The notes beneath the pieces were generated by a model. The model worked only from the letters and a program-made list of their open reading frames with translations. It made no database searches and was not told the DNA's origin. From IMG/VR virus record IMGVR_UViG_3300028591_000176, positions 12,970 to 76,969 of that record: a stretch of DNA of 64,000 nt. The stretch is one strand, 5' to 3'. Source of the DNA: a virus. Its lineage: Duplodnaviria > Caudoviricetes. This document shows, piece after piece, positions 1 to 64,000 of this stretch. Within the stretch, counting starts at the first letter, position 1. Each line of letters opens with the position of its first letter. The position numbers and the translations under genes were made by a program.

Positions 1-4
1 TATA

Positions 5-2020
5 TTGGGTGACAGAACTTGGAGCGGCTATTTTTACGATGTAGAGAGCGCGATAAAGGCACTTGAACCATTTGATAATGCCAATATTTATTATTCTGTC
101 AACGAAGTCAAAAAAGCATGCGCAAGCCGCGACCAATTCAATTGCTTTAGACAGGTTAAAGGAACTGCTACAAGCAAGCAGGATATAGCGCACCGTTGGT
201 GGTTGCCTATTGATGTGGATTGTGAGCGTCCAAGCGGCGTTAGCTCAACGGATGCAGAAAAAGCAAAGGCACACAAGAAGGCACAGGACGTATTTGTTTT
301 TTTGCGTGACAATGGCTTTAGCACGCCAGTCGTTTGCGACTCATCAAGCGGCTATCATTTGCTTTATCCTATTGATATGGATAACACACAAGAAAGCGAA
401 GATGTTATTAAGGCTTTTCTTGAAATCCTTGCGAACAACTTTACTGATGAGAGCGTTAAAATAGACACAGTTTTGCATGACGCAAACAGGATACTTCGTT
501 TGTCTGGAACTTTCGGTCGCAAAGGGCGTTCAAGCGAAGAACGTCCGCATCGTCTTGCAAAGATTCTTGCAGTACCTAAAGACTTTCGTCGCATGACAGC
601 TTCTCAGATAGAGAGTTTTAACGAGAAGTATTCGATAAAGATAGAGCAACCTCAACGGCGGGCTTATAACGCAAACGAGGCTTGCCCTGAATTTAATTTG
701 CGCGATTTTATTCAAAAATATGGTATAGAGATTGCGAAAGAAGTCCCAATTAGCGGAGGAGGAACGAAATACGTTCTAGCCCATTGCCCATTTGATGAAG
801 GACATAAAGCTCCTGATTCTGCTTTGTTTGAACTTCCTAACGGTGCTATTGCTTTTAAATGCTATCATAATTCTTGTTCGCAATATGATTGGCGTGCGTT
901 TAGGCTGCATTTTGACCCCCACGCATACGACCATGAAAGTGAGCCACGGCAATACGCGAAACAAATACCGCAGCCGCGCCAATATGCCGTTCAAAAGCCT
1001 AAATATGTGATAAAGGACGAGTCGCCAGAGTTAGGCGGCAAGTGGCTTTCTTTGTCCGACATAAAAAAGGTAGACCTTTCGCAGATAGAGACCGTGAAGA
1101 CAGGGTTTGCCGAACTTGACAGGGCTATCGTCGGACTGAACATGGCCGAGGTCACGTTGCTTAGTGGCAGCAATAGCTCTGGAAAATCTTCATGGCTAAA
1201 TACCCTTATCCTTAATGTCATCAATCAGGGTACAAAGGTCGCGCTGTGGTCAGGCGAGCTGCCAGACTATATTCTGAAAACGTGGATACAGATGGTTGCT
1301 GCTGGCAAACGCAACTTGCGCCTGTCTCAATTTAAGGAAGGCAAATATTATGTGCCTGATAACATTGCTGCGCACATCGACCAATGGCTTGATGGGAAAT
1401 TCTTCCTGTACAACAATGAATATGGCAACACATGGGAGCAGATATTCCATGACATGAATGAATTGCTAAAACTTGGAGTTAAATTGTTTGTACTTGACAA
1501 CCTTTTTAGCCTTAATATCGACCTGCTTGAAGGTGACAGGAATAACAAGCAGAAAGAACTTATATTGCAGATTAAGGAGTTTGCGAAAAAGAACAAGGTA
1601 CATATCATTCTGGTTGCGCATCCTAGAAAGGCGATGACATTCCTGCGCAAGAATGACATTAGTGGTACTAGCGACTTAACTAATGCCGTCGATGATGTGT
1701 TCATCATACACCGCGTTAACAATGACTTTTTGCGCACTGGCGAGGAGTTCTTTGGCAAAGGTTCTATGAGCCGCTTTGAAAGCTATGGAAATGTGGTCGA
1801 GGTTGCAAAGAACCGTATGTATGGCGTTGTAGACCTTATGGTTGGGCTGCACTATGAAATAGAAAGCAGGCGGTTTAAGAACAGCATCGATGAAGATTTA
1901 AGATACGGGTGGGAGGCAGAGCCGCAGCAACAATCCTTTGAATACAACGAACCAGCACCGCAGGAAAGCGATGATGGCCTGCCTTTTGCTGCCTTTACTG
2001 ATAGCAATGCCCCATTTTAG
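5..2020 (+). CDS. Primase-helicase fusion (AEP-type primase, Zn-binding linker, DnaB/Twinkle-like SF4 helicase); N-terminus probably cut by the window edge
   Basis: AEP motifs WWLPIDVDC, SGYHLLY, RILRLSGT; CPF..H...CYHNSC; Walker A SGSNSSGKS, LFVLDNL, LVAHPRK, DISGTSDLTNAVD. Confidence 0.85.
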   Translation: MGDRTWSGYFYDVESAIKALEPFDNANIYYSVNEVKKACASRDQFNCFRQVKGTATSKQDIAHRWWLPIDVDCERPSGVSSTDAEKAKAHKKAQDVFVFLRDNGFSTPVVCDSSSGYHLLYPIDMDNTQESEDVIKAFLEILANNFTDESVKIDTVLHDANRILRLSGTFGRKGRSSEERPHRLAKILAVPKDFRRMTASQIESFNEKYSIKIEQPQRRAYNANEACPEFNLRDFIQKYGIEIAKEVPISGGGTKYVLAHCPFDEGHKAPDSALFELPNGAIAFKCYHNSCSQYDWRAFRLHFDPHAYDHESEPRQYAKQIPQPRQYAVQKPKYVIKDESPELGGKWLSLSDIKKVDLSQIETVKTGFAELDRAIVGLNMAEVTLLSGSNSSGKSSWLNTLILNVINQGTKVALWSGELPDYILKTWIQMVAAGKRNLRLSQFKEGKYYVPDNIAAHIDQWLDGKFFLYNNEYGNTWEQIFHDMNELLKLGVKLFVLDNLFSLNIDLLEGDRNNKQKELILQIKEFAKKNKVHIILVAHPRKAMTFLRKNDISGTSDLTNAVDDVFIIHRVNNDFLRTGEEFFGKGSMSRFESYGNVVEVAKNRMYGVVDLMVGLHYEIESRRFKNSIDEDLRYGWEAEPQQQSFEYNEPAPQESDDGLPFAAFTDSNAPF

Positions 2021-2049
2021 CATCTTTTATATTAAAAATCATTAAATAA

Positions 2050-2081
2050 TTTGGAACGTATCAAATAATATCCTAACTTTG
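2050..2081 (+). promoter_or_regulatory. Bacteroidota primary-sigma promoter
   Basis: TTTG at 2050-2053, 20-nt spacer, TAACTTTG at 2074-2081. Confidence 0.75.
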
Positions 2082-2122
2082 CACCACAATTCACTTAATT
2101 ATTAATTAATACACCTTATCGC

Positions 2123-2599
2123 ATGAAACCAAAAATTAATGTATCAGATGAACTTGCAAAGCTTTGCGAGAAATTTAAAGAGGATTCCGATTTCCTTGCC
2201 GTGTACAAGAATGGCAATCAAGTGGAAATCGCACTTATGGGCAATGATGACGATTTGCCTGAAATGTTTTCAAGGATGATTGAGGACTATCTGAACAACA
2301 CCGATGCAGAAGGTATCCAGAAGGTTGCAAACATCATCATTACGGCTGTTGAAAAAGTTCTTTCCAAACACGGCTTGGCAAGTTTGGGGTTAACGGTGCG
2401 CCTTACCGAAGCCATTGTCAAGAGCGTAACAAAGACACCAAAGCCTAGCAAGAAAAAGGCAAAGAAAGAAGACGAAGAAGATGACAAAGACTGTGAAAGC
2501 TGCGAGTTCCTGAAAGAATGTACTCTTAGCGAAGCAGTAGCCACACGCAAGCGTCTTGGCATCCCCAGACCTAAGAAGGCAAGGAAAAACAACGAATAA
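2123..2599 (+). CDS. Hypothetical protein with C-terminal CxxC(x5)C and charged tail
   Basis: 158-aa ORF downstream of promoter; CESCEFLKEC. Confidence 0.7.
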   Translation: MKPKINVSDELAKLCEKFKEDSDFLAVYKNGNQVEIALMGNDDDLPEMFSRMIEDYLNNTDAEGIQKVANIIITAVEKVLSKHGLASLGLTVRLTEAIVKSVTKTPKPSKKKAKKEDEEDDKDCESCEFLKECTLSEAVATRKRLGIPRPKKARKNNE

Positions 2600-2601
2600 C
2601 G

Positions 2602-3015
2602 ATGGAAAAGCCGACGTTATACTATAAGGATGAAAAAGGCAGGTATCGGGTTTACGAAGAACCTGAGCCTGCTTTTGACAATCGCCTGTTTAGACGTGTC
2701 GTGCGTGGAAAGAAAGTCGAGTACAAGCCTTGTTCAATGCTTATGACCAACGACCTTGAAGAAGGAGTATGGGTTGTAGTTAAGCATGAGGGCAGTAAGT
2801 CTTTCACAAGCGGAAAGTACATGAACGAACGCTACATGCTCTTAAAGGCTAGCGATATTCAGGAAGTATCTCTTTCAAAGCTCGGCGGGATGGAACGGCT
2901 TGCCAACCACCTATCTCGCCACTGGCAGGACATCCCAAAGGGATTGTCTATCTATGACACATGCTGCGCCATTGTCGGTCTGCTTTTTAAATACGAAAAG
3001 GAAAAGGAAGCATGA
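2602..3015 (+). CDS. Hypothetical protein
   Basis: 137-aa ORF, tight operon spacing. Confidence 0.7.
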   Translation: MEKPTLYYKDEKGRYRVYEEPEPAFDNRLFRRVVRGKKVEYKPCSMLMTNDLEEGVWVVVKHEGSKSFTSGKYMNERYMLLKASDIQEVSLSKLGGMERLANHLSRHWQDIPKGLSIYDTCCAIVGLLFKYEKEKEA

Positions 3016-3120
3016 TAAACGCCCGTAGGCGCGTTAAAAACACAAAGGTGGGCAACTATACTACATCATGGGCAAAAGCCCGCCAAAACGGCTTAAAATA
3101 GCCTTAAAACGAATTTTGAA
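3016..3120 (+). repeat. Dispersed ~100-bp intergenic element, copy 1
   Basis: GGTGGGCAACTAT (3047-3059) + 30 nt + GGCTTAAAA (3090-3098); same arrangement at 41027-41077. Confidence 0.6.
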
Positions 3121-3122
3121 CG

Positions 3123-3524
3123 ATGGATATAAACTTTCTAGGGCATATAGATGGGATACGATACACGGAAACTGCTGCTATCGTTACCGCAAGCGAGAGA
3201 AGGAAAGGGTTCAGAAAGTCCGATGGAACTATCGTGGATGATGAAATACTTACTTTCCGATTCTTGTTCAAGCCCTATTTCAAAAGCTATATCAGCAAAC
3301 ATTTCAATTCTGGCATGCTGGTAAAGATAAAAGGAGTCATGCTGCCTTATGCAAAAGACCATCAGGGCAACATCATTGATGGTTTCACGTTGCTAGGGCA
3401 GACGATTGACATGGCATCTTATCAGACGAGCAGTGTTAAAGCTGAAAAGAGAATGATGAAAGAGTCGCAAGCGGCAAGCAATGAGACGCCAGACCTAGAC
3501 GGATTCCAGCAGCCAGATTTTTAA
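3123..3524 (+). CDS. Single-stranded DNA-binding protein-like (OB fold, acidic C-terminus)
   Basis: INFLGHID...GMLVKIKG pattern; C-terminal PDLDGFQQPDF. Confidence 0.55.
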   Translation: MDINFLGHIDGIRYTETAAIVTASERRKGFRKSDGTIVDDEILTFRFLFKPYFKSYISKHFNSGMLVKIKGVMLPYAKDHQGNIIDGFTLLGQTIDMASYQTSSVKAEKRMMKESQAASNETPDLDGFQQPDF

Positions 3525-3531
3525 CGATATT

Positions 3532-3909
3532 TTGTTTAACAAAGATAATTGCGCAATTATGAAAAAGGAAAAGACATTTGAAACGCCGCAGGAAGAGATT
3601 GCTTACCTGCGCAAACAGAATGCTGGGCTACGCGGCTATTGCCGAAAGCTTGAACAGGAAGTTGAACGCTTCAAGCGTTTGGACAAAGAAGGTGATGAGC
3701 TGAACGAAAAACGCCTTGCAGAGTGCGAGAACTACCTTGCTGCCCTAAGTACAAAGGACAAGGTTATTACCGAGCTGACCAAGAAGTTGCAGCGTGCAAA
3801 CGAAAAGAACATTGAGCTTACTGGCGACAATAGCCATCTTCGTGAAGAGTACGGAAAGGTCAAGGCTTTCATGGCGTTGCCGTGGTATAAAAGGATTTTT
3901 GCGAAATAG
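3532..3909 (+). CDS. Coiled-coil hypothetical protein (start may be 3559)
   Basis: Heptad-rich sequence ending LPWYKRIF. Confidence 0.65.
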   Translation: MFNKDNCAIMKKEKTFETPQEEIAYLRKQNAGLRGYCRKLEQEVERFKRLDKEGDELNEKRLAECENYLAALSTKDKVITELTKKLQRANEKNIELTGDNSHLREEYGKVKAFMALPWYKRIFAK

Positions 3910-3944
3910 GATTCTGCCATAAGGTTAATTGTTTTGAGAAGGGT

Positions 3945-3982
3945 GAAGCCCGCTGTCCTCACGGATGACGGGCTTCCTTTTT
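3945..3982 (+). terminator. Intrinsic terminator between convergent operons
   Basis: GAAGCCCG...CGGGCTTC stem followed by CTTTTT. Confidence 0.75.
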
Positions 3983-4022
3983 AATCGTATAAAAAATAGA
4001 ACAGAAAAGAAGTAGTACACCT

Positions 4023-4508
4023 TTATGATGATGTTTGTGGTGCGTCTAGAGTGTGTAACGTAAGTGTTCCTAGGATATATGAATCATTTCCGCGACCGAG
4101 CTTCACCGTAGTCGGCTTGTATGCCGAAAGGCACACGCAATGAACATACTTGTTCCCCATGTATCCGCTTTGAATCCACACATCGCTGTCTGTCATGTAT
4201 TTGACAAACGTGTCATGTGTCGCCTGAGCGTCAAAGTTTAGCGATGACGAATACCTATTGCCTACAATAAAGGTGATGGAAATGTCCACGTTCTCACGTA
4301 CGACTACTGGCTGATTACTCTGATTTACCGTGGTTATCAGGAAATCCTCTGCCTGCTCATTCACCCATTGCGCCGTGTAGATGTTCACTGGCTTGCCTAG
4401 TTCCAGAAAGCCATCCATCTTTAGAATCCTTACGCCGCTGAACTGTGTCTCGATGTCTTGAAAAGTCCCACTCGCACTATTCTTGACTTGATATATTGGT
4501 TTGTTCAT
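4023..4508 (-). CDS. Distal tail protein-like
   Basis: 161 aa, last gene of tail operon downstream of tape measure; beta-rich. Confidence 0.5.
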   Translation of the reverse strand: MNKPIYQVKNSASGTFQDIETQFSGVRILKMDGFLELGKPVNIYTAQWVNEQAEDFLITTVNQSNQPVVVRENVDISITFIVGNRYSSSLNFDAQATHDTFVKYMTDSDVWIQSGYMGNKYVHCVCLSAYKPTTVKLGRGNDSYILGTLTLHTLDAPQTSS

Positions 4509-5107
4509 AATCTCAACTCCTTTCTAAATTCCTTAACTTTGCCCATGCAATATTTTCCTATCGTAACATCACATTGGTCGCTATACTTGAAAACCGTCAC
4601 ATTACTCTCTTCATCAATGTCGCTTAACGTTACCTTGCTGTCATCAAAGAGCATTATCGTAACGTTATTGTAACCTCCGCAAACGATACGCACATCAGAC
4701 GAACACCCAACATAAATTTTAATGGCTTTGGTGGCTTTAATTTCCATAAGTGGTATAGTTGACCACATGATGCACAAAACATCGTCAGCGTGGCTTAAAA
4801 TGCCGTTATAGCCAACATATAGCTCGCTTTTATAACCACCCTTTACGCCATCAACATCTATGGCGGTGTATTTGCCATTGATGTAGTCGCCAAAATCATT
4901 CATCAACGATTCCATTGTCATGCCATTGCCCTCATGGGCAAACGTAAGCAAATGAGGTATCGCCTGCATCGAGAGTGCCAAATCGACAAGTTTACGCTTG
5001 TCTTTGCTAGCGGCCTGCCACAGACCCTTGTATTCAGTACAAAGGTCTGCGAGCAGCGCGTTCTTATAATATTCCTGTATTGCTTCCATAATCCACTTAA
5101 CTTGCAA
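4505..5107 (-). CDS. Tail-associated hypothetical protein with short beta-solenoid-like repeats
   Basis: Directly after tape measure; SDVRIVC/NNVTIML/SKVTLSD/SNVTVFK/CDVTIG repeats. Confidence 0.55.
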   Translation of the reverse strand: MQVKWIMEAIQEYYKNALLADLCTEYKGLWQAASKDKRKLVDLALSMQAIPHLLTFAHEGNGMTMESLMNDFGDYINGKYTAIDVDGVKGGYKSELYVGYNGILSHADDVLCIMWSTIPLMEIKATKAIKIYVGCSSDVRIVCGGYNNVTIMLFDDSKVTLSDIDEESNVTVFKYSDQCDVTIGKYCMGKVKEFRKELRL

Positions 5108-8100
5108 GTTCGACGGTAAAGGCTCGTCCCGATGGCGTTAATACACCCTCTAGGATTCCGTGTATGGCCATCTGCGTCTGATAGCTGTATTGCAGCTGCA
5201 AGAGTATCTGGCTTATAGTCCCTAGTTGAGCATCAAAGTTAAACCCGACAACAACGTCACGAATCTGCGTCAGGATGTCCGTATGCAGGTACATCTGCTG
5301 TGACACATTGTTCATGTACGCTTCTAATGCGCCTGCCGTGTCTTCGGTTATCCCCTGAATGCCTTGCTGCAATGCACTTAGCTGCTTGTTGGCTTCAAGC
5401 GTCTTTGGTAGTATTCCAAGACGCTCTAGGTTGCCATAGAACTCACTTAGCGCAATATTGATTTCCTCTGCCGTAACACCAGCATCTTGTGCTATCTTGC
5501 GAAGCTCGTTCGTGGTAAGGAAATGGCCTCCTTCACTGCCTTCATCGGAGAATTTTTTGATTTCAGAGTATAGTGGGTCAAGTAGAGTGCCAATAATCTC
5601 GTTTATGACACCTTTTTTGACAAGATTCTGAATCATTTCATCCATCTTCTCATTCATAGCGTCAAGCGTGTTTTCTCCAGCGCGCCATGCCTGTACCCAA
5701 GCATCGATAAACGCCTCCGCTGCACCCTTGATGTCCGAGCCAGTCAACATTTCAACCACACCATCTGTAAGGTCTTTTAGCTCGCGCTTTGCACTAGCCA
5801 CCTCACCTTCAAGTTCTATGATTGCATCTTCGTCTTGCTTCTTTTTCTTTCTAGACTTTTCAAGTTGCAGCTGACGTTCAAGTTCTGCAAGTTGTAGCTT
5901 CTTGTTTTCAATGGCAGCTCGTCTAGCACCTATTTCGGCAGCACCCATGCTCTTTTCGACAGCATATTCAAGTTCTTCGTAAGTATTTTGCAAGCGGTTG
6001 ACCGCCCGCTTTGAACTTTCAATGTTGCGTGTGATTTTCTTGTCACTATTATCAAGCCATGTGCTTACCGCGTTCCACGTTCCCTTGATAACGTTAACCG
6101 TGCCGCCAATGAAGTCGCCAGAATATATTTGTGCCACGCCCTGTCCTGCCTGCGAAAGTCCTTCTAGTGTGTTAGCGACATCATTTATTGCCTCAACGGT
6201 ATCATCACCAGCACCAAGGGCTGCAAAAATTTCACCGATGGTTTTTAAACCATCAGCAGCTTTCTTCGCCTCGTCGCCGACAAGTTCCAATGCGTGTGCC
6301 CAGTCAACCATTTTGTCCTCGTCCTTTGTGAGCGATTCTTTTATCTTCTGGAATGAAGATTGTGTCTTTAGAATTTCCTTGTTAACCTTGTCAAGCTGTG
6401 CCTCTCTGGTTCTGCGGCTTATTCGTGCAGTACCACCTTGCGGGTCGGTAACGGTGTAACTGCCGTCGCTATTAAGGGTGGCTGTTTCAAGCATCCTCCT
6501 TAACTCCAAGGCAATCTTGCGTGTCATTGCTGCGCTATGTTCCGCTATGCCGCCAAACAATGCCTTGTACGTCGGGAGCATTTGCAGTATATCTTCTTGC
6601 AGTTTTGCAATGACCTGTTCCTGTTCCTTAATTTCAAGTTCAAGCAACTTGCGCTTTTCTTCGTGCGTTTCTTCTGCAAGCTTCTGGCGTAGACGTTCTA
6701 GCTTTTCCGTTTCAATGGCTATCTTTTCGTCTACATCCGCAAGCTTGTATTGCAGTTCCTGTGTTTTTTTTAGCGTTTCTTTTGCATCTTTTTTACGCAG
6801 CTCCTGTATCTCTTTGTAGTTCTTTTCAATTGCATCAAACGTAGATTGGTCGAGAACACCGTCAACGACTTGATTTCTGTACGTTTCTATGTCGTCACGC
6901 GTAAGGTCTAGAGTTGGCAACCTAAAATCAATCTTGCGCTGCTCAAAAGACTTGTTTAGTGCACTAAGAACACGCTCCGCGTACTGGTCTATGGTTTGCG
7001 GTAATGCGTTCGGGTCGATGTCAAACATATCCAAGAACATGTCGCCCATTTCTGGATTGGCATCAAGTTCTACGGCTAGTTCATATTCATCTTTCAGCTT
7101 GCCAAGTTCATTGTTCAGCCCGTCTGTGATTTTCTTGTAATCAATCTTTGTGATTTCGACATTGATGTTGGCAAGAGCCTTTTCAAGTGCCTCTACGCCC
7201 TTTGTGTTGTTCAGCGCATTAGCAACTTTTATCTGCTCTTGGTAGAACTCACGGACTTTCTGCAATGGCAATGCCGCAAGCTCTTCGGATGACAGAGTTT
7301 GAACACCATACTTTCGTAGTGTCGCATTGTTCTTAATGATGGTGTTGCCGTACTCTTCTGTAGCTTTAGCTATAGCTGTTTGTGCATCAACACCTATCTG
7401 CTTGTATTCTTTGAAACGTTTCTGGATGTCAGTTATGAGCTGCACCTCCTTGGTAAGGGCATCACCTAGGACGTCTTTCTTTGAGCCGCCGCCTTTGCCT
7501 CCTTTTGCAAATTGCTCGTAATCAAACCCTTGATTGTCCGCAATTTCTTTTAAAACTTTATTTTGGCTAATAAGCGTATTAAGCTCGTTTTGTTTTGCAT
7601 TCTTGTCAATGTCGCTTAACTTTGCACTGTTTGCAAGCTGCTTGTTTAAAGACTCGATATTTTTCGAGTTGTTTTGATATTCTTCGCCAAGACGCTTTTC
7701 CCATTCAACATTGTCTTCTTCTTCTTTTTTTATGTAAGTACCGTACTTTCTGACATTTTCTTCTCTTTCTCTAAAATAACGGTCAGCAGTCATTAATCCA
7801 GCACCCTCTGGTTCAATGTACGTGTTTTTGTATTTCTCTATTTGCCTGTCTATCTCTTTTTGTTCTGTTCGCTTATAGACAACGTTTATAACAATGTCTG
7901 GCGTGTTGCGCAGGTTTGCTATTTGTTCCTGAATAAGGTTGTACGACCCGATTGCTCTTTCCTGCATTAATTCCGTGGCTTTGTCCCAAAGTTTTACAAA
8001 ATCCTCACTGCCAGTTTGGTTCGTCTTAACAAGGAAGTCCATTCGTTCTCTGTCTTTCTTGTTAAGTTGGTCAAAAAAGGTTTCCCAAGCAGAACGACTT

Positions 8101-11100
8101 CCTTCTACTGCAGCAATGTTGGAATTTGTTATCACTTTGTTAGCGACACCTTGCTTTGCAACCCATTTATCTAAGGCATCGTTTAACAATGCCTGCCCTT
8201 CTGCTGTGATTTTTTGTCCCTTTTCTGTTGCAAGGAAATTGTCGCGAACAATCGACGCAAACTCCCGTATGTTCGCCAGCTGCGTAGATGGGTCGTCACC
8301 CATTATTCTTGAAATGTCGGCTTTGTCTAAAATCCCCGTAAAACGCTCCAACTCCGAGTATGCCTCCTCTGTGTCCCTACGAAAACCAGACAACAGCTGT
8401 TTAGCACCAAGAGAATAATCTTCATTTGCCTTTGCTAGGCTACCATATTTGTTTTGAATAACGTTTAGGTGGTCTGCATAGTCTATTAGGTCTTGTGCAA
8501 GACTGTCGTCTGCATAACCGCCTCCCATATTAAACAAACCGCGTTCTGCAATCCGCTTCGCCTCTTTCTCTATTTCTTGCGTCTGCTCTAGTACTCTTTT
8601 CCCTACATTAATTCGGTTGCCTAAATCTTCTATTTCTTCTAATATGGAAACGTATTGCTTTGCGTTTTTGTTTGTTTTTTCTATTTCCTCTTGCATCCGT
8701 TCCCACATCTTCGACTTGTCTGATGCACTAGCGTTATCTATTGTGTCTAGCTGTTTGTGGTATTCGTCAAAGAACTTATCTATGGAGTTAATGTTTTCGT
8801 CAGCTGAATCTGCAATGGACTTGTTTAGTGCCTCATTCGCTCTTAGTAAGTCTTTGTACGAAAAACTGAGATACATAATTGCAGCCGCGCCAGCCATTGC
8901 CCAATTCCACGGATTAGAAAACACTGACACTAGAGATTTTAGTACGCTCTTAGCGGTATTCCCTAAAGCACCCCACATTTTCATATTACTTGCAAGGGCT
9001 GTATTTACTTGTACAAGACCAGTACGAACCGCAACGAGTTGAGCAGCCCTTACTAAACCAAAAGCGACAACAACCCCATATAGGATGTTACCAAACTCTC
9101 TCCATCGTTCAAACAGCCATTTTAATGCGGCTAGCCCAGAGGTAATGATGCCTTGCGAGTCTTTTCCAATTTCGTTAAGCATATTATTCCACGCAAGCGT
9201 CAGGTTGGCAAGCCGAACTTTTAACGTATCTGCTGCCTTCTCTTGGAAATTAAAGAATTTTCCGCCTTCGTCAGTCATTTTGTTGACAACTTCCATTACC
9301 TCGTTGTATCCTATGGCTTTTTTCTTGATTCTGTCATAGACATCGGATACGCTGACCAAACGCCCTTCTAGCTGTGTGTAATAGTCTGATAATTCTTTGA
9401 CAAGAGGAATACCAGCGTTGCTAAACATGCGCGCATCGCGTGCGTTAAGATAGCCGTAAGCTTTAATCTGACCCAGTGCGTAAGTAAGTCGTTCAATTGG
9501 TATTCCAACGGCAGCTGCCATGTCAGCCAAACGCTTTGTCGTGTCTACAACATCTTTTGCGGCGACATCATAAGCAACAAGCTGCTTTGCAGCTGCGCCA
9601 AGCTCCATAGTCGTAAACGGCGACTTGATTGCCATAGCGTTTAACTCCGCAAAAATCCTTGTGCCGTTCTGTGCGCTGTCTATAAGAATGCCGATTGAAC
9701 GTTCAAGTAATTCGTATTGCCCTCGTACCTCTATGAGCTGCTTTATAAAGCTAGTTGTTGCTCCTACTGTAAAGTAAAACGCAAGGCGATTCTTCATGTA
9801 ATTCCATGAACGCGCAAGTGCTTCGTTCTGGGCTATCATGTTGTTTTGTGTCCGCATCCATTTGTCTGCCTCACGCTGTAACCTAGAAAGGGCTTCATCA
9901 ACCTGCCTTATTTCGTTTGCCGCATTTTTGTTTGTAAGGTCAATGCTAAGTTTATAAGAACGCAAGCGTTGCATTTTGTATGCAATGTCGTCCAGTGTCC
10001 TTTCGTCGCCCGCTAGTGCAGCCTTTAAATTAATTGGCGTATTGAGAGTTCTTTGCATAATATGTGCAGCGCGTGTGGTCGCTTGGAATCTCTCTACAAT
10101 GTGGTCGCCTTTTCCTGCATTAATTTGTGCAACGGTTAGTCTTTCGTATTGTTCGGTAAGCTTTTTGAGGTTTTCGCGCAAACTTTTTAACGTCGATTCG
10201 TTCCCTATTTCAAATCCTTCTCTTCTTTTAAAAACAGAACTGTTGTACTCTCTGACAATCGTTATGGCTTTTTGGGCTTTCTCTATATCAGCCCTAAGTG
10301 CTTGCCCAACAGCCGACTCCCTTTCTGCTGGAGATAAGTCAAAATAAGCCCTTCGCATTTCGACCACAGCCTGCGTCAACTCTTTTATCCCCTTGATTGG
10401 TGCACTGCTCGGAACACTGGCTTGCTGATGCATCGAGTTTATTATTTCCTTGGATGTTTGACGCGCAGCCTCGCCCGTTCTTTTTATTTCTTCTCTTCTT
10501 TGTCGTTCCCTTTCTATCGATGTTTGACTGTATTCTTGCTCCTTTGCTGCTGCGGCTCTAGCTTGCTGTTTCTGATTTTCTATTTCACTGGTATATTGCT
10601 TTGTTGCTTGCACGGCTTCGGCTGCTGTCGCGGTTTGCTTTTGCATTTCAGACCGCCCCTGCTTGAACCTCTCGTTTAACGCTGCAAGTTCTGGGTTGGC
10701 CTTTTGAAGACTGTTAACGTAGTTTTGTATCGCATGGCCTTGCGGTGCAATAACGTCACCCATTTGCGAAATACTCGCGCGCAACGCACGAATCTGATTG
10801 ATGGTGCTATGAACAATTTCTTCGTATTTGTGAACACCCGCCGTTGCCATTTGGAAATATCCTTTATCTCCAGTTGTTGATGCGTCTCTCGCCATAGCGA
10901 CGTAAGCGGAATATTGAGACCTAGCATCGCGCAACTTTTGAACAAGCAAATCAAGCTGTATGTTCATGGTTTGCAGAGTGTCGGCGTTACGGATTCCATT
11001 CGGATTTGCGGTTCGTATTGCAACTTGCTGCGCACGCGCCATTTCATCAAGAGTCGTTTTTTGCACCTTATATGCGCGCGTCGTCTCTTTTATTGCCTCT

Positions 11101-11339
11101 GTTTCCTCCTTTTGTTTTGTTGTCCTACGCGTAGACCCGCCGTCAGCAGAGCCGCCCATATCGACTTTAACGCTGCCTAGTTCGTTGAGCTTGCGTTTCA
11201 TGGCATCGATACTGGTATTGAAATTGTCAACCATCTTTTTCGTGCCTTGTTCGACATGTGCCACAAGCGCATCGATGGACTTTTTCAGTTCCGCATCGTT
11301 AAGATGGCCAACTATGATTGTGGGGTTTTCCCTTGCCAT
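5097..11339 (-). CDS. Tail tape measure protein
   Basis: 2080 aa, mostly helical; tape-measure segment AIKSPFTTMELGAAAKQLVAY...LGQIKAYGYLNARDARMFSNAGIPLVKEL; follows chaperone genes. Confidence 0.92.
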   Translation of the reverse strand: MARENPTIIVGHLNDAELKKSIDALVAHVEQGTKKMVDNFNTSIDAMKRKLNELGSVKVDMGGSADGGSTRRTTKQKEETEAIKETTRAYKVQKTTLDEMARAQQVAIRTANPNGIRNADTLQTMNIQLDLLVQKLRDARSQYSAYVAMARDASTTGDKGYFQMATAGVHKYEEIVHSTINQIRALRASISQMGDVIAPQGHAIQNYVNSLQKANPELAALNERFKQGRSEMQKQTATAAEAVQATKQYTSEIENQKQQARAAAAKEQEYSQTSIERERQRREEIKRTGEAARQTSKEIINSMHQQASVPSSAPIKGIKELTQAVVEMRRAYFDLSPAERESAVGQALRADIEKAQKAITIVREYNSSVFKRREGFEIGNESTLKSLRENLKKLTEQYERLTVAQINAGKGDHIVERFQATTRAAHIMQRTLNTPINLKAALAGDERTLDDIAYKMQRLRSYKLSIDLTNKNAANEIRQVDEALSRLQREADKWMRTQNNMIAQNEALARSWNYMKNRLAFYFTVGATTSFIKQLIEVRGQYELLERSIGILIDSAQNGTRIFAELNAMAIKSPFTTMELGAAAKQLVAYDVAAKDVVDTTKRLADMAAAVGIPIERLTYALGQIKAYGYLNARDARMFSNAGIPLVKELSDYYTQLEGRLVSVSDVYDRIKKKAIGYNEVMEVVNKMTDEGGKFFNFQEKAADTLKVRLANLTLAWNNMLNEIGKDSQGIITSGLAALKWLFERWREFGNILYGVVVAFGLVRAAQLVAVRTGLVQVNTALASNMKMWGALGNTAKSVLKSLVSVFSNPWNWAMAGAAAIMYLSFSYKDLLRANEALNKSIADSADENINSIDKFFDEYHKQLDTIDNASASDKSKMWERMQEEIEKTNKNAKQYVSILEEIEDLGNRINVGKRVLEQTQEIEKEAKRIAERGLFNMGGGYADDSLAQDLIDYADHLNVIQNKYGSLAKANEDYSLGAKQLLSGFRRDTEEAYSELERFTGILDKADISRIMGDDPSTQLANIREFASIVRDNFLATEKGQKITAEGQALLNDALDKWVAKQGVANKVITNSNIAAVEGSRSAWETFFDQLNKKDRERMDFLVKTNQTGSEDFVKLWDKATELMQERAIGSYNLIQEQIANLRNTPDIVINVVYKRTEQKEIDRQIEKYKNTYIEPEGAGLMTADRYFREREENVRKYGTYIKKEEEDNVEWEKRLGEEYQNNSKNIESLNKQLANSAKLSDIDKNAKQNELNTLISQNKVLKEIADNQGFDYEQFAKGGKGGGSKKDVLGDALTKEVQLITDIQKRFKEYKQIGVDAQTAIAKATEEYGNTIIKNNATLRKYGVQTLSSEELAALPLQKVREFYQEQIKVANALNNTKGVEALEKALANINVEITKIDYKKITDGLNNELGKLKDEYELAVELDANPEMGDMFLDMFDIDPNALPQTIDQYAERVLSALNKSFEQRKIDFRLPTLDLTRDDIETYRNQVVDGVLDQSTFDAIEKNYKEIQELRKKDAKETLKKTQELQYKLADVDEKIAIETEKLERLRQKLAEETHEEKRKLLELEIKEQEQVIAKLQEDILQMLPTYKALFGGIAEHSAAMTRKIALELRRMLETATLNSDGSYTVTDPQGGTARISRRTREAQLDKVNKEILKTQSSFQKIKESLTKDEDKMVDWAHALELVGDEAKKAADGLKTIGEIFAALGAGDDTVEAINDVANTLEGLSQAGQGVAQIYSGDFIGGTVNVIKGTWNAVSTWLDNSDKKITRNIESSKRAVNRLQNTYEELEYAVEKSMGAAEIGARRAAIENKKLQLAELERQLQLEKSRKKKKQDEDAIIELEGEVASAKRELKDLTDGVVEMLTGSDIKGAAEAFIDAWVQAWRAGENTLDAMNEKMDEMIQNLVKKGVINEIIGTLLDPLYSEIKKFSDEGSEGGHFLTTNELRKIAQDAGVTAEEINIALSEFYGNLERLGILPKTLEANKQLSALQQGIQGITEDTAGALEAYMNNVSQQMYLHTDILTQIRDVVVGFNFDAQLGTISQILLQLQYSYQTQMAIHGILEGVLTPSGRAFTVELAS

Positions 11340-11363
11340 AAGCGTGTTAGTATATATGTTTGT

Positions 11364-11786
11364 TTACTTTTTCTTTCTATTCCTTACGGGGATTTCGTAT
11401 TCTTCGCCCTCTTTGAGTTCAGGAATCTTCAATCCCGACATAAAGTTATCAAGTTTATCCATCGATTCGGCGGTTTTCTTGTAGTCGTTCCACGCTTTCT
11501 TGTCGCTACCTTTCAAGTATTTTGTATGCGTGTTGTCTACCGCCATGAATTGTATCTGCGCGCACGAAAGACGATATAGGTAATCATCTAACGTGTACTG
11601 CGGAAATGCTCTCAGGAAGTCGGATGCGTCTGCAATGATAGTGCTTCCATAAACTGTGATGCTGTCTCCTCCGATTTCTTCTTCCTCGTCAGAAGTGAAT
11701 CCGTAAGCGTACTCACCGATTTTTTGAGTAAAAAAAAAGCGGATAGGTCTACGGATTGTATAGCACCAAGAATGATAGCTGCCCAC
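11364..11786 (-). CDS. Tail assembly chaperone C-terminal extension (GT-like, -1 frame)
   Basis: Overlaps the upstream chaperone ORF in the -1 frame across a T9 run (11730-11738); sits immediately upstream of tape measure. Confidence 0.65.
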   Translation of the reverse strand: MGSYHSWCYTIRRPIRFFFTQKIGEYAYGFTSDEEEEIGGDSITVYGSTIIADASDFLRAFPQYTLDDYLYRLSCAQIQFMAVDNTHTKYLKGSDKKAWNDYKKTAESMDKLDNFMSGLKIPELKEGEEYEIPVRNRKKK

Positions 11787-12181
11787 TGGTTAGGCTCAAA
11801 TGTGCTGTTCATCACCTTTGTCTTCATCTGCTTTATCAGCGCATCGTTCCTTTCATCTGCATCATCACAAGGCTTAAATAGATGGTTGCACAGGACTATT
11901 GCCATTATCTCGCACATGGCATCTAAATCGGTACACAGAGCCGTTATAACAGCATTGTCCGTGTCTAGCGTTTCATCAGCCTTACGCATATCCATCACAA
12001 GACGGCAGATGCGATACAAAGAATAGTAACGCATGTCCTTTACGCGATACTCCTTTTCGCCTAGCCTTACCAACGATGGCGCATCATTTATGATGTCTAG
12101 GATGTCTCTTTTGGTGTCTATGCTAAAATCCTGCAACTCATCCATCTTTTGTCCTTCCTCTTCTTTCTTCTTTTTTACCAT
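11612..12181 (-). CDS. Tail assembly chaperone (G-like)
   Basis: 189 aa between tail tube and tape measure; GCT TTT TTT TTA slippery sequence. Confidence 0.75.
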   Translation of the reverse strand: MVKKKKEEEGQKMDELQDFSIDTKRDILDIINDAPSLVRLGEKEYRVKDMRYYSLYRICRLVMDMRKADETLDTDNAVITALCTDLDAMCEIMAIVLCNHLFKPCDDADERNDALIKQMKTKVMNSTFEPNQWAAIILGAIQSVDLSAFFLLKKSVSTLTDSLLTRKKKSEETASQFMEALSLQTHPTS

Positions 12182-12216
12182 AATCGTGAACGTTTTTTTC
12201 TTGTTTTCGTAAAACT

Positions 12217-12255
12217 AAAAAGGAGCGTCACAGGGGACACCCCTATAAACGCTCC
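12217..12255 (-). terminator. Intrinsic terminator after major tail gene
   Basis: Minus strand GGAGCGTTTATAGGGG-TGT-CCCCTGTGACGCTCC followed by TTTTT. Confidence 0.8.
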
Positions 12256-12286
12256 CCACGTTCACGAAAACAAAAGATTTGTTGCT

Positions 12287-12799
12287 TTACGTTGTTTTGT
12301 CGCCGACAATCTTGTACATGTGGTCTACATTAGGCGTAACGGTGGTGTCGGTGTAAACCAAAGCAGTAATGGTTACGTTATAGTTCAGCGCGCCATCGGC
12401 ATCCTTCTTCAAAGTGCCAATGGTAAGACCCTTGTAAAGATACAGAGTGCCAAATCCGCGACCGAACGAAAGCTCCCAAGAATGCTCGGAAGTGAAAGCA
12501 CTTGGAGCACCCTCATAGGTCTCGCCAACAGAAGACGTTCCATCGGCGTGTGTTCCACCGAACAGCGGTGTAAGTTCACTAAGCTCATAGTTTGCGAGTT
12601 CAAACGTCATCGTAACAGGGTTGCCCTGATAGAAGATGTCGAACGGAGCATCGTAAAACTCGGCCTCAATCTCTGTTGATTCAGGCTCATCCTGCGCAAT
12701 GGTAAGACCACGAAGCACACCCATAAGCTGCACGGTGGCCTCAGCACCGACCTCGCCGTACTTTAGGCCAATCGGCTTCAAAGTTGTTTTCTTTGCCAT
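12287..12799 (-). CDS. Major tail (tube) protein
   Basis: 170 aa, beta-rich, position before chaperone, followed by terminator. Confidence 0.75.
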   Translation of the reverse strand: MAKKTTLKPIGLKYGEVGAEATVQLMGVLRGLTIAQDEPESTEIEAEFYDAPFDIFYQGNPVTMTFELANYELSELTPLFGGTHADGTSSVGETYEGAPSAFTSEHSWELSFGRGFGTLYLYKGLTIGTLKKDADGALNYNVTITALVYTDTTVTPNVDHMYKIVGDKTT

Positions 12800-12832
12800 A
12801 GTTATGTTCCTTTCTAAATTTTAAAATTATTA

Positions 12833-13270
12833 CTAATCTTGTTCTTCGATGACAACGATAAAAGATTTGATGAAAGTGTAGTATGCATTGTTGGCGTTTG
12901 ATGATTCGCCGCCGTCAGCAGAGATAACGCTATCTGATTCGATGTAATATGTCCCGTCGCGCACTTCCATTTGCTGGTTGATGATGTCGTTAACGGCATT
13001 TTCCATCACGGCATAGATGTCGTGGTCTACGCGCCCTCTGGACATCTGTGGAACGTACGCCTCAATATAGCACCTAACACGACCGTATGCATGCCCGCGA
13101 AACTCACTCTCGTCTACGATATTGCCGACATGGATAACAAGGAAGCCGTTTGTTGTGTCCGATTCAAGCAGCTCCTGCGGTGCGCGCATATCATATACAT
13201 TCTCTGTCACCACTCCGTAAAAGAGATTGTATAGATAGTCGTATATGTCCATTCTTGATTCGTTGTACAT
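12833..13270 (-). CDS. Tail terminator/completion protein (putative)
   Basis: 145 aa, position upstream of tail tube. Confidence 0.55.
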   Translation of the reverse strand: MYNESRMDIYDYLYNLFYGVVTENVYDMRAPQELLESDTTNGFLVIHVGNIVDESEFRGHAYGRVRCYIEAYVPQMSRGRVDHDIYAVMENAVNDIINQQMEVRDGTYYIESDSVISADGGESSNANNAYYTFIKSFIVVIEEQD

Positions 13271-13283
13271 CTTCTTATGCGTT

Positions 13284-13886
13284 TTAGAACTTTGGTACGC
13301 TTACGCGGAAACGTGTTCTTGCTGGTTTCAGGTCTTGTTTGATTTCGTCATAGAACTGCGTCATAACCATAAACCTGTAAAACCCTGCGGACTTTCCTTT
13401 GATGGTCATATTAAAACCTTCTTCCCAATAGCCCCAATATGGTGCTAGTATTGCAAAAAATACACGCCAGCCACGCGACCGTTCGTTACCTCCGTATTTC
13501 TTTACGTATCGTTCGGCTATTTCTCTGCCCACTACTGGAATCTGTGCGCCACGCCCTTCACTCAAAGCCGAAAACTCATGCAGGAATGATTCTGCGCTGC
13601 CTCCTCCGCGTTTTGTCGGTCGTGGCTGTACATCACCGCTCTCGCGGTAGAATCCGTAGTCTATAAGTTTCCCCTGATAAGAAACGCCCCAGCAAAGACT
13701 ATTAAGCAGATTGTGCGTGCGGTCAAAATGATTCCCCCAATGACCCGCGCGTATGGCATCGCCGATGTATTGTATTTCCTCCTTGGCATAGGCTATCAAT
13801 CGCGCATTCTGTTCATCTACAACGATTTTCATCATTGCATCTGCCATCTTCTTTGCGTTGAGACCTATTACCTTGGACTTTATCAT
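13284..13886 (-). CDS. Neck/tail completion protein (putative)
   Basis: 200 aa, canonical position; FDRTHNLLNSL, APYWGYWEEG. Confidence 0.5.
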   Translation of the reverse strand: MIKSKVIGLNAKKMADAMMKIVVDEQNARLIAYAKEEIQYIGDAIRAGHWGNHFDRTHNLLNSLCWGVSYQGKLIDYGFYRESGDVQPRPTKRGGGSAESFLHEFSALSEGRGAQIPVVGREIAERYVKKYGGNERSRGWRVFFAILAPYWGYWEEGFNMTIKGKSAGFYRFMVMTQFYDEIKQDLKPARTRFRVSVPKF

Positions 13887-13889
13887 CTG

Positions 13890-14225
13890 CTACCAACTGC
13901 TTCTTGTCGCGTAGATGCTCACACCGCCTAGCTGTGACGGGTCTGAATTATCTACGGTTAAAGTGAATGTTTCATCATAGCGCGTGATTTCAATCTTGTC
14001 ACCCTTTCTTGGAACTATCCATTTGCCGTCAGCATCCTTAACCAACGGAATGCTGATGATGTACTTGGATGTCTGCATAGTCCATCCAATTTCATCGTTT
14101 GCCATGTGTTCATCCATGACACCTTCGTATATAAGCAGTTCTTGGTCTTTTTCCATACCCTTTCCTGCTATTACTCTGGTTATCGTTCCAGTGTAAGGAT
14201 ATTCAAGAATCTCGTCTCGCGTCAT
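13890..14225 (-). CDS. Head closure (stopper) protein (putative)
   Basis: 111 aa beta-rich, PRKGDKIEIT, canonical position. Confidence 0.55.
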   Translation of the reverse strand: MTRDEILEYPYTGTITRVIAGKGMEKDQELLIYEGVMDEHMANDEIGWTMQTSKYIISIPLVKDADGKWIVPRKGDKIEITRYDETFTLTVDNSDPSQLGGVSIYATRSSW

Positions 14226-14611
14226 AGCTTTGCAACGTCCTCTATGGGGATAAACTTAATTCGCCTGTCTTGCATCAATTCCGTAAGGGTGTCACCCCTA
14301 TCGTCATCATAGCGATTGTATATCCTGATTGCGTACTTAATCTTCTCGTCTTGGTAAAAGTCCTGTTCTTGGCCAATAGTCTTCTGGTATCCGTTATGCG
14401 ATTGCGACAACGATGCGGTATTGGAAGGACTTAAAAGTACGGCAGTAAAGATGATGTCCGCCGTCATCAGCTCACGCTGACGCTTTGTTACAACACTCTC
14501 GTCGTAAACATCATCATCTGGATTACACTCTCTGTCAAGCGCAATCTTAATGAAATTCTGTTCCTCAAACGAATATCTCGTTGATGCTTTAAGCCATTCT
14601 AATACCGTCAT
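14222..14611 (-). CDS. Head-tail adaptor protein (putative)
   Basis: 129 aa helical, SLSQSHNGYQKT, directly after capsid gene. Confidence 0.55.
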   Translation of the reverse strand: MTVLEWLKASTRYSFEEQNFIKIALDRECNPDDDVYDESVVTKRQRELMTADIIFTAVLLSPSNTASLSQSHNGYQKTIGQEQDFYQDEKIKYAIRIYNRYDDDRGDTLTELMQDRRIKFIPIEDVAKL

Positions 14612-14697
14612 CGCTGCTACAACTAACTAACCAACCAAAAACTAATAAACCAAAACAAATCTTATATGAGAGATTAACTTGTAAATTGCCACAAGTT

Positions 14698-16002
14698 TTA
14701 TGGACGCGGCGGGTCTACAGGTGAGTTTCCTGTGCTGGAAATGTCAACGATTACGTGATACGGCGATTCATCAAGAACCGTAGCATAACGACCAATGACA
14801 TCGGTATGGTAAGACTTCAGCTTGCCGTTAGGCACAATCTGGTTGATGACATTCAGGAATCCCTGCACCTTGGCAAGAGAGAACTGAATGTTGCTGTTCA
14901 CCTCACCGCTACGCATCAGCTCTACGTCGGCGACCTTTGCATGTACAAGTACACCAGCATAACCAAGAGGACGGAGAACGACAACGTTCTGCTTCCAACC
15001 CTTGACGGTATGATAGGTGGTGATGCCCTGTACGGTCTGCTGCTCGCGGATGATGCGGATGGGCGAAATCTTGCTGATAGGCGAACGGCTATACTCAACA
15101 AGCTGCTCCCAAGTGATGCTAGCAACATCGGTGCTTCCGCCAGCGGAGGTCACGATGATAACCTTGTCGGGTGCATACAAGCGGATATAGCGGTTGACCT
15201 CTGCAACAAAGGCAGCGTTCTTCAACAGCACGCCAATAACGGTTTCCCAAGGAATATCCCACTCAAACGGCGTTCCGTCGGGAATGGCATTTGCCTCCTT
15301 GAACTCGGTCTCGATGATGCGCATCTGTTCAGGGATGTCTGCATCGGGGTCAGTCCACACATCATTGATGGCCTTCTTGTAGTTAGCCAAGGGGATATAA
15401 GCAGCCTGACTGGTGATGACACCGCTAAAGCCCTGTGTGGTAGCAGTACCACCTGCGGGGTTGGTAAGTGCAATGGTGTTCCCATAAGCGCCGCCGCGTG
15501 AGAGCGTCATAGCAGCCATGTTGGACACTGTAAGGTTGTGAGCCTTAACAAGGTCGGCAACGCCACGGACAAAGCCAGTGACAAGATTCTGGTCGCTACC
15601 AAGCTCGCGCAGGCGTGCCTGAAGCTCCAGCTTTGACATCGAGGTCTCAAACAGTCCCTTACCATACTGGTAGATAGAGCCTGTCTTCTCGGTGAATCCC
15701 TCGGCATCGAGCTGCATGGTCTCGCTCAGCGGAGCCATTGCGTCAGCCATAGGAACGGTGCGGTTAATCTTCTGCCGTACAGTCCATGCGGGATTCTTCT
15801 TGGTGTCACCAAGGTCGATGTCATACTCATTACCCTCTACGCGGAAATGCTCCTGCCAGAAGAAGGCGTTCTCTTCAATCTCGATGGTGTTGTCGATAAG
15901 GGTCTGCAAGAACCCAACGTTAGTACCATCCATAAAGCCCTTCTGATACAGCTTCTCAATAGCCTCATCGGGGTTAAAAGGGTATTTCAATGCGTTTGGC
16001 AT
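14698..16002 (-). CDS. Major capsid protein
   Basis: 434 aa, strongly biased codon usage, position after scaffold/decoration and before connectors. Confidence 0.8.
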   Translation of the reverse strand: MPNALKYPFNPDEAIEKLYQKGFMDGTNVGFLQTLIDNTIEIEENAFFWQEHFRVEGNEYDIDLGDTKKNPAWTVRQKINRTVPMADAMAPLSETMQLDAEGFTEKTGSIYQYGKGLFETSMSKLELQARLRELGSDQNLVTGFVRGVADLVKAHNLTVSNMAAMTLSRGGAYGNTIALTNPAGGTATTQGFSGVITSQAAYIPLANYKKAINDVWTDPDADIPEQMRIIETEFKEANAIPDGTPFEWDIPWETVIGVLLKNAAFVAEVNRYIRLYAPDKVIIVTSAGGSTDVASITWEQLVEYSRSPISKISPIRIIREQQTVQGITTYHTVKGWKQNVVVLRPLGYAGVLVHAKVADVELMRSGEVNSNIQFSLAKVQGFLNVINQIVPNGKLKSYHTDVIGRYATVLDESPYHVIVDISSTGNSPVDPPRP

Positions 16003-16022
16003 AATTCAGTTCCTCCTATCTT

Positions 16023-16826
16023 TTAAATCCAGAAAATACCATCAATGTACGAACGGTTCTTTGCAAGGACATACTGGGGCAGCGGCTGCATACGTGCAAT
16101 CCAAGCCTGCTTGTTGTATACCGTGCTGATAGAGTAGTCGGCGTTCTCGATACCGAAGCCTTCGGTAGGCATAAGGTCGCGGTCAGCCTCAATGAACGTG
16201 TTGGGGTTAGGAACGAGAACCTTGCATGCGCCAGTAGCCTCACCTGCAAGGGCAACGTCTGCGGCCGCGTCTGCCTCAACGAGAATTGCACCAGCGGCAA
16301 TCTTACTTGCGCTAAGAGCTGTGTCAACGGTTAGGGTAAACTTTTCGTTAGTCTCGTCGTAAACGACGGCAGTCACCTTGGTGTAAGTACCAGTGTAGTC
16401 CTTAACGCCGCTTGCCGAAACTACAAACGTTGCATCTGCCAAGTCCACCTTGTCATTGGCAACGGCTAGTTCACTTTCGGAAGAGACACCGATGGAGTCG
16501 CTGCCGATGTTCGGAGCAAGCATTAGATACATTCCGACCTCTGGCGCATCGCTGTAACCATCACCTTCAATAACGATGGTAGTGCCGTTGGCTGCGATGT
16601 CAGCCTTGGTCTTGAACGAACGGAAAATCAGACAGCCCTGAGCTGGAGTATACTGTACCAACTGTGCAGCATACAAGTGGTCAAAGCCTTTCTTTGGATT
16701 CAGAATAGTACCGCCGAGCAGAACGTTGCCGCGCTGTTCACCGTTGCTGTCTTTAACCCAAACCCACTTGCCACCGCGAACCTTGCGCGATGTTTCGTAG
16801 AAATAAGCTAAATTAGTTACTTGCAT
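16023..16826 (-). CDS. Capsid decoration/cement protein (putative)
   Basis: 267 aa between scaffold and capsid genes, same codon bias as capsid. Confidence 0.5.
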   Translation of the reverse strand: MQVTNLAYFYETSRKVRGGKWVWVKDSNGEQRGNVLLGGTILNPKKGFDHLYAAQLVQYTPAQGCLIFRSFKTKADIAANGTTIVIEGDGYSDAPEVGMYLMLAPNIGSDSIGVSSESELAVANDKVDLADATFVVSASGVKDYTGTYTKVTAVVYDETNEKFTLTVDTALSASKIAAGAILVEADAAADVALAGEATGACKVLVPNPNTFIEADRDLMPTEGFGIENADYSISTVYNKQAWIARMQPLPQYVLAKNRSYIDGIFWI

Positions 16827-16844
16827 AATTTTTTGAATTAAGTA

Positions 16845-17480
16845 TTACTTTACTTTTACTTTCGGTATTGAGGCAAGGAACTCTTCATCACGTTTCTGAA
16901 TCTGCTTTGGCGCAAGCGGCTTTATGTCACCAATGCTGTCCTGAAAGATTTCTTGGAACTGTGCTACCAATGCCTTGGCCTGTTCCTTATCCTCTTTTTC
17001 AAGCTCTACGTTGAAAGACTTTGCGTATGTCTCAAAAGACTTGTGCAAGTCCTCACGTATGCTTTCCTTGGCAATGTCGATGATGCTCTTGAATTTATTC
17101 TTCTTCGCCTCCGCGTTTTTGAACTCCTTCAATTCATCAAGCTGTTCTTGCAGCTCCTTCGGGATTTTCGGTTCGTCATCCTTGTCTTTCTTCTTGCCAA
17201 GTTTTCTTGTCAGCTCTGCAATCTGATTCTTGTACTCGTTCTCTTTTTCCTCAAAGGCTTTTTGCTTTGATGTAAGACCCTTTGATGTCGCGCTGAATGC
17301 TGTGTCAAGGTCGAACTTTAATGCAGCAATGGCATCTTCATCATCAGGTTCTACGTCTGGGTATCTTTTCGCAAAGAACTCCGAGAACTTTTCCTTAAAA
17401 TCATCTGTGAGAGTTTCCGTTGTGTACGCTTTCTCCGTACAATAGTCGTTTGCTTTCTGCAAAACATCTTCCTTAGTCAT
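16845..17480 (-). CDS. Capsid scaffolding protein (putative)
   Basis: 211 aa, highly charged and helical, first gene of head operon. Confidence 0.6.
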   Translation of the reverse strand: MTKEDVLQKANDYCTEKAYTTETLTDDFKEKFSEFFAKRYPDVEPDDEDAIAALKFDLDTAFSATSKGLTSKQKAFEEKENEYKNQIAELTRKLGKKKDKDDEPKIPKELQEQLDELKEFKNAEAKKNKFKSIIDIAKESIREDLHKSFETYAKSFNVELEKEDKEQAKALVAQFQEIFQDSIGDIKPLAPKQIQKRDEEFLASIPKVKVK

Positions 17481-17522
17481 AGTTTTCTCCTATTACGTTT
17501 GGTTAATAAAAAAAGTACGATG

Positions 17523-17555
17523 CAAAAATACGAACAAAGTTAAGATGCCCACAAA
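17523..17555 (-). promoter_or_regulatory. Leftward promoter of head-tail operon
   Basis: Minus strand TATTTTTG (17523-17530) with TTTG (17552-17555). Confidence 0.65.
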
Positions 17556-17639
17556 AGACTTATCGCAAAGTTATCGCAAATAACACAAAAAGCTATGGAC
17601 TTTCTAATAATATAGAACAACACATATCGAAATAATGTC

Positions 17640-17647
17640 TACTTTTG
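17640..17647 (+). promoter_or_regulatory. Rightward promoter of terminase operon (-7 box)
   Basis: TACTTTTG 28 nt upstream of terminase ATG. Confidence 0.6.
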
Positions 17648-17675
17648 CAAAAAGAAACCTGTTAAGAGATACGCA

Positions 17676-19451
17676 ATGGCCAGAAAGAGAAACGACATAG
17701 TATTATCCCCTTTGGAGGATGGCAACCAAAAGTACGCCATTCGCTCCAACGCAGATATTGTCGTGCTTACTGGCGGTACTGGCGGCGGAAAATCATACGC
17801 TTTGTATTATGCTCCAATGGAATATCTTGCCATGAACGACAATGCGAAAATTGTCTGCTTTATGCGTAACGTTTCGGATTTCTGGGGGGCAGGAAAAGTG
17901 AATGATACGCTGAAAACAATGTACCCCTTGATAGACCGCTCTGTAAAGAAACAGCCGCATGACCCAATCGGTGAGATAATACGAAACCAGACGGACATGG
18001 GTTTGAAGCTTTACAATGGCAGCGAGATAAAGTTTCAGCAGCTTGACAACGAAAGCCCTATCATCATAGATAAAATCGCCAAAGGTTTACAGGCTAAAAA
18101 GCTAATCTTTGACGAGAGCAACAAGTTTCTTTGGAGAACAATCACAGCCTTTATGCCTCGCTTGCGTAGTGATTCAAGCGGCAAAGCACAGATATTCCTT
18201 GCGCAAAACCCTGAACGTGAATGTTTTCTTCGCAAACTATGCGGGAAAGGAGAACATGGCGGCGGGTGGATAAATGATGACGGCACTGTTGATAAGTCAA
18301 TGGATGGTGTCGTTATGTATTTCAATATGCAAGAGGGTGACGTGGAAAAGACCTACTTTGGTCGCACAAAGCGCGAGGTGTACGAAAAATGCAAAGACCA
18401 TATTGATTCTCTTGTTGCACAAGACCCCGATATGACCTACGAAGATTTTATTCTTTCGATGGTGTTCTACACGTTCAGCGTCCGTGATAACAAAAGGATG
18501 CTGGCAAAGAACAAGGGATATAGGGGACTTGCTGCAAACGCTTCAACGGCAGCATCGGCATACAATGAGAACTGGAACTATAGCATCACGGACGACGAGA
18601 ACAAAGATGAAGACCTGACAAATGTTCAGCTTAGTCAGATGGATGTCGAGCGCATGTTCCGTCCGATGGAAGTTCCGCGTGACTCTGTTGTTGTAAAGCG
18701 TTTTATGACGATGGATATGGCTACAACAGGCTTTGATAATCTCACACTAAAGTATTGGGAGTTATGGTCTCATTACGGCTTTATTTGTAGGGACATAAAG
18801 TATTCCACACAGAATAGCAACCGTGAAGCAGTAATGATGGCAATACATTTCCGCGACAAGCACAACTTGCAGGAGCGTGACATGATTCTTGATGTTCAGG
18901 GATTCGGATTCCTGCGCGACTGTTTCCCACGCGCAATATTTGTTTCTGGTGCTGGGCAAACCTCAAATAGGGGAAAGGCACAGTTCCGCACAATGAAAGA
19001 CGAGGCTGGCCATGTGGCACTTGAAATGATTCAAAGCGGGCTTATACACTACGAGCCGCGCCTTGCTCAAATGCACTATGACCACAAGAACATGAAACGC
19101 GAAGGAGGCACGACGATACTGCGCCACATGATTTTTGAAAGCAGAATATTCCAATTCGGGAAGACACCCAATGGGCGCATCCTTATGATGGATAAGGAAA
19201 AGATGAAAACCCTATTGAAAGGAATGTCACCCGACCTTATGGATAACATTATACTGCTTTGTGCGGGAACAATCTACGACTGCCATAGAATGCTGCGAGA
19301 GGATGCTGGCGTGATGAAGAAGAAAGCTGAATCGAGCGACATGCTCGCGCTGTTAAACGTCAATGGCGAACAAAATGTTGATACGCGTATTAATCGCGTG
19401 AAGAAGATAAGAAACGCAACTGACATACTTAAAGTACTTAGTACAATATGA
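17676..19451 (+). CDS. terL: Terminase large subunit
   Basis: Walker A LTGGTGGGKS, Walker B LIFDESN, LAQNP, nuclease MTMDMAT and SPDLMD. Confidence 0.9.
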   Translation: MARKRNDIVLSPLEDGNQKYAIRSNADIVVLTGGTGGGKSYALYYAPMEYLAMNDNAKIVCFMRNVSDFWGAGKVNDTLKTMYPLIDRSVKKQPHDPIGEIIRNQTDMGLKLYNGSEIKFQQLDNESPIIIDKIAKGLQAKKLIFDESNKFLWRTITAFMPRLRSDSSGKAQIFLAQNPERECFLRKLCGKGEHGGGWINDDGTVDKSMDGVVMYFNMQEGDVEKTYFGRTKREVYEKCKDHIDSLVAQDPDMTYEDFILSMVFYTFSVRDNKRMLAKNKGYRGLAANASTAASAYNENWNYSITDDENKDEDLTNVQLSQMDVERMFRPMEVPRDSVVVKRFMTMDMATTGFDNLTLKYWELWSHYGFICRDIKYSTQNSNREAVMMAIHFRDKHNLQERDMILDVQGFGFLRDCFPRAIFVSGAGQTSNRGKAQFRTMKDEAGHVALEMIQSGLIHYEPRLAQMHYDHKNMKREGGTTILRHMIFESRIFQFGKTPNGRILMMDKEKMKTLLKGMSPDLMDNIILLCAGTIYDCHRMLREDAGVMKKKAESSDMLALLNVNGEQNVDTRINRVKKIRNATDILKVLSTI

Positions 19452-20980
19452 TAAGAGAAAAGAGTATAAGCTGGTATATGGAAGACCCGACGCGGTTGAT
19501 GCAAATGAAACCTTTCACGCGCGGCGGTCACATAAACTTACATGGCTACGAAGGGAACGAAATCCTGAATAACAGCACGCTAGCGACTGGCTTTGCCAAT
19601 CTTAGTCTGAATCCCATTTCACAGGACACCTACATCACGGAATACGACCCGTCGCTCCATCACATAATCCTCAACCGCATTATCCCACACATTGAGATTG
19701 TCATTGATGGATGCCCATTGCCGCAAGGTACGATGGAGCTTACACAGACGGCCGCATTTCAGAAGTTGATTCATTCCGCTCATGTTCGCAATCTTGCAGC
19801 AAACAAGCTAGAGTTCAACCTTTGCAGCGATGAGCCTGATGACAACGAAAGGAAGGTCTTTGGCGAAATCAAAAAGGAATGGATGTGGCGCGAATGTGAG
19901 TGGTTTAAGTACAAGGCTATAAGCACATGCAAAAAGCTTGGAAACTGCGCTACGTTATTCAGTTTCGACAAGAGTACCAATAGGTATACTATTGACAACT
20001 TTAGCTACAAGGACGGCTACCAGATAGTTCCAAATTATGATGAATACGGAACTGAAATAGCACGTTCTTTGTGCTATGAGATTGATGGAAAGGTCGTTAT
20101 CGACACTTATGACGCAACCAAGCATTACCGCTGCACACAGACAAGTGAGGGATGGAGCATTCAAGTCGAGAAACATGGCTTTAGCCGTTGCCCGTTGCTT
20201 ACCAATCGCGGTGCTGTAGCATGGGAATATGCAGAGAGCAACATTGAAATGTGGGAGCTTATGGCAAATATTCAGGCCATAGCACTAAAGCGTTTTGGAA
20301 CGTTTGCCCTTGTGTTTACTGGCGAAATGGACACCGACTCCTTTAAGCGCGATTCAAGCACTTTGATTATCAATCTTTCTAGCGACACCACAAACGGCAA
20401 GCAGTCGGCCGAGGTGCTAAAGTTCCCAGAGCCGCAAACAATGGACGGGTACTTAAAGACACTTGAAGAAAAGATTTCCCTTTTTAGTTCAACATCGTTC
20501 ATCACTCCGAAAGACATCACCACATCGAACAGCGGAGGCAATGGCATAGCACTTGCGATGTCAAACGACTATTCTCTTGCCGTCCAATCCTCGCTTTCAT
20601 GGCAACGCTATGTTAATGACATGGTGTACCTGCATCAAGAAGGTCTTGACCTAGAAAATGGCGGACAAAGAAAGTACGCAAAGGTAAGGATAGGTGCTGA
20701 GATTGTTCCTTGGTCACTTGAAACGAACAATACGAAGCTTATAAACTTGATGATGGAAGCTCCGTATCTCTCCACACAGACCGTAGTCGAACGCTGCCCA
20801 GATGCAGCACCTGACGAGGTTGAACGTGTCAAATCGGAACGTGGCGCACTTATTAGCCGCAATGACCAGACGGCACAGCAGGCGGCAGAAAAAGCTAATA
20901 GCATAGGCAATAACCGCAATGACATCATACGTGATAACGAAGAGAAAATTGAGGTAGAAGTGCCTGAAATAAACAACTAG
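19448..20980 (+). CDS. Portal protein (SPP1-like)
   Basis: 510 aa coupled to terL; FSRCPL, SGGNGIAL, LSTQTVVE motifs, acidic tail. Confidence 0.8.
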   Translation: MIREKSISWYMEDPTRLMQMKPFTRGGHINLHGYEGNEILNNSTLATGFANLSLNPISQDTYITEYDPSLHHIILNRIIPHIEIVIDGCPLPQGTMELTQTAAFQKLIHSAHVRNLAANKLEFNLCSDEPDDNERKVFGEIKKEWMWRECEWFKYKAISTCKKLGNCATLFSFDKSTNRYTIDNFSYKDGYQIVPNYDEYGTEIARSLCYEIDGKVVIDTYDATKHYRCTQTSEGWSIQVEKHGFSRCPLLTNRGAVAWEYAESNIEMWELMANIQAIALKRFGTFALVFTGEMDTDSFKRDSSTLIINLSSDTTNGKQSAEVLKFPEPQTMDGYLKTLEEKISLFSSTSFITPKDITTSNSGGNGIALAMSNDYSLAVQSSLSWQRYVNDMVYLHQEGLDLENGGQRKYAKVRIGAEIVPWSLETNNTKLINLMMEAPYLSTQTVVERCPDAAPDEVERVKSERGALISRNDQTAQQAAEKANSIGNNRNDIIRDNEEKIEVEVPEINN

Positions 20981-20984
20981 CGTT

Positions 20985-21368
20985 ATGGGGTGGATGGAAT
21001 TTATATTATCAATATCAACGCTTCTGCTTGGCACGGGATGGTTGTTCACTTATCGCGCCTATCGTAGAAAGGCAAATGGTGAGGCCACACAAGCAGAAGC
21101 GGACGGATGGAAATCACAACAGGAGGTGTATCAAACAACAATAAAAGACCTCAAAGAGTCTTGCGAATACATCCGTAATGACAGGAATCTTCTTAGGGAA
21201 GAGAACACAAAGCTGCGTGCCGAAAATGACATGCTGCGTGCAAAGATTAACAAGTTTGAGGACATAATTGCCGAGCTACGCGAAAAAGTGGCAAGGCAAG
21301 GCCGTCAGCTAGATGCAATTACTGGTAAACGCAAAAAGGAACAAAATGCAGATATTGAAAAAAGGTAG
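20985..21368 (+). CDS. Membrane-anchored coiled-coil lysis-cassette protein (holin-like)
   Basis: N-terminal TM ILSISTLLLGTGWLF plus coiled coil; directly upstream of amidase. Confidence 0.5.
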   Translation: MGWMEFILSISTLLLGTGWLFTYRAYRRKANGEATQAEADGWKSQQEVYQTTIKDLKESCEYIRNDRNLLREENTKLRAENDMLRAKINKFEDIIAELREKVARQGRQLDAITGKRKKEQNADIEKR

Positions 21369-21969
21369 CCGTGGCGAAGACGTAAAGAAGTTGCAGTTTG
21401 CGCTCAATCTTTTTGCCGATGGAATCTTTGGCGAACTCACGGAAGAGGGTGTTCGTACGTTCCAACGTGAGAACGGTCTTAAAGAGGATGGTATCGTGGG
21501 TGAAAAGACTTGGGATAAGATATTCAACAGACCCGCTGGAACATCTTACCCAAAGTCACGTCGTACAATAAAAGAAATTATTGTGCATTGCAGCGCGACA
21601 CCAGAAGGCAAGGACTTTACCGTTTCTGACATTACGAATTGGCACAAGGCGCGTGGTTTCACCACGATAGGCTATCACTACGTAGTGTATCGTGACGGCA
21701 GCGTTCATAAAGGGCGCAATGTAAACATTAGCGGTGCGCACTGCACGGGGCACAATGCACATTCAATTGGCATTTGCTACATAGGTGGGTGTGCCGCTGA
21801 TGGCAAAACCGCAAAAGATACGCGCACAAACGCGCAGAGAGCCGCCCTAGAGATTACTTTACGCAAGCTGCGTACACTTTATCCAACGGCAAAGATTTAT
21901 GGGCACAGGGACTTTGCAAATAAGGAATGCCCTAGCTTTGATGCAACAAAGGAATATCGGTCGATATGA
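21346..21969 (+). CDS. Endolysin: peptidoglycan-binding domain + N-acetylmuramoyl-L-alanine amidase (T7 lysozyme-like)
   Basis: DGIFGELT/DGIVGEKT; IIVHCSAT, IGYHY, GAHCTGHN, SIGICYIGG, HRDFANKECPSF. Confidence 0.92.
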   Translation: MQILKKGSRGEDVKKLQFALNLFADGIFGELTEEGVRTFQRENGLKEDGIVGEKTWDKIFNRPAGTSYPKSRRTIKEIIVHCSATPEGKDFTVSDITNWHKARGFTTIGYHYVVYRDGSVHKGRNVNISGAHCTGHNAHSIGICYIGGCAADGKTAKDTRTNAQRAALEITLRKLRTLYPTAKIYGHRDFANKECPSFDATKEYRSI

Positions 21970-22418
21970 TGGGCGCAGAAGAATACAAGAAGATAAAAGA
22001 CGAAGGCGAGAAATATCGCCTTGGGTGTGGCACTATGATGTTCATCATCATTGCCATGTGCTTTTTGCTTTCTTCTTGCGCCACAAAATCAAAGATAGAA
22101 TATGTTGACAGGGAAGTTGTAAAGTACGTACACTCCGTGCAACACGACACATTAATAAATAATGTCCATGACAGCATCTATCATACAATATTCCAAAAAG
22201 GCGATACTGTCTATGATACCAAGTATGTGGAGAAGACGGTATATAAGGACAGGATTGTTCACCATACCGACACGGTGTTGCGCGACTCGATACACAAAGA
22301 GATAAAAGAAGTGACCGTAGTAAAGAAAGAGACACCCAAATGGTGTTATCTATCGCTGCTATGCGCTCCTTTCTTGATTTTTATATATAAAATTAAAAAT
22401 AAGATATGGAAAAAATAA
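21966..22418 (+). CDS. Lipoprotein, spanin-like
   Basis: Lipobox FLLSSC, DT/DS repeats, C-terminal hydrophobic segment; after endolysin. Confidence 0.55.
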   Translation: MMGAEEYKKIKDEGEKYRLGCGTMMFIIIAMCFLLSSCATKSKIEYVDREVVKYVHSVQHDTLINNVHDSIYHTIFQKGDTVYDTKYVEKTVYKDRIVHHTDTVLRDSIHKEIKEVTVVKKETPKWCYLSLLCAPFLIFIYKIKNKIWKK

Positions 22419-23014
22419 GACATGTGTATGGCAACGTAATGAAGCTTGCAATACCTCTGACGATAAGAATAAGAACAATTTCCGACGGAAGAGAAACGGA
22501 AACAGAAAGCGACTTTTACCCGAATATGAATTATCCGACAAAAGTTATTCTTGTCGGAGTTGGATTTATAAGATACGAATATGACGCGCTGATTGAAGAC
22601 AATGTTGCTCTAATAAAAACAGGGACGGATGTTAGGGTGGGTACGTACCATATAGAAGTTCTTGCACATGACGAAAATTTAGAGCCAGTTAGGTTTAAAG
22701 AGCGGAATGTTATAGAAATTGTAGATGCAACCGCAGATGCTGACATTGAAGCAGGCGTTGAGTTTAATGCAGAAACATATACGCTCGATGCGGCTGTTTT
22801 TTTCTACGCAAAAGGAGATAAGGGAGACAAAGGAGACAAGGGGGATGATGGGGTAGGAATCACGTCAGTCGAACAAGTACAGACATCTGGCATAAGCGGA
22901 GGCGTGAATGTAGTACGCATTACTCTCTCTAACGGTGATGCAAGCGAATTTGAAATAAGAAACGGAAACAACCCAGCGATTTCCGTCGAAAACGAAACAT
23001 TAATTTTTAAATAA
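22406..23014 (+). CDS. Baseplate/fiber-associated protein with short collagen-like repeat
   Basis: KGDKGDKGDKGDDG, GITSVEQVQTS motifs typical of fiber proximal parts. Confidence 0.5.
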   Translation: MEKIRHVYGNVMKLAIPLTIRIRTISDGRETETESDFYPNMNYPTKVILVGVGFIRYEYDALIEDNVALIKTGTDVRVGTYHIEVLAHDENLEPVRFKERNVIEIVDATADADIEAGVEFNAETYTLDAAVFFYAKGDKGDKGDKGDDGVGITSVEQVQTSGISGGVNVVRITLSNGDASEFEIRNGNNPAISVENETLIFK

Positions 23015-23019
23015 AAACT

Positions 23020-26000
23020 ATGGATATAAGTAAGATACAAATCAACAACGTAAACTACAATCTAAAAGACGCAAGTGCAATAGCAAGCGGCATTTACGAC
23101 TCTTCTAGCCAAAAGATTGTGTTTAAGAACAAAGACAACGTGGTCGTTTGTCAGATTGATGCTACACCGTTTATTGTGGATGGCATGGTTAGCAATGTAG
23201 CAGTATCCAATGGAAACCTTGTTATCACGTTTAATACAGACGCAGGGAAGTCGCCGATTAGCATTCCGCTGACTGATATATTTAATCCAGCTGAATACTA
23301 CACGAAGATAGGCTATTTTGTATGCGACACAGCCGCAAATACAGCAGCAAAGACGATAAATGCGGCAGGTTTTGTGCTTTCGACTGGGGGTAGTATTAAG
23401 ATAAAAATGACAAATGACAATACTGCTAATAATGCCACTCTGAACATTAATAGCACTGGTGCAAAACCGCTTTACTACGCTGGATTGAGAGCTTCTTCCG
23501 ATAACACTTGGGAATCAGGAGAGACCATCGAAGTTTACTATGACGGAACTAATTACATGGCCAATAATGTAGCAGGCGGAGGTGGCGATGGCGTTTTTGA
23601 TGTTAGCGCTAAAACTGGCGATACCTATGAAAGTCTTAGCGCAGCACTGACTGCAATGGATGCTCTTCCTTCTGCTTATAAGAAAGGCGGAATGAGCATT
23701 AAATACATACAGAGTTCTGACAATAACTCTGTATATGTGCAGTATAGATTAATGACTCAGAACTTTACTACTGATACTTCCAAGTGGCAGGGCGTGGATG
23801 ATAAGCCTACTAATGGGAGTGTGAATCTTGTGCAGAGTGGTGGTGTGGCTGAATCTACAGGAAGACTTGTCAGGCATTATACAATAAATAGTGGCAGCAC
23901 TCATTCATCGCAAGCTGATAAGATTGACGTAGACATCAAGACTGGGGAATTGTTCTTTGTCATGGTTAGTGTATCTGGTACTGTGTATGCAAATCCAGGT
24001 ACTTCAGATGTTAATCTAGGCAATGTAAGTGCTAACAGATATTACAGGTTTACTGCTGCGCAGGACATAACAAGTATAGGTGTTTACAACCCTCAGCAGT
24101 CAAGTACTGTGACGGTTACTTTTGAGGTGCTTGTTGGTCTTGCTGCTATTGCCTATAACACTACTATCAAGGACACTGAGCCTATTGTCGGCAGCAATAA
24201 CTTTATTACTAGCGGCGGTGTTGCTAAAATGAAGATGCACATGCCTTATATTTCCTTTGTCGGGATAGGAGATACTTTTAAACCTGGAGATGTGTTTAGT
24301 GACCTGCTACCTGGACATAAAGTCAGGATTTACATGGGTAGTACATCATGGAACTATGGTACTACTAACACAGTTGCGTTTGTATTTAGAATAATACTTA
24401 CGATTAATGGTGCTGAACAATATCCTCTTGGTAATAATTACTATTATAGGTCAGGGTTGGTACTTCCTGAGTATTTTGATGTTGACATACCCTCGACATT
24501 TGTTAATGGCAGGGATAGCCTGCATATTGGTGGCAGGGCTGCACAGGGTGTTGAAGTAGGAGCTATTATAGAGGACACGACATACTATAATACTTCTATC
24601 GTGCCTGTACAAAACAATATATCTGCACTGCAGGGTAAAACTACCAATTGCATTAATGACGCTGTGCATACTATACCAAGCTGGGCTTCTAACAAGTCTT
24701 ATGCTCTTGGTGACTTCGTGGTATATGACAATAATTTCTACTCTTGTCATGTTGCTCATACGAGTGGAAGTACATTTGAGTCGGCAAATTTCTTCAAGTG
24801 GAACCTGCGGGATATTATAGAGAAGGATGCCCCTATGGCTCAGATATGTAAGAAGACATCATCATCAAACTATTATCTGCATAGGATTGGCAGCTATGCT
24901 ATTCCCTTTAATTTCCACAAGAACCATACTTACAGGTTTATTATAGAGGGTCTAAATGGTGAAAGGCAGGTGGCTCAGATTCAGGCCAGGACAAAGTATG
25001 ACCAGAGTAGCGATGGAGGTATTGTCACCTTGCTTAGCAACAAGGGAGACGGCACTTATGATGTCAAGTATACGAATGATGTAGAGGGAATATTTATCAA
25101 TGTTGTTCTGTCTGCCCAGTCTAATACTGAAATCCCCGCTGTCTGTCCTACTATTTTCATGTATGACATAACTGCTGTTGCTGATGTCGTAAGCAGTGTC
25201 CAATCCATTGAAGCAGACATGCCTGATGTCATGGAGCAGGTAGACAAGACTATTGATGTATATACTTTTATTGGTAATATACCGACACAAGGTGGTACTG
25301 CCACTGTGAATCGTGATATTACAGTAGAACAGGGTAAGCGATATGCTGTCAAGCTGACTGATGTTGTGTGGACTGCAGATAATTTGTCTACTGCATACAA
25401 TGTGTTCTACATTGTGGACATGAATGGTACTACACCAGCAAGTTCGGCTATACCTGGCACTACCTTTAACAGACCTTCTGATGTTCCATCTGACGGTATA
25501 ATCAGGTTTGTCCCAGGTACAAATAAGGTAAGGATATGTTATAGGGGAGATGTTGGTTCCTCTATGGTCGCTGCTACTGTCAAACGTGGAAGCCTGACAA
25601 ATACTGTTGACGATATAGATGATGCTGTAGATGATATTGAAAAGGATATGCAGTATGTTTCAAATCAAGTAGGCGGCTCTATTGATGTATATGATTTCAA
25701 AGGTAACATAGTACAAAGTAGCTATGAACCAACTGTAGACCATGATATTACAGTAGAACAAGGTAAGGAGTATGTGGTTATGCTTGCTATCAATACATGG
25801 ACAACGGATAACATGAAGTCAAGTACAAATGTGTTCTATATCCGAAACATGAATGGCACAACTCAAGGCTCTGCTATTGCAGGTACTACTTTCAACAGAC
25901 CTTCAAACATTCCTTCTGATGGCATCAGGTTTGTTCCTGGTACTAACAAAATAAGGATGTGTTTCAGGGGTGACGTCGGTTCTTTGGTGACTGCCAATAC

Positions 26001-27063
26001 TATTAAATGTGGCCCTATTGCAAGTTTTGTGAATGCTGCCAGTAATCAGGATGTGGTTTCTCTTAATGGCGGTTTGCAGGTGCTGACTAATAAGTTCAAG
26101 AATCTGTCGAAGAGAAGGGGTTCTAATGGTGATTCCAATGCTGGCAATAAGATTCTGAACTTGCTTTATTTCTCAGACTTGCATAATGGTCAGTCTAGCT
26201 TGCAGCGTCTGCTTGGCTTTGCAGATACTTTTGACACTTATATTGATGATGTGGTACATGGCGGTGATATGGTGAGTAACCTCTTTAGTGATACTAACCC
26301 ATTCGCTGTCCTTGGAGGCAGTAAAGTGCTTACTGTCATAGGCAATCATGACAACTGGCTTGGCAGTAGCAGCATGGCTCCTCAGCTGGATGTGTTCAAC
26401 AAGTTTATAAAGCCTTACTATCAGGCATGGGGTGTTACTGTTCCAAGTGATGCTGAGACTGAGGGTTACTGCTATTGGTATAAGGACTATGACGAAAGCA
26501 AGCTGAGACTTATTGGTCTTGACTGCATGAATTGGGACAGCACTCAGGCTGCATGGCTTAGTGATGTACTTGATGATGCTTATGCTGACGGCTATTCTGT
26601 GATTATTCTAAATCACTACTGTCCTCACACTTCCTTCAAGTCTGACAGGCAGTGTACTTTCTCTACTGTCTATGTAAATGGCTGCAGTAATTTCCTTAAC
26701 TCTGAGGCAGCAGGTATTGTGCACTCCAAGATTGAGGGAGGATTGAAGTTTGTGGTATGGCTCTTTGGCCATGAACACAAGGACTTCTTTGGTAATATTG
26801 AGACTTATCCTGAGCAGTATGCTCTTGCCATTGATAAGACCTCGCCTACTTCTGACTGGACATCTGCTAATCCTGACTGGGAAAGAGACTCTATAAGAGT
26901 GTCTACGGGCAGGTCTCAGGATGCCTTTGATGTTATCTCTGTTGACACTACTGCAGGTATTCTTACTGTTATGAGGATTGGCAATAATACAGATAAGTTT
27001 ATGCGCCAGAAGAACTATCTGACATTTGACTATGTAAATCATAAGATTGTTGGAAACTCTTAG
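23020..27063 (+). CDS. Tail fiber/spike with CBM-like module, duplicated beta domain and C-terminal calcineurin-like metallophosphoesterase
   Basis: WASNKSYALGDFVVYDNNFYSCHVAHTS; two ~115-aa repeats; FSDLH, HGGDMV, IGNHDN, LNHY, FGHEH. Confidence 0.75.
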   Translation: MDISKIQINNVNYNLKDASAIASGIYDSSSQKIVFKNKDNVVVCQIDATPFIVDGMVSNVAVSNGNLVITFNTDAGKSPISIPLTDIFNPAEYYTKIGYFVCDTAANTAAKTINAAGFVLSTGGSIKIKMTNDNTANNATLNINSTGAKPLYYAGLRASSDNTWESGETIEVYYDGTNYMANNVAGGGGDGVFDVSAKTGDTYESLSAALTAMDALPSAYKKGGMSIKYIQSSDNNSVYVQYRLMTQNFTTDTSKWQGVDDKPTNGSVNLVQSGGVAESTGRLVRHYTINSGSTHSSQADKIDVDIKTGELFFVMVSVSGTVYANPGTSDVNLGNVSANRYYRFTAAQDITSIGVYNPQQSSTVTVTFEVLVGLAAIAYNTTIKDTEPIVGSNNFITSGGVAKMKMHMPYISFVGIGDTFKPGDVFSDLLPGHKVRIYMGSTSWNYGTTNTVAFVFRIILTINGAEQYPLGNNYYYRSGLVLPEYFDVDIPSTFVNGRDSLHIGGRAAQGVEVGAIIEDTTYYNTSIVPVQNNISALQGKTTNCINDAVHTIPSWASNKSYALGDFVVYDNNFYSCHVAHTSGSTFESANFFKWNLRDIIEKDAPMAQICKKTSSSNYYLHRIGSYAIPFNFHKNHTYRFIIEGLNGERQVAQIQARTKYDQSSDGGIVTLLSNKGDGTYDVKYTNDVEGIFINVVLSAQSNTEIPAVCPTIFMYDITAVADVVSSVQSIEADMPDVMEQVDKTIDVYTFIGNIPTQGGTATVNRDITVEQGKRYAVKLTDVVWTADNLSTAYNVFYIVDMNGTTPASSAIPGTTFNRPSDVPSDGIIRFVPGTNKVRICYRGDVGSSMVAATVKRGSLTNTVDDIDDAVDDIEKDMQYVSNQVGGSIDVYDFKGNIVQSSYEPTVDHDITVEQGKEYVVMLAINTWTTDNMKSSTNVFYIRNMNGTTQGSAIAGTTFNRPSNIPSDGIRFVPGTNKIRMCFRGDVGSLVTANTIKCGPIASFVNAASNQDVVSLNGGLQVLTNKFKNLSKRRGSNGDSNAGNKILNLLYFSDLHNGQSSLQRLLGFADTFDTYIDDVVHGGDMVSNLFSDTNPFAVLGGSKVLTVIGNHDNWLGSSSMAPQLDVFNKFIKPYYQAWGVTVPSDAETEGYCYWYKDYDESKLRLIGLDCMNWDSTQAAWLSDVLDDAYADGYSVIILNHYCPHTSFKSDRQCTFSTVYVNGCSNFLNSEAAGIVHSKIEGGLKFVVWLFGHEHKDFFGNIETYPEQYALAIDKTSPTSDWTSANPDWERDSIRVSTGRSQDAFDVISVDTTAGILTVMRIGNNTDKFMRQKNYLTFDYVNHKIVGNS

Positions 27064-27066
27064 GTT

Positions 27067-27150
27067 ATGAGCAGCTGGTTTATAAGACGTGCTAATGTGG
27101 TTAACTCGGCGGGAGGGAGGCTTCCTGCTGAGTTTACTGAGTTATTGTAA
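27067..27150 (+). pseudogene. 27-codon 5' fragment of a lectin-like LPxx(Y/F)xxLEY domain gene
   Basis: MSSWFIRRANVVNSAGGRLPAEFTELL*, resembling LPMGFVELEY / FPQGYTQLAY in 34303-35595. Confidence 0.45.
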
Positions 27151-27271
27151 TAAGTAGGTACGTAATGGTAGGCCGTTTGGTTAGTCTCTATAGATATGGA
27201 ATATGTTGTAGTAATAATGATTGGTAATGAACATCTGTTCTACGATGATGCTACGAGCTAACAGATAGATA

Positions 27272-27299
27272 AAAGAGGAGCACCAGAAAGCTCCTCTTT
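27272..27299 (+). terminator. Intrinsic terminator-like hairpin
   Basis: AAAGAGGAGC-ACCAGAAA-GCTCCTCTTT. Confidence 0.7.
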
Positions 27300-27335
27300 A
27301 TAAAAAACATATTAGTAAATTTAAACAAAAAAACA

Positions 27336-30300
27336 ATGGCGGTAAAAAAAACTGGGCTAAATATAGCATTTCCAATATACAATGCAGATGGCACTTCTTT
27401 TCATAACCTTGTAATACGCAAGGCATCTTATGAAAGTGTTGTCATGTCGCTCGGAGACAAGATAACTGGTGATGTTTATTACAAGGACAACACTCTTGTT
27501 GTGACGATGCAAGAGTATATTGTTTACGAAGGCGTACACTACCAACTTGTAAGCCCGCCGACAATAGTACGCGAAGGCATGGTCTCCGACAACGGAGACC
27601 TCAAAGGAATGACCAAATATTCCTTTGTGTTCCATCATCCGATGTACATCCTTTCAAACCTCCCTTTTTCTGACATAGCTGTTAATAATAGCGAAGAAAA
27701 ATACCTTTCGCAGAGCAAGACTTTTAGTTGGATAGGCAGACTACAAGACTTTATCGCAAAGATAAATGCAAACCTTGAAGGTACACAGTGGCATGCCATG
27801 TATAAGCCTAGTTCGGCAACATCTAAGGCAAGCGAGTTAAGCGAGGTGCTTTCTTTTGATAAAAACACTATTGCAGATGCTTTGAAAAATGCGTATGACA
27901 CTTGGGAAGTTCCATTCATAATAATAAACTACGATGGCATGCTTCCAATGGCATACAAAAGGCTTGAATATGTCAAGATAGAGGAAATAAGACAACTTGT
28001 GTCTGGTGAAGAATCCCCGTTGTTTTTGTTTTTGAACAACTTGCCGTCAGTCATTGCAGATGACAATAGGATATATTATAGCAAGATATACAACGGAGAC
28101 GAACTTGTTCTTCATCTTATTCCTTGCATGAATAGTACTAATGATGTTGGTCTTTACGATGCTGTGTCTGGCAACGCTTTTTGGAGCAACACAGACGTTA
28201 CATTTTCTGCTGGAAACGTAATTGGTTACGGGAAAAACTATGAAATAATCTTTGGTTTACCGTCTAATGAAATTTATGGCGAAAACGGAGAAGTGTTTGT
28301 TTTTAAGTTCGGAAAGGGAGTCGGTTTAAAAAATAATTCGCGCACACCGAGAAACAACAAGATAGTAACGCGCATTGTCGGTGCTGGTGCTGAAAGAAAT
28401 GTGCCTTATGGCTATCCTCAAATTTTGTGGACTGGCAACCAAGCATGGAACTACACCATTGATAACGATTCTACAAATCCCAATTCATACCCTATCTACA
28501 ATGGTATTGTCGGCGGTGTAAAAGTGCGGCTTATCAAGCATCCTTTCACACGCTCTAGGCTTATGCCGTCTGTGTATGTAGATACTGTAAACAAAAAGGT
28601 AAACCCACGGGCAACAGGCTACAATCCACAAATAGAGATTATAGACTACTATGATGCGCCGCAGTCATATCCCAATCCGTTCAATGCTCTTACGCCTAGT
28701 GTAGAGATTCATGAGTTTGATGACATATATCCAGAGCTTGGTGAAGCAATGATTGTAGATGCCGTTCCTTGGGATGAGCCAAAGAATGCTAGCGGGGAGT
28801 CTTATGGTCAGTATATATCATGGAACGACTTTGTTAACGTGATGCTCGGGTATATGGATAACAACCGCACACAGCGTGAATATGATGCACTGAACAACAT
28901 GTTAGCCAATATGACACTTGGTGATGCAAGCGGGCAAGATGCATTCAATGGCGGTTCTTACACCTACCAATGGTACTTTAGCAGCGATGCTGATTTCTTC
29001 TATGCAAAGTACATATCGGATAATGTCAACTTTGAATATGCCATCCTGAAAGATGAGCATGTGATGCCGACTCCGACATGGAATGATGACATGGACGAGA
29101 ATGGCAATTATATTCAAAATTACTTTAAGATGACATTGCCCGTGTTGTCGTTTGACTTGTATGCAAGCGCATCGATAACAGAGAAGATGGATATCTATAT
29201 GCGTGGTGGCGCATGCATGGGGTGTACATTCCCGATAGAAGTGGATTGGGAAGATTATAAGGCAAATTTCTACGATAGCGATGGAAACTTTGACCCAGTT
29301 ATAGGACAAGGCCATCCGCGTGACGAAGAAAAGTATCCTGACACATCACAACAGAGTGTTACGTTTATCGTCAAGAAAGAGATAGACACCTTTGGTACGC
29401 TCATGCCTAATATCTATCAACAACCGCATGCTGGCGATGAGTTTGTTATCCTTGGCATATCCTTGCCGACGACATACATCAGTGACGCAGAGTCGCGGCT
29501 GGATGATGCCATGATGGAGTATATGCTTGAAAACAACGTTCATTACTATGACTACCCGTTAAAGTTTGACGAGCATTTCCTTGCCACGCACACGGATATA
29601 CTAGAACAGATACACAACAATACCATTGTTCGTTTTAAGTACGCAAACACAAACATGACATTGTATGTAAAGCAGATTTCCATTAAGTATGGTGAACAAC
29701 CTCTGCCTAAGTACGACATAACACTTACGGACGATGTTGAGATTGTTCTTAATCAAATAGGGCAGGTTACTGATGATGTTAGCCGTATTCGCGTCCAGAT
29801 GTCTGAGTTGCAAAAGTACTATGGAGAGAATGTTGTTGAAGAGATAAATTCCAAACTCAGCCGCATCAGTGATGATGTTGCGCAAGGCAGGATAACATTC
29901 CAGCAGGGGCTAAACGCCATCGGCAATGTTATCTTGAACGATGAGATAAAAAGTGATGTCTATGATACAGGCTTGTACACGGGGCGCGGCTGGAGAATAG
30001 ACCATTTGGGTAATGCCGAAATGGAATCATTAAAAGTACGTTCTTACCTTGAAGTGGTCGAGCTGCTTGTCAATAGGATGCGGGCACAAGAAGGCGATAC
30101 GATGTTTACTGATAACGACCAGATAGACAAGGTTGAGCCGTTTTACGAACATGTGTTAATGCATCAGGGGGATAACCCAAAATTGAATAATTGGTATGAA
30201 CGCAGCTTGGTTGACGGAGATTACGTTTATACACTAACAGATGACACCACCATAGAGGTCGGCAAAGAATATTTTTATATTTCATCATACATACTATCTC

Positions 30301-33300
30301 TTAAAGAAAAATATGATGGATATGTCACTCCGCAGCAATTCGGCAATATCCTCAAAGGAACGATAAATACGCTAGCAGCAAAACAGGCTGGAATAAGCAA
30401 TGTTACTGGCGGTGATGGCACGGATGCAGGCGGCAACAAATATTTCACATCATGGATGCGTGTCGTTGACACACACACCACAAGCCCAAGTTCTCTTGCC
30501 GTTAACCAAATAAAAGTCGTTCTTTATGGCGACAATGATGTTCCAGCAGACACAAACTTTGTCCCATGTGAGCTGATGACTATTGCCCGTTGGGGGTGCG
30601 CTCTTGACCCGAGCGAAGAAGGCATTAGTAATGCCGAAAAAGAAAGTCGCAGAAGCAGGCAGAATAGCTTTTATATAAGCACAAGCGAAGGCCGTATCGT
30701 CAAGCTTGTCGGTGTTAACAAGCCCATTTTGGAGAACTGGAACTATGGCACTACACTTGGCTTACTGCCAGACTTTGTTAAGAACTATGGTAATGTTCGT
30801 GAACGCATTATCGAAGGGCGTGACTATCTGTATGCACAAGGTGTTGTTGTTGGAGATTTTATAAAGGTAAACGTTCAAGGCCAACCAATATCTACTATTG
30901 TTGATTGCGGCGACTGGGTGAACGGAAGTACCGCACAAAACCCGACGGTAGGTAACGGGATATACTTATGCAATGAATACAACGAAAATACACTTCAATA
31001 TGAAACACATAGGGTAAGACATAATAATGCTATATGGCAATGCCTTCAACACCAACCAGTAAGTAATGGCGGTGTAAGCACGTATTATGAACCAAAGTCT
31101 GGTAGCCCATATTGGCAGCTTGTTGATGGCGTTGTAAGGTATAGCCTATTGCCTAGTGTTTCAGGCGTTGTATACAACCCCAATAATCAAACTTATAGTC
31201 CAACTACTGTTTATTGCTCGTATAGTAAATTTGTAGGAGAAGAAGAAATTGTTTCGCAAGATGATGCTAAAATTTACTATACAAAAGATAATGATACGCA
31301 GGAGTTTGAGTACACTTCTAGTGGTGTAAGTGCTGGCTCTGACGGTTTTACTACTAAAGTTACCTTTTTGTTAAAGGTTGGTAATAGTATTTTAGATAAG
31401 AAGAGCGTATCTGTTGTGCGTGACGGAACGAATGGCGGTAGCGGAGACAACTCTACATGGTATGAAATTCGTACGTCTGTAGAAACAATTAAAATTACCA
31501 AGCCGCAAACAAGTGTTACAACATCGGTAGTTGCCACATTTTTCTGTCACGACGGCAGGAATGCACCACAAACTGTGGAAAAGTATTATGGAGTTTACAA
31601 GCGGAAGGGGAATGTATACGTCCAATTAAGCCACAATATAGATGATGGCGTGAATCAGCAAGCAACTTTTTCTGTTGTTGACTATGACGCGCTTGTATTT
31701 GTTATTGCGGATAGTACTTTTGCTCCATACGGAAGCGAAATTCCTAGCACGTATCTTGCTAAAAAAGAAGTTCCAGTTGTTGCAGATGGAGAGGATGGCG
31801 ATGGCGCACACTCTATTCGCCGTTGGCTGCAAGTAACTCCTGAATCAATCAATGTTCTTGCCAATGGTAAAACTGAAGAATCCATGCGCCTAAGAATAGA
31901 AGCATGGGAACAGGTCGATGACAACACACCAACAAGAAAGTCAGAAAGTGATTACTCTGATTTGCACGTTTATTACACTGGTGTAATTAAAAACGCTAAT
32001 GGCGGGGATGTAATTTCAGCACCAAAGGCTTATGGAGCGTATAAGATTGACGCAGACCAAGGAGACAACGAGTTTGTTTGGTATAATTGGGGGTGGCAAG
32101 CAAACGAGACAGGGGGGATTGTCGCCGCAAACGCAAACATCATTGAAACATTAGAAGTAACTTGGTATGTAGATAGCTCTCTTACTGCTTACTATGATAA
32201 AAAAGAAATTGTTGTCAACAGAAAAGGCGACATGGGGCGTAACTACTATTATGCGGGCGAGTATGACCAAAACGAAGATTATTTGCTTACTGATTACGAA
32301 GCACCTTTTGTTAGCTATGACATTAACAACATTACAAGGTATTATGTTCGCGTGGGTGCTAGTGGAACTATAAGCACTATTGACCCGTGGAATGACAATG
32401 ATGGCGTTTACTGGGAGTTGATGACATCAGACTTTAAGTATGTCATTGCAGAGGCTGTGTTTAGCAACTTTGCAAAGCTAGGCTCTTCTATTTTCAACAA
32501 GGACTATATGTTCTCACAGTACTGCTACGCCAAAGGCTTGGGCGGTATCAAAATGGATATACCATCGCTGTCATATAGCAGCATAACTTACTACAATAAA
32601 ATCGACCCCAATGATGTTTTTGGCGAAGGTGATATGTATATGCCAACGTCAGTATTTAATATCTACGACATCCAAACGGCTATTGGTTCTAGAACTGAAA
32701 ATTATGAAGTAGATAATGATAATTGGGACGCAAGCAAATGCTCCGTTGCGACAAACCCAGAGATTAATGCTGGAGAATACTACACATTACAAATAAATGC
32801 ATCGGTCGTTGACGGCACTCTTGATTTTTCAGTTGCAAAAGAGATTAGCGGCAGCGCGTTGTCTGACTCTATTTACGACGGGAGCATACAAGCAACCGCA
32901 CAAGCATCGTTCTTTAGCTTTTATTATATATTTAGAGCTTCGTCAAGCGGCGTGTTCAGCGTATATTTTAGGCGGCAGAATTCAACATCAATATCCCAAA
33001 TAAAAGACATCTATTTAAGACCATGTAAGTATGTGCCACAAATGGCAATGAACTTGTTGACGGGAAAAGCGGCATTCAACGACATTGATGCCCATGGAAC
33101 ATTACATGCCGATAGCTTGTCTTACGACAACGTACTTTCTAACAACAATAACGACACGTTAAGGGTAGATGGCGAATCTATTGTTACGTTAGGCTCTGCT
33201 GCCGTAGGCACACGTATAATTTTACCAACGCCAGCAACATGCAAAGGAAGAAAGATAGAAATATATAGCATAATCCCAACATCTTCACAATGGTACGTAA

Positions 33301-33515
33301 CATGGGATGGTGCTAATAGTTCAGCACAGTTTTATTCCATGCCTACGACGTCTGGGTACAACGGTTACGTGGAGTCACACCGTGTGGTGGATGGTTTTGG
33401 AGGGACATCATACTTGTTGGTGTATTCAGATGGCGATAAATGGATAATACTAAAGCAAGAAACAGTATTCTCGTCTGATGGTAAACGATGGATTCTTAAT
33501 GCGTTATTTCCTTAA
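27336..33515 (+). CDS. Tail hub/central fiber (host-specificity) protein
   Basis: 2059 aa; IVTRIVGAGAERNVPYGY hub motif, GWRIDHLGNAEMESLKVR, DGEDG repeats, C-terminal beta domain. Confidence 0.75.
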   Translation: MAVKKTGLNIAFPIYNADGTSFHNLVIRKASYESVVMSLGDKITGDVYYKDNTLVVTMQEYIVYEGVHYQLVSPPTIVREGMVSDNGDLKGMTKYSFVFHHPMYILSNLPFSDIAVNNSEEKYLSQSKTFSWIGRLQDFIAKINANLEGTQWHAMYKPSSATSKASELSEVLSFDKNTIADALKNAYDTWEVPFIIINYDGMLPMAYKRLEYVKIEEIRQLVSGEESPLFLFLNNLPSVIADDNRIYYSKIYNGDELVLHLIPCMNSTNDVGLYDAVSGNAFWSNTDVTFSAGNVIGYGKNYEIIFGLPSNEIYGENGEVFVFKFGKGVGLKNNSRTPRNNKIVTRIVGAGAERNVPYGYPQILWTGNQAWNYTIDNDSTNPNSYPIYNGIVGGVKVRLIKHPFTRSRLMPSVYVDTVNKKVNPRATGYNPQIEIIDYYDAPQSYPNPFNALTPSVEIHEFDDIYPELGEAMIVDAVPWDEPKNASGESYGQYISWNDFVNVMLGYMDNNRTQREYDALNNMLANMTLGDASGQDAFNGGSYTYQWYFSSDADFFYAKYISDNVNFEYAILKDEHVMPTPTWNDDMDENGNYIQNYFKMTLPVLSFDLYASASITEKMDIYMRGGACMGCTFPIEVDWEDYKANFYDSDGNFDPVIGQGHPRDEEKYPDTSQQSVTFIVKKEIDTFGTLMPNIYQQPHAGDEFVILGISLPTTYISDAESRLDDAMMEYMLENNVHYYDYPLKFDEHFLATHTDILEQIHNNTIVRFKYANTNMTLYVKQISIKYGEQPLPKYDITLTDDVEIVLNQIGQVTDDVSRIRVQMSELQKYYGENVVEEINSKLSRISDDVAQGRITFQQGLNAIGNVILNDEIKSDVYDTGLYTGRGWRIDHLGNAEMESLKVRSYLEVVELLVNRMRAQEGDTMFTDNDQIDKVEPFYEHVLMHQGDNPKLNNWYERSLVDGDYVYTLTDDTTIEVGKEYFYISSYILSLKEKYDGYVTPQQFGNILKGTINTLAAKQAGISNVTGGDGTDAGGNKYFTSWMRVVDTHTTSPSSLAVNQIKVVLYGDNDVPADTNFVPCELMTIARWGCALDPSEEGISNAEKESRRSRQNSFYISTSEGRIVKLVGVNKPILENWNYGTTLGLLPDFVKNYGNVRERIIEGRDYLYAQGVVVGDFIKVNVQGQPISTIVDCGDWVNGSTAQNPTVGNGIYLCNEYNENTLQYETHRVRHNNAIWQCLQHQPVSNGGVSTYYEPKSGSPYWQLVDGVVRYSLLPSVSGVVYNPNNQTYSPTTVYCSYSKFVGEEEIVSQDDAKIYYTKDNDTQEFEYTSSGVSAGSDGFTTKVTFLLKVGNSILDKKSVSVVRDGTNGGSGDNSTWYEIRTSVETIKITKPQTSVTTSVVATFFCHDGRNAPQTVEKYYGVYKRKGNVYVQLSHNIDDGVNQQATFSVVDYDALVFVIADSTFAPYGSEIPSTYLAKKEVPVVADGEDGDGAHSIRRWLQVTPESINVLANGKTEESMRLRIEAWEQVDDNTPTRKSESDYSDLHVYYTGVIKNANGGDVISAPKAYGAYKIDADQGDNEFVWYNWGWQANETGGIVAANANIIETLEVTWYVDSSLTAYYDKKEIVVNRKGDMGRNYYYAGEYDQNEDYLLTDYEAPFVSYDINNITRYYVRVGASGTISTIDPWNDNDGVYWELMTSDFKYVIAEAVFSNFAKLGSSIFNKDYMFSQYCYAKGLGGIKMDIPSLSYSSITYYNKIDPNDVFGEGDMYMPTSVFNIYDIQTAIGSRTENYEVDNDNWDASKCSVATNPEINAGEYYTLQINASVVDGTLDFSVAKEISGSALSDSIYDGSIQATAQASFFSFYYIFRASSSGVFSVYFRRQNSTSISQIKDIYLRPCKYVPQMAMNLLTGKAAFNDIDAHGTLHADSLSYDNVLSNNNNDTLRVDGESIVTLGSAAVGTRIILPTPATCKGRKIEIYSIIPTSSQWYVTWDGANSSAQFYSMPTTSGYNGYVESHRVVDGFGGTSYLLVYSDGDKWIILKQETVFSSDGKRWILNALFP

Positions 33516-33531
33516 TATAATTGTATAAGAC

Positions 33532-33876
33532 ATGAAAATAGTGTATAATAACATCTTTCCAGCCCGTGGCTATATAGCAATGACTATATGGCCGTGGGTT
33601 TTTGTCCGCAAAAAAGACAAGTATACGGACGTTGTGGATAATCACGAAAAGATTCATGGCGAGCAGCAAAAGGAAATGCTATTGGTGCTTTACTATTTGC
33701 TATACGTTGTTGAATATATCATACGTTTCCTAATATGCTTTGACCACAAGACGGCATATCGCAGCATAAGCTTTGAGCGTGAAGCGAGGATAAACCAATC
33801 GGATATGGCATACGTCTATAACAGGAAACATTATGCTTGGGCAAAATATCTATTTACTAAAAACAAAAAGATATGA
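33532..33876 (+). CDS. Small membrane zincin-like protein
   Basis: NHEKIH (HExxH) and ISFEREA, hydrophobic helix LLVLYYLLYVVEYII. Confidence 0.55.
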   Translation: MKIVYNNIFPARGYIAMTIWPWVFVRKKDKYTDVVDNHEKIHGEQQKEMLLVLYYLLYVVEYIIRFLICFDHKTAYRSISFEREARINQSDMAYVYNRKHYAWAKYLFTKNKKI

Positions 33877-34139
33877 AGAAACTATTTGAGAACTTGACAG
33901 ATGGTAGCGTGTGTGCTATCCTGTGTGTATTGAACTTTGTTATCGTGCTTACAACGGCATTGATTACAAAGGCTTTTAATAATGAGGTGTCTACTTTTGC
34001 TGGCGTTGGATTCCTTGTTGGGTTCTTTGCCATGTGCGTTGAGTGGGCAACGGTGGGAAACAAACGCGAAAATGCACCCATGTGGTGCGTTGTAGGTGTT
34101 ATAGTAGGTAGTGTTTACGCTTATTTACTTGGAGTATAA
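33873..34139 (+). CDS. Small 3-TM membrane protein
   Basis: 88 aa with three hydrophobic segments. Confidence 0.6.
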   Translation: MKKLFENLTDGSVCAILCVLNFVIVLTTALITKAFNNEVSTFAGVGFLVGFFAMCVEWATVGNKRENAPMWCVVGVIVGSVYAYLLGV

Positions 34140-34143
34140 GATT

Positions 34144-34287
34144 ATGGAGAAAGCACTTCTGGAAAACGCGCTGAAAGAGCTGTGCGCGGTCGATACGGTA
34201 AGCCTTGCCAATGCGGGCTACCTTGCCTTGGTGACGGCTGACGGCGTTCCTAGCGGTCATGTTAACGCATCGGTATTAACAACTTAA
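34144..34287 (+). CDS. 47-aa micro-ORF paralogous to the N-terminus of the next gene
   Basis: LALVTADGVPSGHV versus LMLVDKDGTPAGHI in 34303-35595. Confidence 0.5.
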   Translation: MEKALLENALKELCAVDTVSLANAGYLALVTADGVPSGHVNASVLTT

Positions 34288-34302
34288 ACGGTATATAGAG
34301 AT

Positions 34303-35595
34303 ATGGAATTACAGAATTGTATGACTGATATGTTGTCCACCTTGGCATCGGGCTTTGGTGACAAGGCTTTGATGCTCGTTGACAAGGACGGCACTCCTGC
34401 TGGGCATATCCTTGGAACGGAAATGGTGGGGGCGATGGAGTATGAAAAGTACAAGAGAAAGTTTGAACATCTGCCGATGGGTTTCGTTGAGTTGGAGTAT
34501 TTGGAAAGTACGGGTACGCAGTACATTAACACTGGGTATGAAATGACGGAAGGAAGTTCTTATAAAATGGAAGTAGACTTGCTACCGTCCGATTATAATA
34601 CCAACTATTTCTTTAGTTTGGGTGCAGATTACATTGGGTATTTCGCAGGTGTCTATAGCGGTGAAATAGGGCTTAATACTGGCGTTACTTTCCCTTCTTC
34701 TGGGAGGACTACACTGACGCTCTCTGTTGCATCTAATGGCATGGACTGTTCTTTGACCGATGGTACTAACACTGTCACTTATACAAGGTCTAGTGGCAAC
34801 TATAGCTATAGCCCAATTCTGTTTGGCAGATATACTTCTGCTGCAAACCTTGGAAGGTGTAAGATTTTCTCTGCGAAGATATACAAAGGGGCTACGATGT
34901 TGTTTGATTTAGTTCCCGCCATGCGTTCATCTGATGGCGAGGTGGGCATGTTCGACTTGATTACAGGCGCGTTCTTGACTAATGCTGGTGCTGGTTATTT
35001 CAGCTACAAGATTAAAGACTTCCCGCAAGGGTATACGCAGTTGGCATATATTGGCACGGATGGTTCTTCATGGATTAACACGGGAGTTTCTGGAGGCTCT
35101 GACACGCTATCTATAACTTGCGACTTCAAATGGAGTACTATGGCAAATTACGCATATATATATGGCAACTATGTTAACGAAAACACGAACACGACCAGAC
35201 TGCTCTTGTCTAATACTGACAACCGAATGTATGCGACCAACAATGCAAAGGCGAACGGAGGTTCCGTCGGCTTTAATTGCGCACGGGGCATTAGGCATAG
35301 GATTGTTTCTTCATTCGATAGGGTTATCATCGATGGGACATCAATGGCTACAAGCGGAACAAAAGGAACGAACAACTCTGGAATTATTGCTTTTTTTAAG
35401 AGCAACGTAAATACAGGCGTAATAAATATAGGGGCGATAATTTACTCTTTTAACATTAAAAGCAATGGTGCTGATGTGCTTAATCTTGTCCCCGCTATGA
35501 GAGACTCTGACTCCGAAGTCGGCATGTACGACCTTGTGAGCAACACGTTCCTTACCAACGCAGGCACGGGCACTTTCAGTTATGGCGAACTATAA
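34303..35595 (+). CDS. Putative receptor-binding protein with two tandem lectin/LamG-like domains
   Basis: Repeats LEYLESTGTQYINTG...DLVPAMRSSDGEVGMFDL and LAYIGTDGSSWINTG...NLVPAMRDSDSEVGMYDL. Confidence 0.6.
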   Translation: MELQNCMTDMLSTLASGFGDKALMLVDKDGTPAGHILGTEMVGAMEYEKYKRKFEHLPMGFVELEYLESTGTQYINTGYEMTEGSSYKMEVDLLPSDYNTNYFFSLGADYIGYFAGVYSGEIGLNTGVTFPSSGRTTLTLSVASNGMDCSLTDGTNTVTYTRSSGNYSYSPILFGRYTSAANLGRCKIFSAKIYKGATMLFDLVPAMRSSDGEVGMFDLITGAFLTNAGAGYFSYKIKDFPQGYTQLAYIGTDGSSWINTGVSGGSDTLSITCDFKWSTMANYAYIYGNYVNENTNTTRLLLSNTDNRMYATNNAKANGGSVGFNCARGIRHRIVSSFDRVIIDGTSMATSGTKGTNNSGIIAFFKSNVNTGVINIGAIIYSFNIKSNGADVLNLVPAMRDSDSEVGMYDLVSNTFLTNAGTGTFSYGEL

Positions 35596-35610
35596 AAAAT
35601 CGGAATAAAT

Positions 35611-37002
35611 ATGGCAACACTACAAGCAGGCTTAAAGCCTCTCTTTAACAAGACATACAACAGGTACTCAAAAGACCTGAAGGACAAGTACATCATCACC
35701 ACGGACAACAGCGGGAACATCACTGGCAAGGTCAGCGTAGGCTCGCTGCTCTCCAAGGCGAAGTACTCTGGCGGGTATATCGCCGATGGTGTCATCGTGA
35801 CGCAGAACCCGCAGGCAGGGGATATTCTCTTCCTTGATGAGGAGGGCATCCGTGTATTCGTCAAGAATGCCAACGACGAGCTTATCAAGGCTAACCTGCC
35901 CGAAAGCTGGACGCTGGTGGGATATGTGTTCCACCGTGGCAAGACGGACATCATCACGGGCGAGACCGATGACCTGAATCAGGTGTGGGTGATAAACAAG
36001 GACGGTGCTAACTATAAGTACATTGATGTGTGGCAATTTGCCATCACTGCTATTGCTTCGACAAGCATCACGATAACGCTGCGGTTGAGTACGGACTACA
36101 CCGTTGGTACTGCCGTGCCTATTACGCTTTCATCTACCGCTCTTAACGCTACCACAGCCTCGGAAATTAGCACGGCTATCAGGGCAAAGGCGGCAGAGGT
36201 GAGCAGCGCAGGCACTTGGTGGGCATACTACGACGAGGCGAACGATAGAATCATTGTGCAGAATGATGTGAATAATGACTATCGCCAGTATCAGGTAAGC
36301 GGAACGGGGTGTACTATTGCTCTTTCCGTATGGGATGACATGCCAGCAAACTCGACGAGCGGAGTAAGGCAAGATAACGGCTCTGGAGGTGTAATGAACG
36401 CTACGCGCGGCACTACCTACTATTCAACCAACGGGACTGCCGATACAAGCCTCGGTCTCACCAATGGACTGATGAACAAGGCGAGCTTTGACAACTCTGC
36501 CAATGCTGACGTGATAGCGTACAAGAACGGCGGCAAGACATACGATGATTATATCCGCGAGTATAAGATGCTGGCTCTGCCGCAGCCTCGCAGACAGGGA
36601 TTGTTTACGCTACCTGTAGCACAGCAGCTATCGTTGAAATATGCTCTCAGCGTCGCTCCTACCTATGCGGGTGGCGAGAAATACAAGTTCCCTGCCTTGA
36701 ATGCTGGGTACAACGTAAGCTACGGTGGCGACCTTGACTTCGGCGACTGGTGGACTCCAGGCGTTCAGGAGGCTCTGTACTTTATGCGTGACATAGAGGA
36801 CGGCGACAATGCTTTCACCAAACTGGCGGCAAGTGCGACGAAGATGGGCACGCTGTCGTTTGCCAATAACGTCTACCGATGGTTAGCCCAGAGGTACCAC
36901 GCCAACAGCAGTTGGATTTTCTATGGCGACGGCGGCTACCTCGGCAGCGGCTACGTAGCTTACAGCCTTCGCTGTCAGGCGGTCACCTGCCTCTACCTGT
37001 AA
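35611..37002 (+). CDS. Tail fiber-type protein with C-type-lectin-like, DGR-style variable C-terminus
   Basis: RWLAQRYHANSSWIFYGDGGYLGSGYVAYSLRCQAVT; variable codons almost all NNC/NNT. Confidence 0.7.
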   Translation: MATLQAGLKPLFNKTYNRYSKDLKDKYIITTDNSGNITGKVSVGSLLSKAKYSGGYIADGVIVTQNPQAGDILFLDEEGIRVFVKNANDELIKANLPESWTLVGYVFHRGKTDIITGETDDLNQVWVINKDGANYKYIDVWQFAITAIASTSITITLRLSTDYTVGTAVPITLSSTALNATTASEISTAIRAKAAEVSSAGTWWAYYDEANDRIIVQNDVNNDYRQYQVSGTGCTIALSVWDDMPANSTSGVRQDNGSGGVMNATRGTTYYSTNGTADTSLGLTNGLMNKASFDNSANADVIAYKNGGKTYDDYIREYKMLALPQPRRQGLFTLPVAQQLSLKYALSVAPTYAGGEKYKFPALNAGYNVSYGGDLDFGDWWTPGVQEALYFMRDIEDGDNAFTKLAASATKMGTLSFANNVYRWLAQRYHANSSWIFYGDGGYLGSGYVAYSLRCQAVTCLYL

Positions 37003-37029
37003 AAAAATATCTCTTTTAGGGTTTGTCTT

Positions 37030-37062
37030 GTTGTAACGTGCTAACTTTTAGTGCGTTACAAC
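37030..37062 (+). terminator. Hairpin 27 nt after the variable-region gene (terminator and/or DGR target hairpin)
   Basis: GTTGTAACGTGCTAA-CTT-TTAGTGCGTTACAAC followed by TTTGTTTA. Confidence 0.6.
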
Positions 37063-37113
37063 TTTGTTTATGGACTTGAAAAAGTCCTCTATTGTTTAAT
37101 CCTTTTTAGGTTG

Positions 37114-37121
37114 TATCTTTG
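37114..37121 (+). promoter_or_regulatory. Promoter (-7 box) of the six-gene operon
   Basis: TATCTTTG followed by CA; 5'-UTR hairpin ACGACAA...TTGTCGT at 37124-37149. Confidence 0.7.
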
Positions 37122-37183
37122 CAACGACAAATGATGCGCATCTTGTCGTAAACAGAGTAATAACAACTTTAAAAAGGATTTTT

Positions 37184-38122
37184 ATGAGTGAGATTTATCA
37201 ATTGCCAGACACTTCTGGCAACAACAACGGTGGCCTAGGCAACATTCCTTTCTCTATACCCATTGGTGGTTTTGGAATGGGCGGCGGCTTGTTTGGCGGC
37301 AACTACGGAATGAATGGGATTGCTGACCTATTTGGACTGGCTATCATTGCTTCAATGTTCGGCTGGAACAATGGCGGATTTGGCAATGGCGGCTTTGGAG
37401 GAAATGGTTCAGGCGCAGCTTTTTTGGCTAATCAGCTCTCGAACGACTCTGGGCGTGAACTCATTATGAACGCTATCACCAATCAGGGCGAGGCATCACG
37501 TACGGCCATTCAGACATTAAGCACTATGCTTGGTCAGGATTTCAATCTTGTCAATGGTGCTGTGACTAATGTGCAGAATGCATTGCAGACTCTTGCTTTG
37601 CAGCAGGCTGTGAGCGTGCCTCAGATTATCAACTCTATCCAGTCGGGTGATGCAAGCATCATCAGTAGCTTCGAGAAGTGTTGTTGCGAGAACAAGCTCC
37701 TTGTCACACAACAGGGCTACGAGTCGCAGATTGCAACCTTGAACCAAACCAACCAGCTTGGTTCGCAGGCAGACCGCAACACCAACGCTTTGCTTAATGC
37801 CATCAACGCCCAGACCGTTGCCATGAACGACCAGTTCTGTGCAGCCCGCGAGCGCGACATGCAGGCAAAGATTGATACGCAGTCCGACATCATCACTCAG
37901 CTGCGTGGTCGGATTGACAATGCCAACCAGACGGCTCAGATTACGGGATATGTCAATTCCCTGATTGCTCCCTTGCAGGCAAAGGTTACGGAGATTGCCG
38001 ACAAGCAGCTTCCTACTGTTCCTGTTCAGTGGCCGCAGATTCAGGCCGTGAACACCACGCCTTACATGGGTGGTTGGAATGGTTTCTACGGCAACGGCTT
38101 TGGTAATAACATCGTGTTTTAA
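37184..38122 (+). CDS. Gly/Phe/Asn-rich, Cys-Cys-Cys coiled-coil protein of unknown function
   Basis: 312 aa; GFG/NGG-rich termini, hydrophobic LFGLAIIASMFGW, EKCCCEN, long Q/N-rich heptads. Confidence 0.85.
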   Translation: MSEIYQLPDTSGNNNGGLGNIPFSIPIGGFGMGGGLFGGNYGMNGIADLFGLAIIASMFGWNNGGFGNGGFGGNGSGAAFLANQLSNDSGRELIMNAITNQGEASRTAIQTLSTMLGQDFNLVNGAVTNVQNALQTLALQQAVSVPQIINSIQSGDASIISSFEKCCCENKLLVTQQGYESQIATLNQTNQLGSQADRNTNALLNAINAQTVAMNDQFCAARERDMQAKIDTQSDIITQLRGRIDNANQTAQITGYVNSLIAPLQAKVTEIADKQLPTVPVQWPQIQAVNTTPYMGGWNGFYGNGFGNNIVF

Positions 38123-38146
38123 GTAGGCGAAAGGAGGGTACGAAGT

Positions 38147-38482
38147 ATGTGTTTTAACAACATTACAACGAACGCGGGTGGTATCGCCTACCTACCTTCA
38201 ACCAATGTTACCGTAGGTACTGATGCAGTTGATATTGCACTAGGCTTCCGTCGTATTCAGCCAGTAGGCTATTTCACCGTTCGCCTGACCGATGCGATAC
38301 CAGCAGGCACTACGACAACGCTGCCTATTACGCTTACGCTCAATGGAACGACACGCGCCCTGACTCTGTTTGACGGCACACCTGTTACCGTTGCGGAGCT
38401 TATCGGTGGCACGGGAGCATTCCTTGTGTTCAACAATCGTTTCGATGGCATTCTTCAACTGATGTCACGTACTACGGTATAA
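38147..38482 (+). CDS. Small beta-sandwich-like protein of unknown function
   Basis: 111 aa, Thr/Val-rich alternating pattern. Confidence 0.8.
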   Translation: MCFNNITTNAGGIAYLPSTNVTVGTDAVDIALGFRRIQPVGYFTVRLTDAIPAGTTTTLPITLTLNGTTRALTLFDGTPVTVAELIGGTGAFLVFNNRFDGILQLMSRTTV

Positions 38483-38512
38483 GCAAGAGTAATTAACAAG
38501 TAAATAGTAACA

Positions 38513-39037
38513 ATGATGGATTTTAATAGTCTTGGGAACGGCAACCCTTTTTATATCCTTAGACAAGGAGAAAAGCCGATTTTAGAGGTAGGCACGGTAA
38601 AGTCAAAGACACAGCCACATGTCAAGTTTCCAACGCAAACGCCCAACCTTATGACTGGATTGCAGACACAGCAGGTTATTGATGTGACGGCAACCATCAA
38701 TGGTAAGGATGAGACTTTTATGGATATTCCAATAGGAGTTGAAATTGCGCAAAAAGGAAACGTGACATTCAGCGGTAGTCGTGAAGCGATGTTGCAGGCG
38801 GTAGATTCAATGCTACAGACTAGCAAGAAAGCCATCGACCAAGTGCCATATCATAAGACGGTTATTGCAGAAAGCGAGAAGATGATGGAGGTGCTTAACC
38901 CGCAATATGCGGAAAACAAGAAACAGGCACGCACCATCAGCGACCTTGAACGCCGACAGGCTGACACTGACAAGAAGCTTGATGCAATATTGGGTATCCT
39001 GCAAAAGCTGGATTCGCCCGCCACAAGTACCGTTTAG
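38513..39037 (+). CDS. Beta-rich N-terminus plus coiled-coil protein of unknown function
   Basis: 174 aa; C-terminal heptads ARTISDLERRQADTDKKLDAILGIL. Confidence 0.8.
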   Translation: MMDFNSLGNGNPFYILRQGEKPILEVGTVKSKTQPHVKFPTQTPNLMTGLQTQQVIDVTATINGKDETFMDIPIGVEIAQKGNVTFSGSREAMLQAVDSMLQTSKKAIDQVPYHKTVIAESEKMMEVLNPQYAENKKQARTISDLERRQADTDKKLDAILGILQKLDSPATSTV

Positions 39038-39066
39038 TCCATTAAACTATAGAAAGGAACAATCAA

Positions 39067-39309
39067 ATGGGATGGATTTTTATAGACAAGGATGACGAGC
39101 AGAGCCAGCAGAAGATGCGGCAGCAGATGCGTCGTAACATGCGTGGCGGTGGCTATAGTAGCGGTGGCTATAGCGGTGATGGTAATTATCGTGATGGCTA
39201 TCGTCAGGGCTACAAGCACGGCTGGGAGGACAAGTCCGACGAATGGATGGATAACGATGAGGAAATGGATTCCCGTCGCCGTCGTGACAGCCGTGGAAGA
39301 TACATGTAA
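39067..39309 (+). CDS. Low-complexity Arg/Gly/Tyr-rich small protein
   Basis: 80 aa; RGGGYSSGGYSGDGNYRDGYRQGYKHG...RRRRDSRGRYM. Confidence 0.75.
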   Translation: MGWIFIDKDDEQSQQKMRQQMRRNMRGGGYSSGGYSGDGNYRDGYRQGYKHGWEDKSDEWMDNDEEMDSRRRRDSRGRYM

Positions 39310-39394
39310 AAATGGAACAGAAAGCGAAGGGATTGGTGGATATACTCTGCCAATCCTTTCCAATGTTTAAAACATTAAAATAAATTGGAAAGTT

Positions 39395-39793
39395 ATGAAG
39401 CAATATATATCCGAAGGAAGGGCAATGTACGAAGACCAAAATCATGGTCTTTTCAGCAAGAGACTTGCAGAGTGGGCTATTGGTAAGATGCGTATGCAGG
39501 ACGCATCCAATGGCGCGTTGAAAAAGATAGCTGCAAGAAAGCTTGATGATGTCAAGGAAGTGTTGAAAGAGAACAAGGTCGAGCTGCCAGAAGAGTTTTG
39601 CTATACGGCATGGTATTTGTTCAACATGGCTATTGCCGACTACCCGAAGACATTAAAGACTGACGAGCAGCGTGCAATGTTCGTTGAGGAAACGTTGTGC
39701 GACCCTGATGGTATGCCAGAGAATGTTCTTGACTGCTTTGTCGTTAAGATGTGCAATGCTGGCGTTCCGATATATTGGGAGTCATTTTTGTAA
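39395..39793 (+). CDS. Helical hypothetical protein
   Basis: 132-aa ORF in operon. Confidence 0.8.
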   Translation: MKQYISEGRAMYEDQNHGLFSKRLAEWAIGKMRMQDASNGALKKIAARKLDDVKEVLKENKVELPEEFCYTAWYLFNMAIADYPKTLKTDEQRAMFVEETLCDPDGMPENVLDCFVVKMCNAGVPIYWESFL

Positions 39794-39813
39794 TAGCAAT
39801 ACTCTTTAGGCTT

Positions 39814-40203
39814 ATGAAAACAGCGTACATAGACGTTGACGGTTACTGGGGTATAGCAATATGCTATGATTACGATGTTTCTAACCACGAAGATGAACAC
39901 ACTCTATGGGGGTATATGCGTTCATTTGGTATGAAAGAAAGAAGTATCAATAAAGCGTTAAACATTCTCTCGAATTACAACACAGGAATGTGCGTATCAA
40001 ACAATGATGTGCGGATGAGTGGCATATTTATAAGCAAGGCAACAAGTCCGAGTGAATGGTGGTCATCGTGCTTGCATGAACTTAGACATTCAGCACAAGC
40101 AATCATTGATTACTACGGCGCTGATTGGAATGAAGATGATGCTTATCTAACAGGCTTTCTTACTAAACGTGCTGTTGAGATATTGGGAGAACCTTGCAGA
40201 TAG
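39814..40203 (+). CDS. Zincin-like metallopeptidase (HExxH)
   Basis: CLHELRHSAQA followed by NEDDAYLTG; ATG at 39814 is in frame with ORF 39751-40203. Confidence 0.65.
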   Translation: MKTAYIDVDGYWGIAICYDYDVSNHEDEHTLWGYMRSFGMKERSINKALNILSNYNTGMCVSNNDVRMSGIFISKATSPSEWWSSCLHELRHSAQAIIDYYGADWNEDDAYLTGFLTKRAVEILGEPCR

Positions 40204-40230
40204 AGCCTCACTGTTGAGGTTCTATCTTTT
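40199..40230 (+). terminator. Intrinsic terminator closing the six-gene operon
   Basis: GATAGAGCCTCA-CTGT-TGAGGTTCTATC-TTTT. Confidence 0.8.
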
Positions 40231-40827
40231 CAAGATACCAAAGAACCCCTTTTCCGTAATGACTTTTACTTCTCGTTGCTGCACTAATGCTCCCGCAATT
40301 TATGCCTGTTTCTTTTGACGCTTCCAAAATAGAATCAAAAGATTTAATAAAGTTTTTGTTTAAGTCATACATATAAACAGCATGAGGGCTATTTACTGTT
40401 TTGTTTTTGACAAGCGTTGCGTGCCTCTTAATCTTTGTTTGTTCTAACCTTATTCTGTTTAATTGTCTTTCTCTCGTTATGGGGTTATTGCTGTTTTCCT
40501 TTGGAGTACACCACCTAAGATTACTTGATTTGTTGTTTTTGGGATTTCCATCAATGTGGTCAACTTGAATATCATTGTCTCCTTTCTCACAAAAACACAT
40601 TGCAACAAGTCTATGAACTGCAATTTGTTTTCTTGTGTTATTTCGACAAAGAAGCACAAAAGGATAACCTTTTGGGTCACAAGCAAGTGCAAGAACCCTT
40701 TCTTTCGCATGTACATGTGTTCCTTTTTTAGAATAATACCATCTATCCAAAGATTTTACACGCCCAAGGTTACTAACTTGATAAAAGCCTTCCCATCCTT
40801 TGATGTCTTTCCAAATTTCTTGTTCCA
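40208..40827 (-). CDS. NUMOD4-HNH homing endonuclease with C-terminal NUMOD1-like HTH
   Basis: EIWKDIKGWEGFYQVSNLGRVKS, HRLVA, VDHIDGNPKNN..NLRWCT; probable start MEQEIW at 40827. Confidence 0.9.
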
Positions 40828-40835
40828 TTACTATT

Positions 40836-40968
40836 AAAAACGGAAATGCCCCGAAAGAGCCACCACGCATCTAACGGGACAAATCCATTTAGTCGTATAT
40901 ATTCGCTTAGTGGTGGATAAGCGTTTATTTCTTTTGCAAAGATACAAAGAAAGTTTGGAACTTCCAAA
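40836..40968 (-). promoter_or_regulatory. Promoter plus kissing-loop leader of HNH gene
   Basis: TTTG/TATCTTTG (40965-40968/40937-40944); hairpin loops CCACCAC and GTGGTGG are complementary. Confidence 0.6.
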
Positions 40969-40994
40969 TATATTAAGAATATTTAGCAACTTAA

Positions 40995-41098
40995 AATAAA
41001 GCCGAATAAGCGCATTTCTTTTGTTCGGTGGGCAACTATCAAGGAAAGGTAAAGAAAATGCCGTGACTGGCTTAAAAACAAGCAAATCACGGCTTTCT
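40995..41098 (+). repeat. Dispersed ~100-bp intergenic element, copy 2
   Basis: GGTGGGCAACTAT (41027-41039) + 29 nt + GGCTTAAAA (41069-41077). Confidence 0.6.
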
Positions 41099-41099
41099 A

Positions 41100-41276
41100 T
41101 TATTTTATCATGTCCATATTCAGTCGTTTGTAACTAAATCTTAGTTTTTTAATGTCCCAACCATGCTTGCACATATTGGTCTTAAAACGTTTCTTAACCT
41201 TACGAGGCAGACGGTAGCGTTTGCCAGCAATTTTCTTGTGCATCTTGCCTACTGGTCTAAATGCTTTTTGTTCCAT
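41100..41276 (-). CDS. Small basic hypothetical protein (58 aa)
   Basis: MEQKAFRPVGKMHKKIAGKRYRLPRKVKK...; translated by hand. Confidence 0.55.
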   Translation of the reverse strand: MEQKAFRPVGKMHKKIAGKRYRLPRKVKKRFKTNMCKHGWDIKKLRFSYKRLNMDMIK

Positions 41277-41277
41277 A

Positions 41278-41742
41278 TTATTTCATTATATACGCAATTA
41301 GTTGTACAACCCAAGCCACAAACATAATGCCGAACGCCCACCAAAGGTTGCGAATGACTTTCTTTTGGTTTGATATAACTTCTTGGTAAAGCCCAAAGGC
41401 GGCTTTATGGTCTTTAACCCTCTTAGCGTTTCCTTCCTTTGCGTTGTCTTTCAAAACATCATTGCGGTCATAAGACGCTCCAGAACGTACAGAAGCAAGC
41501 ATATCAGCATCTTCTTTTCTTATGAAATTACAGACGCCATCTTCTGATAAATCGCAACCCATTATTTCGGCATAGCCTTTGTCCTTTACCCAAAGTAATT
41601 TTACAAGATTACCTTTTATAGCATCTTCCAATCCTTTCTTGAACGTCTCCTTGTTTTCTTTAACTTTGTCATCAAAGTTCTTTTCGAGTTTAATAAGGCG
41701 TTCGTAGTCTTTCTGACTGATAATAATTCCTTTTGTTTCCAT
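41278..41742 (-). CDS. Hypothetical protein with C-terminal TM helix
   Basis: 154 aa; LWWAFGIMFVAWVVQLIAY. Confidence 0.7.
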   Translation of the reverse strand: METKGIIISQKDYERLIKLEKNFDDKVKENKETFKKGLEDAIKGNLVKLLWVKDKGYAEIMGCDLSEDGVCNFIRKEDADMLASVRSGASYDRNDVLKDNAKEGNAKRVKDHKAAFGLYQEVISNQKKVIRNLWWAFGIMFVAWVVQLIAYIMK

Positions 41743-41754
41743 AAGCGTTAAAGT

Positions 41755-42387
41755 TTAAAGGTGTCCTAAGTTTGGAAAGTAACGTCTTTGACTCTCGTCC
41801 CATTTTGCTATGCAACCACAGTGTTGACAGCGAAAATCAAGTCCTTCTACCGCATAGCCCTCACGATTGCATTGAGGGCAGATAGTATTATACTTTCTTG
41901 GTATCGTAATAAAATGCTTTGTGAAGCTATCTCCTGAATCCAAAGCCCCGCTGTCATACATCGATTTGATAAGTGAGAGAATATCACGTACGGAGGCTTC
42001 TGAAAGGTCTGCTGAACGGTCATGCAGTAAGTTGTTCAGTAGCTTTTGCACATCAGAGCCAGTGAACTTATAGTCTTCAAGTGTGCTAGCCTTTTCTTGC
42101 ACATCAGACTGATACAACGATTCAAACTCGTCTTTCAGCTGTTGGCATTCCTGCGTTTCAAACATTACCTGCGCATCTTTCCTTACCGTCGAAAGGTACT
42201 CTTCTTCATCTTCGCTAGGTATATTACGCTTGAACTCTGCCGTGTCGTACACGTTGGCATAGGCTATCTCTAGCCTTTCTCCCAGCACTACCTGCAAGAC
42301 AAACAGGTATTGTTGCGGCGTAAAATCTACAAGCCGCGTGTGTAGTTGGTTTTGTGAATCTAGATAATTAAGCATGCTATTTGTCAA
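41755..42387 (-). CDS. Helical protein with C-terminal Zn ribbon (small-terminase candidate, unconfirmed)
   Basis: CPQCNR...CQHCG; no other small terminase seen. Confidence 0.45.
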   Translation of the reverse strand: MTNSMLNYLDSQNQLHTRLVDFTPQQYLFVLQVVLGERLEIAYANVYDTAEFKRNIPSEDEEEYLSTVRKDAQVMFETQECQQLKDEFESLYQSDVQEKASTLEDYKFTGSDVQKLLNNLLHDRSADLSEASVRDILSLIKSMYDSGALDSGDSFTKHFITIPRKYNTICPQCNREGYAVEGLDFRCQHCGCIAKWDESQRRYFPNLGHL

Positions 42388-42781
42388 ATAGTTCTGGTTG
42401 TTTGCTATCCCTGACCTCTATGTCTTTAACCTCAACGAGCGTAAACTCAATTCGAGGCGTGTGCTTATCTATGTATTTGTTGGCTACAATCTTTACACAG
42501 TTGCGGTCGTTCTTAATGGCTTTACATGACTGCAAACAATCAAGCAAGCCTTTTAATGAGTTGTCGAGGTCTGGCTGGTTGCTTTGAAAATAAACATCTG
42601 CATAGAGTTCAAAGAAGCCTTGTATATTGCGGTTGCGATAACCACATTGCAAGTAGAAACGTTTCTCAAACTCTTTCATTGCCGATGTCTTTGCAAGGCT
42701 TGCATGCCCGCCTATCGTAATAATCTTGTACGAATTGGACTTACTCGGCACGACCCCGTAAATCACCTGTTCGTGTTTCAT
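42377..42781 (-). CDS. rusA: RusA-like Holliday junction resolvase
   Basis: VPSKSN, PDLDNSLKGLLDCL, IKNDRNC, PRIEF. Confidence 0.85.
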   Translation of the reverse strand: MKHEQVIYGVVPSKSNSYKIITIGGHASLAKTSAMKEFEKRFYLQCGYRNRNIQGFFELYADVYFQSNQPDLDNSLKGLLDCLQSCKAIKNDRNCVKIVANKYIDKHTPRIEFTLVEVKDIEVRDSKQPELFDK

Positions 42782-43206
42782 TTCAGGACATCAAGGAATT
42801 TTGTTTCTTTCAGTTGTTTCATTTCCATATCTTCCAAGCCCTGTTCCATGTACTGCTTGGTAATCATGTGTGCTTCGTTAATGTCACGCGCAAACAATGC
42901 CACAACGTACTTTATCTCCTTTACCTCGTCTTTCTCTTCATCATAAAACCTGTCGGCAATGGTGGCAAAGTATATCTTATAGTTCTCGACAACGCTATAA
43001 ACACTCTCGTCGTTTACTATTTCTTTTAGCTTTGACTTTCTTATTGCGCAAACCTCAAAATTCGTTTCTGAACCAAACACTTCAAACAGCTTGTTTTCAA
43101 CGCCCTCAAAGCTTTCATGTCCTTTCAAGATGTATGAGCGTTTCAATGTCTTGTCATTACCATTCTTGTCAATAATGGTAGATGATATTGTTGCTTCAAA
43201 AATCAT
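42778..43206 (-). CDS. DUF4494-like protein
   Basis: Duplicated fold pattern ending ETKFLDV; recognized from Bacteroidota homolog patterns. Confidence 0.55.
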   Translation of the reverse strand: MIFEATISSTIIDKNGNDKTLKRSYILKGHESFEGVENKLFEVFGSETNFEVCAIRKSKLKEIVNDESVYSVVENYKIYFATIADRFYDEEKDEVKEIKYVVALFARDINEAHMITKQYMEQGLEDMEMKQLKETKFLDVLK

Positions 43207-43209
43207 GTT

Positions 43210-43701
43210 TTATTTTTCTTTTATTGTTATGTTTACCTTGTCTCTAAGATGTCTTGGCACTTGTATGACAATAGTATTGTCTACTGCTGCATTAACATCA
43301 TTTCTCTCACTTAACTTTATGATTCTTTTGATAACCATCCAGCGTTTGTTCCATGCGGGATTGGTGTCAATGAGCATCGTCATTTTCGTAACGCCACTCT
43401 GTATAGTCCTATAGGCAAAAGGATACCCCATCACTTCTAATGCTCTGGCCATCTTCTCATAGCTATCCTGCGTCATATAACGGTATGCGTACCAGAAAAG
43501 CCAGCGTGCGTGCGCATTCCAGATGTAGTTGTTATCATCAAGCATGTCCTTTACCGTTGTTTCGCACACGGATGCCACACATTCGGCTAGGTATTCATAC
43601 ACGCCATGTTCGCTTTTCTTTAGGCAGAGCAGGGCTTGTTCGATATTATCATCTACATGCTCTTTCCAGTCCTGCCTTATCTCTTCATCATTCTTTATCA
43701 T
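43210..43701 (-). CDS. HTH protein resembling DnaA domain IV
   Basis: VASVCETTVKDML...ARWLFWYAYRYMTQDSYEKMA. Confidence 0.45.
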   Translation of the reverse strand: MIKNDEEIRQDWKEHVDDNIEQALLCLKKSEHGVYEYLAECVASVCETTVKDMLDDNNYIWNAHARWLFWYAYRYMTQDSYEKMARALEVMGYPFAYRTIQSGVTKMTMLIDTNPAWNKRWMVIKRIIKLSERNDVNAAVDNTIVIQVPRHLRDKVNITIKEK

Positions 43702-44129
43702 CCTTTTTTCTTCCTCATTTCATTTATACCGTTTATAATCGACTGTTCTGCAAGTGGCATGCGTTCGACGTAGAGGTTTAATCGGTGCTTGTCTTTTCCA
43801 AGAATAGCATCCCACACGCCGATGATGGAATATTTGATTCGCAAGAAAAAGAACTCGCCTCTATATGCAACAACGTTGTCATCAGCGGTCTTTTTCATGT
43901 ACACTTCCCATTGTGGTGTACGCTTTCTTGTGTAATAGCTTTGCGTGTTGATGTCGTATTGCATAATATCATTACGCTTTAGCCACAGGTAGCTATTCCC
44001 GTCATCTTTAAAGTAGACGGCGTTAATAGGCGATATATCAACGCCATCTACTGCAAGCCTGCCTTCATACTGACCGCCAGACTTGCGCTCTACGAAACCA
44101 TTTATATAGCCATACTCGTCATTACTCAT
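43698..44129 (-). CDS. Beta-rich hypothetical protein
   Basis: ORF with probable start MSNDEY. Confidence 0.65.
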   Translation of the reverse strand: MSNDEYGYINGFVERKSGGQYEGRLAVDGVDISPINAVYFKDDGNSYLWLKRNDIMQYDINTQSYYTRKRTPQWEVYMKKTADDNVVAYRGEFFFLRIKYSIIGVWDAILGKDKHRLNLYVERMPLAEQSIINGINEMRKKKG

Positions 44130-44517
44130 AGTCCTCTTCCGTAAGCTCCCAGTTGTCGCAGCATTCAAGCAACCATTTTAGTCGTTCTGGGACTTTAGTG
44201 CCGCCTTTCTCGCGCGACTCAATATCCTTCTCGACATAGCTCTTTAGCTCTGCAATAAGCTCCAATGGTGTCATGTACTGGTTATGGAACTCTTCCTTCC
44301 AGACCGTTTGTGACGTGTCATCCCATTTGTCGCAATAACCAACGCCATCATCATCTCCACAATCGCAACACGGAATATAATTATCCGTTGTAATGGTCGT
44401 CTCTCTTTGTAGTCCAAACGAAGCTAGAATTTCAAAGTCATGTTCTGGTATTACAGGTTCGTTCCAAGGAGCATCAGGCGTGTCTGCTCCGTACGGGTAA
44501 TCATAATTGTTGTACAT
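44122..44517 (-). CDS. Hypothetical phage protein
   Basis: YPYGADTPDAPWNE N-terminus. Confidence 0.65.
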   Translation of the reverse strand: MYNNYDYPYGADTPDAPWNEPVIPEHDFEILASFGLQRETTITTDNYIPCCDCGDDDGVGYCDKWDDTSQTVWKEEFHNQYMTPLELIAELKSYVEKDIESREKGGTKVPERLKWLLECCDNWELTEEDYE

Positions 44518-44543
44518 AATATTGTTGTTTTTATGGTTAGAAA

Positions 44544-45668
44544 TCAATTTATAAGCATTGGCATGATTAGCGAGAGATATTCGTCTTTATTGTCGCCATA
44601 GCATACGGCTGCACGGCTAGGCTCTGTCATTTCGATGGTCACATACGTTGCATCTATGCTTTGCAGAAGCAGGAGAAGAATAGACCCCTTAAAGCCAATC
44701 AAAAGGTCTTCACCCCTATACGAACACAAGACTGTTTCATGTGCCGACTTGCTGAAATCGAAATCCTCTGCGCTGACAACGACTTTTTGGTCACCAAACT
44801 GCAAAGCCACAAGCTCGCTCTTTTCATTTCCCATAGGAAGCACACGGCGCAGGGCGGCAATCATATCACCACGGCTGATAGTAGCCACAGCCTTACATTC
44901 TTTCGGGATAACACGATTATAGTCAGGATAACGACCTTCAATAAGCCTTGCCGTAAGCTTGAAAGACTCATTGCTTATAACAACAGCCTTGTCCGTGAAC
45001 TCAATCTTTACGTCACCATCCGTTGTGCTTAACACCGACATTGCAATGTTTGCGGGTTTCTTTGGCAGCGTAAACGACGACTGTCCTTCGGCAGTAATGC
45101 TAACAGCCGAATCACAATACCGTGCAAGCTTCTGCCCATCGCTAGAGGCTGTTATAATAGCATTAGGCATAATATCGAAATGAATGCCGTTCATTACAGG
45201 ACGAAGCTCATCATTAGCCGTAGCAAACCCAACCTTCTCAATGTCACGAAGAAGATTTTTGCTATAGATAATATAGATAATCTGTGTGGTTGAATTTTCC
45301 ATCGTCGCCATTGACATAGGAAATTCATCTGCGTTTTCATACGGCATGGAGAAACGACCGTTGTTGTAATGGCATGTGATGGTGTTGTTTTCGTTGATAA
45401 CCATCCTTACGCTGTCATCATCAAGGTTACGTAATGCCAGAAGGAAATCATGCGCGTTGATACAAATCTTTGCTTCACCTTCCTGCTCTTTGATTGGGCA
45501 TTTCACGCTAAGCCACACCTCACTGTCGCTTGTCGTAAGAATAGCCTTATCGGGATAGATGTGCATAAGCACATTATCGAGGATAGGCAATGCGTTTTTG
45601 TTACTCACCACCTTTGCGACCAGTGCCAACCGTGGTGTCATTTCTTTTGCTTCAAATATTACTTCCAT
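44544..45668 (-). CDS. dnaN: DNA polymerase III beta sliding clamp
   Basis: KNALPILDNV, ATANDELRPVMNGI, ASSDGQKL, RLIEGRYPDYNRVIP, LIMPM. Confidence 0.93.
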   Translation of the reverse strand: MEVIFEAKEMTPRLALVAKVVSNKNALPILDNVLMHIYPDKAILTTSDSEVWLSVKCPIKEQEGEAKICINAHDFLLALRNLDDDSVRMVINENNTITCHYNNGRFSMPYENADEFPMSMATMENSTTQIIYIIYSKNLLRDIEKVGFATANDELRPVMNGIHFDIMPNAIITASSDGQKLARYCDSAVSITAEGQSSFTLPKKPANIAMSVLSTTDGDVKIEFTDKAVVISNESFKLTARLIEGRYPDYNRVIPKECKAVATISRGDMIAALRRVLPMGNEKSELVALQFGDQKVVVSAEDFDFSKSAHETVLCSYRGEDLLIGFKGSILLLLLQSIDATYVTIEMTEPSRAAVCYGDNKDEYLSLIMPMLIN

Positions 45669-45709
45669 AATTCTTTTGTTTATGTTGAACGTAAAAAGTG
45701 TCTTTTAAA

Positions 45710-45738
45710 AAGCCTACTACTTTCGCAAGCCTCGGCTT
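45710..45738 (-). promoter_or_regulatory. GNRA/bulged-G hairpin, copy D
   Basis: AAGCC GAG G CTT GCGA AAG T AGTA GGCTT then TTT. Confidence 0.6.
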
Positions 45739-45805
45739 CGGAAAAAATGTGTACTGAAAAATCCTAAACTTAAAACAACAATAATATAATAAGATGAAAT
45801 GGCAT

Positions 45806-46087
45806 TTAGCTCTTTCCTCCGCGCGCCCTGCGGTCGCCAGCAGTGTCCGACTTACTACCACGGTTTGTAGAAGACTTCTTGTACACAAGTCCATGCTTCG
45901 TGTGCGACAAGTCTTTTCCTTTCCGTGATGCTTTTCCGTACTTGCGGTCGTGCTGACGATTCTTAACCGTAAGCTCTGAACGCTTTTTGCGCTGTTCCGC
46001 TTTTTTATTAAACTTCCTATTGTACGCATTCTTCTTTGCTCTTGCTCTTGGATGCGTGCGATAGTATCTTGCAGACCTGCTGACCAT
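45806..46087 (-). CDS. Very basic small protein, degenerate HNH-like C-terminus
   Basis: 93 aa; GKDLSH...STNRG. Confidence 0.6.
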   Translation of the reverse strand: MVSRSARYYRTHPRARAKKNAYNRKFNKKAEQRKKRSELTVKNRQHDRKYGKASRKGKDLSHTKHGLVYKKSSTNRGSKSDTAGDRRARGGKS

Positions 46088-46092
46088 TGCTA

Positions 46093-46485
46093 TTAGAATT
46101 TTTGATGTTTAAACTCTTCTACTTTTTCATTAAGCTCGCTTTTCAGCGAACCAAGATGTTCAAAGCTTTCTTTCGGCATCCGTGGCGCACCTGCATGCCA
46201 TGCTTTTAAGTTCATACCGCGCAAGTTGTATTCTGTACACTTGCTATTATATTCTAGCCATTCGGTATATTCATTTTTTGTGACATCATTCTTTACGCAA
46301 AAGATAATGTCATCCATGCTGATGAATAGCCAGTCTATGCAAGCATACAGCCCGCCAATCTCGTCGCCAACCCAATAGCCATATTCGCTATCTAGTTCCC
46401 AATTCTGCAAGAGGGCGTTAAGGTAGTTTGTTACCGACCTTTCGTATTCCTCTTGCAGCAGTGCTTTATGTGCTTTGGTTATCAT
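46093..46485 (-). CDS. Hypothetical phage protein
   Basis: YGYWVGDEIGGLY; probable start MITKAH. Confidence 0.7.
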   Translation of the reverse strand: MITKAHKALLQEEYERSVTNYLNALLQNWELDSEYGYWVGDEIGGLYACIDWLFISMDDIIFCVKNDVTKNEYTEWLEYNSKCTEYNLRGMNLKAWHAGAPRMPKESFEHLGSLKSELNEKVEEFKHQKF

Positions 46486-46486
46486 A

Positions 46487-46951
46487 TTACTTTCCGCTAG
46501 AACCATACGAATCCAATCCCCTATCTGAGCCAGAAAGACTATCAGACTCAACAAACTCAATCTCTGGGTATGGCATAATTACTATCTGACCAATGCGCTC
46601 TCCGACACGATAGTCCCTGTCTTCATTTCGCCTTAGATACACAGAAGGCTCCCACATGGTGGCAAAAGACCAATGTTGTTTAAACTTGAAAGAAATCTCG
46701 CCCCTAAAACCACTGTCCACGACTCCAACCGAGTTGCTTAAAAGCAAATCTTTTTGTGCGTTGCTTGAACGCGGGAATACAAGACCAACGTAGCCTTTAG
46801 GTATCTCGAACGCGATGCCACAACCATAGACAATATTTCCGTCATTATCATGGCTCATGGAATGAGCGTACAAATCGTAGCCAGCATCGGTATCATGAGC
46901 CTTTGTCGGCAATATCGAATCGTTATATAACTTTTTAATTCTTACCTTCAT
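46487..46951 (-). CDS. dut: Trimeric dUTPase
   Basis: AGYDL, PRSSNA, VGVVDSGFRGEI, GERIGQ, RGLDSYGSSG; start MKVRIKKL. Confidence 0.93.
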   Translation of the reverse strand: MKVRIKKLYNDSILPTKAHDTDAGYDLYAHSMSHDNDGNIVYGCGIAFEIPKGYVGLVFPRSSNAQKDLLLSNSVGVVDSGFRGEISFKFKQHWSFATMWEPSVYLRRNEDRDYRVGERIGQIVIMPYPEIEFVESDSLSGSDRGLDSYGSSGK

Positions 46952-47624
46952 CTGCCTGCTCCTCCATTGCACTTTCAAGTTCCTGTTCCTGAATGGCATT
47001 GATGTTCTCTTGCATGACCTGTTCGTCAGTCTTCTTTTCAAACAACGTACGCTCATTCATGTTGGCGGTAAACTCTTGCATCAGTTCGCCAATGCGATTG
47101 ATGAATGACTTGTTTGTGACATCATCCGTTTTCTCTGACAGAACGATGCTGTTACGCGCGATGTTATGCAGGTAGTCCTCATACACAAGGAATGATTCAA
47201 CTTCCGACTCGCCGATAAGGAATAGCGGCTGGAAGATGTTAAAGAGCCACCAGTCAACAAACGTGGCAATATTATATTCTGCTTGCTCCGCCTTATCCTT
47301 TAGCGTTGCCAATAGCTTTGAAAACGAAAGGCCGTTTTCGGTAAGGCAATCGTTATCTAACGTAATATCCACAAGCCTACTTATATACAAGTACGGGCGA
47401 CTAATGCCAGTATTTGTGATGTGTGAAAACAGGTGGCGGTGGTATCCAGTTTCGACAACCGCCGTGTCGCTCGTTACAGTAAGGCGCAAGCCTTTGTCGC
47501 TAAAGAACACAGACTTGGTATCCTTGTCTTTTTCAACAAAGACGACGGCCTGCTTGATTCGTCTTTCAAGCTGTGCCTTTGTCTCTTTCTTTTGTTCTCG
47601 CATTTTAACTTCCATGACTTTCAA
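46935..47624 (-). CDS. Hypothetical protein
   Basis: 229-aa ORF in operon. Confidence 0.75.
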   Translation of the reverse strand: MKVMEVKMREQKKETKAQLERRIKQAVVFVEKDKDTKSVFFSDKGLRLTVTSDTAVVETGYHRHLFSHITNTGISRPYLYISRLVDITLDNDCLTENGLSFSKLLATLKDKAEQAEYNIATFVDWWLFNIFQPLFLIGESEVESFLVYEDYLHNIARNSIVLSEKTDDVTNKSFINRIGELMQEFTANMNERTLFEKKTDEQVMQENINAIQEQELESAMEEQADEGKN

Positions 47625-47747
47625 GTTCTTTAATTCTTGCTTCTATTTGTTTTATCGCATTTTCTATCGTGCAGGTAGGATAGCTCTTTATTACATCTTT
47701 CAGCACGGACACCTGTGCCCGAAGCCTTAATAATCCATAGTCCATCG

Positions 47748-48278
47748 TCATACCTGTTTGTTCGTGTCCGAGTAAATAACTGACAAGCGCATAAGCAACC
47801 CTTCGTGTGTCGTTGGTATTCTTCCGCGAATCTTATTCTTCTTGTTGTGTGCCTCGATAAAAGCGCGTGCTTCGCTATCGTTGTTGATGAAATCAAAATA
47901 GTACTCATGCTCTGGCATTACAACACCATCATCGACTCCTTCGTTGACAATATCATTTACCTCGTTCAGGATTTGCTGCGCACGTTTCTTGGACTCTTCA
48001 TCCAAGTCTAGCGTATCAATGTCCTCTACCTGTGTCATATAGTTTGGTACTACATACACTTGGCTAATGCTAACAAAAGGCTCTAGACCGAACGTTTTCT
48101 TTATACGTACGCTATCGTCCTTTTCCGCATTGAATGTAGCCACGGCATAAGCCTGCTTCCCGCTATACAGATTTACAACAGCAACACCGCGTTCAAACGA
48201 TGTCACTCCGTCGTGTATCTTTTTGGGTATGCTAGGCAAACCTAGATATTCAAGTATTTCTTTTTCGTATACTATCAT
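47748..48278 (-). CDS. Hypothetical protein
   Basis: 176-aa ORF downstream of promoter. Confidence 0.75.
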   Translation of the reverse strand: MIVYEKEILEYLGLPSIPKKIHDGVTSFERGVAVVNLYSGKQAYAVATFNAEKDDSVRIKKTFGLEPFVSISQVYVVPNYMTQVEDIDTLDLDEESKKRAQQILNEVNDIVNEGVDDGVVMPEHEYYFDFINNDSEARAFIEAHNKKNKIRGRIPTTHEGLLMRLSVIYSDTNKQV

Positions 48279-48299
48279 TGTTTTTTTTCTTTTATTAAA

Positions 48300-48328
48300 A
48301 CGCTACTACGTTTCGCAACGGTTCGCGC
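48300..48328 (-). promoter_or_regulatory. GNRA/bulged-G hairpin, copy C
   Basis: GCGC GAA C CGTT GCGA AACG T AGTA GCGT then TTT. Confidence 0.6.
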
Positions 48329-48369
48329 AACTATTCCAATTAAAAAAATATATGAGATATAAAACGATG

Positions 48370-48401
48370 CAAAGATACTAATAATATCTTTAAGTTCCAA
48401 A
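48370..48401 (-). promoter_or_regulatory. Bacteroidota promoter
   Basis: TTTG (48398-48401), 20-nt spacer, TATCTTTG (48370-48377). Confidence 0.75.
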
Positions 48402-48419
48402 TTTTTAACCTTTTTTATG

Positions 48420-48644
48420 TCATAAAACGCTTTTTAGCTTTTTTATTCTAGCCAATCCTTCATTTGTCGGCTTGCCTCTATCATCACAAGGAACAAGCAC
48501 TTCGGTTCTGTCGTTTACTTTTACCCAGCGGTATCCTTTGCTGAGTTTTTCTTTTTCTTGGCGTTTAGCTTTTTCTAGCGCGCGTCTGTCTGCATCTGTC
48601 ACGGTTCTATTGACATGTGTTGCAATCCAATTTGTTTCGTTCAT
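48420..48644 (-). CDS. Small hypothetical protein
   Basis: 74-aa ORF. Confidence 0.6.
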   Translation of the reverse strand: MNETNWIATHVNRTVTDADRRALEKAKRQEKEKLSKGYRWVKVNDRTEVLVPCDDRGKPTNEGLARIKKLKSVL

Positions 48645-48672
48645 TTTCTTGTCGGTTTAATGTTGTTGTGTT

Positions 48673-49794
48673 TTACACTCTGTCTTTTAGGGATTTGAGC
48701 CAGTCAAGAAATTTGTCATAAGTTTTCCACTCATATTCTTTAGCATCGTGTTTGTTTGCTAAAATTTCATCCCGAATACCTTGCAAAGTTCTTTCATCCT
48801 CTTCACTCCACTCAGCAGGCTTCTTTCTAACAGGTTCATAAAGTTCCCATTCATCTTGTTTTGTAATATCACAGATAATTCTGTCTTTGTACCAATACTT
48901 TCCACCTGTAATATTAGTAATTATAAATGAGCCAAAATCGTTAATATCAGAATTATGCTTTTTAATAATAGTATTACCAATATGGAAAATAGGAACAACA
49001 ATCTTCTTCAACTCTTTCTTCTCGGAATCCCACTCATATCCTGCTTCTTTCATTCTTTGGAACAAAAGTTCACGTTGTTCTTTGGTGGCTGGATGAATAT
49101 CCATTTTATCTTGTTCTGTTAGTGAATAAAGACTATCCATTATAAATCTTTTACCATCATAGCAACAATGATAAACAAAACCGCCAAAGGTTGGCTCTTG
49201 TTTAGTGCAATTTTTAATATCGTGCTTATATAGTGAAATTTCATCTTTATAAAAAAGCACATCACCATCCTTTGCATCTTCGATAGCCCAATAACGGAAA
49301 TAGTCAGATGCTTTACCATCATGCCTATTAATAAATCGACACCCATCTTCGCCTTTTATAACATTATCTTTTTCTGCTTGATATGTTTTGCCTTTAATCG
49401 CAATAATTTTACCTCTTAAAGTATATGTCTGAGTGCATACATACCACTTCCCTTCTTCAATTTCAAATTTTGGTTCAACCTTATTAATAGATTTTCCGAA
49501 ATATGGATCAATACTATTGTAATCCTTAACGTCAGAGTCATTCTGCTCACCTTGCCTTTCAAGCCAAGCAATACTTTTTAGAATCATCAATTCTAAATCA
49601 TGTGGGTTGTTAACATCTGATTTAAGTTCAAGTTGAGTGACAATCCACTTTCTTATCTTCTCATCCTCAGACTCAGCAAGTTCGGGAAACATTTCTTCTT
49701 TCAAAGACTGTGAAAACATTATGTTTTCGCCATCATATTTATGTAAAACTTTTAAAGCCTCGTCATAGGCTTTTGCTTTTTGTTCTTGTGTCAT
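48673..49794 (-). CDS. Mosaic hypothetical protein built of short modules
   Basis: 373 aa; KAKAYDEAL/FPELAESEDE, EDAKDGDVL, HPATKEQRELLF, WSEEDE modules; AT-rich. Confidence 0.75.
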   Translation of the reverse strand: MTQEQKAKAYDEALKVLHKYDGENIMFSQSLKEEMFPELAESEDEKIRKWIVTQLELKSDVNNPHDLELMILKSIAWLERQGEQNDSDVKDYNSIDPYFGKSINKVEPKFEIEEGKWYVCTQTYTLRGKIIAIKGKTYQAEKDNVIKGEDGCRFINRHDGKASDYFRYWAIEDAKDGDVLFYKDEISLYKHDIKNCTKQEPTFGGFVYHCCYDGKRFIMDSLYSLTEQDKMDIHPATKEQRELLFQRMKEAGYEWDSEKKELKKIVVPIFHIGNTIIKKHNSDINDFGSFIITNITGGKYWYKDRIICDITKQDEWELYEPVRKKPAEWSEEDERTLQGIRDEILANKHDAKEYEWKTYDKFLDWLKSLKDRV

Positions 49795-49806
49795 AATTAC
49801 AAATAT

Positions 49807-52800
49807 TTAATCTAAATCGTAAATTTCATCATTTGGTAATACCATAACGCCAAAGAATCTGAATGGATAGGAATTAATTCTTTGCCACCATACATTTTTA
49901 GTTGTGGTCATAAAACTATACCATCTAAACCAATGATATTTTTTTGCCCATATTAATTTAAAGCACCACGCTTTTGCTCCGAAACATAAAGCTGGCCATT
50001 CATGTATATATGCAAAACCGAATAGTTTCATAATTACAATAATTTTCGTTCATGTAATTTTATTATCATCTCATAACAAGCATCAACAAAATAATCACAC
50101 ATATCAGTTTCTATACTTTCAAAATCCCTATAAGGGTCTGTATATACAAGTTGGTACACATTGTCCTCTTTGTAAATTTGCAAGTACGATGAATTACCAT
50201 CATTATCGAACAACTCATAAGGAAGTTGCTCAAGCAATGCTGCAAGACTCCAAGCCCTAACACAAGTATCATCAAATTGTTCATCCATAACCATTGGATA
50301 ATACTCATGCTTCTGAACATCATAGTCCCAATACATATCCGCACTTTCAAGTGGCAGTATCTCTGCCAGCTTCTTTGACTGTTCTAAATCTGTATAACTC
50401 TTCATAATAAGTTCTGTTCTTTAAGCCAAATAATCATATTTACGCAAGCATCAATAGGATTGTCTGCTGGTATTGTCTCGATGATGTAGTCATCAGTAGA
50501 TTCTCCCTCTTTCTCATAGCAGCAGAGCCATGAGCTTGTATAGTTGCCTTTTACATCGTAATAGCCAAAGCTAAGGCTGACGCAAGAGCCTTCTTTTTTG
50601 GGGAAGGTGTTCATTAGTGCTGCCAAAGACCATGCTGGAATCACGACCTCTGGACTTGCCCATTCTGTGCCAGTTACCAAGATGTCATCCCATTCCTTTG
50701 TTGTCGGGTTTAAGATGGATTCGTAAAATCCATCCGCACTTTCAAGTGGGAGGAACTTTCCCAAGGTTATGGACTGAGAGAGTGATGTGTATGCTTTCAT
50801 CTTATTGCTCTTTTAAGTTGGGTTATAAATATCTCCGTTGATTCAAGGGCTTTGTAGATAGTAGCCCAGTCTCCTTCTGCCTCTGCTGTGTGTATGGCAG
50901 CAAGGCATTCTAGGTTTTCATCGTATATCTTGGCAAGCAGTTTAACAGCCATCTTGCGTTTGTTGTTGCGTGTCTCTTCTGTTGTCATAGCTTTCCTTTC
51001 TTATTTCAATTTTCAAAATATCATCCTTATACATGTGCCTTACAATATCCTCCGCTTTCTTCTCTGACTTTGCCTCGATGATTTGGGTTTTAGTCCAGTG
51101 CGGAAGATGTCGGAAGGTTATAAATGCTTTATACTTCATAGCTACTCTCTTTTCATTGCTTTATTTCTCAACCATTCCATTTCTCTTGTTAGGTCAAGGT
51201 TGTAGTCATTCTCAACGCGCTTTAGATTGACGATGATTTTCTCTGCCATGCCTCTATCCGCTGCTGTGATAGGATTGTTTACTTGCAATCCAAGCTCAAA
51301 GAAATGACGAGCAATAGACTTCCAGTCAGTAAAATCAAAATACTCATTTTTTGATACTCGTATAATTTCTTTCTCTAAGTTTACCTCTTTCACTTCAAGG
51401 GGGCAATCGACTTCTATTTCCGTGATGTCCCTGCCATAAGCATCCTCGTTACCTTCAAACTGCTTGCAGTATTCCTCTGCTTTTTTCTCACTAAAGAATG
51501 CTTCTTCTACATAGTCGGAATGTTCCTCGCATCTTGTGACAACATAGAGTTTCTTTTTCTGGAATTCTTTTACCTCAAGGGTGTCGATGAAAAAAAGAAT
51601 CTTGTCCAAAGCATTATTCCAACCAAAGTCATATTCTTCCTTGTCAAGGTAGAATTTCCTTTCACTTTCTATCTCCGCTACTATAGCGGCTTTTGGTATG
51701 TACTGTTCCATAGCTACTGGTTTATAAATTCTATCTCATCACACCAATAAACACAACCATTAACATCTGTGACTCTTATCAAGTCTTCTGCGTTTGGATT
51801 ACCTGCCATACAACCAAGACTTTCAAAAGACTCTACACAGAGTCTTGTTACCTCTTCATGGTGCGATAACAATATTCCCACCTTATTCATAGCTTACTCT
51901 CCTTTCATATATTTTCTAAAGTCCTCAATAAAATGGTATAATTCATTACCATCTAAGCCAAACAAATGATGTGATTGTCTAAAGAAGTCTTGTGCCTTGT
52001 CAATAAAGACTTCGGTGCGGGTGTACTCAAGACTATCATGAGGGTCTTTATTTGAATATATATCAAGAATACCGTTAATATCACTTGTATTAAAATATAA
52101 TTTCTCTGGTGCTTCCATAATTTTATTTTTTATATATCTTAAATACTACAGTACTGTCCACGGCAACACTATCTTTGTAGGTTATTTCTAACGTTGTTTT
52201 ACCTTGGTAGACATCCATAGCAGTAGGACAGTACAAAGTGTAACAAACCATAAGTATTGCTGGAATACATACACCAATAATTCCACCAAACAAGCCTAAA
52301 GGTTTGCTTGAGTCTTTATTTTCTACAAGTGTTAGAACCCATCCAATAAACATGAATAATATATTAAAAATAATAATCTCTTGCATAACTTTATTCTTTA
52401 TAAGGGTTATTTTCTTTTGTTACAGCAATAGCAAGACCTTTCGATATTAAACCTCTTACATCAAATCCTTTGGATAATAGCCAATCATTAACCATTGTGG
52501 TTGCCGACTCACTATTTTCGAAACTGCAATTTTGTGATTTAACTACTATTTTAGCATATTCCTTTTCTTCTTCTCCAGTCATTGAAGACATTGGACGAAG
52601 ATACGGTTTAATGTCCTTAATTTCGTTATAATAAAACGCGTCTCTTAAAACATCACCATAGTTATGTTCTAAATCCAATATGCCTTCTTCTGTTGTTCCT
52701 TCTTTAAGCCAAACCTTTACACGTACATGGTGAGGCAACCTTGCTGAAAGGTCTTGGAATAATAGTTGTTTTTCTTCTCGTGTCATAGTTTACTCCTCCA

Positions 52801-54318
52801 TCGCTTTTTTGAGTTTCTTGATAAATTCATCACGCTTTAACCATGTCTGGGCATGGTAGATTGTGAGGCATTTGTCGATGTGGTCTTCCAGCCATTGGTA
52901 GGTGTCTGCTATGGCCTGATGGTAGCCGTACTTGATGGCATCGTCAAATGTTGGCTGACGGTGTTCTCTCTCAATAAGAGAGATTACAAAGTCAGACTCA
53001 CGCTGTGCATCTTCCTCCGACTGTCGGTCACAGGCTGCGAGGCGGTTCTTTTCAAGCTGGCTTTCTTGCCATTCAGCACCTGCATTGTATGCCTGCTCGA
53101 TTTCCATTCGCCATAGTTCCTGCTGTTCTTTGGACAGCTGCTGAAACAGGCTGCTTTCTATGTTAAAGGAATACTCTTCTGCTTTTGTCATAGTTGCTAT
53201 AGTTTTGATGTATCTATGACTTCCGTGAACACGACCTGCTTTCCGTCTCGGCGGTTTCCTGACGTGCAGGCATGGCGGTGGAGGTAACATGAGCCGTTGT
53301 AGTTTTTTAGTCCCGTGTCTTTGTCCTTGTGGGCGTACCAGCATCCTTCGCAGGTACGACAGTCGGATATTTCAACCACTTTTAGCAGTACGCCACCTTC
53401 CTCGAAGGTTGAGCCTACTGGATTAAAAATCATTTTATTCATGTTCGTTGTCGGGTTTATTCTTCTCTTTCATCGTAAATTCGATTTCAAAATCGTCACT
53501 ATACCACGTTTTTCTGTCGTAGTGCCTATAGATTGTCTGATAAACAAGGCTGGCAATAGCTGTTGTTACGTCTATATTGAAACTGAATTTCCATTCGCTC
53601 CCCTTTTCATCGGTGATAATATGCTCACCATCCTTGCAAGTTACCTTAATGGTGGTATTTAATACTTCGTCCATATTAGACAATTATTTTATCTTCCTTT
53701 TACTATGTTATCTACATCTTGGACAAACTTTTTCTGGTTTGTGCATTTCAGCATAATTCCGTAGTCATGTGCAGCGCAAGTGTTTCTGTGTGTATATCGC
53801 TTACATTGCCATCTTACGGAGCATTGCATTCCCAAGCATACTTTCTTGTCATCTTTCATATATCCACATGGTTTTTAACGTAGAGGTCACGAATCGCATA
53901 TAATGCCGTTATCTCATCAGCGACAAGCATAGTCGTTGGGCATACAAGCGTACCATTACAAGTAAGCCATAGCTCTTTCTCATGCGTGGTAAGGTTAAAC
54001 ATGACCTTTGCCTGTTTCTCTGCGAACTTACGTTTGCTTTCTAAACTTTTTTCTTTCCGTCTTTGCAGAAAGTTTCTTATACTATCAATCATATTTTTAG
54101 CGCATAAAGTTTTTGAATATGCCGCCTTTGCGTATGAATGCAAGAATCGGCACTTTGTAATAGTCAACATTATAATAGCTAAAAGGAGTAATGTCGCCTT
54201 CGGTGCAATCCACAAACATGGATTTGTACTTTGCATCAACGAGTACAATGTGTTTCGGGAAACGCAGTTCGCGCTCCAGTGCGCTATGTGAATGTAGGTA
54301 CGTTATTCCTGTTGTCAT
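49807..54318 (-). other. Cluster of ~17 small, tightly coupled hypothetical ORFs (49807-50031, 50034-50405, 50402-50800, 50797-50988, 50942-51139, 51142-51711, 51714-51890, 51894-52118, 52123-52386, 52391-52786, 52790-53191, 53197-53442, 53435-53683, 53689-53859, 53856-54092, 54097-54318)
   Basis: Head-to-tail ORFs with 0-8 nt gaps or overlaps; 50034 and 50402 are paralogs (LPLESAD...AWSLAAL). Confidence 0.65.
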
Positions 54319-54376
54319 TTTGTATAATCTTTAATGGCGAGGCCGCTATCATGCAGCCCCACCTATGTTGTTAATG

Positions 54377-55213
54377 CTATTTCTGCTCGTCAAAGTCAGC
54401 GAACTTTTGTGCCACCTCTTGCGCCTTTTGCTCGTCGATAACGTTTCCGTTGGGATTGTCAACATACTCCGCATCGAAAGCATCGACGTTTAATTCACCG
54501 ATGTCATCCGAATTTAGATTGACCTTTGACTGGTCAAACTTTAATGCGGTCTGCATGGCTACAGATTTCGGCGCATACTTGTTAAGCAGGCTTTTTAGCA
54601 CTGTCTTCTTTGCCATCTGCCAAAAATCCGATTTCCAAGGACTGTCATATCCGCTTCTGTAAGCCTGAGAAAAGCGTTTGGCATGATTTTCAATTTCTTC
54701 AAGCGACCAGTAGATTGTCTTTGAATATCCGTTAATGAGGTCAAACCGTGCCATAACGCCGATAGGCTTTGCCTGACCATTTTTGTCAAGCTTAATACTA
54801 TCTTCATCAAAGATATATTCACCAGTGAACTTGTTTTTCTTCACAAGTTGACCATCATACACAACCTCATCGATAATATTACGGAACTCGCCACTTCGCA
54901 TAGCCAATTCAAGAATGCCCTTGTAGCCAATCTGAAAGCTGCATACGCCCTTGTATGGGACAAGGTAGGCCATACCCAATGTGGGTACTACTGGGAGGTC
55001 AAGCGTGGCAGCGACCATCGCTGACGAAAGAATACTCATCGGCTCTGCATTACGCAAAAGCTTGTTGTTTTGAGATACGCTAATTACGCTGCTAATGAAT
55101 GAGCTTGCTTTCTTTTCCGAGCCAAGAACGTCATTCATTTTTTTGACAACAGCAGAGCTATTCATAAGCTGCTGTAATGTCTGTTGTTGTTTTACTACTA
55201 CTTCGTTTGCCAT
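54377..55213 (-). CDS. recT: RecT/Red-beta-like ssDNA annealing protein
   Basis: LGMAYLVPYKG, FQIGYKGILELAMRSG, SPWKSDFWQMAKKTVLK. Confidence 0.9.
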   Translation of the reverse strand: MANEVVVKQQQTLQQLMNSSAVVKKMNDVLGSEKKASSFISSVISVSQNNKLLRNAEPMSILSSAMVAATLDLPVVPTLGMAYLVPYKGVCSFQIGYKGILELAMRSGEFRNIIDEVVYDGQLVKKNKFTGEYIFDEDSIKLDKNGQAKPIGVMARFDLINGYSKTIYWSLEEIENHAKRFSQAYRSGYDSPWKSDFWQMAKKTVLKSLLNKYAPKSVAMQTALKFDQSKVNLNSDDIGELNVDAFDAEYVDNPNGNVIDEQKAQEVAQKFADFDEQK

Positions 55214-55225
55214 AATTGTTACAAA

Positions 55226-55765
55226 TTAAATAAATTTCCAAACATATCCATTACTTGTTTTTGATATACCATTACATGCCTGAGATAAGCGAGAATATGA
55301 AATTCCTAGTGTCTCAACAATTTCCTTCATACTATTCCATTCTTTTATTAGTTCGCCAGACAATGAGTATTGTGCTACTCTTTTAAACCTAGACTCACTA
55401 CATCTTTTAATGCCAGTTCCGTAGTTTGAATTGTATTTAGGTGTACACCATTCAAGGTTCTCTACGCTGTTATTAAGCTTGTTTTCGTCCTTATGGTTAA
55501 CTTGTGGTAAGCAATGTGGATTTGGGATAAAAGCCTGTGCCACCAAACGATGAACTGAAATCATTTTTATTTTACCATTTGCGTCACGTAGTTTTACTCT
55601 TTTATACCCACTGACAATATGCTGGATAAGTGTTTTTGCGTTTATGTGCGTTTTACCTCCATGCCATAAACGTTTTTCTCTTCCAAGCATCTTTACACTT
55701 CCAGTGTTGCTTACTTGGTAAAGACCTTCGTAGCCCACAATGTCTCGCCAAATCTCATTCATCAC
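55226..55765 (-). CDS. NUMOD4-HNH homing endonuclease with NUMOD1-like C-terminus
   Basis: EIWRDIVGYEGLYQVSNTG, HRLVAQAFIPNP, VNHKDENKLNNSVENLEWCT. Confidence 0.92.
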   Translation of the reverse strand: MMNEIWRDIVGYEGLYQVSNTGSVKMLGREKRLWHGGKTHINAKTLIQHIVSGYKRVKLRDANGKIKMISVHRLVAQAFIPNPHCLPQVNHKDENKLNNSVENLEWCTPKYNSNYGTGIKRCSESRFKRVAQYSLSGELIKEWNSMKEIVETLGISYSRLSQACNGISKTSNGYVWKFI

Positions 55766-55766
55766 G

Positions 55767-56756
55767 TTATTGCCTTTCGTTTGCTTTTATCTTTATGTTC
55801 ACATAAGCCTTGCGCTGTGTGCGCTTTTCAAAGGCTTTAAGCAGCTTTTTTGCCTTGCGTGGGTGTTTGTTCGTCATATCATCTATGAACGCCTTAGAAT
55901 CGAAGGAAATGGCCTCTGTGGCGTTTACAAGCGTTATGTTCCAGCTGTCATTCTTGATAGATTTGATTCCCTTGTCCTGCATGAACGTACAAAGCCTGCG
56001 CTTGAACTCATCTATCTTTGCTTCGCGCTCTTTGATTTCCGTGAGCATGGTTGTTACTACATCAAACTCCGTCTTAACGTTCTCTGGCAGCAGCTCGCTA
56101 GGAATCTCATCACCGTCATAATATTCATTAAAGTCCTCCAAGAATGCATCCACGATGTTCATGGCGCGCTCTATATCATAAGGCACGGTCTTGCCGAAAC
56201 GAATCTGGCGCACAGTCAGGCGGCTTTCGTCAAACGGCGGTTCACTATCGACATCGATTCCATCGGTGCTATAATGGCATAGGATAACGCGCAGCTGATA
56301 GTCGCCGAGCTTCTTCGCTAGCTCCTTTCCCATGACATAATGGTGGTATAATTGTGCCGCATATTCGCCGCGTGTCTGCTCTATTGTCAGCCGTGTTGCC
56401 TTACACTCTCCTAGAGTTAGGATTTTATTCTCATCGTCCTGCAACAGGAAGTCAACATGGTCGATAACCTTGCAGTTAGGGCGGGAATATTTGTCGCTCA
56501 CAAGACAGGGGTTAGACTGCCACCTGCGGTCGCTCTCGTTGAGACATGCAAATACACAAGCCTCAATGTAGTTACCATACTCCATTGCTGCATTTGTGAA
56601 CTGCTGTGGCTCTATAAGCCCTTTACATACTGCAAGCCGCTTGTATGCCGACTTGGGCACATAGCCTGCTTCTGCGATTTGCTGCAACATCTTGGCATCG
56701 CTACCGCCAAGACACCCTTTACGGGTGTTGATAATGTCTTCTTTGTGTTCGTACAT
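55767..56756 (-). CDS. YqaJ/lambda-exonuclease-like recombination nuclease
   Basis: RKGCLGGSDA, HVDFL...GECKAT, QLYHHY; upstream of RecT. Confidence 0.75.
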   Translation of the reverse strand: MYEHKEDIINTRKGCLGGSDAKMLQQIAEAGYVPKSAYKRLAVCKGLIEPQQFTNAAMEYGNYIEACVFACLNESDRRWQSNPCLVSDKYSRPNCKVIDHVDFLLQDDENKILTLGECKATRLTIEQTRGEYAAQLYHHYVMGKELAKKLGDYQLRVILCHYSTDGIDVDSEPPFDESRLTVRQIRFGKTVPYDIERAMNIVDAFLEDFNEYYDGDEIPSELLPENVKTEFDVVTTMLTEIKEREAKIDEFKRRLCTFMQDKGIKSIKNDSWNITLVNATEAISFDSKAFIDDMTNKHPRKAKKLLKAFEKRTQRKAYVNIKIKANERQ

Positions 56757-56785
56757 AAATCTGTTTGTTTGGTTAATGTTTTTGA

Positions 56786-57127
56786 TTATTGATATGGTCG
56801 TGTCTGAACGACGTAAATCTCGTTTGCATTGACAGCGTTTACTCTAACGGCCTTGCCTTTTACCTCGTCAGGGAAAGAACTTATAAAGCCAAAGATGACC
56901 ACGATACATCCGCTATGCGCTTTTACACTTTTCAGGTAGTCGATGACTGGCTTGCGAAAACACATGATATGTAGGGATTGCCGTTGGTTGTTCTCCGTGC
57001 TGTTTGCCGTCTGCTTTGACTCAACCTCTAGCGGAAACCATATATATGTACCGCCGGCCTGTGTCTTGCCTTCCTTGAACGCAGCACCTATCCGACCTAC
57101 AAGTGTCAGTTGATTTCGGTTCGCCAT
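56786..57127 (-). CDS. SSB-like OB-fold protein lacking an acidic tail
   Basis: NQLTLVGRIG...GCIVVIFGFI. Confidence 0.5.
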   Translation of the reverse strand: MANRNQLTLVGRIGAAFKEGKTQAGGTYIWFPLEVESKQTANSTENNQRQSLHIMCFRKPVIDYLKSVKAHSGCIVVIFGFISSFPDEVKGKAVRVNAVNANEIYVVQTRPYQ

Positions 57128-57128
57128 C

Positions 57129-57353
57129 TTATAACTCTTTAATCTTTGCTTTAAGTATCATCAGTTCGCGCTCCAGCCGCCCAGCCTTTGCCGCTGCTGC
57201 CATCCAAGCCCTATAATACTTGTCACGCTCCATGCGTAGACGCTTGTTGTCCTCATCTACCATTTCCTGCCTGTACTGCTCTTTCGTGCAATACCGCCCG
57301 TTCTTTCTTCGTAGTCGATGCTGCTTAAACATCGTTGTTTGTTGTGATTCCAT
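57129..57353 (-). CDS. Small coiled-coil hypothetical protein
   Basis: 74-aa ORF after promoter. Confidence 0.6.
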   Translation of the reverse strand: MESQQTTMFKQHRLRRKNGRYCTKEQYRQEMVDEDNKRLRMERDKYYRAWMAAAAKAGRLERELMILKAKIKEL

Positions 57354-57372
57354 ATACTTTTGTTTTCTTTTG

Positions 57373-57380
57373 CAAAGTTA
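57373..57380 (-). promoter_or_regulatory. Promoter -7 box of recombination operon
   Basis: Minus strand TAACTTTG. Confidence 0.55.
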
Positions 57381-57441
57381 CTAAATAAATCTTTTGAATA
57401 ATTTTTTGTTAACAATGTTTTGGTTAAACATTATTAATGCG

Positions 57442-58176
57442 CTACTTGCCGTATATGCCTTTGGCTTTCCAGTGATAATATTCGCGCGTCATTTCCTTTT
57501 GCCTTTCAAGCTGTTCCTCAAACATCATACTTTCATCGATATAGGTAAAAAACCGAATCAACTCAGCATTGATACACTGGCCGCGCAACATGCCGCCGCC
57601 GAACATAAACACATCATACGGCACATCACCTTTGTCTGCATGCTTGTCAGATGATTCGTCACCTATGACATCAAAGTGCATCCACCTTAACATGATACTC
57701 TCAACTTTCTTTCGGAAGCTTATGTTGTCGCGTCCTTTGTCTTTAAGGTATCTCTTCGTGTACTGGTTAAAAGCATGCGGTACAATGTCGATGAAACACG
57801 TCATGCCACGGGTATATATATCGCCGTCCAGAAGCTCGTTTATTGTCAGCGGGTCAAACATAAAGATGCCTTTCCCTGTGTTGCCATCGACCTTTACGAT
57901 TCCCTTTTCTTTTTTCTCTATCTCATATATCGTGTAGCAATAACAAAGGAAACGACCTTTACGCCTGTCTTCTTTAGAACGACACATATATGTAAGCCAC
58001 CATGTGTTATTCCTGTCATCGACAAGCTTATAGTAGATAAAGAAAGGAAAACGAGTAGCGCGTTTCATCTTGTCGCGCGAAAGTTCGGCATTCATCTTGT
58101 GTATGCGCCTTACTTCCCTGACGATACCGAGAGCCTCAGCCATCTTTTCTTCATCCGTCATCATCGGTAAAAACAT
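57442..58176 (-). CDS. Hypothetical protein
   Basis: 244-aa ORF. Confidence 0.7.
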   Translation of the reverse strand: MFLPMMTDEEKMAEALGIVREVRRIHKMNAELSRDKMKRATRFPFFIYYKLVDDRNNTWWLTYMCRSKEDRRKGRFLCYCYTIYEIEKKEKGIVKVDGNTGKGIFMFDPLTINELLDGDIYTRGMTCFIDIVPHAFNQYTKRYLKDKGRDNISFRKKVESIMLRWMHFDVIGDESSDKHADKGDVPYDVFMFGGGMLRGQCINAELIRFFTYIDESMMFEEQLERQKEMTREYYHWKAKGIYGK

Positions 58177-58197
58177 AATCTTTCCTTTCTTTCATTT

Positions 58198-58827
58198 TTA
58201 GAATTTATAAACTTCATCAAACTTTCTCTCTTTCGCCATGCGATAGTAGTTTATTAGCTGGATGCCGACACTAAACGTACTTAACCACCGTTTGGATGCA
58301 AACAAGACATCCCTCCCGTTGATTTCGCCAAGCGCATAATTTTTCAATGGCATAGCCCGAACGCCAGCACTCTTGAACATCAGGTCTTGTGCAGACGAGA
58401 ACATGTTTGATAATGTCATGCCGACAGTCTCCCACCTGATTGGTATATATTCCTGCCTGAAACGTTCAATACCAAGACCATGTATTAGTGCGTTATACGA
58501 ACGGCGTGCTTTTTTTATGGAAACGTATCCCCAATATTCAATCTCTTCGTACAGGAACGCATCTTCATCCCATGCATTGCTCATTATTAGCGGAACGTTT
58601 TTCCAGAACTTTGCAGACTCTTTATAGCCATTGTCGCCACATGCATACATCGTATCAAACGTATGGATGCTGTTTGCAATAGCATCATATCTGTTTCGTT
58701 CGCTCATCATCCTATAGGCTGACGCAAACTCATGCAGGTCGCTGCCTTTTGTCTTGAACGCATAGATACCATTGCTACGGCCTACTGTCGTGCGTGGGCG
58801 AATCCTACTTGCTGCCATAACACTCAA
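58198..58827 (-). CDS. Hypothetical protein
   Basis: 209-aa ORF. Confidence 0.65.
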   Translation of the reverse strand: MSVMAASRIRPRTTVGRSNGIYAFKTKGSDLHEFASAYRMMSERNRYDAIANSIHTFDTMYACGDNGYKESAKFWKNVPLIMSNAWDEDAFLYEEIEYWGYVSIKKARRSYNALIHGLGIERFRQEYIPIRWETVGMTLSNMFSSAQDLMFKSAGVRAMPLKNYALGEINGRDVLFASKRWLSTFSVGIQLINYYRMAKERKFDEVYKF

Positions 58828-58969
58828 TTGTTTTAGGGTCTATGTCATAGACTTTCTTGTAGCCTATGTCATCTACCTCATCCGTGACAATAAAAAACTC
58901 TCCATCTTTTTTAAATAAAGAGCCAGTCACGAATCTATCTTCTGACTGGCTATAACCCATGTACATCAT
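58805..58969 (-). CDS. Small YopX-like fragment (54 aa)
   Basis: FVTGSL...FIV...IDPKTIEC; translated by hand. Confidence 0.4.
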   Translation of the reverse strand: MMYMGYSQSEDRFVTGSLFKKDGEFFIVTDEVDDIGYKKVYDIDPKTIECYGSK

Positions 58970-58970
58970 A

Positions 58971-59270
58971 TTACTTCGATTTTACGTTCAACCAGCCGCC
59001 GTCAAGCATAACGTCAACTGCAACCGATATAGTGAGTTCTTTTAAACATACATCCATAAAAGCTCCCTTGTCGTCGTGTGCATTCAACAAATCCACTAAT
59101 ACATCGAGCGGATTTTCATAGCCAAACGACTTCATTTCCAGAAATCTTTTTCATATGTGAGCTGTCAACATTTCATAATCTTCATCGCTAAAACTTTCGT
59201 GAAACATCCTGTTCGTTTCAATTAGCCTTTCGGTTAACTCTTCATCCGTCATTTCAACTTTCTTTCCCAT
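58971..59270 (-). pseudogene. 99-codon reading frame interrupted by one in-frame TGA
   Basis: TGA at 59151-59153; the frame continues KRFLEMKSFGYEN... Confidence 0.45.
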
Positions 59271-59284
59271 AGTTTTCTATTTTT

Positions 59285-59539
59285 TTAGTTTAAGTCGTTT
59301 TCATTCACAGCTTCTTTCTTGTCCGCCTCCTGACATTCAATGAGCGCGGCGCAAAACATTTTCACAACTTCCTTCTTGTCTGCATTTAAATTGCGCGCAA
59401 GGTCATCCAAGAACGAATCCACAACGGCAGTTACAACCGTCAACGCATTTTCAAGGTCTGCATCTGTAGCAGCCAGTCCATAACCAAGCGCATGGCGAAT
59501 AAATCCGACAAGCGCAATAAACTTTTTCTCTGTTTCCAT
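59285..59539 (-). CDS. Small helical hypothetical protein
   Basis: 84-aa ORF. Confidence 0.6.
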   Translation of the reverse strand: METEKKFIALVGFIRHALGYGLAATDADLENALTVVTAVVDSFLDDLARNLNADKKEVVKMFCAALIECQEADKKEAVNENDLN

Positions 59540-59569
59540 AATTCTTTTGTTTTGGTTGTTAATAATAAA

Positions 59570-60004
59570 TTATTTCTTATATTTGTTATATTCTTCGTTT
59601 GCATCATAGCCAAGAACGTCATTACACAACTGGTCGCAAAGCTCATTGTACTTGTTTCCACTGTGACCACGTATCCATGCCCATTCCACTTCGCACTTTT
59701 TATGTTTCATAATCTCATCGAACTTGTCGAACAGGTCGTTGTTCGCATTCCTTGCCCATGTGTCGAACAAAGTATGCAGGGCATACTGCGAATCACTTAT
59801 AACCTTTATGCGCTTTGCACCTGCTGGCAAATGATAGATGCCTGCAATGATAGCCTTTAGTTCTGCACGGTTGTTTGTCTCATTGGTGATTTTCTTTGAA
59901 AAGCGTTTCACCTCATTGCCATCCTTGTCGAGCATAACGTACGCAAAAGCACCTTCATTATGCTTTCTTGAATAAGCTCCATCTGTGTAAATTGTGTAGT
60001 CCAT
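59570..60004 (-). CDS. rnhA: Ribonuclease HI
   Basis: IYTDGA, TNNRAELKA, SDSQY, WIRGHSGNKYNELCD. Confidence 0.93.
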   Translation of the reverse strand: MDYTIYTDGAYSRKHNEGAFAYVMLDKDGNEVKRFSKKITNETNNRAELKAIIAGIYHLPAGAKRIKVISDSQYALHTLFDTWARNANNDLFDKFDEIMKHKKCEVEWAWIRGHSGNKYNELCDQLCNDVLGYDANEEYNKYKK

Positions 60005-60011
60005 ATTTTTG

Positions 60012-60230
60012 TTATTTTACTTTGATTGTTATTTCAATTTCTTTGGGACTGTTTTCAAAGGTAAGCTCTGGTATAAAACTTTCATCTACACAACCTCGCA
60101 TGTTTTTGAATGAAGACCAATATCCATCGTTTGTTGCGTTTAATGTAGGCTTTTCTGCATACAGCCATACCGTGTTCGCGCTATCGCCTTTGTCGTGCGA
60201 AGCCCATAGTTTAAATTTCTTTTCTTCCAT
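60012..60230 (-). CDS. Small hypothetical protein
   Basis: 72 aa; IPELTFENSPKEIEI. Confidence 0.65.
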   Translation of the reverse strand: MEEKKFKLWASHDKGDSANTVWLYAEKPTLNATNDGYWSSFKNMRGCVDESFIPELTFENSPKEIEITIKVK

Positions 60231-60249
60231 ATTCTTGTTATTTGTTTAA

Positions 60250-60682
60250 ATTATGCACACTAGAACCTTTATGCTTATGTATAAAATAAGCGTGTTCACT
60301 CGAATGCTTTTCTACTTTACTGCCTTGTAGTTCGAGTTACAGCCTTTCATAGACACGTATGCTTTCCGTGTTTGTTTCATCTGTTTACCAACCTTTCGGC
60401 ATAAGCACCCGTTGTCAGGTTTCGGACAGCGCGGGATTTTTGGCTTGCAGACATATCCAATCAGACTATTTGTGTAAAGAAGCAGTTTTATATATGACTG
60501 GCAAAGTCAACGGGACTGCACTGTTTGAACCCTATGTCTTTGTGAAAACAAGAAAGCCGAACCATGTATAAACAAAAATCCAACCGATGTTGCCGCACCT
60601 GTTGGAAATTTGATATGTAGTTCAGCTTTCGCCTATCTACTTTTCTCTTATGTCCGTTACTACAAGTCGGCAACCTTGTTTC
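60250..60682 (-). ncRNA. Candidate structured non-coding leader/RNA
   Basis: ~450 nt between promoter (TATCTTTG at 60689-60696) and first credible ATG; kissing-loop pair and several GAAA-capped stems. Confidence 0.45.
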
Positions 60683-60753
60683 ACGATGCAAAGATACAAA
60701 CTATTATTTATTCCGCAATGGATTAATAACATTATTTAACCTTTTTATGGGCA

Positions 60754-61191
60754 TTAGAAAGGTTTTTTATGCTTACGGAACTTGTTTAGCAGCTTTTCCC
60801 ACCAAGGTTCATCTTTTAATTCAGCGATAACGTAGCTGCCGTATTCGCCGCGAACAACACTAACAACCTCTATGTTGTCGTATGGGTTGAACTCCATCCC
60901 GACGGCTTGGTCTGGCGACACGTAATCTAAGTACAGGTCTACCTCTTCTTTTGTGGCCAGCCTTAACGACTTTTCTTCACCGCCATAGCAGCTTATGTAG
61001 TCTGCATACCACAAACGTTCGTACACGCCGTTCTTGTCTTTCTCTCCCATGTCGCTATCACGGATGCAGTTGATGGCAACATCGAAATGGCCTGTGCAGT
61101 CGCATAGTGCTATTGCGCGCAGGTTTTTCTCTTCGATTTGATTCTTCCATGACATAAATGCCAGTGTTGTAAATCTCTTTTTCTTTTTCAT
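60754..61191 (-). CDS. Hypothetical protein
   Basis: Probable start MKKKKR overlapping the upstream TGA. Confidence 0.65.
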   Translation of the reverse strand: MKKKKRFTTLAFMSWKNQIEEKNLRAIALCDCTGHFDVAINCIRDSDMGEKDKNGVYERLWYADYISCYGGEEKSLRLATKEEVDLYLDYVSPDQAVGMEFNPYDNIEVVSVVRGEYGSYVIAELKDEPWWEKLLNKFRKHKKPF

Positions 61192-61505
61192 ACTTGTAAA
61201 TGTTTTGATTGTAAATACTTCTGGCAACGTGCCAGCTCTTCTTTTATGTCGTTAATTTCATCCTCGAGGCTTTTTCGTTTACGCTTATACTCTGGCTTGC
61301 ATCTTGCCAGTTTGATTTCGACATCATGCAGCCGTTCGTTAAGCGAGTGTACATACCTGAAAAACTCACGTTCACGCTCTAGTGCTTTGTCGGCCTGTCT
61401 TTCTGCATCCCAATAGTCCGTGCCTACAAAGCAGCCTTGTGCGCTTTCATCAATGCATTCGTCAATGTAATCATCGATAAATAAAGGGTTTATCATGTTA
61501 CTCAT
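61188..61505 (-). CDS. Coiled-coil hypothetical protein
   Basis: 105-aa ORF. Confidence 0.65.
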   Translation of the reverse strand: MSNMINPLFIDDYIDECIDESAQGCFVGTDYWDAERQADKALEREREFFRYVHSLNERLHDVEIKLARCKPEYKRKRKSLEDEINDIKEELARCQKYLQSKHLQV

Positions 61506-61550
61506 ATCGATTTGTTTTGTTTAGCATTTGCTACCATTTGCTAGCACTTG

Positions 61551-61970
61551 CTAGCATTTACTACATAGTATCTTTATTCCTTTCCATACAAAGAATCCGC
61601 TTACAATAATGTTTGCAATAACAATCGCATACACATATTCAGGGTATAGTTCTACCGTTATGAAATATTCTTTTTCTGCTAGTTGTATTGCCAAGTATAC
61701 GATTGCAAGCTTATTCCATACGCACGTCTCAACAGCAACGCTGATGGTAAGCAGTATGATTAACGTTATTACATTATATTCAAAGTACTGACCAATAAAC
61801 CATGATATGGGCTTGCTTGGAATATAGCTGCCATTCAGTAACACAAAATTAGATGATGACAAAGAAATCAATGTTTCTATATATGAAATAAGTACGATTA
61901 AGCAGACGGCAAAAGGTAACATTTTGCCAATATTAATAAGCAACACTCTTGAACGATGAACGATATTCAT
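61551..61970 (-). CDS. Polytopic membrane protein (about 4 TM)
   Basis: 139 aa, four hydrophobic segments. Confidence 0.6.
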   Translation of the reverse strand: MNIVHRSRVLLINIGKMLPFAVCLIVLISYIETLISLSSSNFVLLNGSYIPSKPISWFIGQYFEYNVITLIILLTISVAVETCVWNKLAIVYLAIQLAEKEYFITVELYPEYVYAIVIANIIVSGFFVWKGIKILCSKC

Positions 61971-62149
61971 TTCTTTCGTATTTTGACTTTAAATGTTGCT
62001 CCAACGTCTGCTGGCGGTCTTCCTTGTATTTTTCTTAATGCGAGCGTATCAGGCTTTGCCACTCTAGTTGCATCATTCTTCTGCACTAGCCTGACATCCT
62101 GCCTGAATACTATCTTGCGTTTACGCTTACGCCTTGCTCTAGCCATCAA
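61967..62149 (-). CDS. Small basic protein
   Basis: 60 aa, Arg/Lys-rich, directly after tRNA. Confidence 0.5.
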   Translation of the reverse strand: MMARARRKRKRKIVFRQDVRLVQKNDATRVAKPDTLALRKIQGRPPADVGATFKVKIRKK

Positions 62150-62162
62150 TTATATCTTTTTG

Positions 62163-62245
62163 CGGAAGGTGAGGGACTCGAACCCCCGAAACCTTTTGGC
62201 TTTACACATTAGCAGCGTGTCGCCTTACCACTCAGCCAACCTTCC
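62163..62245 (-). tRNA. tRNA-Ser (anticodon GCT), CCA not encoded
   Basis: Acceptor GGAAGGT/ACCTTCC, G73, anticodon stem ACACG/TGTGT with loop CTGCTAA, long variable arm, T-loop TTCGAGT. Confidence 0.92.
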
Positions 62246-62250
62246 TAAAA

Positions 62251-62279
62251 GTCGCTACTACTTTCACAAGCCTTGCGAC
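62251..62279 (-). promoter_or_regulatory. GNRA/bulged-G hairpin, copy B
   Basis: GTCGC AAG G CTT GTGA AAG T AGTA GCGAC then TTTT. Confidence 0.6.
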
Positions 62280-62325
62280 AACGTTTAGTCAACATTATTA
62301 ACTTAAAACCCTAATCAGAAAAGAA

Positions 62326-62358
62326 ATAGTCTACTGAACTTCACAGCCTTTCGACTAT
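62326..62358 (-). promoter_or_regulatory. GNRA/bulged-G hairpin, copy A
   Basis: ATAGTC GAA AGG CT GTGA AG TTC AGTA GACTAT then TTCTTTT. Confidence 0.55.
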
Positions 62359-62396
62359 GTTATACATTAATCACTTAAACATTGTAAAAGGTGGTG

Positions 62397-62428
62397 CAAA
62401 GATAATGACTATTTTTCATATAGCCAAA
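62397..62428 (-). promoter_or_regulatory. Bacteroidota promoter driving the tRNA unit
   Basis: TTTG (62425-62428), 20-nt spacer, TATCTTTG (62397-62404). Confidence 0.75.
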
Positions 62429-62447
62429 TATTTTTGCAATTATTTTG

Positions 62448-62490
62448 TCCGTGCGGCAGGAATCGAACCTACCGCAAGTACCATACACGG
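62448..62490 (-). ncRNA. tRNA-like minihelix (acceptor + T-arm only)
   Basis: CCGT..GCGGTAGG-TTCGATT-CCTGCCGC ACGG-A. Confidence 0.45.
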
Positions 62491-62491
62491 T

Positions 62492-62650
62492 TTATTTCAT
62501 CAACAATTCAATCCTTGCAGGGAGAACTTTATGCTGGTTGCATTCATCACAGCATATCCCGTTGTTCGTGAACGGCCATGCGTTATTGCCATAGCCAGTG
62601 AACTCTTTGCCGCAAAGGCAGCACACTTTCTTTTCTTCTTTCTTTTCCAT
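62492..62650 (-). CDS. 52-aa Cys-rich Zn-binding protein
   Basis: CCLCGKEFTGYGNNAWPF...CCDECN; translated by hand. Confidence 0.7.
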   Translation of the reverse strand: MEKKEEKKVCCLCGKEFTGYGNNAWPFTNNGICCDECNQHKVLPARIELLMK

Positions 62651-62744
62651 ATTGCTTATTGATTATTTTAAAGCCATACAAGAGGCTTTTGTTGTGCAGG
62701 TGGGTAGTTATTCCACAACACACAAGAAAGCCAGCCACAAGCCT

Positions 62745-63044
62745 TTAAAAGTTGGTTATATCAATTTCCTCTACCCTAGTATACGTTAGCTTTCCCTTAT
62801 GGCCACGTTCCGCAAGTTCTACCATCAGTTCACGCGGAGTAAAATCATGCAGACGAAGCTTACGGGCATCCTGCTGCATTTCCGTTTCTCTGTTTTCACG
62901 TTCCAAGCGATTCTTTCTTCTTGTTTCCATGCGCTTGGCCTCGGAACAGGTGTTACATACAGAACATCTTGTGTTGTGGCATGTCATTCTGAACTCTTCG
63001 ATAGGAAGTTCACGACCGCAGTCTTTGCAAATTCTCGTTTCCAT
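62745..63044 (-). CDS. Zn-finger hypothetical protein
   Basis: CKDCGRELPIEEF...CSVCNTC. Confidence 0.75.
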   Translation of the reverse strand: METRICKDCGRELPIEEFRMTCHNTRCSVCNTCSEAKRMETRRKNRLERENRETEMQQDARKLRLHDFTPRELMVELAERGHKGKLTYTRVEEIDITNF

Positions 63045-63057
63045 GTCTTTATTGTTT

Positions 63058-63222
63058 TTAGTTGTCGTTTAATATACTATCCATCTGCTCCTGTGTAACC
63101 TCGTAGATTACTCTTATGCCCGAAGGATTCTTCTTTACCTCGAACTCAAAGGTAAACGGCGTGTGTCTGAGCATGTTCGCAATATTCTGTATAAGTTGCT
63201 CTTTTTGTTCTTCTTTTGTCAT
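63058..63222 (-). CDS. Small hypothetical protein
   Basis: Probable start MTKEEQK. Confidence 0.55.
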   Translation of the reverse strand: MTKEEQKEQLIQNIANMLRHTPFTFEFEVKKNPSGIRVIYEVTQEQMDSILNDN

Positions 63223-63235
63223 AATTTGCTTGTTA

Positions 63236-63475
63236 TTAATTGTTATAGATTTCATTTGCCCTATCGACAAGACGCTGCCTGCATCGTGTGTCAAGCTCTG
63301 AATACCATAGCAGTTCACGTCCTGCGCCGTAGTCCTCCCACTTTGAAAAGATGTGCGCACCAAGGTTGTCTCCAAACAGGTGGCAAGCCTCACTTATACT
63401 CCACTTGTTGAACACGTACCACATAAACGTGGTTACATCATTGTATTTCTTTTCCATGTTAGTAATCATAATCAT
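63236..63475 (-). CDS. Small hypothetical protein
   Basis: 79-aa ORF. Confidence 0.6.
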   Translation of the reverse strand: MIMITNMEKKYNDVTTFMWYVFNKWSISEACHLFGDNLGAHIFSKWEDYGAGRELLWYSELDTRCRQRLVDRANEIYNN

Positions 63476-63634
63476 AATTGTGTTTTAAATGCTAGCGACC
63501 ATGCAGCCGCCAGCGCGCGGGGTGGGGTGTCGATAGTGTTTATTTTCTGAATCCGCGCCCGCCCATACGGATGAGGTCGCCGTTGAGTATGCACCCAAGG
63601 AGACCAATGATAACGATGATTGCCATATCTTTTT

Positions 63635-63952
63635 TTATTTGTTTGATGTGAATGATTTTCTTATTGATTGTATATATGCACATAACTTGTTAGACAAAGC
63701 CCTGTTGTCCGCGCCAAGGCTGAAATCCCACCCACGGAACAACTTGCCATCTTCGTCCATTTCCTGATAGTCTTGCATCTTCGCAAGAATCATTTCCTTT
63801 CTGCCGCATCGCGTACGTATGCGCCCCCAATTCCAACGCTCAACGTTCTTTTGTTTCGTCTCGTCTGGAAACACCTGTCGCAATACGCGCAAGAATACCT
63901 GTACGTCACGCGATGCCTGATGCCGCTGACGTTTTGCTTCACCTCTTTCCAT
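63635..63952 (-). CDS. Hypothetical protein
   Basis: 105-aa ORF near window end. Confidence 0.55.
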   Translation of the reverse strand: MERGEAKRQRHQASRDVQVFLRVLRQVFPDETKQKNVERWNWGRIRTRCGRKEMILAKMQDYQEMDEDGKLFRGWDFSLGADNRALSNKLCAYIQSIRKSFTSNK

Positions 63953-64000
63953 AGCTTCTTTCTCTTTTTCTTCTTTTTCTTTTTTGGTTGCAGTTTCTTT

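What the first reader, a model, noticed from the sequence alone, without database searches (positions are those of the whole stretch)
37114..40230. Self-contained six-gene operon of unknown function: Cys-Cys-Cys coiled-coil protein through to a HExxH metallopeptidase
Seen: the block has its own TATCTTTG promoter and 5' hairpin, is preceded by a hairpin and closed by a 12-bp terminator, so it is transcribed independently of both the tail operon and the early region. It encodes (i) a 312-aa protein with GFG/NGG low-complexity ends, a hydrophobic segment (LFGLAIIASMFGW), a CCC motif and long Q/N heptads, (ii) a 111-aa beta protein, (iii) a 174-aa beta + coiled-coil protein, (iv) an 80-aa RGG/GY low-complexity protein, (v) a 132-aa helical protein and (vi) a zincin with HELRH and a downstream E. 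Knowledge: none match morphogenesis, lysis or replication families; I recognize similar CCC-protein gene strings from gut phages but know no assigned function. Inference: a multi-component, moron-like system, for example a membrane-inserting or fibrous oligomer matured or controlled by the protease (superinfection exclusion, anti-defense or host-surface modification).
Basis: partly seen in the sequence, partly recalled or inferred. Interest (0 to 1): 0.82.

Follow-up and report, generated by a model that had tools for sequence, protein, structure and literature searches.

The report
Conserved six-gene late cassette of gut phages
This is a real, self-contained six-gene unit that travels in the same order through very different gut phages, including crAss-like ones; its function is still unknown, but here it is shown to be made late in infection, to work as one physical assembly, and not to belong to any described lysis, virion, defence or replication family.

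Summary
Six co-oriented genes (37184-40203) sit behind their own Bacteroides-type promoter box, between flanking hairpins, with a strong hairpin splitting them 4+2. In 50 of 50 dereplicated lineages with enough downstream DNA the order g1-g2-g3-g4-g5-g6 is kept, and the genes co-diverge. Carriers have contigs of about 35-150 kb and include crAss-like phages, a cultured B. uniformis phage, cultured Parabacteroides phages (reduced form) and prophages of Alistipes and Parabacteroides.

New here:
- The promoter box about 55-79 nt upstream of g1 is conserved (32/53 lineages against 6% of controls).
- In TAG- and TGA-recoded phages the cassette uses the reassigned stop heavily, so it can only be translated late. 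This argues against expression in lysogens or an early role.
- Natural fusions link g5 to g1's N-terminus, to a g4-like tail and to g6.
- g2-g6 have no signal peptides.
- A variant sits in a Firmicutes-type prophage, so an outer-membrane role is excluded.

No protein matches a characterised family beyond g6's invariant HExxH...E. My best guess (about 30%) is a late, cytoplasm-assembled, membrane-active coiled-coil complex under zincin control, acting around lysis. A virion accessory is the main rival. This scan has met the cassette before on other DNA (e1-3892275, e1-3219415).

The parts
37030..37062 (+). Terminator-like hairpin (15-bp stem, then T-run) that ends the upstream tail-fibre transcription unit
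37072..37087 (+). Second small hairpin with a T-rich tail
37114..37121 (+). Bacteroides-type -7 promoter box TATCTTTG, 70 nt upstream of the g1 ATG
   Evidence: The same box lies at -55 to -79 in 32 of 53 lineages, against 5.8% of random windows.
37124..37149 (+). Hairpin in the 5' leader (7-bp stem ACGACAA/TTGTCGT)
37184..38122 (+). g1, 312 aa. It has Gly/aromatic low-complexity ends, a short uncharged hydrophobic segment (about residues 46-61), a small helical domain (78-153), a conserved C-C-C triplet (166-168) and a single long helix (157-274).
   Evidence: (phrog_16490)
38147..38482 (+). g2, 111 aa, an all-beta sandwich and the best-conserved member; most relatives have a Cys at position 2-4
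   Evidence: (phrog_31654)
38513..39037 (+). g3, 174 aa, an N-terminal beta part plus a C-terminal helix; the most heavily recoded member in TAG-recoded carriers
   Evidence: (phrog_28898)
39067..39309 (+). g4, 80 aa, an acidic and Arg/Gly/Tyr-rich low-complexity protein that ends in a basic ...RDSRGRY-x tail
   Evidence: The slot is filled by a protein of this type in nearly all lineages.
39326..39360 (+). Strong internal hairpin between g4 and g5 that splits the block 4+2
   Evidence: It agrees with the stronger co-divergence inside g1-g2 and inside g5-g6.
39395..39793 (+). g5, 132 aa, DUF7841; the fusion hub of the cassette
   Evidence: PF25223, 2.6e-10; phrog_38431
39814..40203 (+). g6, 129 aa from the ATG (frame open from GTG 39751); a minimal zincin with invariant H-E-x-x-H and a Glu 14 residues downstream
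40198..40227 (.). 13-bp hairpin plus T-run shared with the convergent HNH endonuclease gene; closes the block

Best explanation
The block is an autonomous late transcription unit carried as accessory cargo at the far end of the late arm of many gut phages.

Shown: it is transcribed from its own host-type promoter. In recoded lineages it can only be translated after the phage's code switch. Its products are linked to one another by natural gene fusions.

Inferred: the six proteins assemble in the cytoplasm into one complex built on an elongated g1 coiled-coil oligomer. That oligomer would be stapled or metal-bridged at the Cys triplet, and its short Gly/Trp-flanked hydrophobic segment would associate with the cytoplasmic membrane from inside. 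g2 and g3 dock on the rod. g5 is the hub that ties the g4 tail and the g6 zincin to g1's N-terminal domain. g6 cleaves a component to mature or release the assembly.

I place its action in the last phase of infection, around lysis: tuning the timing or efficiency of envelope breakdown, or protecting the lysing cell or its progeny. It is an add-on to, not a replacement for, the holin-endolysin-spanin set.
For: Unit and autonomy:
- The gene order is fixed in 50/50 lineages.
- All gene pairs co-diverge (Mantel r 0.26-0.67, p = 0.001).
- The promoter box is conserved at -55 to -79, and hairpins flank the block.

Late expression:
- The block is always co-oriented with, and at the end of, the structural and lysis arm.
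- In TAG-recoded carriers g3 encodes 47-73% of its Gln with TAG in six of seven loci (22% in cr272_1).
- In TGA-recoded carriers g5 encodes 4 of 4 Trp with TGA, g6 2 of 3 and g1 3 of 6.
- Borges et al. report such recoding for late structural and lysis genes.

One assembly:
- P0270 fuses g1 residues 1-135 to g5 and is seen on 13 contigs.
- L038 fuses g5 and g6.
- Six recoded loci fuse a g5-like domain to a g4-like tail, and the PD691P3 phage fuses a charged segment to g5.

Cytoplasmic side: g2, g3, g5 and g6 have no signal peptide or transmembrane segment, and g5 is fused after g1's hydrophobic segment.

Link to lysis: at least one lysis-type gene (multi-TM holin-like, DUF5675 or M15-like endolysin, lipobox plus C-terminal TM spanin-like, DUF6808) lies within four genes in 24 of 54 lineages. 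This also holds in the integrated copies, the cultured Parabacteroides phages, cr272_1 and the Firmicutes-type prophage.

g1 is elongated: AlphaFold2 gives one 118-residue helix with pLDDT above 84 over residues 180-270.
Against: - No experiment and no homology ties any member to lysis or to the membrane.
- In the window itself the lysis genes (20985-22418) lie 15 kb away. Adjacency elsewhere may only reflect that both sit at the end of late arms.
- g1's hydrophobic stretch is about 15 residues, reaches the 19-residue transmembrane threshold in only 16 of 66 relatives, and has almost no flanking Lys/Arg.
- Complete holin-endolysin-spanin sets exist beside the cassette, so no missing lysis function calls for it.
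- The close relative crAss001 lacks the cassette.
Confidence: 0.3

Rival explanations
1. Virion accessory. g1 forms a coiled-coil fibre or needle with sticky Gly/aromatic ends, g2 and g3 are its adaptor or knob, and g6 is a maturation protease. The assembly is either mounted on the particle (adhesion or stability in the gut) or packaged and ejected to help cross the cytoplasmic membrane.
For: - Late expression and a position next to tail-fibre genes.
- A long coiled coil with conserved cysteines.
- The best fold match of g2 by two methods is a domain of a Pseudomonas phage Pa193 baseplate/tail-fibre chain, with other fibre and spike domains below it (Foldseek E 0.069; VIA Z 4.9, rmsd 3.7 over 91 residues).
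- Carriers span hosts of different phyla within one habitat, which suits a particle property better than a host-specific one.
Against: - The cassette moves between phages with unrelated particle architectures (contigs of about 35-150 kb, crAss-like and not), which is hard for a part that must dock on a specific capsid or tail.
- It is absent from crAss001, whose particle has been solved.
- g2 and g6 are dispensable in some lineages.
- The fold match is below the level that shows a shared fold (notes).
- g2 shows no relation to the crAss001 head fibre gp21.
Confidence: 0.25
2. A conflict system made late: superinfection exclusion, a phage-borne defence against competing phages, or a counter-defence, with the zincin as effector or switch.
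For: - Accessory and patchy distribution, its own promoter and terminators, and a position at a prophage end next to host genes.
- Small g6-like zincins also occur singly in the early regions of relatives.
- Zincins are common in conflict systems (Iyer et al. 2017).
Against: - No PADLOC family matches any of the six proteins.
- Recoded stops block translation in a lysogen and early in infection.
- A fixed order of six genes over such deep divergence is unusual for fast-turnover conflict genes.
- g6 reaches no polyvalent-protein peptidase model.
Confidence: 0.15
3. Cytoplasmic scaffold or condensate. g1 (Gly/Phe/Tyr low-complexity ends plus a coiled-coil rod) and g4 (RG/GY-rich) form a filamentous or gel-like matrix that organises late assembly, and g6 dissolves or remodels it.
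For: - The composition of g1's ends and of g4 is conserved while their sequence is not.
- There are no export signals.
- The function would be independent of particle type and of host envelope.
Against: This is purely compositional reasoning. No such system is known in phages of this size. The conserved hydrophobic segment and the cysteine triplet are not explained by it.
Confidence: 0.1
4. Canonical outer-membrane disruption: g1 as an Rz-like i-spanin, or a unimolecular spanin, of Bacteroidales phages.
For: - An N-terminal hydrophobic segment followed by a coiled coil with cysteines resembles Rz.
- Weak profile hits to class I fusion proteins (E 0.003-0.1).
- Frequent neighbourhood with lysis genes.
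Against: - No lipoprotein partner and no signal peptides in the block.
- Separate spanin-like genes occur in the window (21966-22418) and beside the cassette elsewhere.
- g5, a protein without export signals, is found fused after g1's hydrophobic segment.
- A variant sits in a prophage with a Firmicutes-type holin and no outer-membrane host.
- g1 alone occurs in viruses labelled as archaeal.
Confidence: 0.03

Closest known systems
Phage lysis cassettes and their accessory regulators (holin, endolysin, spanin; T4 RI/RIII-type lysis control)
   Same: Late expression; frequent neighbourhood in the genome; one member with a hydrophobic segment followed by a coiled coil; strong use of reassigned stops, as reported for lysis genes in recoded phages.
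   Different: No sequence or fold relation to any holin, endolysin, spanin or antiholin. Complete lysis sets occur beside it. Five of the six proteins are soluble, without export signals. The cassette is 15 kb from the lysis genes in this window.
Small zincin-like metallopeptidases of mobile elements (MPTase of polyvalent proteins, DUF6782, ImmA/IrrE-like, minimal gluzincins)
   Same: g6 has the invariant H-E-x-x-H helix and a downstream Glu, is small, and is phage-borne. The homologue in phage C3_41T2LP is annotated 'PolyVal metallopeptidase'.
   Different: None of 43 relatives reaches any Pfam peptidase model. g6 is a stand-alone 129-aa protein in a fixed six-gene context, not a domain of a giant multidomain protein. 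Its substrate is unknown.
Class I viral fusion proteins and Rz-type spanins (hydrophobic peptide plus heptad repeats)
   Same: The architecture of g1: an uncharged Gly-rich hydrophobic stretch followed by Gln/Asn-rich heptads with a cysteine cluster. This explains the GenBank labels 'spike protein/glycoprotein' and 'outer capsid protein/viral fiber'.
   Different: Only compositional hits (best E 0.003). Foldseek finds no match. There is no second anchor, no export signal and no lipoprotein partner.
Phage morons (promoter-gene-terminator units such as lambda bor and lom)
   Same: A self-contained transcription unit at the end of the late arm, patchy among relatives, and also found at prophage ends.
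   Different: Six genes in a fixed order. It occurs in apparently virulent crAss-like phages. In recoded prophages it cannot be translated under the host's code, so it is not a lysogenic-conversion unit there.

Membership tests
Zincin metallopeptidase superfamily (g6) | H-E-x-x-H motif with a third zinc ligand (Glu) on a following helix | tested here: met
   H88, E89, H92 and E107 are invariant in 43 relatives.
Zincin metallopeptidase superfamily (g6) | Zincin fold (three-stranded sheet plus the two active-site helices) | not tested
The profile against PDB sequences gave only myroilysin at E 0.25.
MPTase of polyvalent proteins (PF18818) and DUF6782 | A score above the family's Pfam threshold | tested here: not met
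   None of 43 members matches any peptidase model at E <= 0.01. The window's g6 hits DUF6782 at E 0.083, 12.6 bits against a cut-off of 27.
MPTase of polyvalent proteins (PF18818) and DUF6782 | Occurs as a domain of a large multidomain (polyvalent) protein | tested here: not met
   g6 is a stand-alone protein of 128-190 aa in all lineages. The only fusion seen is with g5 (277 aa, L038).
Two-component or unimolecular spanins | i-spanin: an N-terminal transmembrane anchor with a periplasmic coiled coil | tested here: inconclusive
   The hydrophobic stretch is about 15 residues, 16 of 66 relatives reach the 19-residue threshold, and there are almost no flanking Lys/Arg. The coiled coil is present.
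Two-component or unimolecular spanins | An outer-membrane lipoprotein partner or an N-terminal lipobox | tested here: not met
   There is no signal peptide or lipobox in g1-g6. Separate lipobox plus C-terminal TM genes exist in the window (21966-22418) and beside the cassette in other carriers.
Two-component or unimolecular spanins | Restricted to phages of hosts with an outer membrane | tested here: not met
   A variant cassette lies in a prophage with a Phage_holin_4_1 holin on a Clostridiales-labelled contig next to host genes.
Known anti-phage defence systems (PADLOC-DB 2.0) | Any member matches a defence-system model | tested here: not met
   Zero families for all six proteins at E <= 0.1.
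Moron / lysogenic-conversion unit | Its own promoter and terminator, separate from neighbouring operons | tested here: met
Moron / lysogenic-conversion unit | Expressed from the repressed prophage | tested here: not met
   This is indirect. In recoded prophages and phages the genes contain many in-frame reassigned stops and cannot be translated under the host's code.
Phage fibre, spike or baseplate domains (g2) | Shared fold with a solved fibre or baseplate domain | tested here: inconclusive
   The best match, 9b45_2 residues 240-339, scores Foldseek E 0.069 and TM 0.43, and VIA Z 4.9. That is below the level that shows a common fold.
Class I viral fusion proteins (g1) | Significant sequence or fold similarity to a fusion subunit | tested here: inconclusive
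   Profile hits to S2 HR1 and HA2 at E 0.003-0.1 only. No Foldseek match at E <= 0.001.
DUF7841 (PF25223) (g5) | A score above the Pfam gathering threshold | tested here: met
   41 bits against a cut-off of 25.2, E 2.6e-10. The family has no known function and no paper mentions it.

The most novel reading that the evidence does not exclude
Gut phages of very different lineages, with hosts that may span phyla, share a portable late-expressed machine of a kind not yet described. It would be a cysteine-stapled coiled-coil scaffold with keratin-like or FG-like Gly/aromatic ends (g1), an RG/GY-rich partner (g4), two beta-rich adaptors (g2, g3) and a dedicated hub-plus-protease pair (g5, g6). It would build a filament, gel or membrane-attached platform inside the infected cell (for example an assembly or release compartment), independent of particle architecture and of the host's envelope type.
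Probability: 0.12. Interest if true: 0.9.

Novelty: categorically new. Interest (0 to 1): 0.7.

Why it matters
The g1 family alone has more than 6,800 clusters at 90% identity and 481 at 50% in public metagenomes. It occurs in crAss-like phages, the most abundant viruses of the human gut, as well as in unrelated Bacteroidales phages and prophages. A six-gene unit kept in a fixed order across such distances must give a strong advantage, yet none of its proteins has a described function and no paper mentions it.

This work narrows the problem to a late, cytoplasm-assembled, protease-linked complex. It also names culturable systems in which the cassette can be knocked out and its products located: phage C3_41T2LP on B. 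uniformis, the PD691/PD482 phages on P. distasonis, and prophages of Alistipes putredinis DSM 17216 and Parabacteroides segnis.

In addition, it corrects misleading database labels such as 'spike glycoprotein', 'outer capsid protein/viral fiber' and 'cellobiose PTS IIA'.

Tried and rejected
Searches that found nothing useful:
- Pfam, PHROGs, NCBIfam and PADLOC scans of all six proteins gave only families of unknown function.
- Profile searches of g1, g2, g3, g5 and g6 against PDB sequences gave nothing significant.
- Foldseek of the g1 model against the PDB found no match.
- ESM Atlas returned only unnamed viral clusters for g1, nothing usable for g3, and only g2's own family by shape.
- g2 compared with the crAss001 head fibre gp21 showed no relation.
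- A search for longer proteins containing g2 found none; for g5 it found only the g1N-g5 fusion. P0270 is not a g5-g6 fusion.
- tblastn of g2 against the phage records gave no match.
- Literature searches found no description of the cassette or of the carrier phages, and no virion proteomics of any carrier.

Tests that were uninformative:
- Codon usage of late against early genes differs too little in this phage to say anything.
- My first count of stops inside HMM alignments was noisy at gene ends; only multi-stop, single-type cases were used.
- The diverse g1 alignment could not seed a locus search.

- Complex prediction (three copies of g1 residues 40-300) did not complete and was then withdrawn, so no verdict exists.
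- Fold search in the viral library was not accepted.

Readings rejected:
- Spanin reading: see the rivals.
- Main lysis module: the window has its own lysis genes at 20985-22418.
- The small HTH-like gene seen upstream of g1 in 25 lineages belongs to four unrelated families and has no relative in this window, so I do not count it as part of the cassette here.


Full report
**What is in the window.** The window is most of a 76,969-bp virus record rated 97% complete. It is a tailed phage. It has a terminase (17676) and portal (19448), and then its own lysis genes: a TM plus coiled-coil protein at 20985-21368, an amidase at 21313-21969, and a gene with a lipobox and a C-terminal TM segment at 21966-22418. 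Very large tail proteins and fibre genes follow up to 37002.

The family alignment places the g6 start at ATG 39814, not at the upstream GTG.

The regulatory features are as follows:
- TATCTTTG lies 70 nt before g1, after two hairpins with T-rich tails, and is followed by a leader hairpin.
- A 13-bp stem plus T-run closes the block against a convergent NUMOD4/HNH endonuclease gene.
- A strong hairpin (about -24 kcal/mol) lies between g4 and g5.

**The genes travel together.** I fetched 240 loci from the viral contig collection, using three g1 proteins that are 30-100% identical to the window's, and searched them with iterated HMMs of g2-g6.
- Raw co-occurrence: g2 in 232 loci, g3 in 228, g5 in 221 and g6 in 213.
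- After dereplication to 54 g1 lineages, every one of the 50 lineages with at least 3.6 kb downstream has g1, g2, g3, a small gene, and then g5 (with g6 where present), all on one strand.
- Exceptions: g6 was not detected in two lineages (L086, L090), g5 and g6 are fused in one (L038), and genes appear fragmented in three (L075, L216, L048). At least the first two of those three are stop-codon-recoded phages.
- The small gene was recognised by sequence in only 50 loci. However, almost all lineages have a protein of one type in that slot: 65-130 aa, acidic plus Arg/Gly/Tyr-rich, ending in a basic ...GRY-type tail.
- Pairwise divergences of g1, g2, g3, g5 and g6 are all correlated across 44 lineages (Mantel r 0.26-0.67, p = 0.001). 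The highest values are for g1-g2 (0.67) and g5-g6 (0.62). This fits two sub-modules divided by the internal hairpin.

**Who carries it.**
- Carrier contigs range from about 35 to 155 kb.
- Annotated carriers include crAss-like phages of two families (cr272_1, Suoliviridae; cr116_1, Steigviridae) and the cultured B. uniformis phage C3_41T2LP.
- crAss001, in the same subfamily as cr116_1, has no trace of it.
- A genome scan found integrated copies in Alistipes putredinis DSM 17216, three Parabacteroides species, a Rikenellaceae isolate and Muribaculaceae.
- Cultured lytic P. distasonis phages (PD691P3 and relatives) carry a reduced form: a 226-aa g1-like protein with the Gly-rich hydrophobic stretch and the C-C-C-E and N-F-C-A motifs, then g3, then a charged segment fused to g5. 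They have neither g2 nor g6.
- g1 alone, with other neighbours, occurs in two viruses labelled as infecting Methanomassiliicoccales.

**Position and transcription.** The cassette is always the last unit, or nearly the last, of the late arm.
- In 24 of 54 lineages at least one lysis-type gene lies within four genes. These are multi-TM holin-like proteins, a DUF5675/Tlde1-like endolysin, an M15-like endolysin (my reading of its motifs), a lipobox plus C-terminal TM spanin-like protein, and DUF6808.
- The typical order in integrated copies is tail fibre, holin, endolysin, spanin-like or DUF6808, a small HTH-like gene, g1-g6, and then genes on the opposite strand.
- In the Parabacteroides phages the cassette comes before the holin. 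In this window it is 15 kb from the lysis genes. The firm rule is therefore 'end of the late arm', not 'next to lysis'.
- A TAnnTTTG box lies within 150 nt upstream of g1 in 32 of 53 lineages, against 5.8% of random windows, and clusters at -55 to -79. The dedicated promoter is thus a conserved property. Some misses come from ORF starts called too far upstream.
- The HTH-like genes found just upstream in 25 lineages belong to four families with no detectable relation to each other, and this window has none of them.

**Timing from recoded phages.** Several carriers reassign a stop codon.
- In cr272_1 the cassette genes carry in-frame TAG, like the neighbouring endolysin, terminase and portal genes.
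- Read with TAG as Gln, g3 encodes 47-73% of its glutamines with TAG in six of seven TAG-recoded loci (22% in cr272_1). That is among the highest values in each locus.
- In a TGA-recoded lineage g5 encodes all four of its tryptophans with TGA, g6 two of three and g1 three of six.
[quoted passage not shown] They also report that only a few families, mostly lysis genes, prefer the reassigned stop.
- It follows that the cassette cannot be translated before the code switch. This is indirect evidence, and it holds directly only for the recoded lineages. It argues against expression from a silent prophage and against an early role.

**Host envelope.** Locus L259 is a TAG-recoded prophage on a 140-kb contig labelled Clostridiales.
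- Its order is a DGR-type reverse transcriptase, a Phage_holin_4_1 holin, a 212-aa gene, the g5/g4 fusion, g1, g2 and g3.
- Host genes read in the standard code follow directly: a CNNM/CBS protein and two ABC ATPases.
- Together with the archaeal-labelled records, this rules out a role that needs an outer membrane. The host labels themselves were not verified.

**The proteins.**
- **g1.** It belongs to a very large family (more than 6,800 clusters at 90% identity, 481 at 50%). Conserved features are a short N-terminal motif, a hydrophobic stretch between Gly-rich runs, a helical domain, the Cys triplet, a later Cys, a Pro-rich motif and a Gly/aromatic tail that nearly always ends in an aromatic residue.
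  - AlphaFold2 gives a helix at 46-58, a small helical domain at 78-153 and one 118-residue helix at 157-274. Such a helix cannot stand alone, so g1 must oligomerise or pair with a partner (inference).
  - The hydrophobic stretch is about 15 residues, is rarely long enough for a classical transmembrane helix, and lacks flanking positive charges.
  - The only PDB hits are weak ones to the heptad regions of coronavirus S2 and influenza HA2. That explains the 'spike' and 'fiber' labels in GenBank, but it is a similarity in composition.
- **g2.** It folds with confidence into a beta sandwich. Its best match, a domain of a Pa193 baseplate/fibre chain, is weak.
- **g3, g5.** Neither has solved relatives.
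- **g6.** It keeps H-E-x-x-H and a Glu 14 residues later in all 43 relatives, but reaches no Pfam peptidase model.
- **Export signals.** g2, g3, g5 and g6 have no signal peptide or transmembrane segment.

**Fusions.** g5 is found fused to three other members:
- to the first 135 residues of g1 (P0270, seen on 13 contigs);
- to a g4-like tail (six recoded loci; and a charged segment in the PD phages);
- to g6 (L038).

This links the members physically and makes g5 the hub. g5 has no export signal and is fused after g1's hydrophobic segment. The part of g1 that follows that segment is therefore most likely on the cytoplasmic side (inference).

**Weighing the explanations.**
- The data fit a late, cytoplasm-assembled complex built on an elongated g1 oligomer with a protease sub-module.
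- Whether it acts at the inner face of the membrane around lysis (my preferred reading, about 0.3) or ends up on or in the particle (about 0.25) cannot be decided without proteomics.
- A late-acting conflict system (about 0.15) and a cytoplasmic scaffold or condensate (about 0.1) remain open.
- A spanin role is close to excluded.

**Relation to earlier notes and to the literature.**
- This scan had already flagged the same cassette in other genomes. Two earlier follow-ups (e1-3892275, e1-3219415) reached 'conserved cassette, function unknown, often beside lysis genes'. I confirmed those points independently.
- New here are the promoter conservation, the recoding-based timing argument, the fusion network, the absence of export signals, the reduced form in cultured Parabacteroides phages, and the variant in a host without an outer membrane.
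- I found no paper describing the cassette.

**Limits.**
- No expression or proteomic data could be brought in.
- Gene calls in the fetched loci are my own simple ORF calls.
- Lysis-type labels for families c0, c6, c20, c41 and c43 rest on hydropathy and motifs that I read by eye, not on family models.

Noticed in passing
window 33532-33876 (+): A second small HExxH protein (114 aa, motif HEKIH, with hydrophobic stretches) matches phrog_15610 'protease' at E 3.6e-34. It sits between the 2059-aa tail protein and the fibre genes and is unrelated to g6 by HMM.
   Followed up: partly
window 40208-40870 (-); L001 6015-6635: A NUMOD4/HNH_3/NUMOD1 homing endonuclease gene abuts the 3' end of the cassette here. 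In phage C3_41T2LP an HNH endonuclease sits directly upstream of g1, between the small HTH-like gene and the cassette. Homing endonucleases at the cassette borders might contribute to its spread.
   Followed up: no
window 20985-22418 (+): The phage's own lysis cassette lies between the portal and tail genes. It has a TM plus coiled-coil protein (holin or Rz-like by PHROGs), an amidase endolysin, and a 150-aa protein with a lipobox (LLSSC) and a C-terminal TM segment, which is the architecture of a unimolecular spanin.
   Followed up: partly
L005, L007, L013, L016, L033, L049, L052, L055, L062 (minus strand, 0.2-2 kb downstream of the cassette): Close relatives of this phage carry a second, stand-alone g6-like zincin (HExxH...E..YAY) on the opposite strand, in the early region. 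This window has no such paralogue. cr116_1 has a weak g6-like gene (VOG3488) just upstream of g1.
   Followed up: partly
L014 11069-11413, L058 11015-11383, L083 11051-11422; also L075, L076: A small (109-123 aa) protein family has a helical N-terminus and a hydrophobic/Gly segment very like g1's (D-L-F-A-L-G-I-I-G-S-M-F-G). In close relatives of this phage it sits directly after g6. It is absent from the window.
   Followed up: partly
L259 (CAJMAC010000001.1), L263, L271, L272, L274, L275; L216, L219, L220, L223: These are TAG-recoded and TGA-recoded carriers of the cassette. L259 is a recoded prophage with a DGR-type reverse transcriptase, integrated next to standard-code host genes on a Clostridiales-labelled contig. 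Contigs labelled Bacilli, Erysipelotrichaceae and Gastranaerophilaceae may be phage contigs mis-binned into MAGs.
   Followed up: partly
L245 (NC_134205.1), L246 (NC_092586.1): Two viruses labelled as infecting Methanomassiliicoccales encode a g1 homologue (phrog_16490) next to a tail protein or DGR reverse transcriptase, but none of g2-g6. Either g1 works with other partners there or the host assignment is wrong.
   Followed up: no
window 23020-27063 (+): The 1347-aa tail protein carries a CBM_5_12 module and a calcineurin-like metallophosphoesterase domain at its C-terminus (Pfam E 2.6e-9). Another first-stage note flagged the same thing.
   Followed up: no

Follow-up and report, generated by a model that had tools for sequence, protein, structure and literature searches.

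A previously undescribed RNA hairpin motif of phages, probably serving as a punctuation or terminator module recognised by a protein

Introduction

The nut sites of phage lambda, which pair boxA with the boxB hairpin and respond to the N protein, are small promoter-proximal elements with a GNRA-class hairpin loop, present in several copies per genome ahead of delayed genes. BoxB consists of a simple stem of 5 bp capped by a pentaloop, U-runs do not follow nut sites, and the gene for N, a short disordered Arg-rich protein, comes soon after on the same transcript in the order PL-nutL-N. The put RNA of HK022 and other cis-acting RNAs of processive antitermination are promoter-proximal and phage-specific and often comprise two tandem hairpins; put itself is a ~70-nt two-stem unit acting on RNA polymerase protein-free. 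Intrinsic terminators and leader attenuators place a U-run behind a GC-rich helix base, whereas tRNA punctuation and t-elements, as sites for RNase P and RNase Z, rely on a tRNA-like fold. Bacteroidota phages dominate gut and rumen viromes, and to our knowledge almost nothing is known about the timing of their gene expression.

Here we describe a ~30-nt hairpin that occurs four times in the 76,969-bp genome of a Bacteroides-type phage (IMG/VR record IMGVR_UViG_3300028591_000176), within a 64,000-nt stretch of it that we call the window and whose coordinates we use throughout. We regard the four copies as a previously undescribed RNA motif of phages that probably acts as a punctuation or terminator module recognised by a protein. 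The hairpin shares with nut its size, siting, loop class and multiplicity, and the order promoter, hairpins, P1 (a short Arg/Lys-rich protein, predicted to be disordered, whose gene comes soon after on the same transcript) recalls PL-nutL-N; it differs from boxB in having an internal loop and from nut sites in its U-runs, and no similarity between P1 and N was detected. Its promoter-proximal, tandem and phage-specific occurrence is reminiscent of put, with which it has no similarity in sequence or structure. Like terminators and attenuators, it can occur in tandem in leaders and intercistronic spacers and has a GC-rich helix base followed by a U-run (~60% of the family, 4/4 here). Unlike terminators, it retains an internal loop that is non-canonical and a tetraloop that is invariant, neither of which termination needs, and unlike leader attenuators, it showed no competing antiterminator helix or other alternative pairing. 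Tight coupling to tRNA or tRNA-like genes in polycistronic phage transcripts is common to the hairpin and to tRNA punctuation, but the conserved part here is a hairpin upstream of the tRNA.

The internal loop, in turn, resembles the sarcin-ricin/loop-E motif of rRNA, with AGUA opposite GAA, an invariant middle A and U, and G or A at the first position of the 5′ loop strand, in keeping with a sheared pair to the last A. Its orientation to the hairpin loop is reversed, with AGUA on the 3′ strand, and the tetraloop is 4-5 pairs distant and reads GNGA instead of GAGA; these differences mean that the hairpin does not mimic the sarcin-ricin loop of the ribosome.

Results

We scanned both strands of the whole genome for the combination of two stems, a GNRA loop and AGTA. 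The scan recovered exactly four matches, all on the minus strand and identical to the four hairpins of the original prediction (Table 1), against a mean of 0.07 (maximum 2) in 100 dinucleotide-type shuffles of the genome. Their outer stems of 4-6 bp are unrelated in sequence, as had been claimed, while the loop nucleotides are kept: the 5′ strand of the internal loop reads GAG, GAA(C), AAG and GAA(A), the 3′ strand is (N)AGUA in all four, and a 4-bp inner stem carries a GCGA or GUGA loop. Subtype B has one additional mismatch beside the inner stem, and the inner stem of copy 4 contains two G·U pairs. In general form, the module comprises an outer helix of free sequence and a 5′-RAR(N)/3′-(N)AGUA loop, beyond which a 4-bp inner helix ends in a GNGA tetraloop. 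Each copy is followed by the anticipated U-tract, with 4-7 U within 8 nt at or after the stem end, so that all four combine a stable hairpin with an immediate U-run, as intrinsic terminators do. These runs are short, with 4-5 U in three of the four copies. Nearest-neighbour folding by itself gave no significant stability (z ~ -1), as expected because the helix is interrupted by non-canonical pairs; the method takes the internal loop to be open.

Pattern and covariance-model searches of uncultivated phage and metagenome contigs yielded ~40 distinct relatives, which we aligned as one family. The first model, R1, was over-specific in sequence and missed copy 4, and was replaced by R2; a syntenic alignment for covariation was dropped because the relatives G001, G002 and G003 are empty where copies 1 and 2 lie. 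Across the family, 93-96% of cells are paired, compared with at most 50% in slid controls, compensatory changes occur in 7 of 9 pairs, and the helices contain 24 G·U but 1 A·C, which means that pairing works only as RNA of the transcribed-sense strand. The four sites had been proposed to be covarying RNA hairpins, and they clearly belong to a single covarying family.

The helices vary freely, whereas the 11 unpaired nucleotides are nearly invariant. In 40 members the 3′ strand has A in 39, G in 38, U in 40 and A in 40; the 5′ strand has a purine (26 G, 14 A), then A in every member, then A in 32 or G in 7; and the tetraloop is G-N-G-A in 40/40 unique members, with G1, G3 and A4 fixed, an invariance that is partly an ascertainment effect as the collection scans had GYGA and AGTA fixed. 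A loop-blind scan of 1.08 Mb nevertheless returned GNGA in 22 of 33 matches, the remainder being singletons. The tetraloop is closed by U-A, or by C-G in one member, and two variants have a GAGAU pentaloop. With helices on both sides of AGUA and its GAA-type partner strand, the internal loop carries the loop-E/sarcin-ricin-type sequence signature that had been recognised in it, from which we infer the three-dimensional fold; the GNRA class of the terminal loop likewise agrees with the earlier description.

No Rfam family covers the hairpin: with Rfam 15, only tRNA-Ser reached the gathering threshold in the 64-kb window, and E-value scans of three hairpin regions gave chance-level matches of at most 25 bits, far under thresholds. 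The hairpin is restricted to phages. The covariance model found 2 weak matches in 151 sampled Bacteroidota genomes, and 185,579 species genomes scanned with the core pattern gave one plausible match (a Saprospiraceae MAG) and one chance match; an element of host genomes was rejected on these counts, within a sensitivity limited by scoring a part of the first-look candidates. DNA comparison of the region with known phages gave no match, there was no real match to the hairpin in 50,697 GenBank phage records, and the closest cultured relative, Bacteroides phage C3_41T2LP (OR296439; 51% terminase identity), is hairpin-free. Even close relatives lack the hairpin at equivalent positions, which argues for a modular element over a fixed network, and it is carried by G009 and G012, two phages with hardly any genes in common with the window phage. 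The position of copy 2 is filled in G008 (L066), and tandem pairs occur in at least 6 contigs.

Table 1. Hairpins, promoter boxes and neighbouring genes in the window
Feature	Position	Strand	Remarks
Hairpin copy 1, subtype A, with U-run	45702..45739	-	hairpin 45739-45709; scan; covariance model R2, 34 bits
Hairpin copy 2, subtype B, with U-run	48293..48328	-	hairpin 48328-48300; scan; R2, 47.6 bits
Hairpin copy 3, subtype A, UUUUA tail	62246..62279	-	hairpin 62279-62251; scan and R2
Hairpin copy 4, subtype B variant, U-rich tail	62315..62358	-	hairpin 62358-62326; scan; R2, 47.1 bits
-7 promoter box, Bacteroidetes type (TAnnTTTG, then CA)	62397..62404	-	consensus match only
-7 promoter box, Bacteroidetes type	48370..48377	-	consensus match only
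Upstream box, GUUUUAAGUU type	62300..62309	-	20 nt before copy 3
Similar upstream box	62380-62371	-	before copy 4; resembles GUUUUAAGUU type
Similar upstream box	45776-45767	-	before copy 1; resembles GUUUUAAGUU type
tRNA-Ser(GCU)	62162..62245	-	Rfam match; directly downstream of copy 3
P1, 59-aa Arg/Lys-rich protein, predicted disordered	61967..62146	-	linkage to hairpin
139-aa multi-pass membrane protein	61551..61970	-	start overlaps P1 stop
93-aa very basic protein (phrog_6437)	45806..46087	-	followed by copy 1
dnaN, DNA polymerase III beta clamp	44544..45668	-	downstream of copy 1
176-aa ORF, no assigned function	47748..48278	-	downstream of copy 2

All four copies lie in leaders or intercistronic spacers. 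Copies 4 and 3 stand in tandem in the leader driven by the 62397..62404 box, and copy 3 ends 5 nt upstream of tRNA-Ser, forming the stacked pair that had been noted; copy 2 lies in the leader of the 176-aa ORF, behind the 48370..48377 box. The placement of hairpins downstream of promoters stood for these three copies, with the consensus -7 box ending 35-36 nt ahead of the model start for copies 4 and 2 (sites 62358 and 48328) and 113 nt ahead for copy 3 (site 62279). Copy 1 (site 45739) has only a degenerate -7 box; it begins 67 nt past the stop of the gene for the 93-aa basic protein, and 41 nt separate its end from the start codon of dnaN, the gene it had been said to precede.

Elsewhere in the family, tRNA or tRNA-like genes are frequent neighbours: ~60% of members (~22/39 unique members) abut one 4-7 nt past the stem, including at internal positions of tRNA arrays, and some neighbouring tRNAs of the same arrays have no hairpin. 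This spacing indicates processing at least as much as termination. U-rich tails follow 23 of 40 members, and roughly a quarter lack a U-run with the loop nucleotides still kept, so that termination is not the conserved function. Such tails are found in 13 of 17 copies not before a tRNA and 11 of 22 copies before one, a trend that is not significant (p = 0.11) among members that are related. An upstream UUUUAAGUU box is 4-8-fold enriched in the family, yet present in only ~20% of members, and its complement is 10-20-fold enriched within 30 nt before phage start codons.

Three small basic proteins encoded in the window, at 61967 (P1), 45806 (93 aa) and 41100, had been put forward as candidate partners. 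The P1 gene lies near a hairpin in 10/10 hairpin-bearing contigs of this phage group and is present in none of 3 hairpin-free relatives, a linkage confounded by shared ancestry; two unrelated hairpin-bearing contigs, G009 and G012, have no copy. P1 is Arg/Lys-rich, structure prediction gives a disordered chain, the family comprises at least 128 sequence clusters, and an atlas search with P1 returned no match. The 93-aa gene directly precedes a hairpin in four lineages (the window phage, G002, G007 and L153), and in L153 and G007 the hairpin follows its stop codon with no intervening promoter. The protein at 41100, present only in G002 and G006, dropped out. Among the small basic proteins, Pfam/PHROG annotation assigned only phrog_6437, a family with no assigned function, and found no N-family antiterminator. 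By genomic linkage only, P1 would be the best candidate for a hairpin partner.

Discussion

Our tentative reading, possible but short of probable, is that the window hairpins are protein-responsive terminators or attenuators that divide the early region. The four sites would be copies of a phage-specific structured RNA module within minus-strand transcripts, each serving for intrinsic termination or attenuation, with an efficiency set by whatever binds the loop-E/GNGA surface. We infer termination from the U-run directly behind all four copies, which come after either a consensus promoter or the 93-aa gene's stop codon; protein binding from the contrast between variable helices and nearly invariant unpaired nucleotides, which makes the loop-E/GNGA face most likely a protein recognition surface; and the identity of the protein from gene linkage, P1 being encoded right after tRNA-Ser. 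The leftward early region would thereby be split into one unit running from promoter 62404 through copies 4 and 3, tRNA-Ser and P1 to the membrane protein, and another from promoter 48377 through copy 2, the 176-aa ORF to the 93-aa basic protein and copy 1 to dnaN. The attenuation/antitermination network of the original prediction is supported in part: it keeps its leader and intercistronic sites, but the missing U-runs, the tRNA adjacency, the modular distribution and the absence of a host-type boxA speak against it, the first two excluding attenuation as what the family conserves. Bacteroidota rrn leaders carry a boxA reading GUUCUUUGA, and no GUUCUUUGA-type boxA was found in any hairpin flank. 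The tail of one relative resembles the E. coli boxA; this lead was rejected, as Bacteroidota use GUUCUUUGA, which is absent from hairpin tails.

A full N/nut-like control system native to Bacteroidota phages, in which the P1 family gates tRNA arrays and replication genes by recognising loop E instead of the boxB loop, is unlikely in our judgement. P1 resembles lambda N by analogy only, in its composition and in the order of the genes. Should P1 prove to be the partner, the pair would be the first example of an N/nut-type system beyond the lambdoid phages of proteobacteria and would use a different RNA fold. Somewhat less doubtful, although still on the unlikely side, is that the hairpin marks the 3′ end of the upstream RNA and protects it, the end being formed 4-9 nt downstream by U-run termination or by an RNase P cut at a tRNA or tRNA-like element. 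The very narrow spacing to tRNAs fits this well, as do U-runs that are nearly constant without a tRNA and dispensable with one, though that trend is the non-significant one given above, and the promoter-free interval behind the 93-aa gene. Promoter-proximal leaders released in this way could persist as stable small RNAs with a chaperone-like protein bound to the hairpin, and some of these leaders carry the UUUUAAGUU box complementary to the motif upstream of phage start codons; both enrichments agree with this, but the box occurs in few members. Protection of 3′ ends is, moreover, a property of any stable hairpin, and the invariant loop-E/GNGA nucleotides would still require a partner.

The commonest metagenome context, just before tRNA or tRNA-like genes and also inside arrays, would equally suit a hairpin in the pre-tRNA 5′ leader that tunes access of RNase P or another nuclease, speeding or delaying phage tRNA maturation, with copies before protein genes as secondary uses. 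We consider this improbable: two window copies out of four, and several elsewhere, stand before ORFs that have no tRNA close by, adjacent tRNAs of the same arrays do without the hairpin, and we know of no RNase P determinant of its shape. Ordinary intrinsic terminators, alike through duplication or recombination in one phage group and served by no dedicated factor, would account for the hairpin and U-run at all four window sites and for a modular element missing from close relatives, but are very unlikely given fully diverged stems around nearly fixed unpaired nucleotides, the motif in G009 and G012, whose gene content barely overlaps that of the window phage, and the members without a U-run. 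The modular distribution, the constant short distance to tRNA starts and the association with tRNA cassettes might even suggest a DNA-level element, such as a site for recombination or homing or a hairpin promoter used by a phage RNA polymerase; the excess of G·U over A·C and the host-type promoters upstream leave this hardly credible. The DNA-hairpin promoter was rejected, the two giant ORFs being tail proteins and a search for a T7-type RNA polymerase gene finding none, a weak negative as the PF00940 control likewise had no match.

As a compact, recognisable module that recurs in early regions and before tRNA genes, the hairpin lends itself to experiments, whether by mutation or as a bait to capture a binding partner, and could help to place transcription or processing boundaries when genomes of uncultivated phages are annotated. 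P1 is translationally coupled to the 139-aa membrane protein and the gene pair is conserved, an arrangement that is odd for a transcription factor.

A structured RNA motif of Bacteroidota phages

The full IMG/VR record of the source phage spans 76,969 bp (rated 97% complete; the window is bases 12970-76969), and its large terminase shares 51% identity with the counterpart in Bacteroides phage C3_41T2LP (OR296439), the closest cultured relative. The four minus-strand hairpins (see table) have the sequence described in the original prediction, with an outer stem of 4-6 bp whose bases vary from copy to copy, a 5′ loop reading GAG, GAA(C), AAG or GAA(A), a 4-bp inner stem capped by GCGA or GUGA, and a 3′ loop of (N)AGUA leading into a U-rich tail. 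Two subtypes were distinguished: the inner helix of subtype A has one pair fewer, with a G·U at its end, and in subtype B a mismatch separates the inner stem from the AGUA/GAA loop. A structural scan of the whole genome on both strands, requiring both stems, a GNRA loop and AGTA, returned exactly these four matches, compared to an average of 0.07 in shuffled genomes. Thermodynamic folding alone found the hairpins unremarkable, as expected because non-canonical pairs bridge the helix.

Hairpin copies and associated features (window coordinates unless a contig locus is named)
Feature	Position	Strand	Context
Copy 1, subtype A	45739-45709	-	Between the stop codon of the 93-aa basic protein gene (phrog_6437; 45806-46087) and dnaN
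Copy 2, subtype B	48328-48300	-	Downstream of a promoter at 48377, upstream of a 176-aa ORF
Copy 3, subtype A	62279-62251	-	In tandem with copy 4; 5 nt upstream of tRNA-Ser, which precedes 59-aa basic protein P1 (61967-62146) and a 139-aa membrane protein
Copy 4, subtype B variant	62358-62326	-	Downstream of a consensus promoter at 62404
P1-membrane protein cassette	62146-61551	-	
GUUUUAAGUU-type boxes	62309-62300, 62380-62371, 45776-45767	-	9-28 nt upstream of 3/4 hairpins
Promoter with other leader	60696-60580	-	Consensus TATCTTTGCA
tRNA-like minihelix	62497-62448	-	Directly follows the stop codon of a Cys-rich 52-aa ORF (62650-62492), ahead of the 62404 promoter
Saprospiraceae MAG hairpin	L073 2606-2650		Immediately adjacent to the 3′ end of an ORF on the opposite strand
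Non-canonical tRNA-like genes	L031 9407-9480, L037 9555-9630		After the hairpin
tRNA of contig G002	L018 1541-1612		After the hairpin
tmRNA	L033 9654-9964, L034 50-360		End of tRNA array, just upstream of dnaN

As a structured RNA motif of Bacteroidota phages, the hairpin is real and well supported. Scanning IMG/VR with the exact core pattern located it in other phage contigs, and further ones came from a search for relatives based on dnaN. A second covariance model (R2), built from ten subtype-B copies, recovered all four window copies and no other match in this genome, and it also found the hairpin in 12 other viral contigs, which have one to three copies apiece; with 24 more contigs from a metagenome scan, the family comprises about 40 distinct full-length members. 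The covariation originally claimed is borne out: in the viral set 96.1% of cells were standard pairs versus 73.9% in shuffles, with both-sided changes at 7/9 pairs, and the metagenome set repeated this result (93.2% versus 77.2%; 7/9 pairs), in alignments that were both fitted to the model, which favours structure, and whose outer stems are nonetheless visibly unrelated in sequence. When the partner was slid by 1-3 columns in the viral set, pairing reached only 24-50%.

Across 40 members, the second base of the 5′ loop was always A, the tetraloop was always G-N-G-A, and the 3′ loop read A (39), G (38), U (40) and A (40), an invariance that is partly ascertainment, since GYGA and AGTA were fixed in the scans used for collection. 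Members recovered solely by the model retain the near-fixed loop bases, and in 1.08 Mb of fetched phage DNA a structural scan blind to the loop gave GNGA in 22/33 matches, the remainder being singletons.

This motif was apparently undescribed before. The Rfam check proposed with the original prediction came out in its favour, as Rfam 15 returned only tRNA-Ser at gathering thresholds and nothing credible in E-value mode. The hairpin had no real match in GenBank phages and no copy in C3_41T2LP, and a full-text literature search found no description of it. Weak matches occurred in two of 151 sampled Bacteroidota genomes, and the core pattern yielded one convincing chromosomal copy among 185,579 species genomes, in a Saprospiraceae MAG; this copy has a U-run.

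Candidate partners and function

The hairpin is a modular element: the copy-1 and copy-2 positions are empty in the phage contigs G001, G002 and G003, and G008 has a hairpin at the latter position. Promoters of the Bacteroidetes type (TAnnTTTG) are present in intergenic regions of the phage, and the hairpin is found at only 2/5 strong minus-strand promoters. One further promoter (60696-60580) precedes a different structured leader without the motif, so the leaders of this phage are of two or more structural kinds.

Because the helices vary freely and the unpaired bases are fixed, a recognition surface is indicated. Arginine-rich peptides, as established for N-boxB and Rev-RRE, bind sites of the type that the widened groove of a loop-E module with a GNRA-class cap would present. 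P1 is disordered by structure prediction and without annotation in public data, where its family of Arg/Lys-rich, 55-67-aa proteins forms at least 128 clusters at 50% identity. Profile searches found its gene in 10/10 hairpin-bearing contigs of this phage group and in 0/3 hairpin-less relatives (G013, 72% complete; G015; and the cultured phage), and it was missing from G009 and G012, unrelated hairpin-bearing contigs; usable contexts reached via P1 alone had the hairpin in 1/3. The P1 stop always overlaps the start of a ~137-aa multi-pass membrane protein. In four lineages, the hairpin lies directly 3′ of the 93-aa protein gene. Gene linkage, confounded by shared ancestry, suggests P1 and the 93-aa protein as candidate partners.

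The hairpin is a new arrangement of known modules whose function we infer as follows. Since all copies in this phage carry a U-run, we tentatively favour a factor-sensitive terminator/attenuator acting in leaders and intercistronic spacers, for which P1 is the leading candidate factor. The attenuation/antitermination network originally proposed from the sequence may be considered a reasonable hypothesis, one that overlooks the predominant tRNA association: most commonly in the family, a tRNA or tRNA-like gene begins 4-7 nt past the stem (~22/39 unique members), including internal positions within tRNA arrays. U-rich tails occur in 23/40 members and in every window copy, being present in 13/17 members without a following tRNA versus 11/22 with one (p = 0.11; members not independent). 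The hairpin might instead define and protect an RNA 3′ end that arises through termination or when RNase P cuts at the adjoining tRNA, possibly releasing small leader RNAs; this reading is somewhat doubtful in itself, and the family data keep it nearly as likely as the terminator/attenuator.

Three further explanations rank below both. A role in tRNA maturation itself, to which the same tRNA context is relevant, is unlikely. That the hairpins are plain terminators is more improbable still: roughly ten members without any U-run, mostly upstream of a Met-type tRNA-like gene, keep the loops. G·U outnumber A·C pairs in the family by 24 to 1, and therefore the structure forms in transcribed-strand RNA; a DNA-level element is very improbable.

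Neighbouring elements

The GUUUUAAGUU-type box accompanies ~20% of family members versus 2-5% of AT-rich control windows, and its complement, AACUUAAAA, lies ~10 nt before the start codon in 5-13% of these phages' genes against a background of 0.5%; the two could engage in antisense pairing or merely share an AT-rich signal. The minihelix combines an acceptor-type stem with a canonical GGTTCGATTCC T-arm, without D or anticodon arm, and received no call by ARAGORN or Rfam; possible identities are a site of RNase P/Z processing and a remnant of an attachment site. The non-canonical tRNA-like genes of L031, L037 and their relatives, which combine a CAU anticodon loop with an odd D arm, likewise received no ARAGORN call. 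In the G002 tRNA, ARAGORN reads the anticodon loop as four bases (acta), and this gene may encode a suppressor or frameshift-type tRNA. Two related phage contigs carry a tmRNA with the tag AKVVNMTPRAQVLAAAA.
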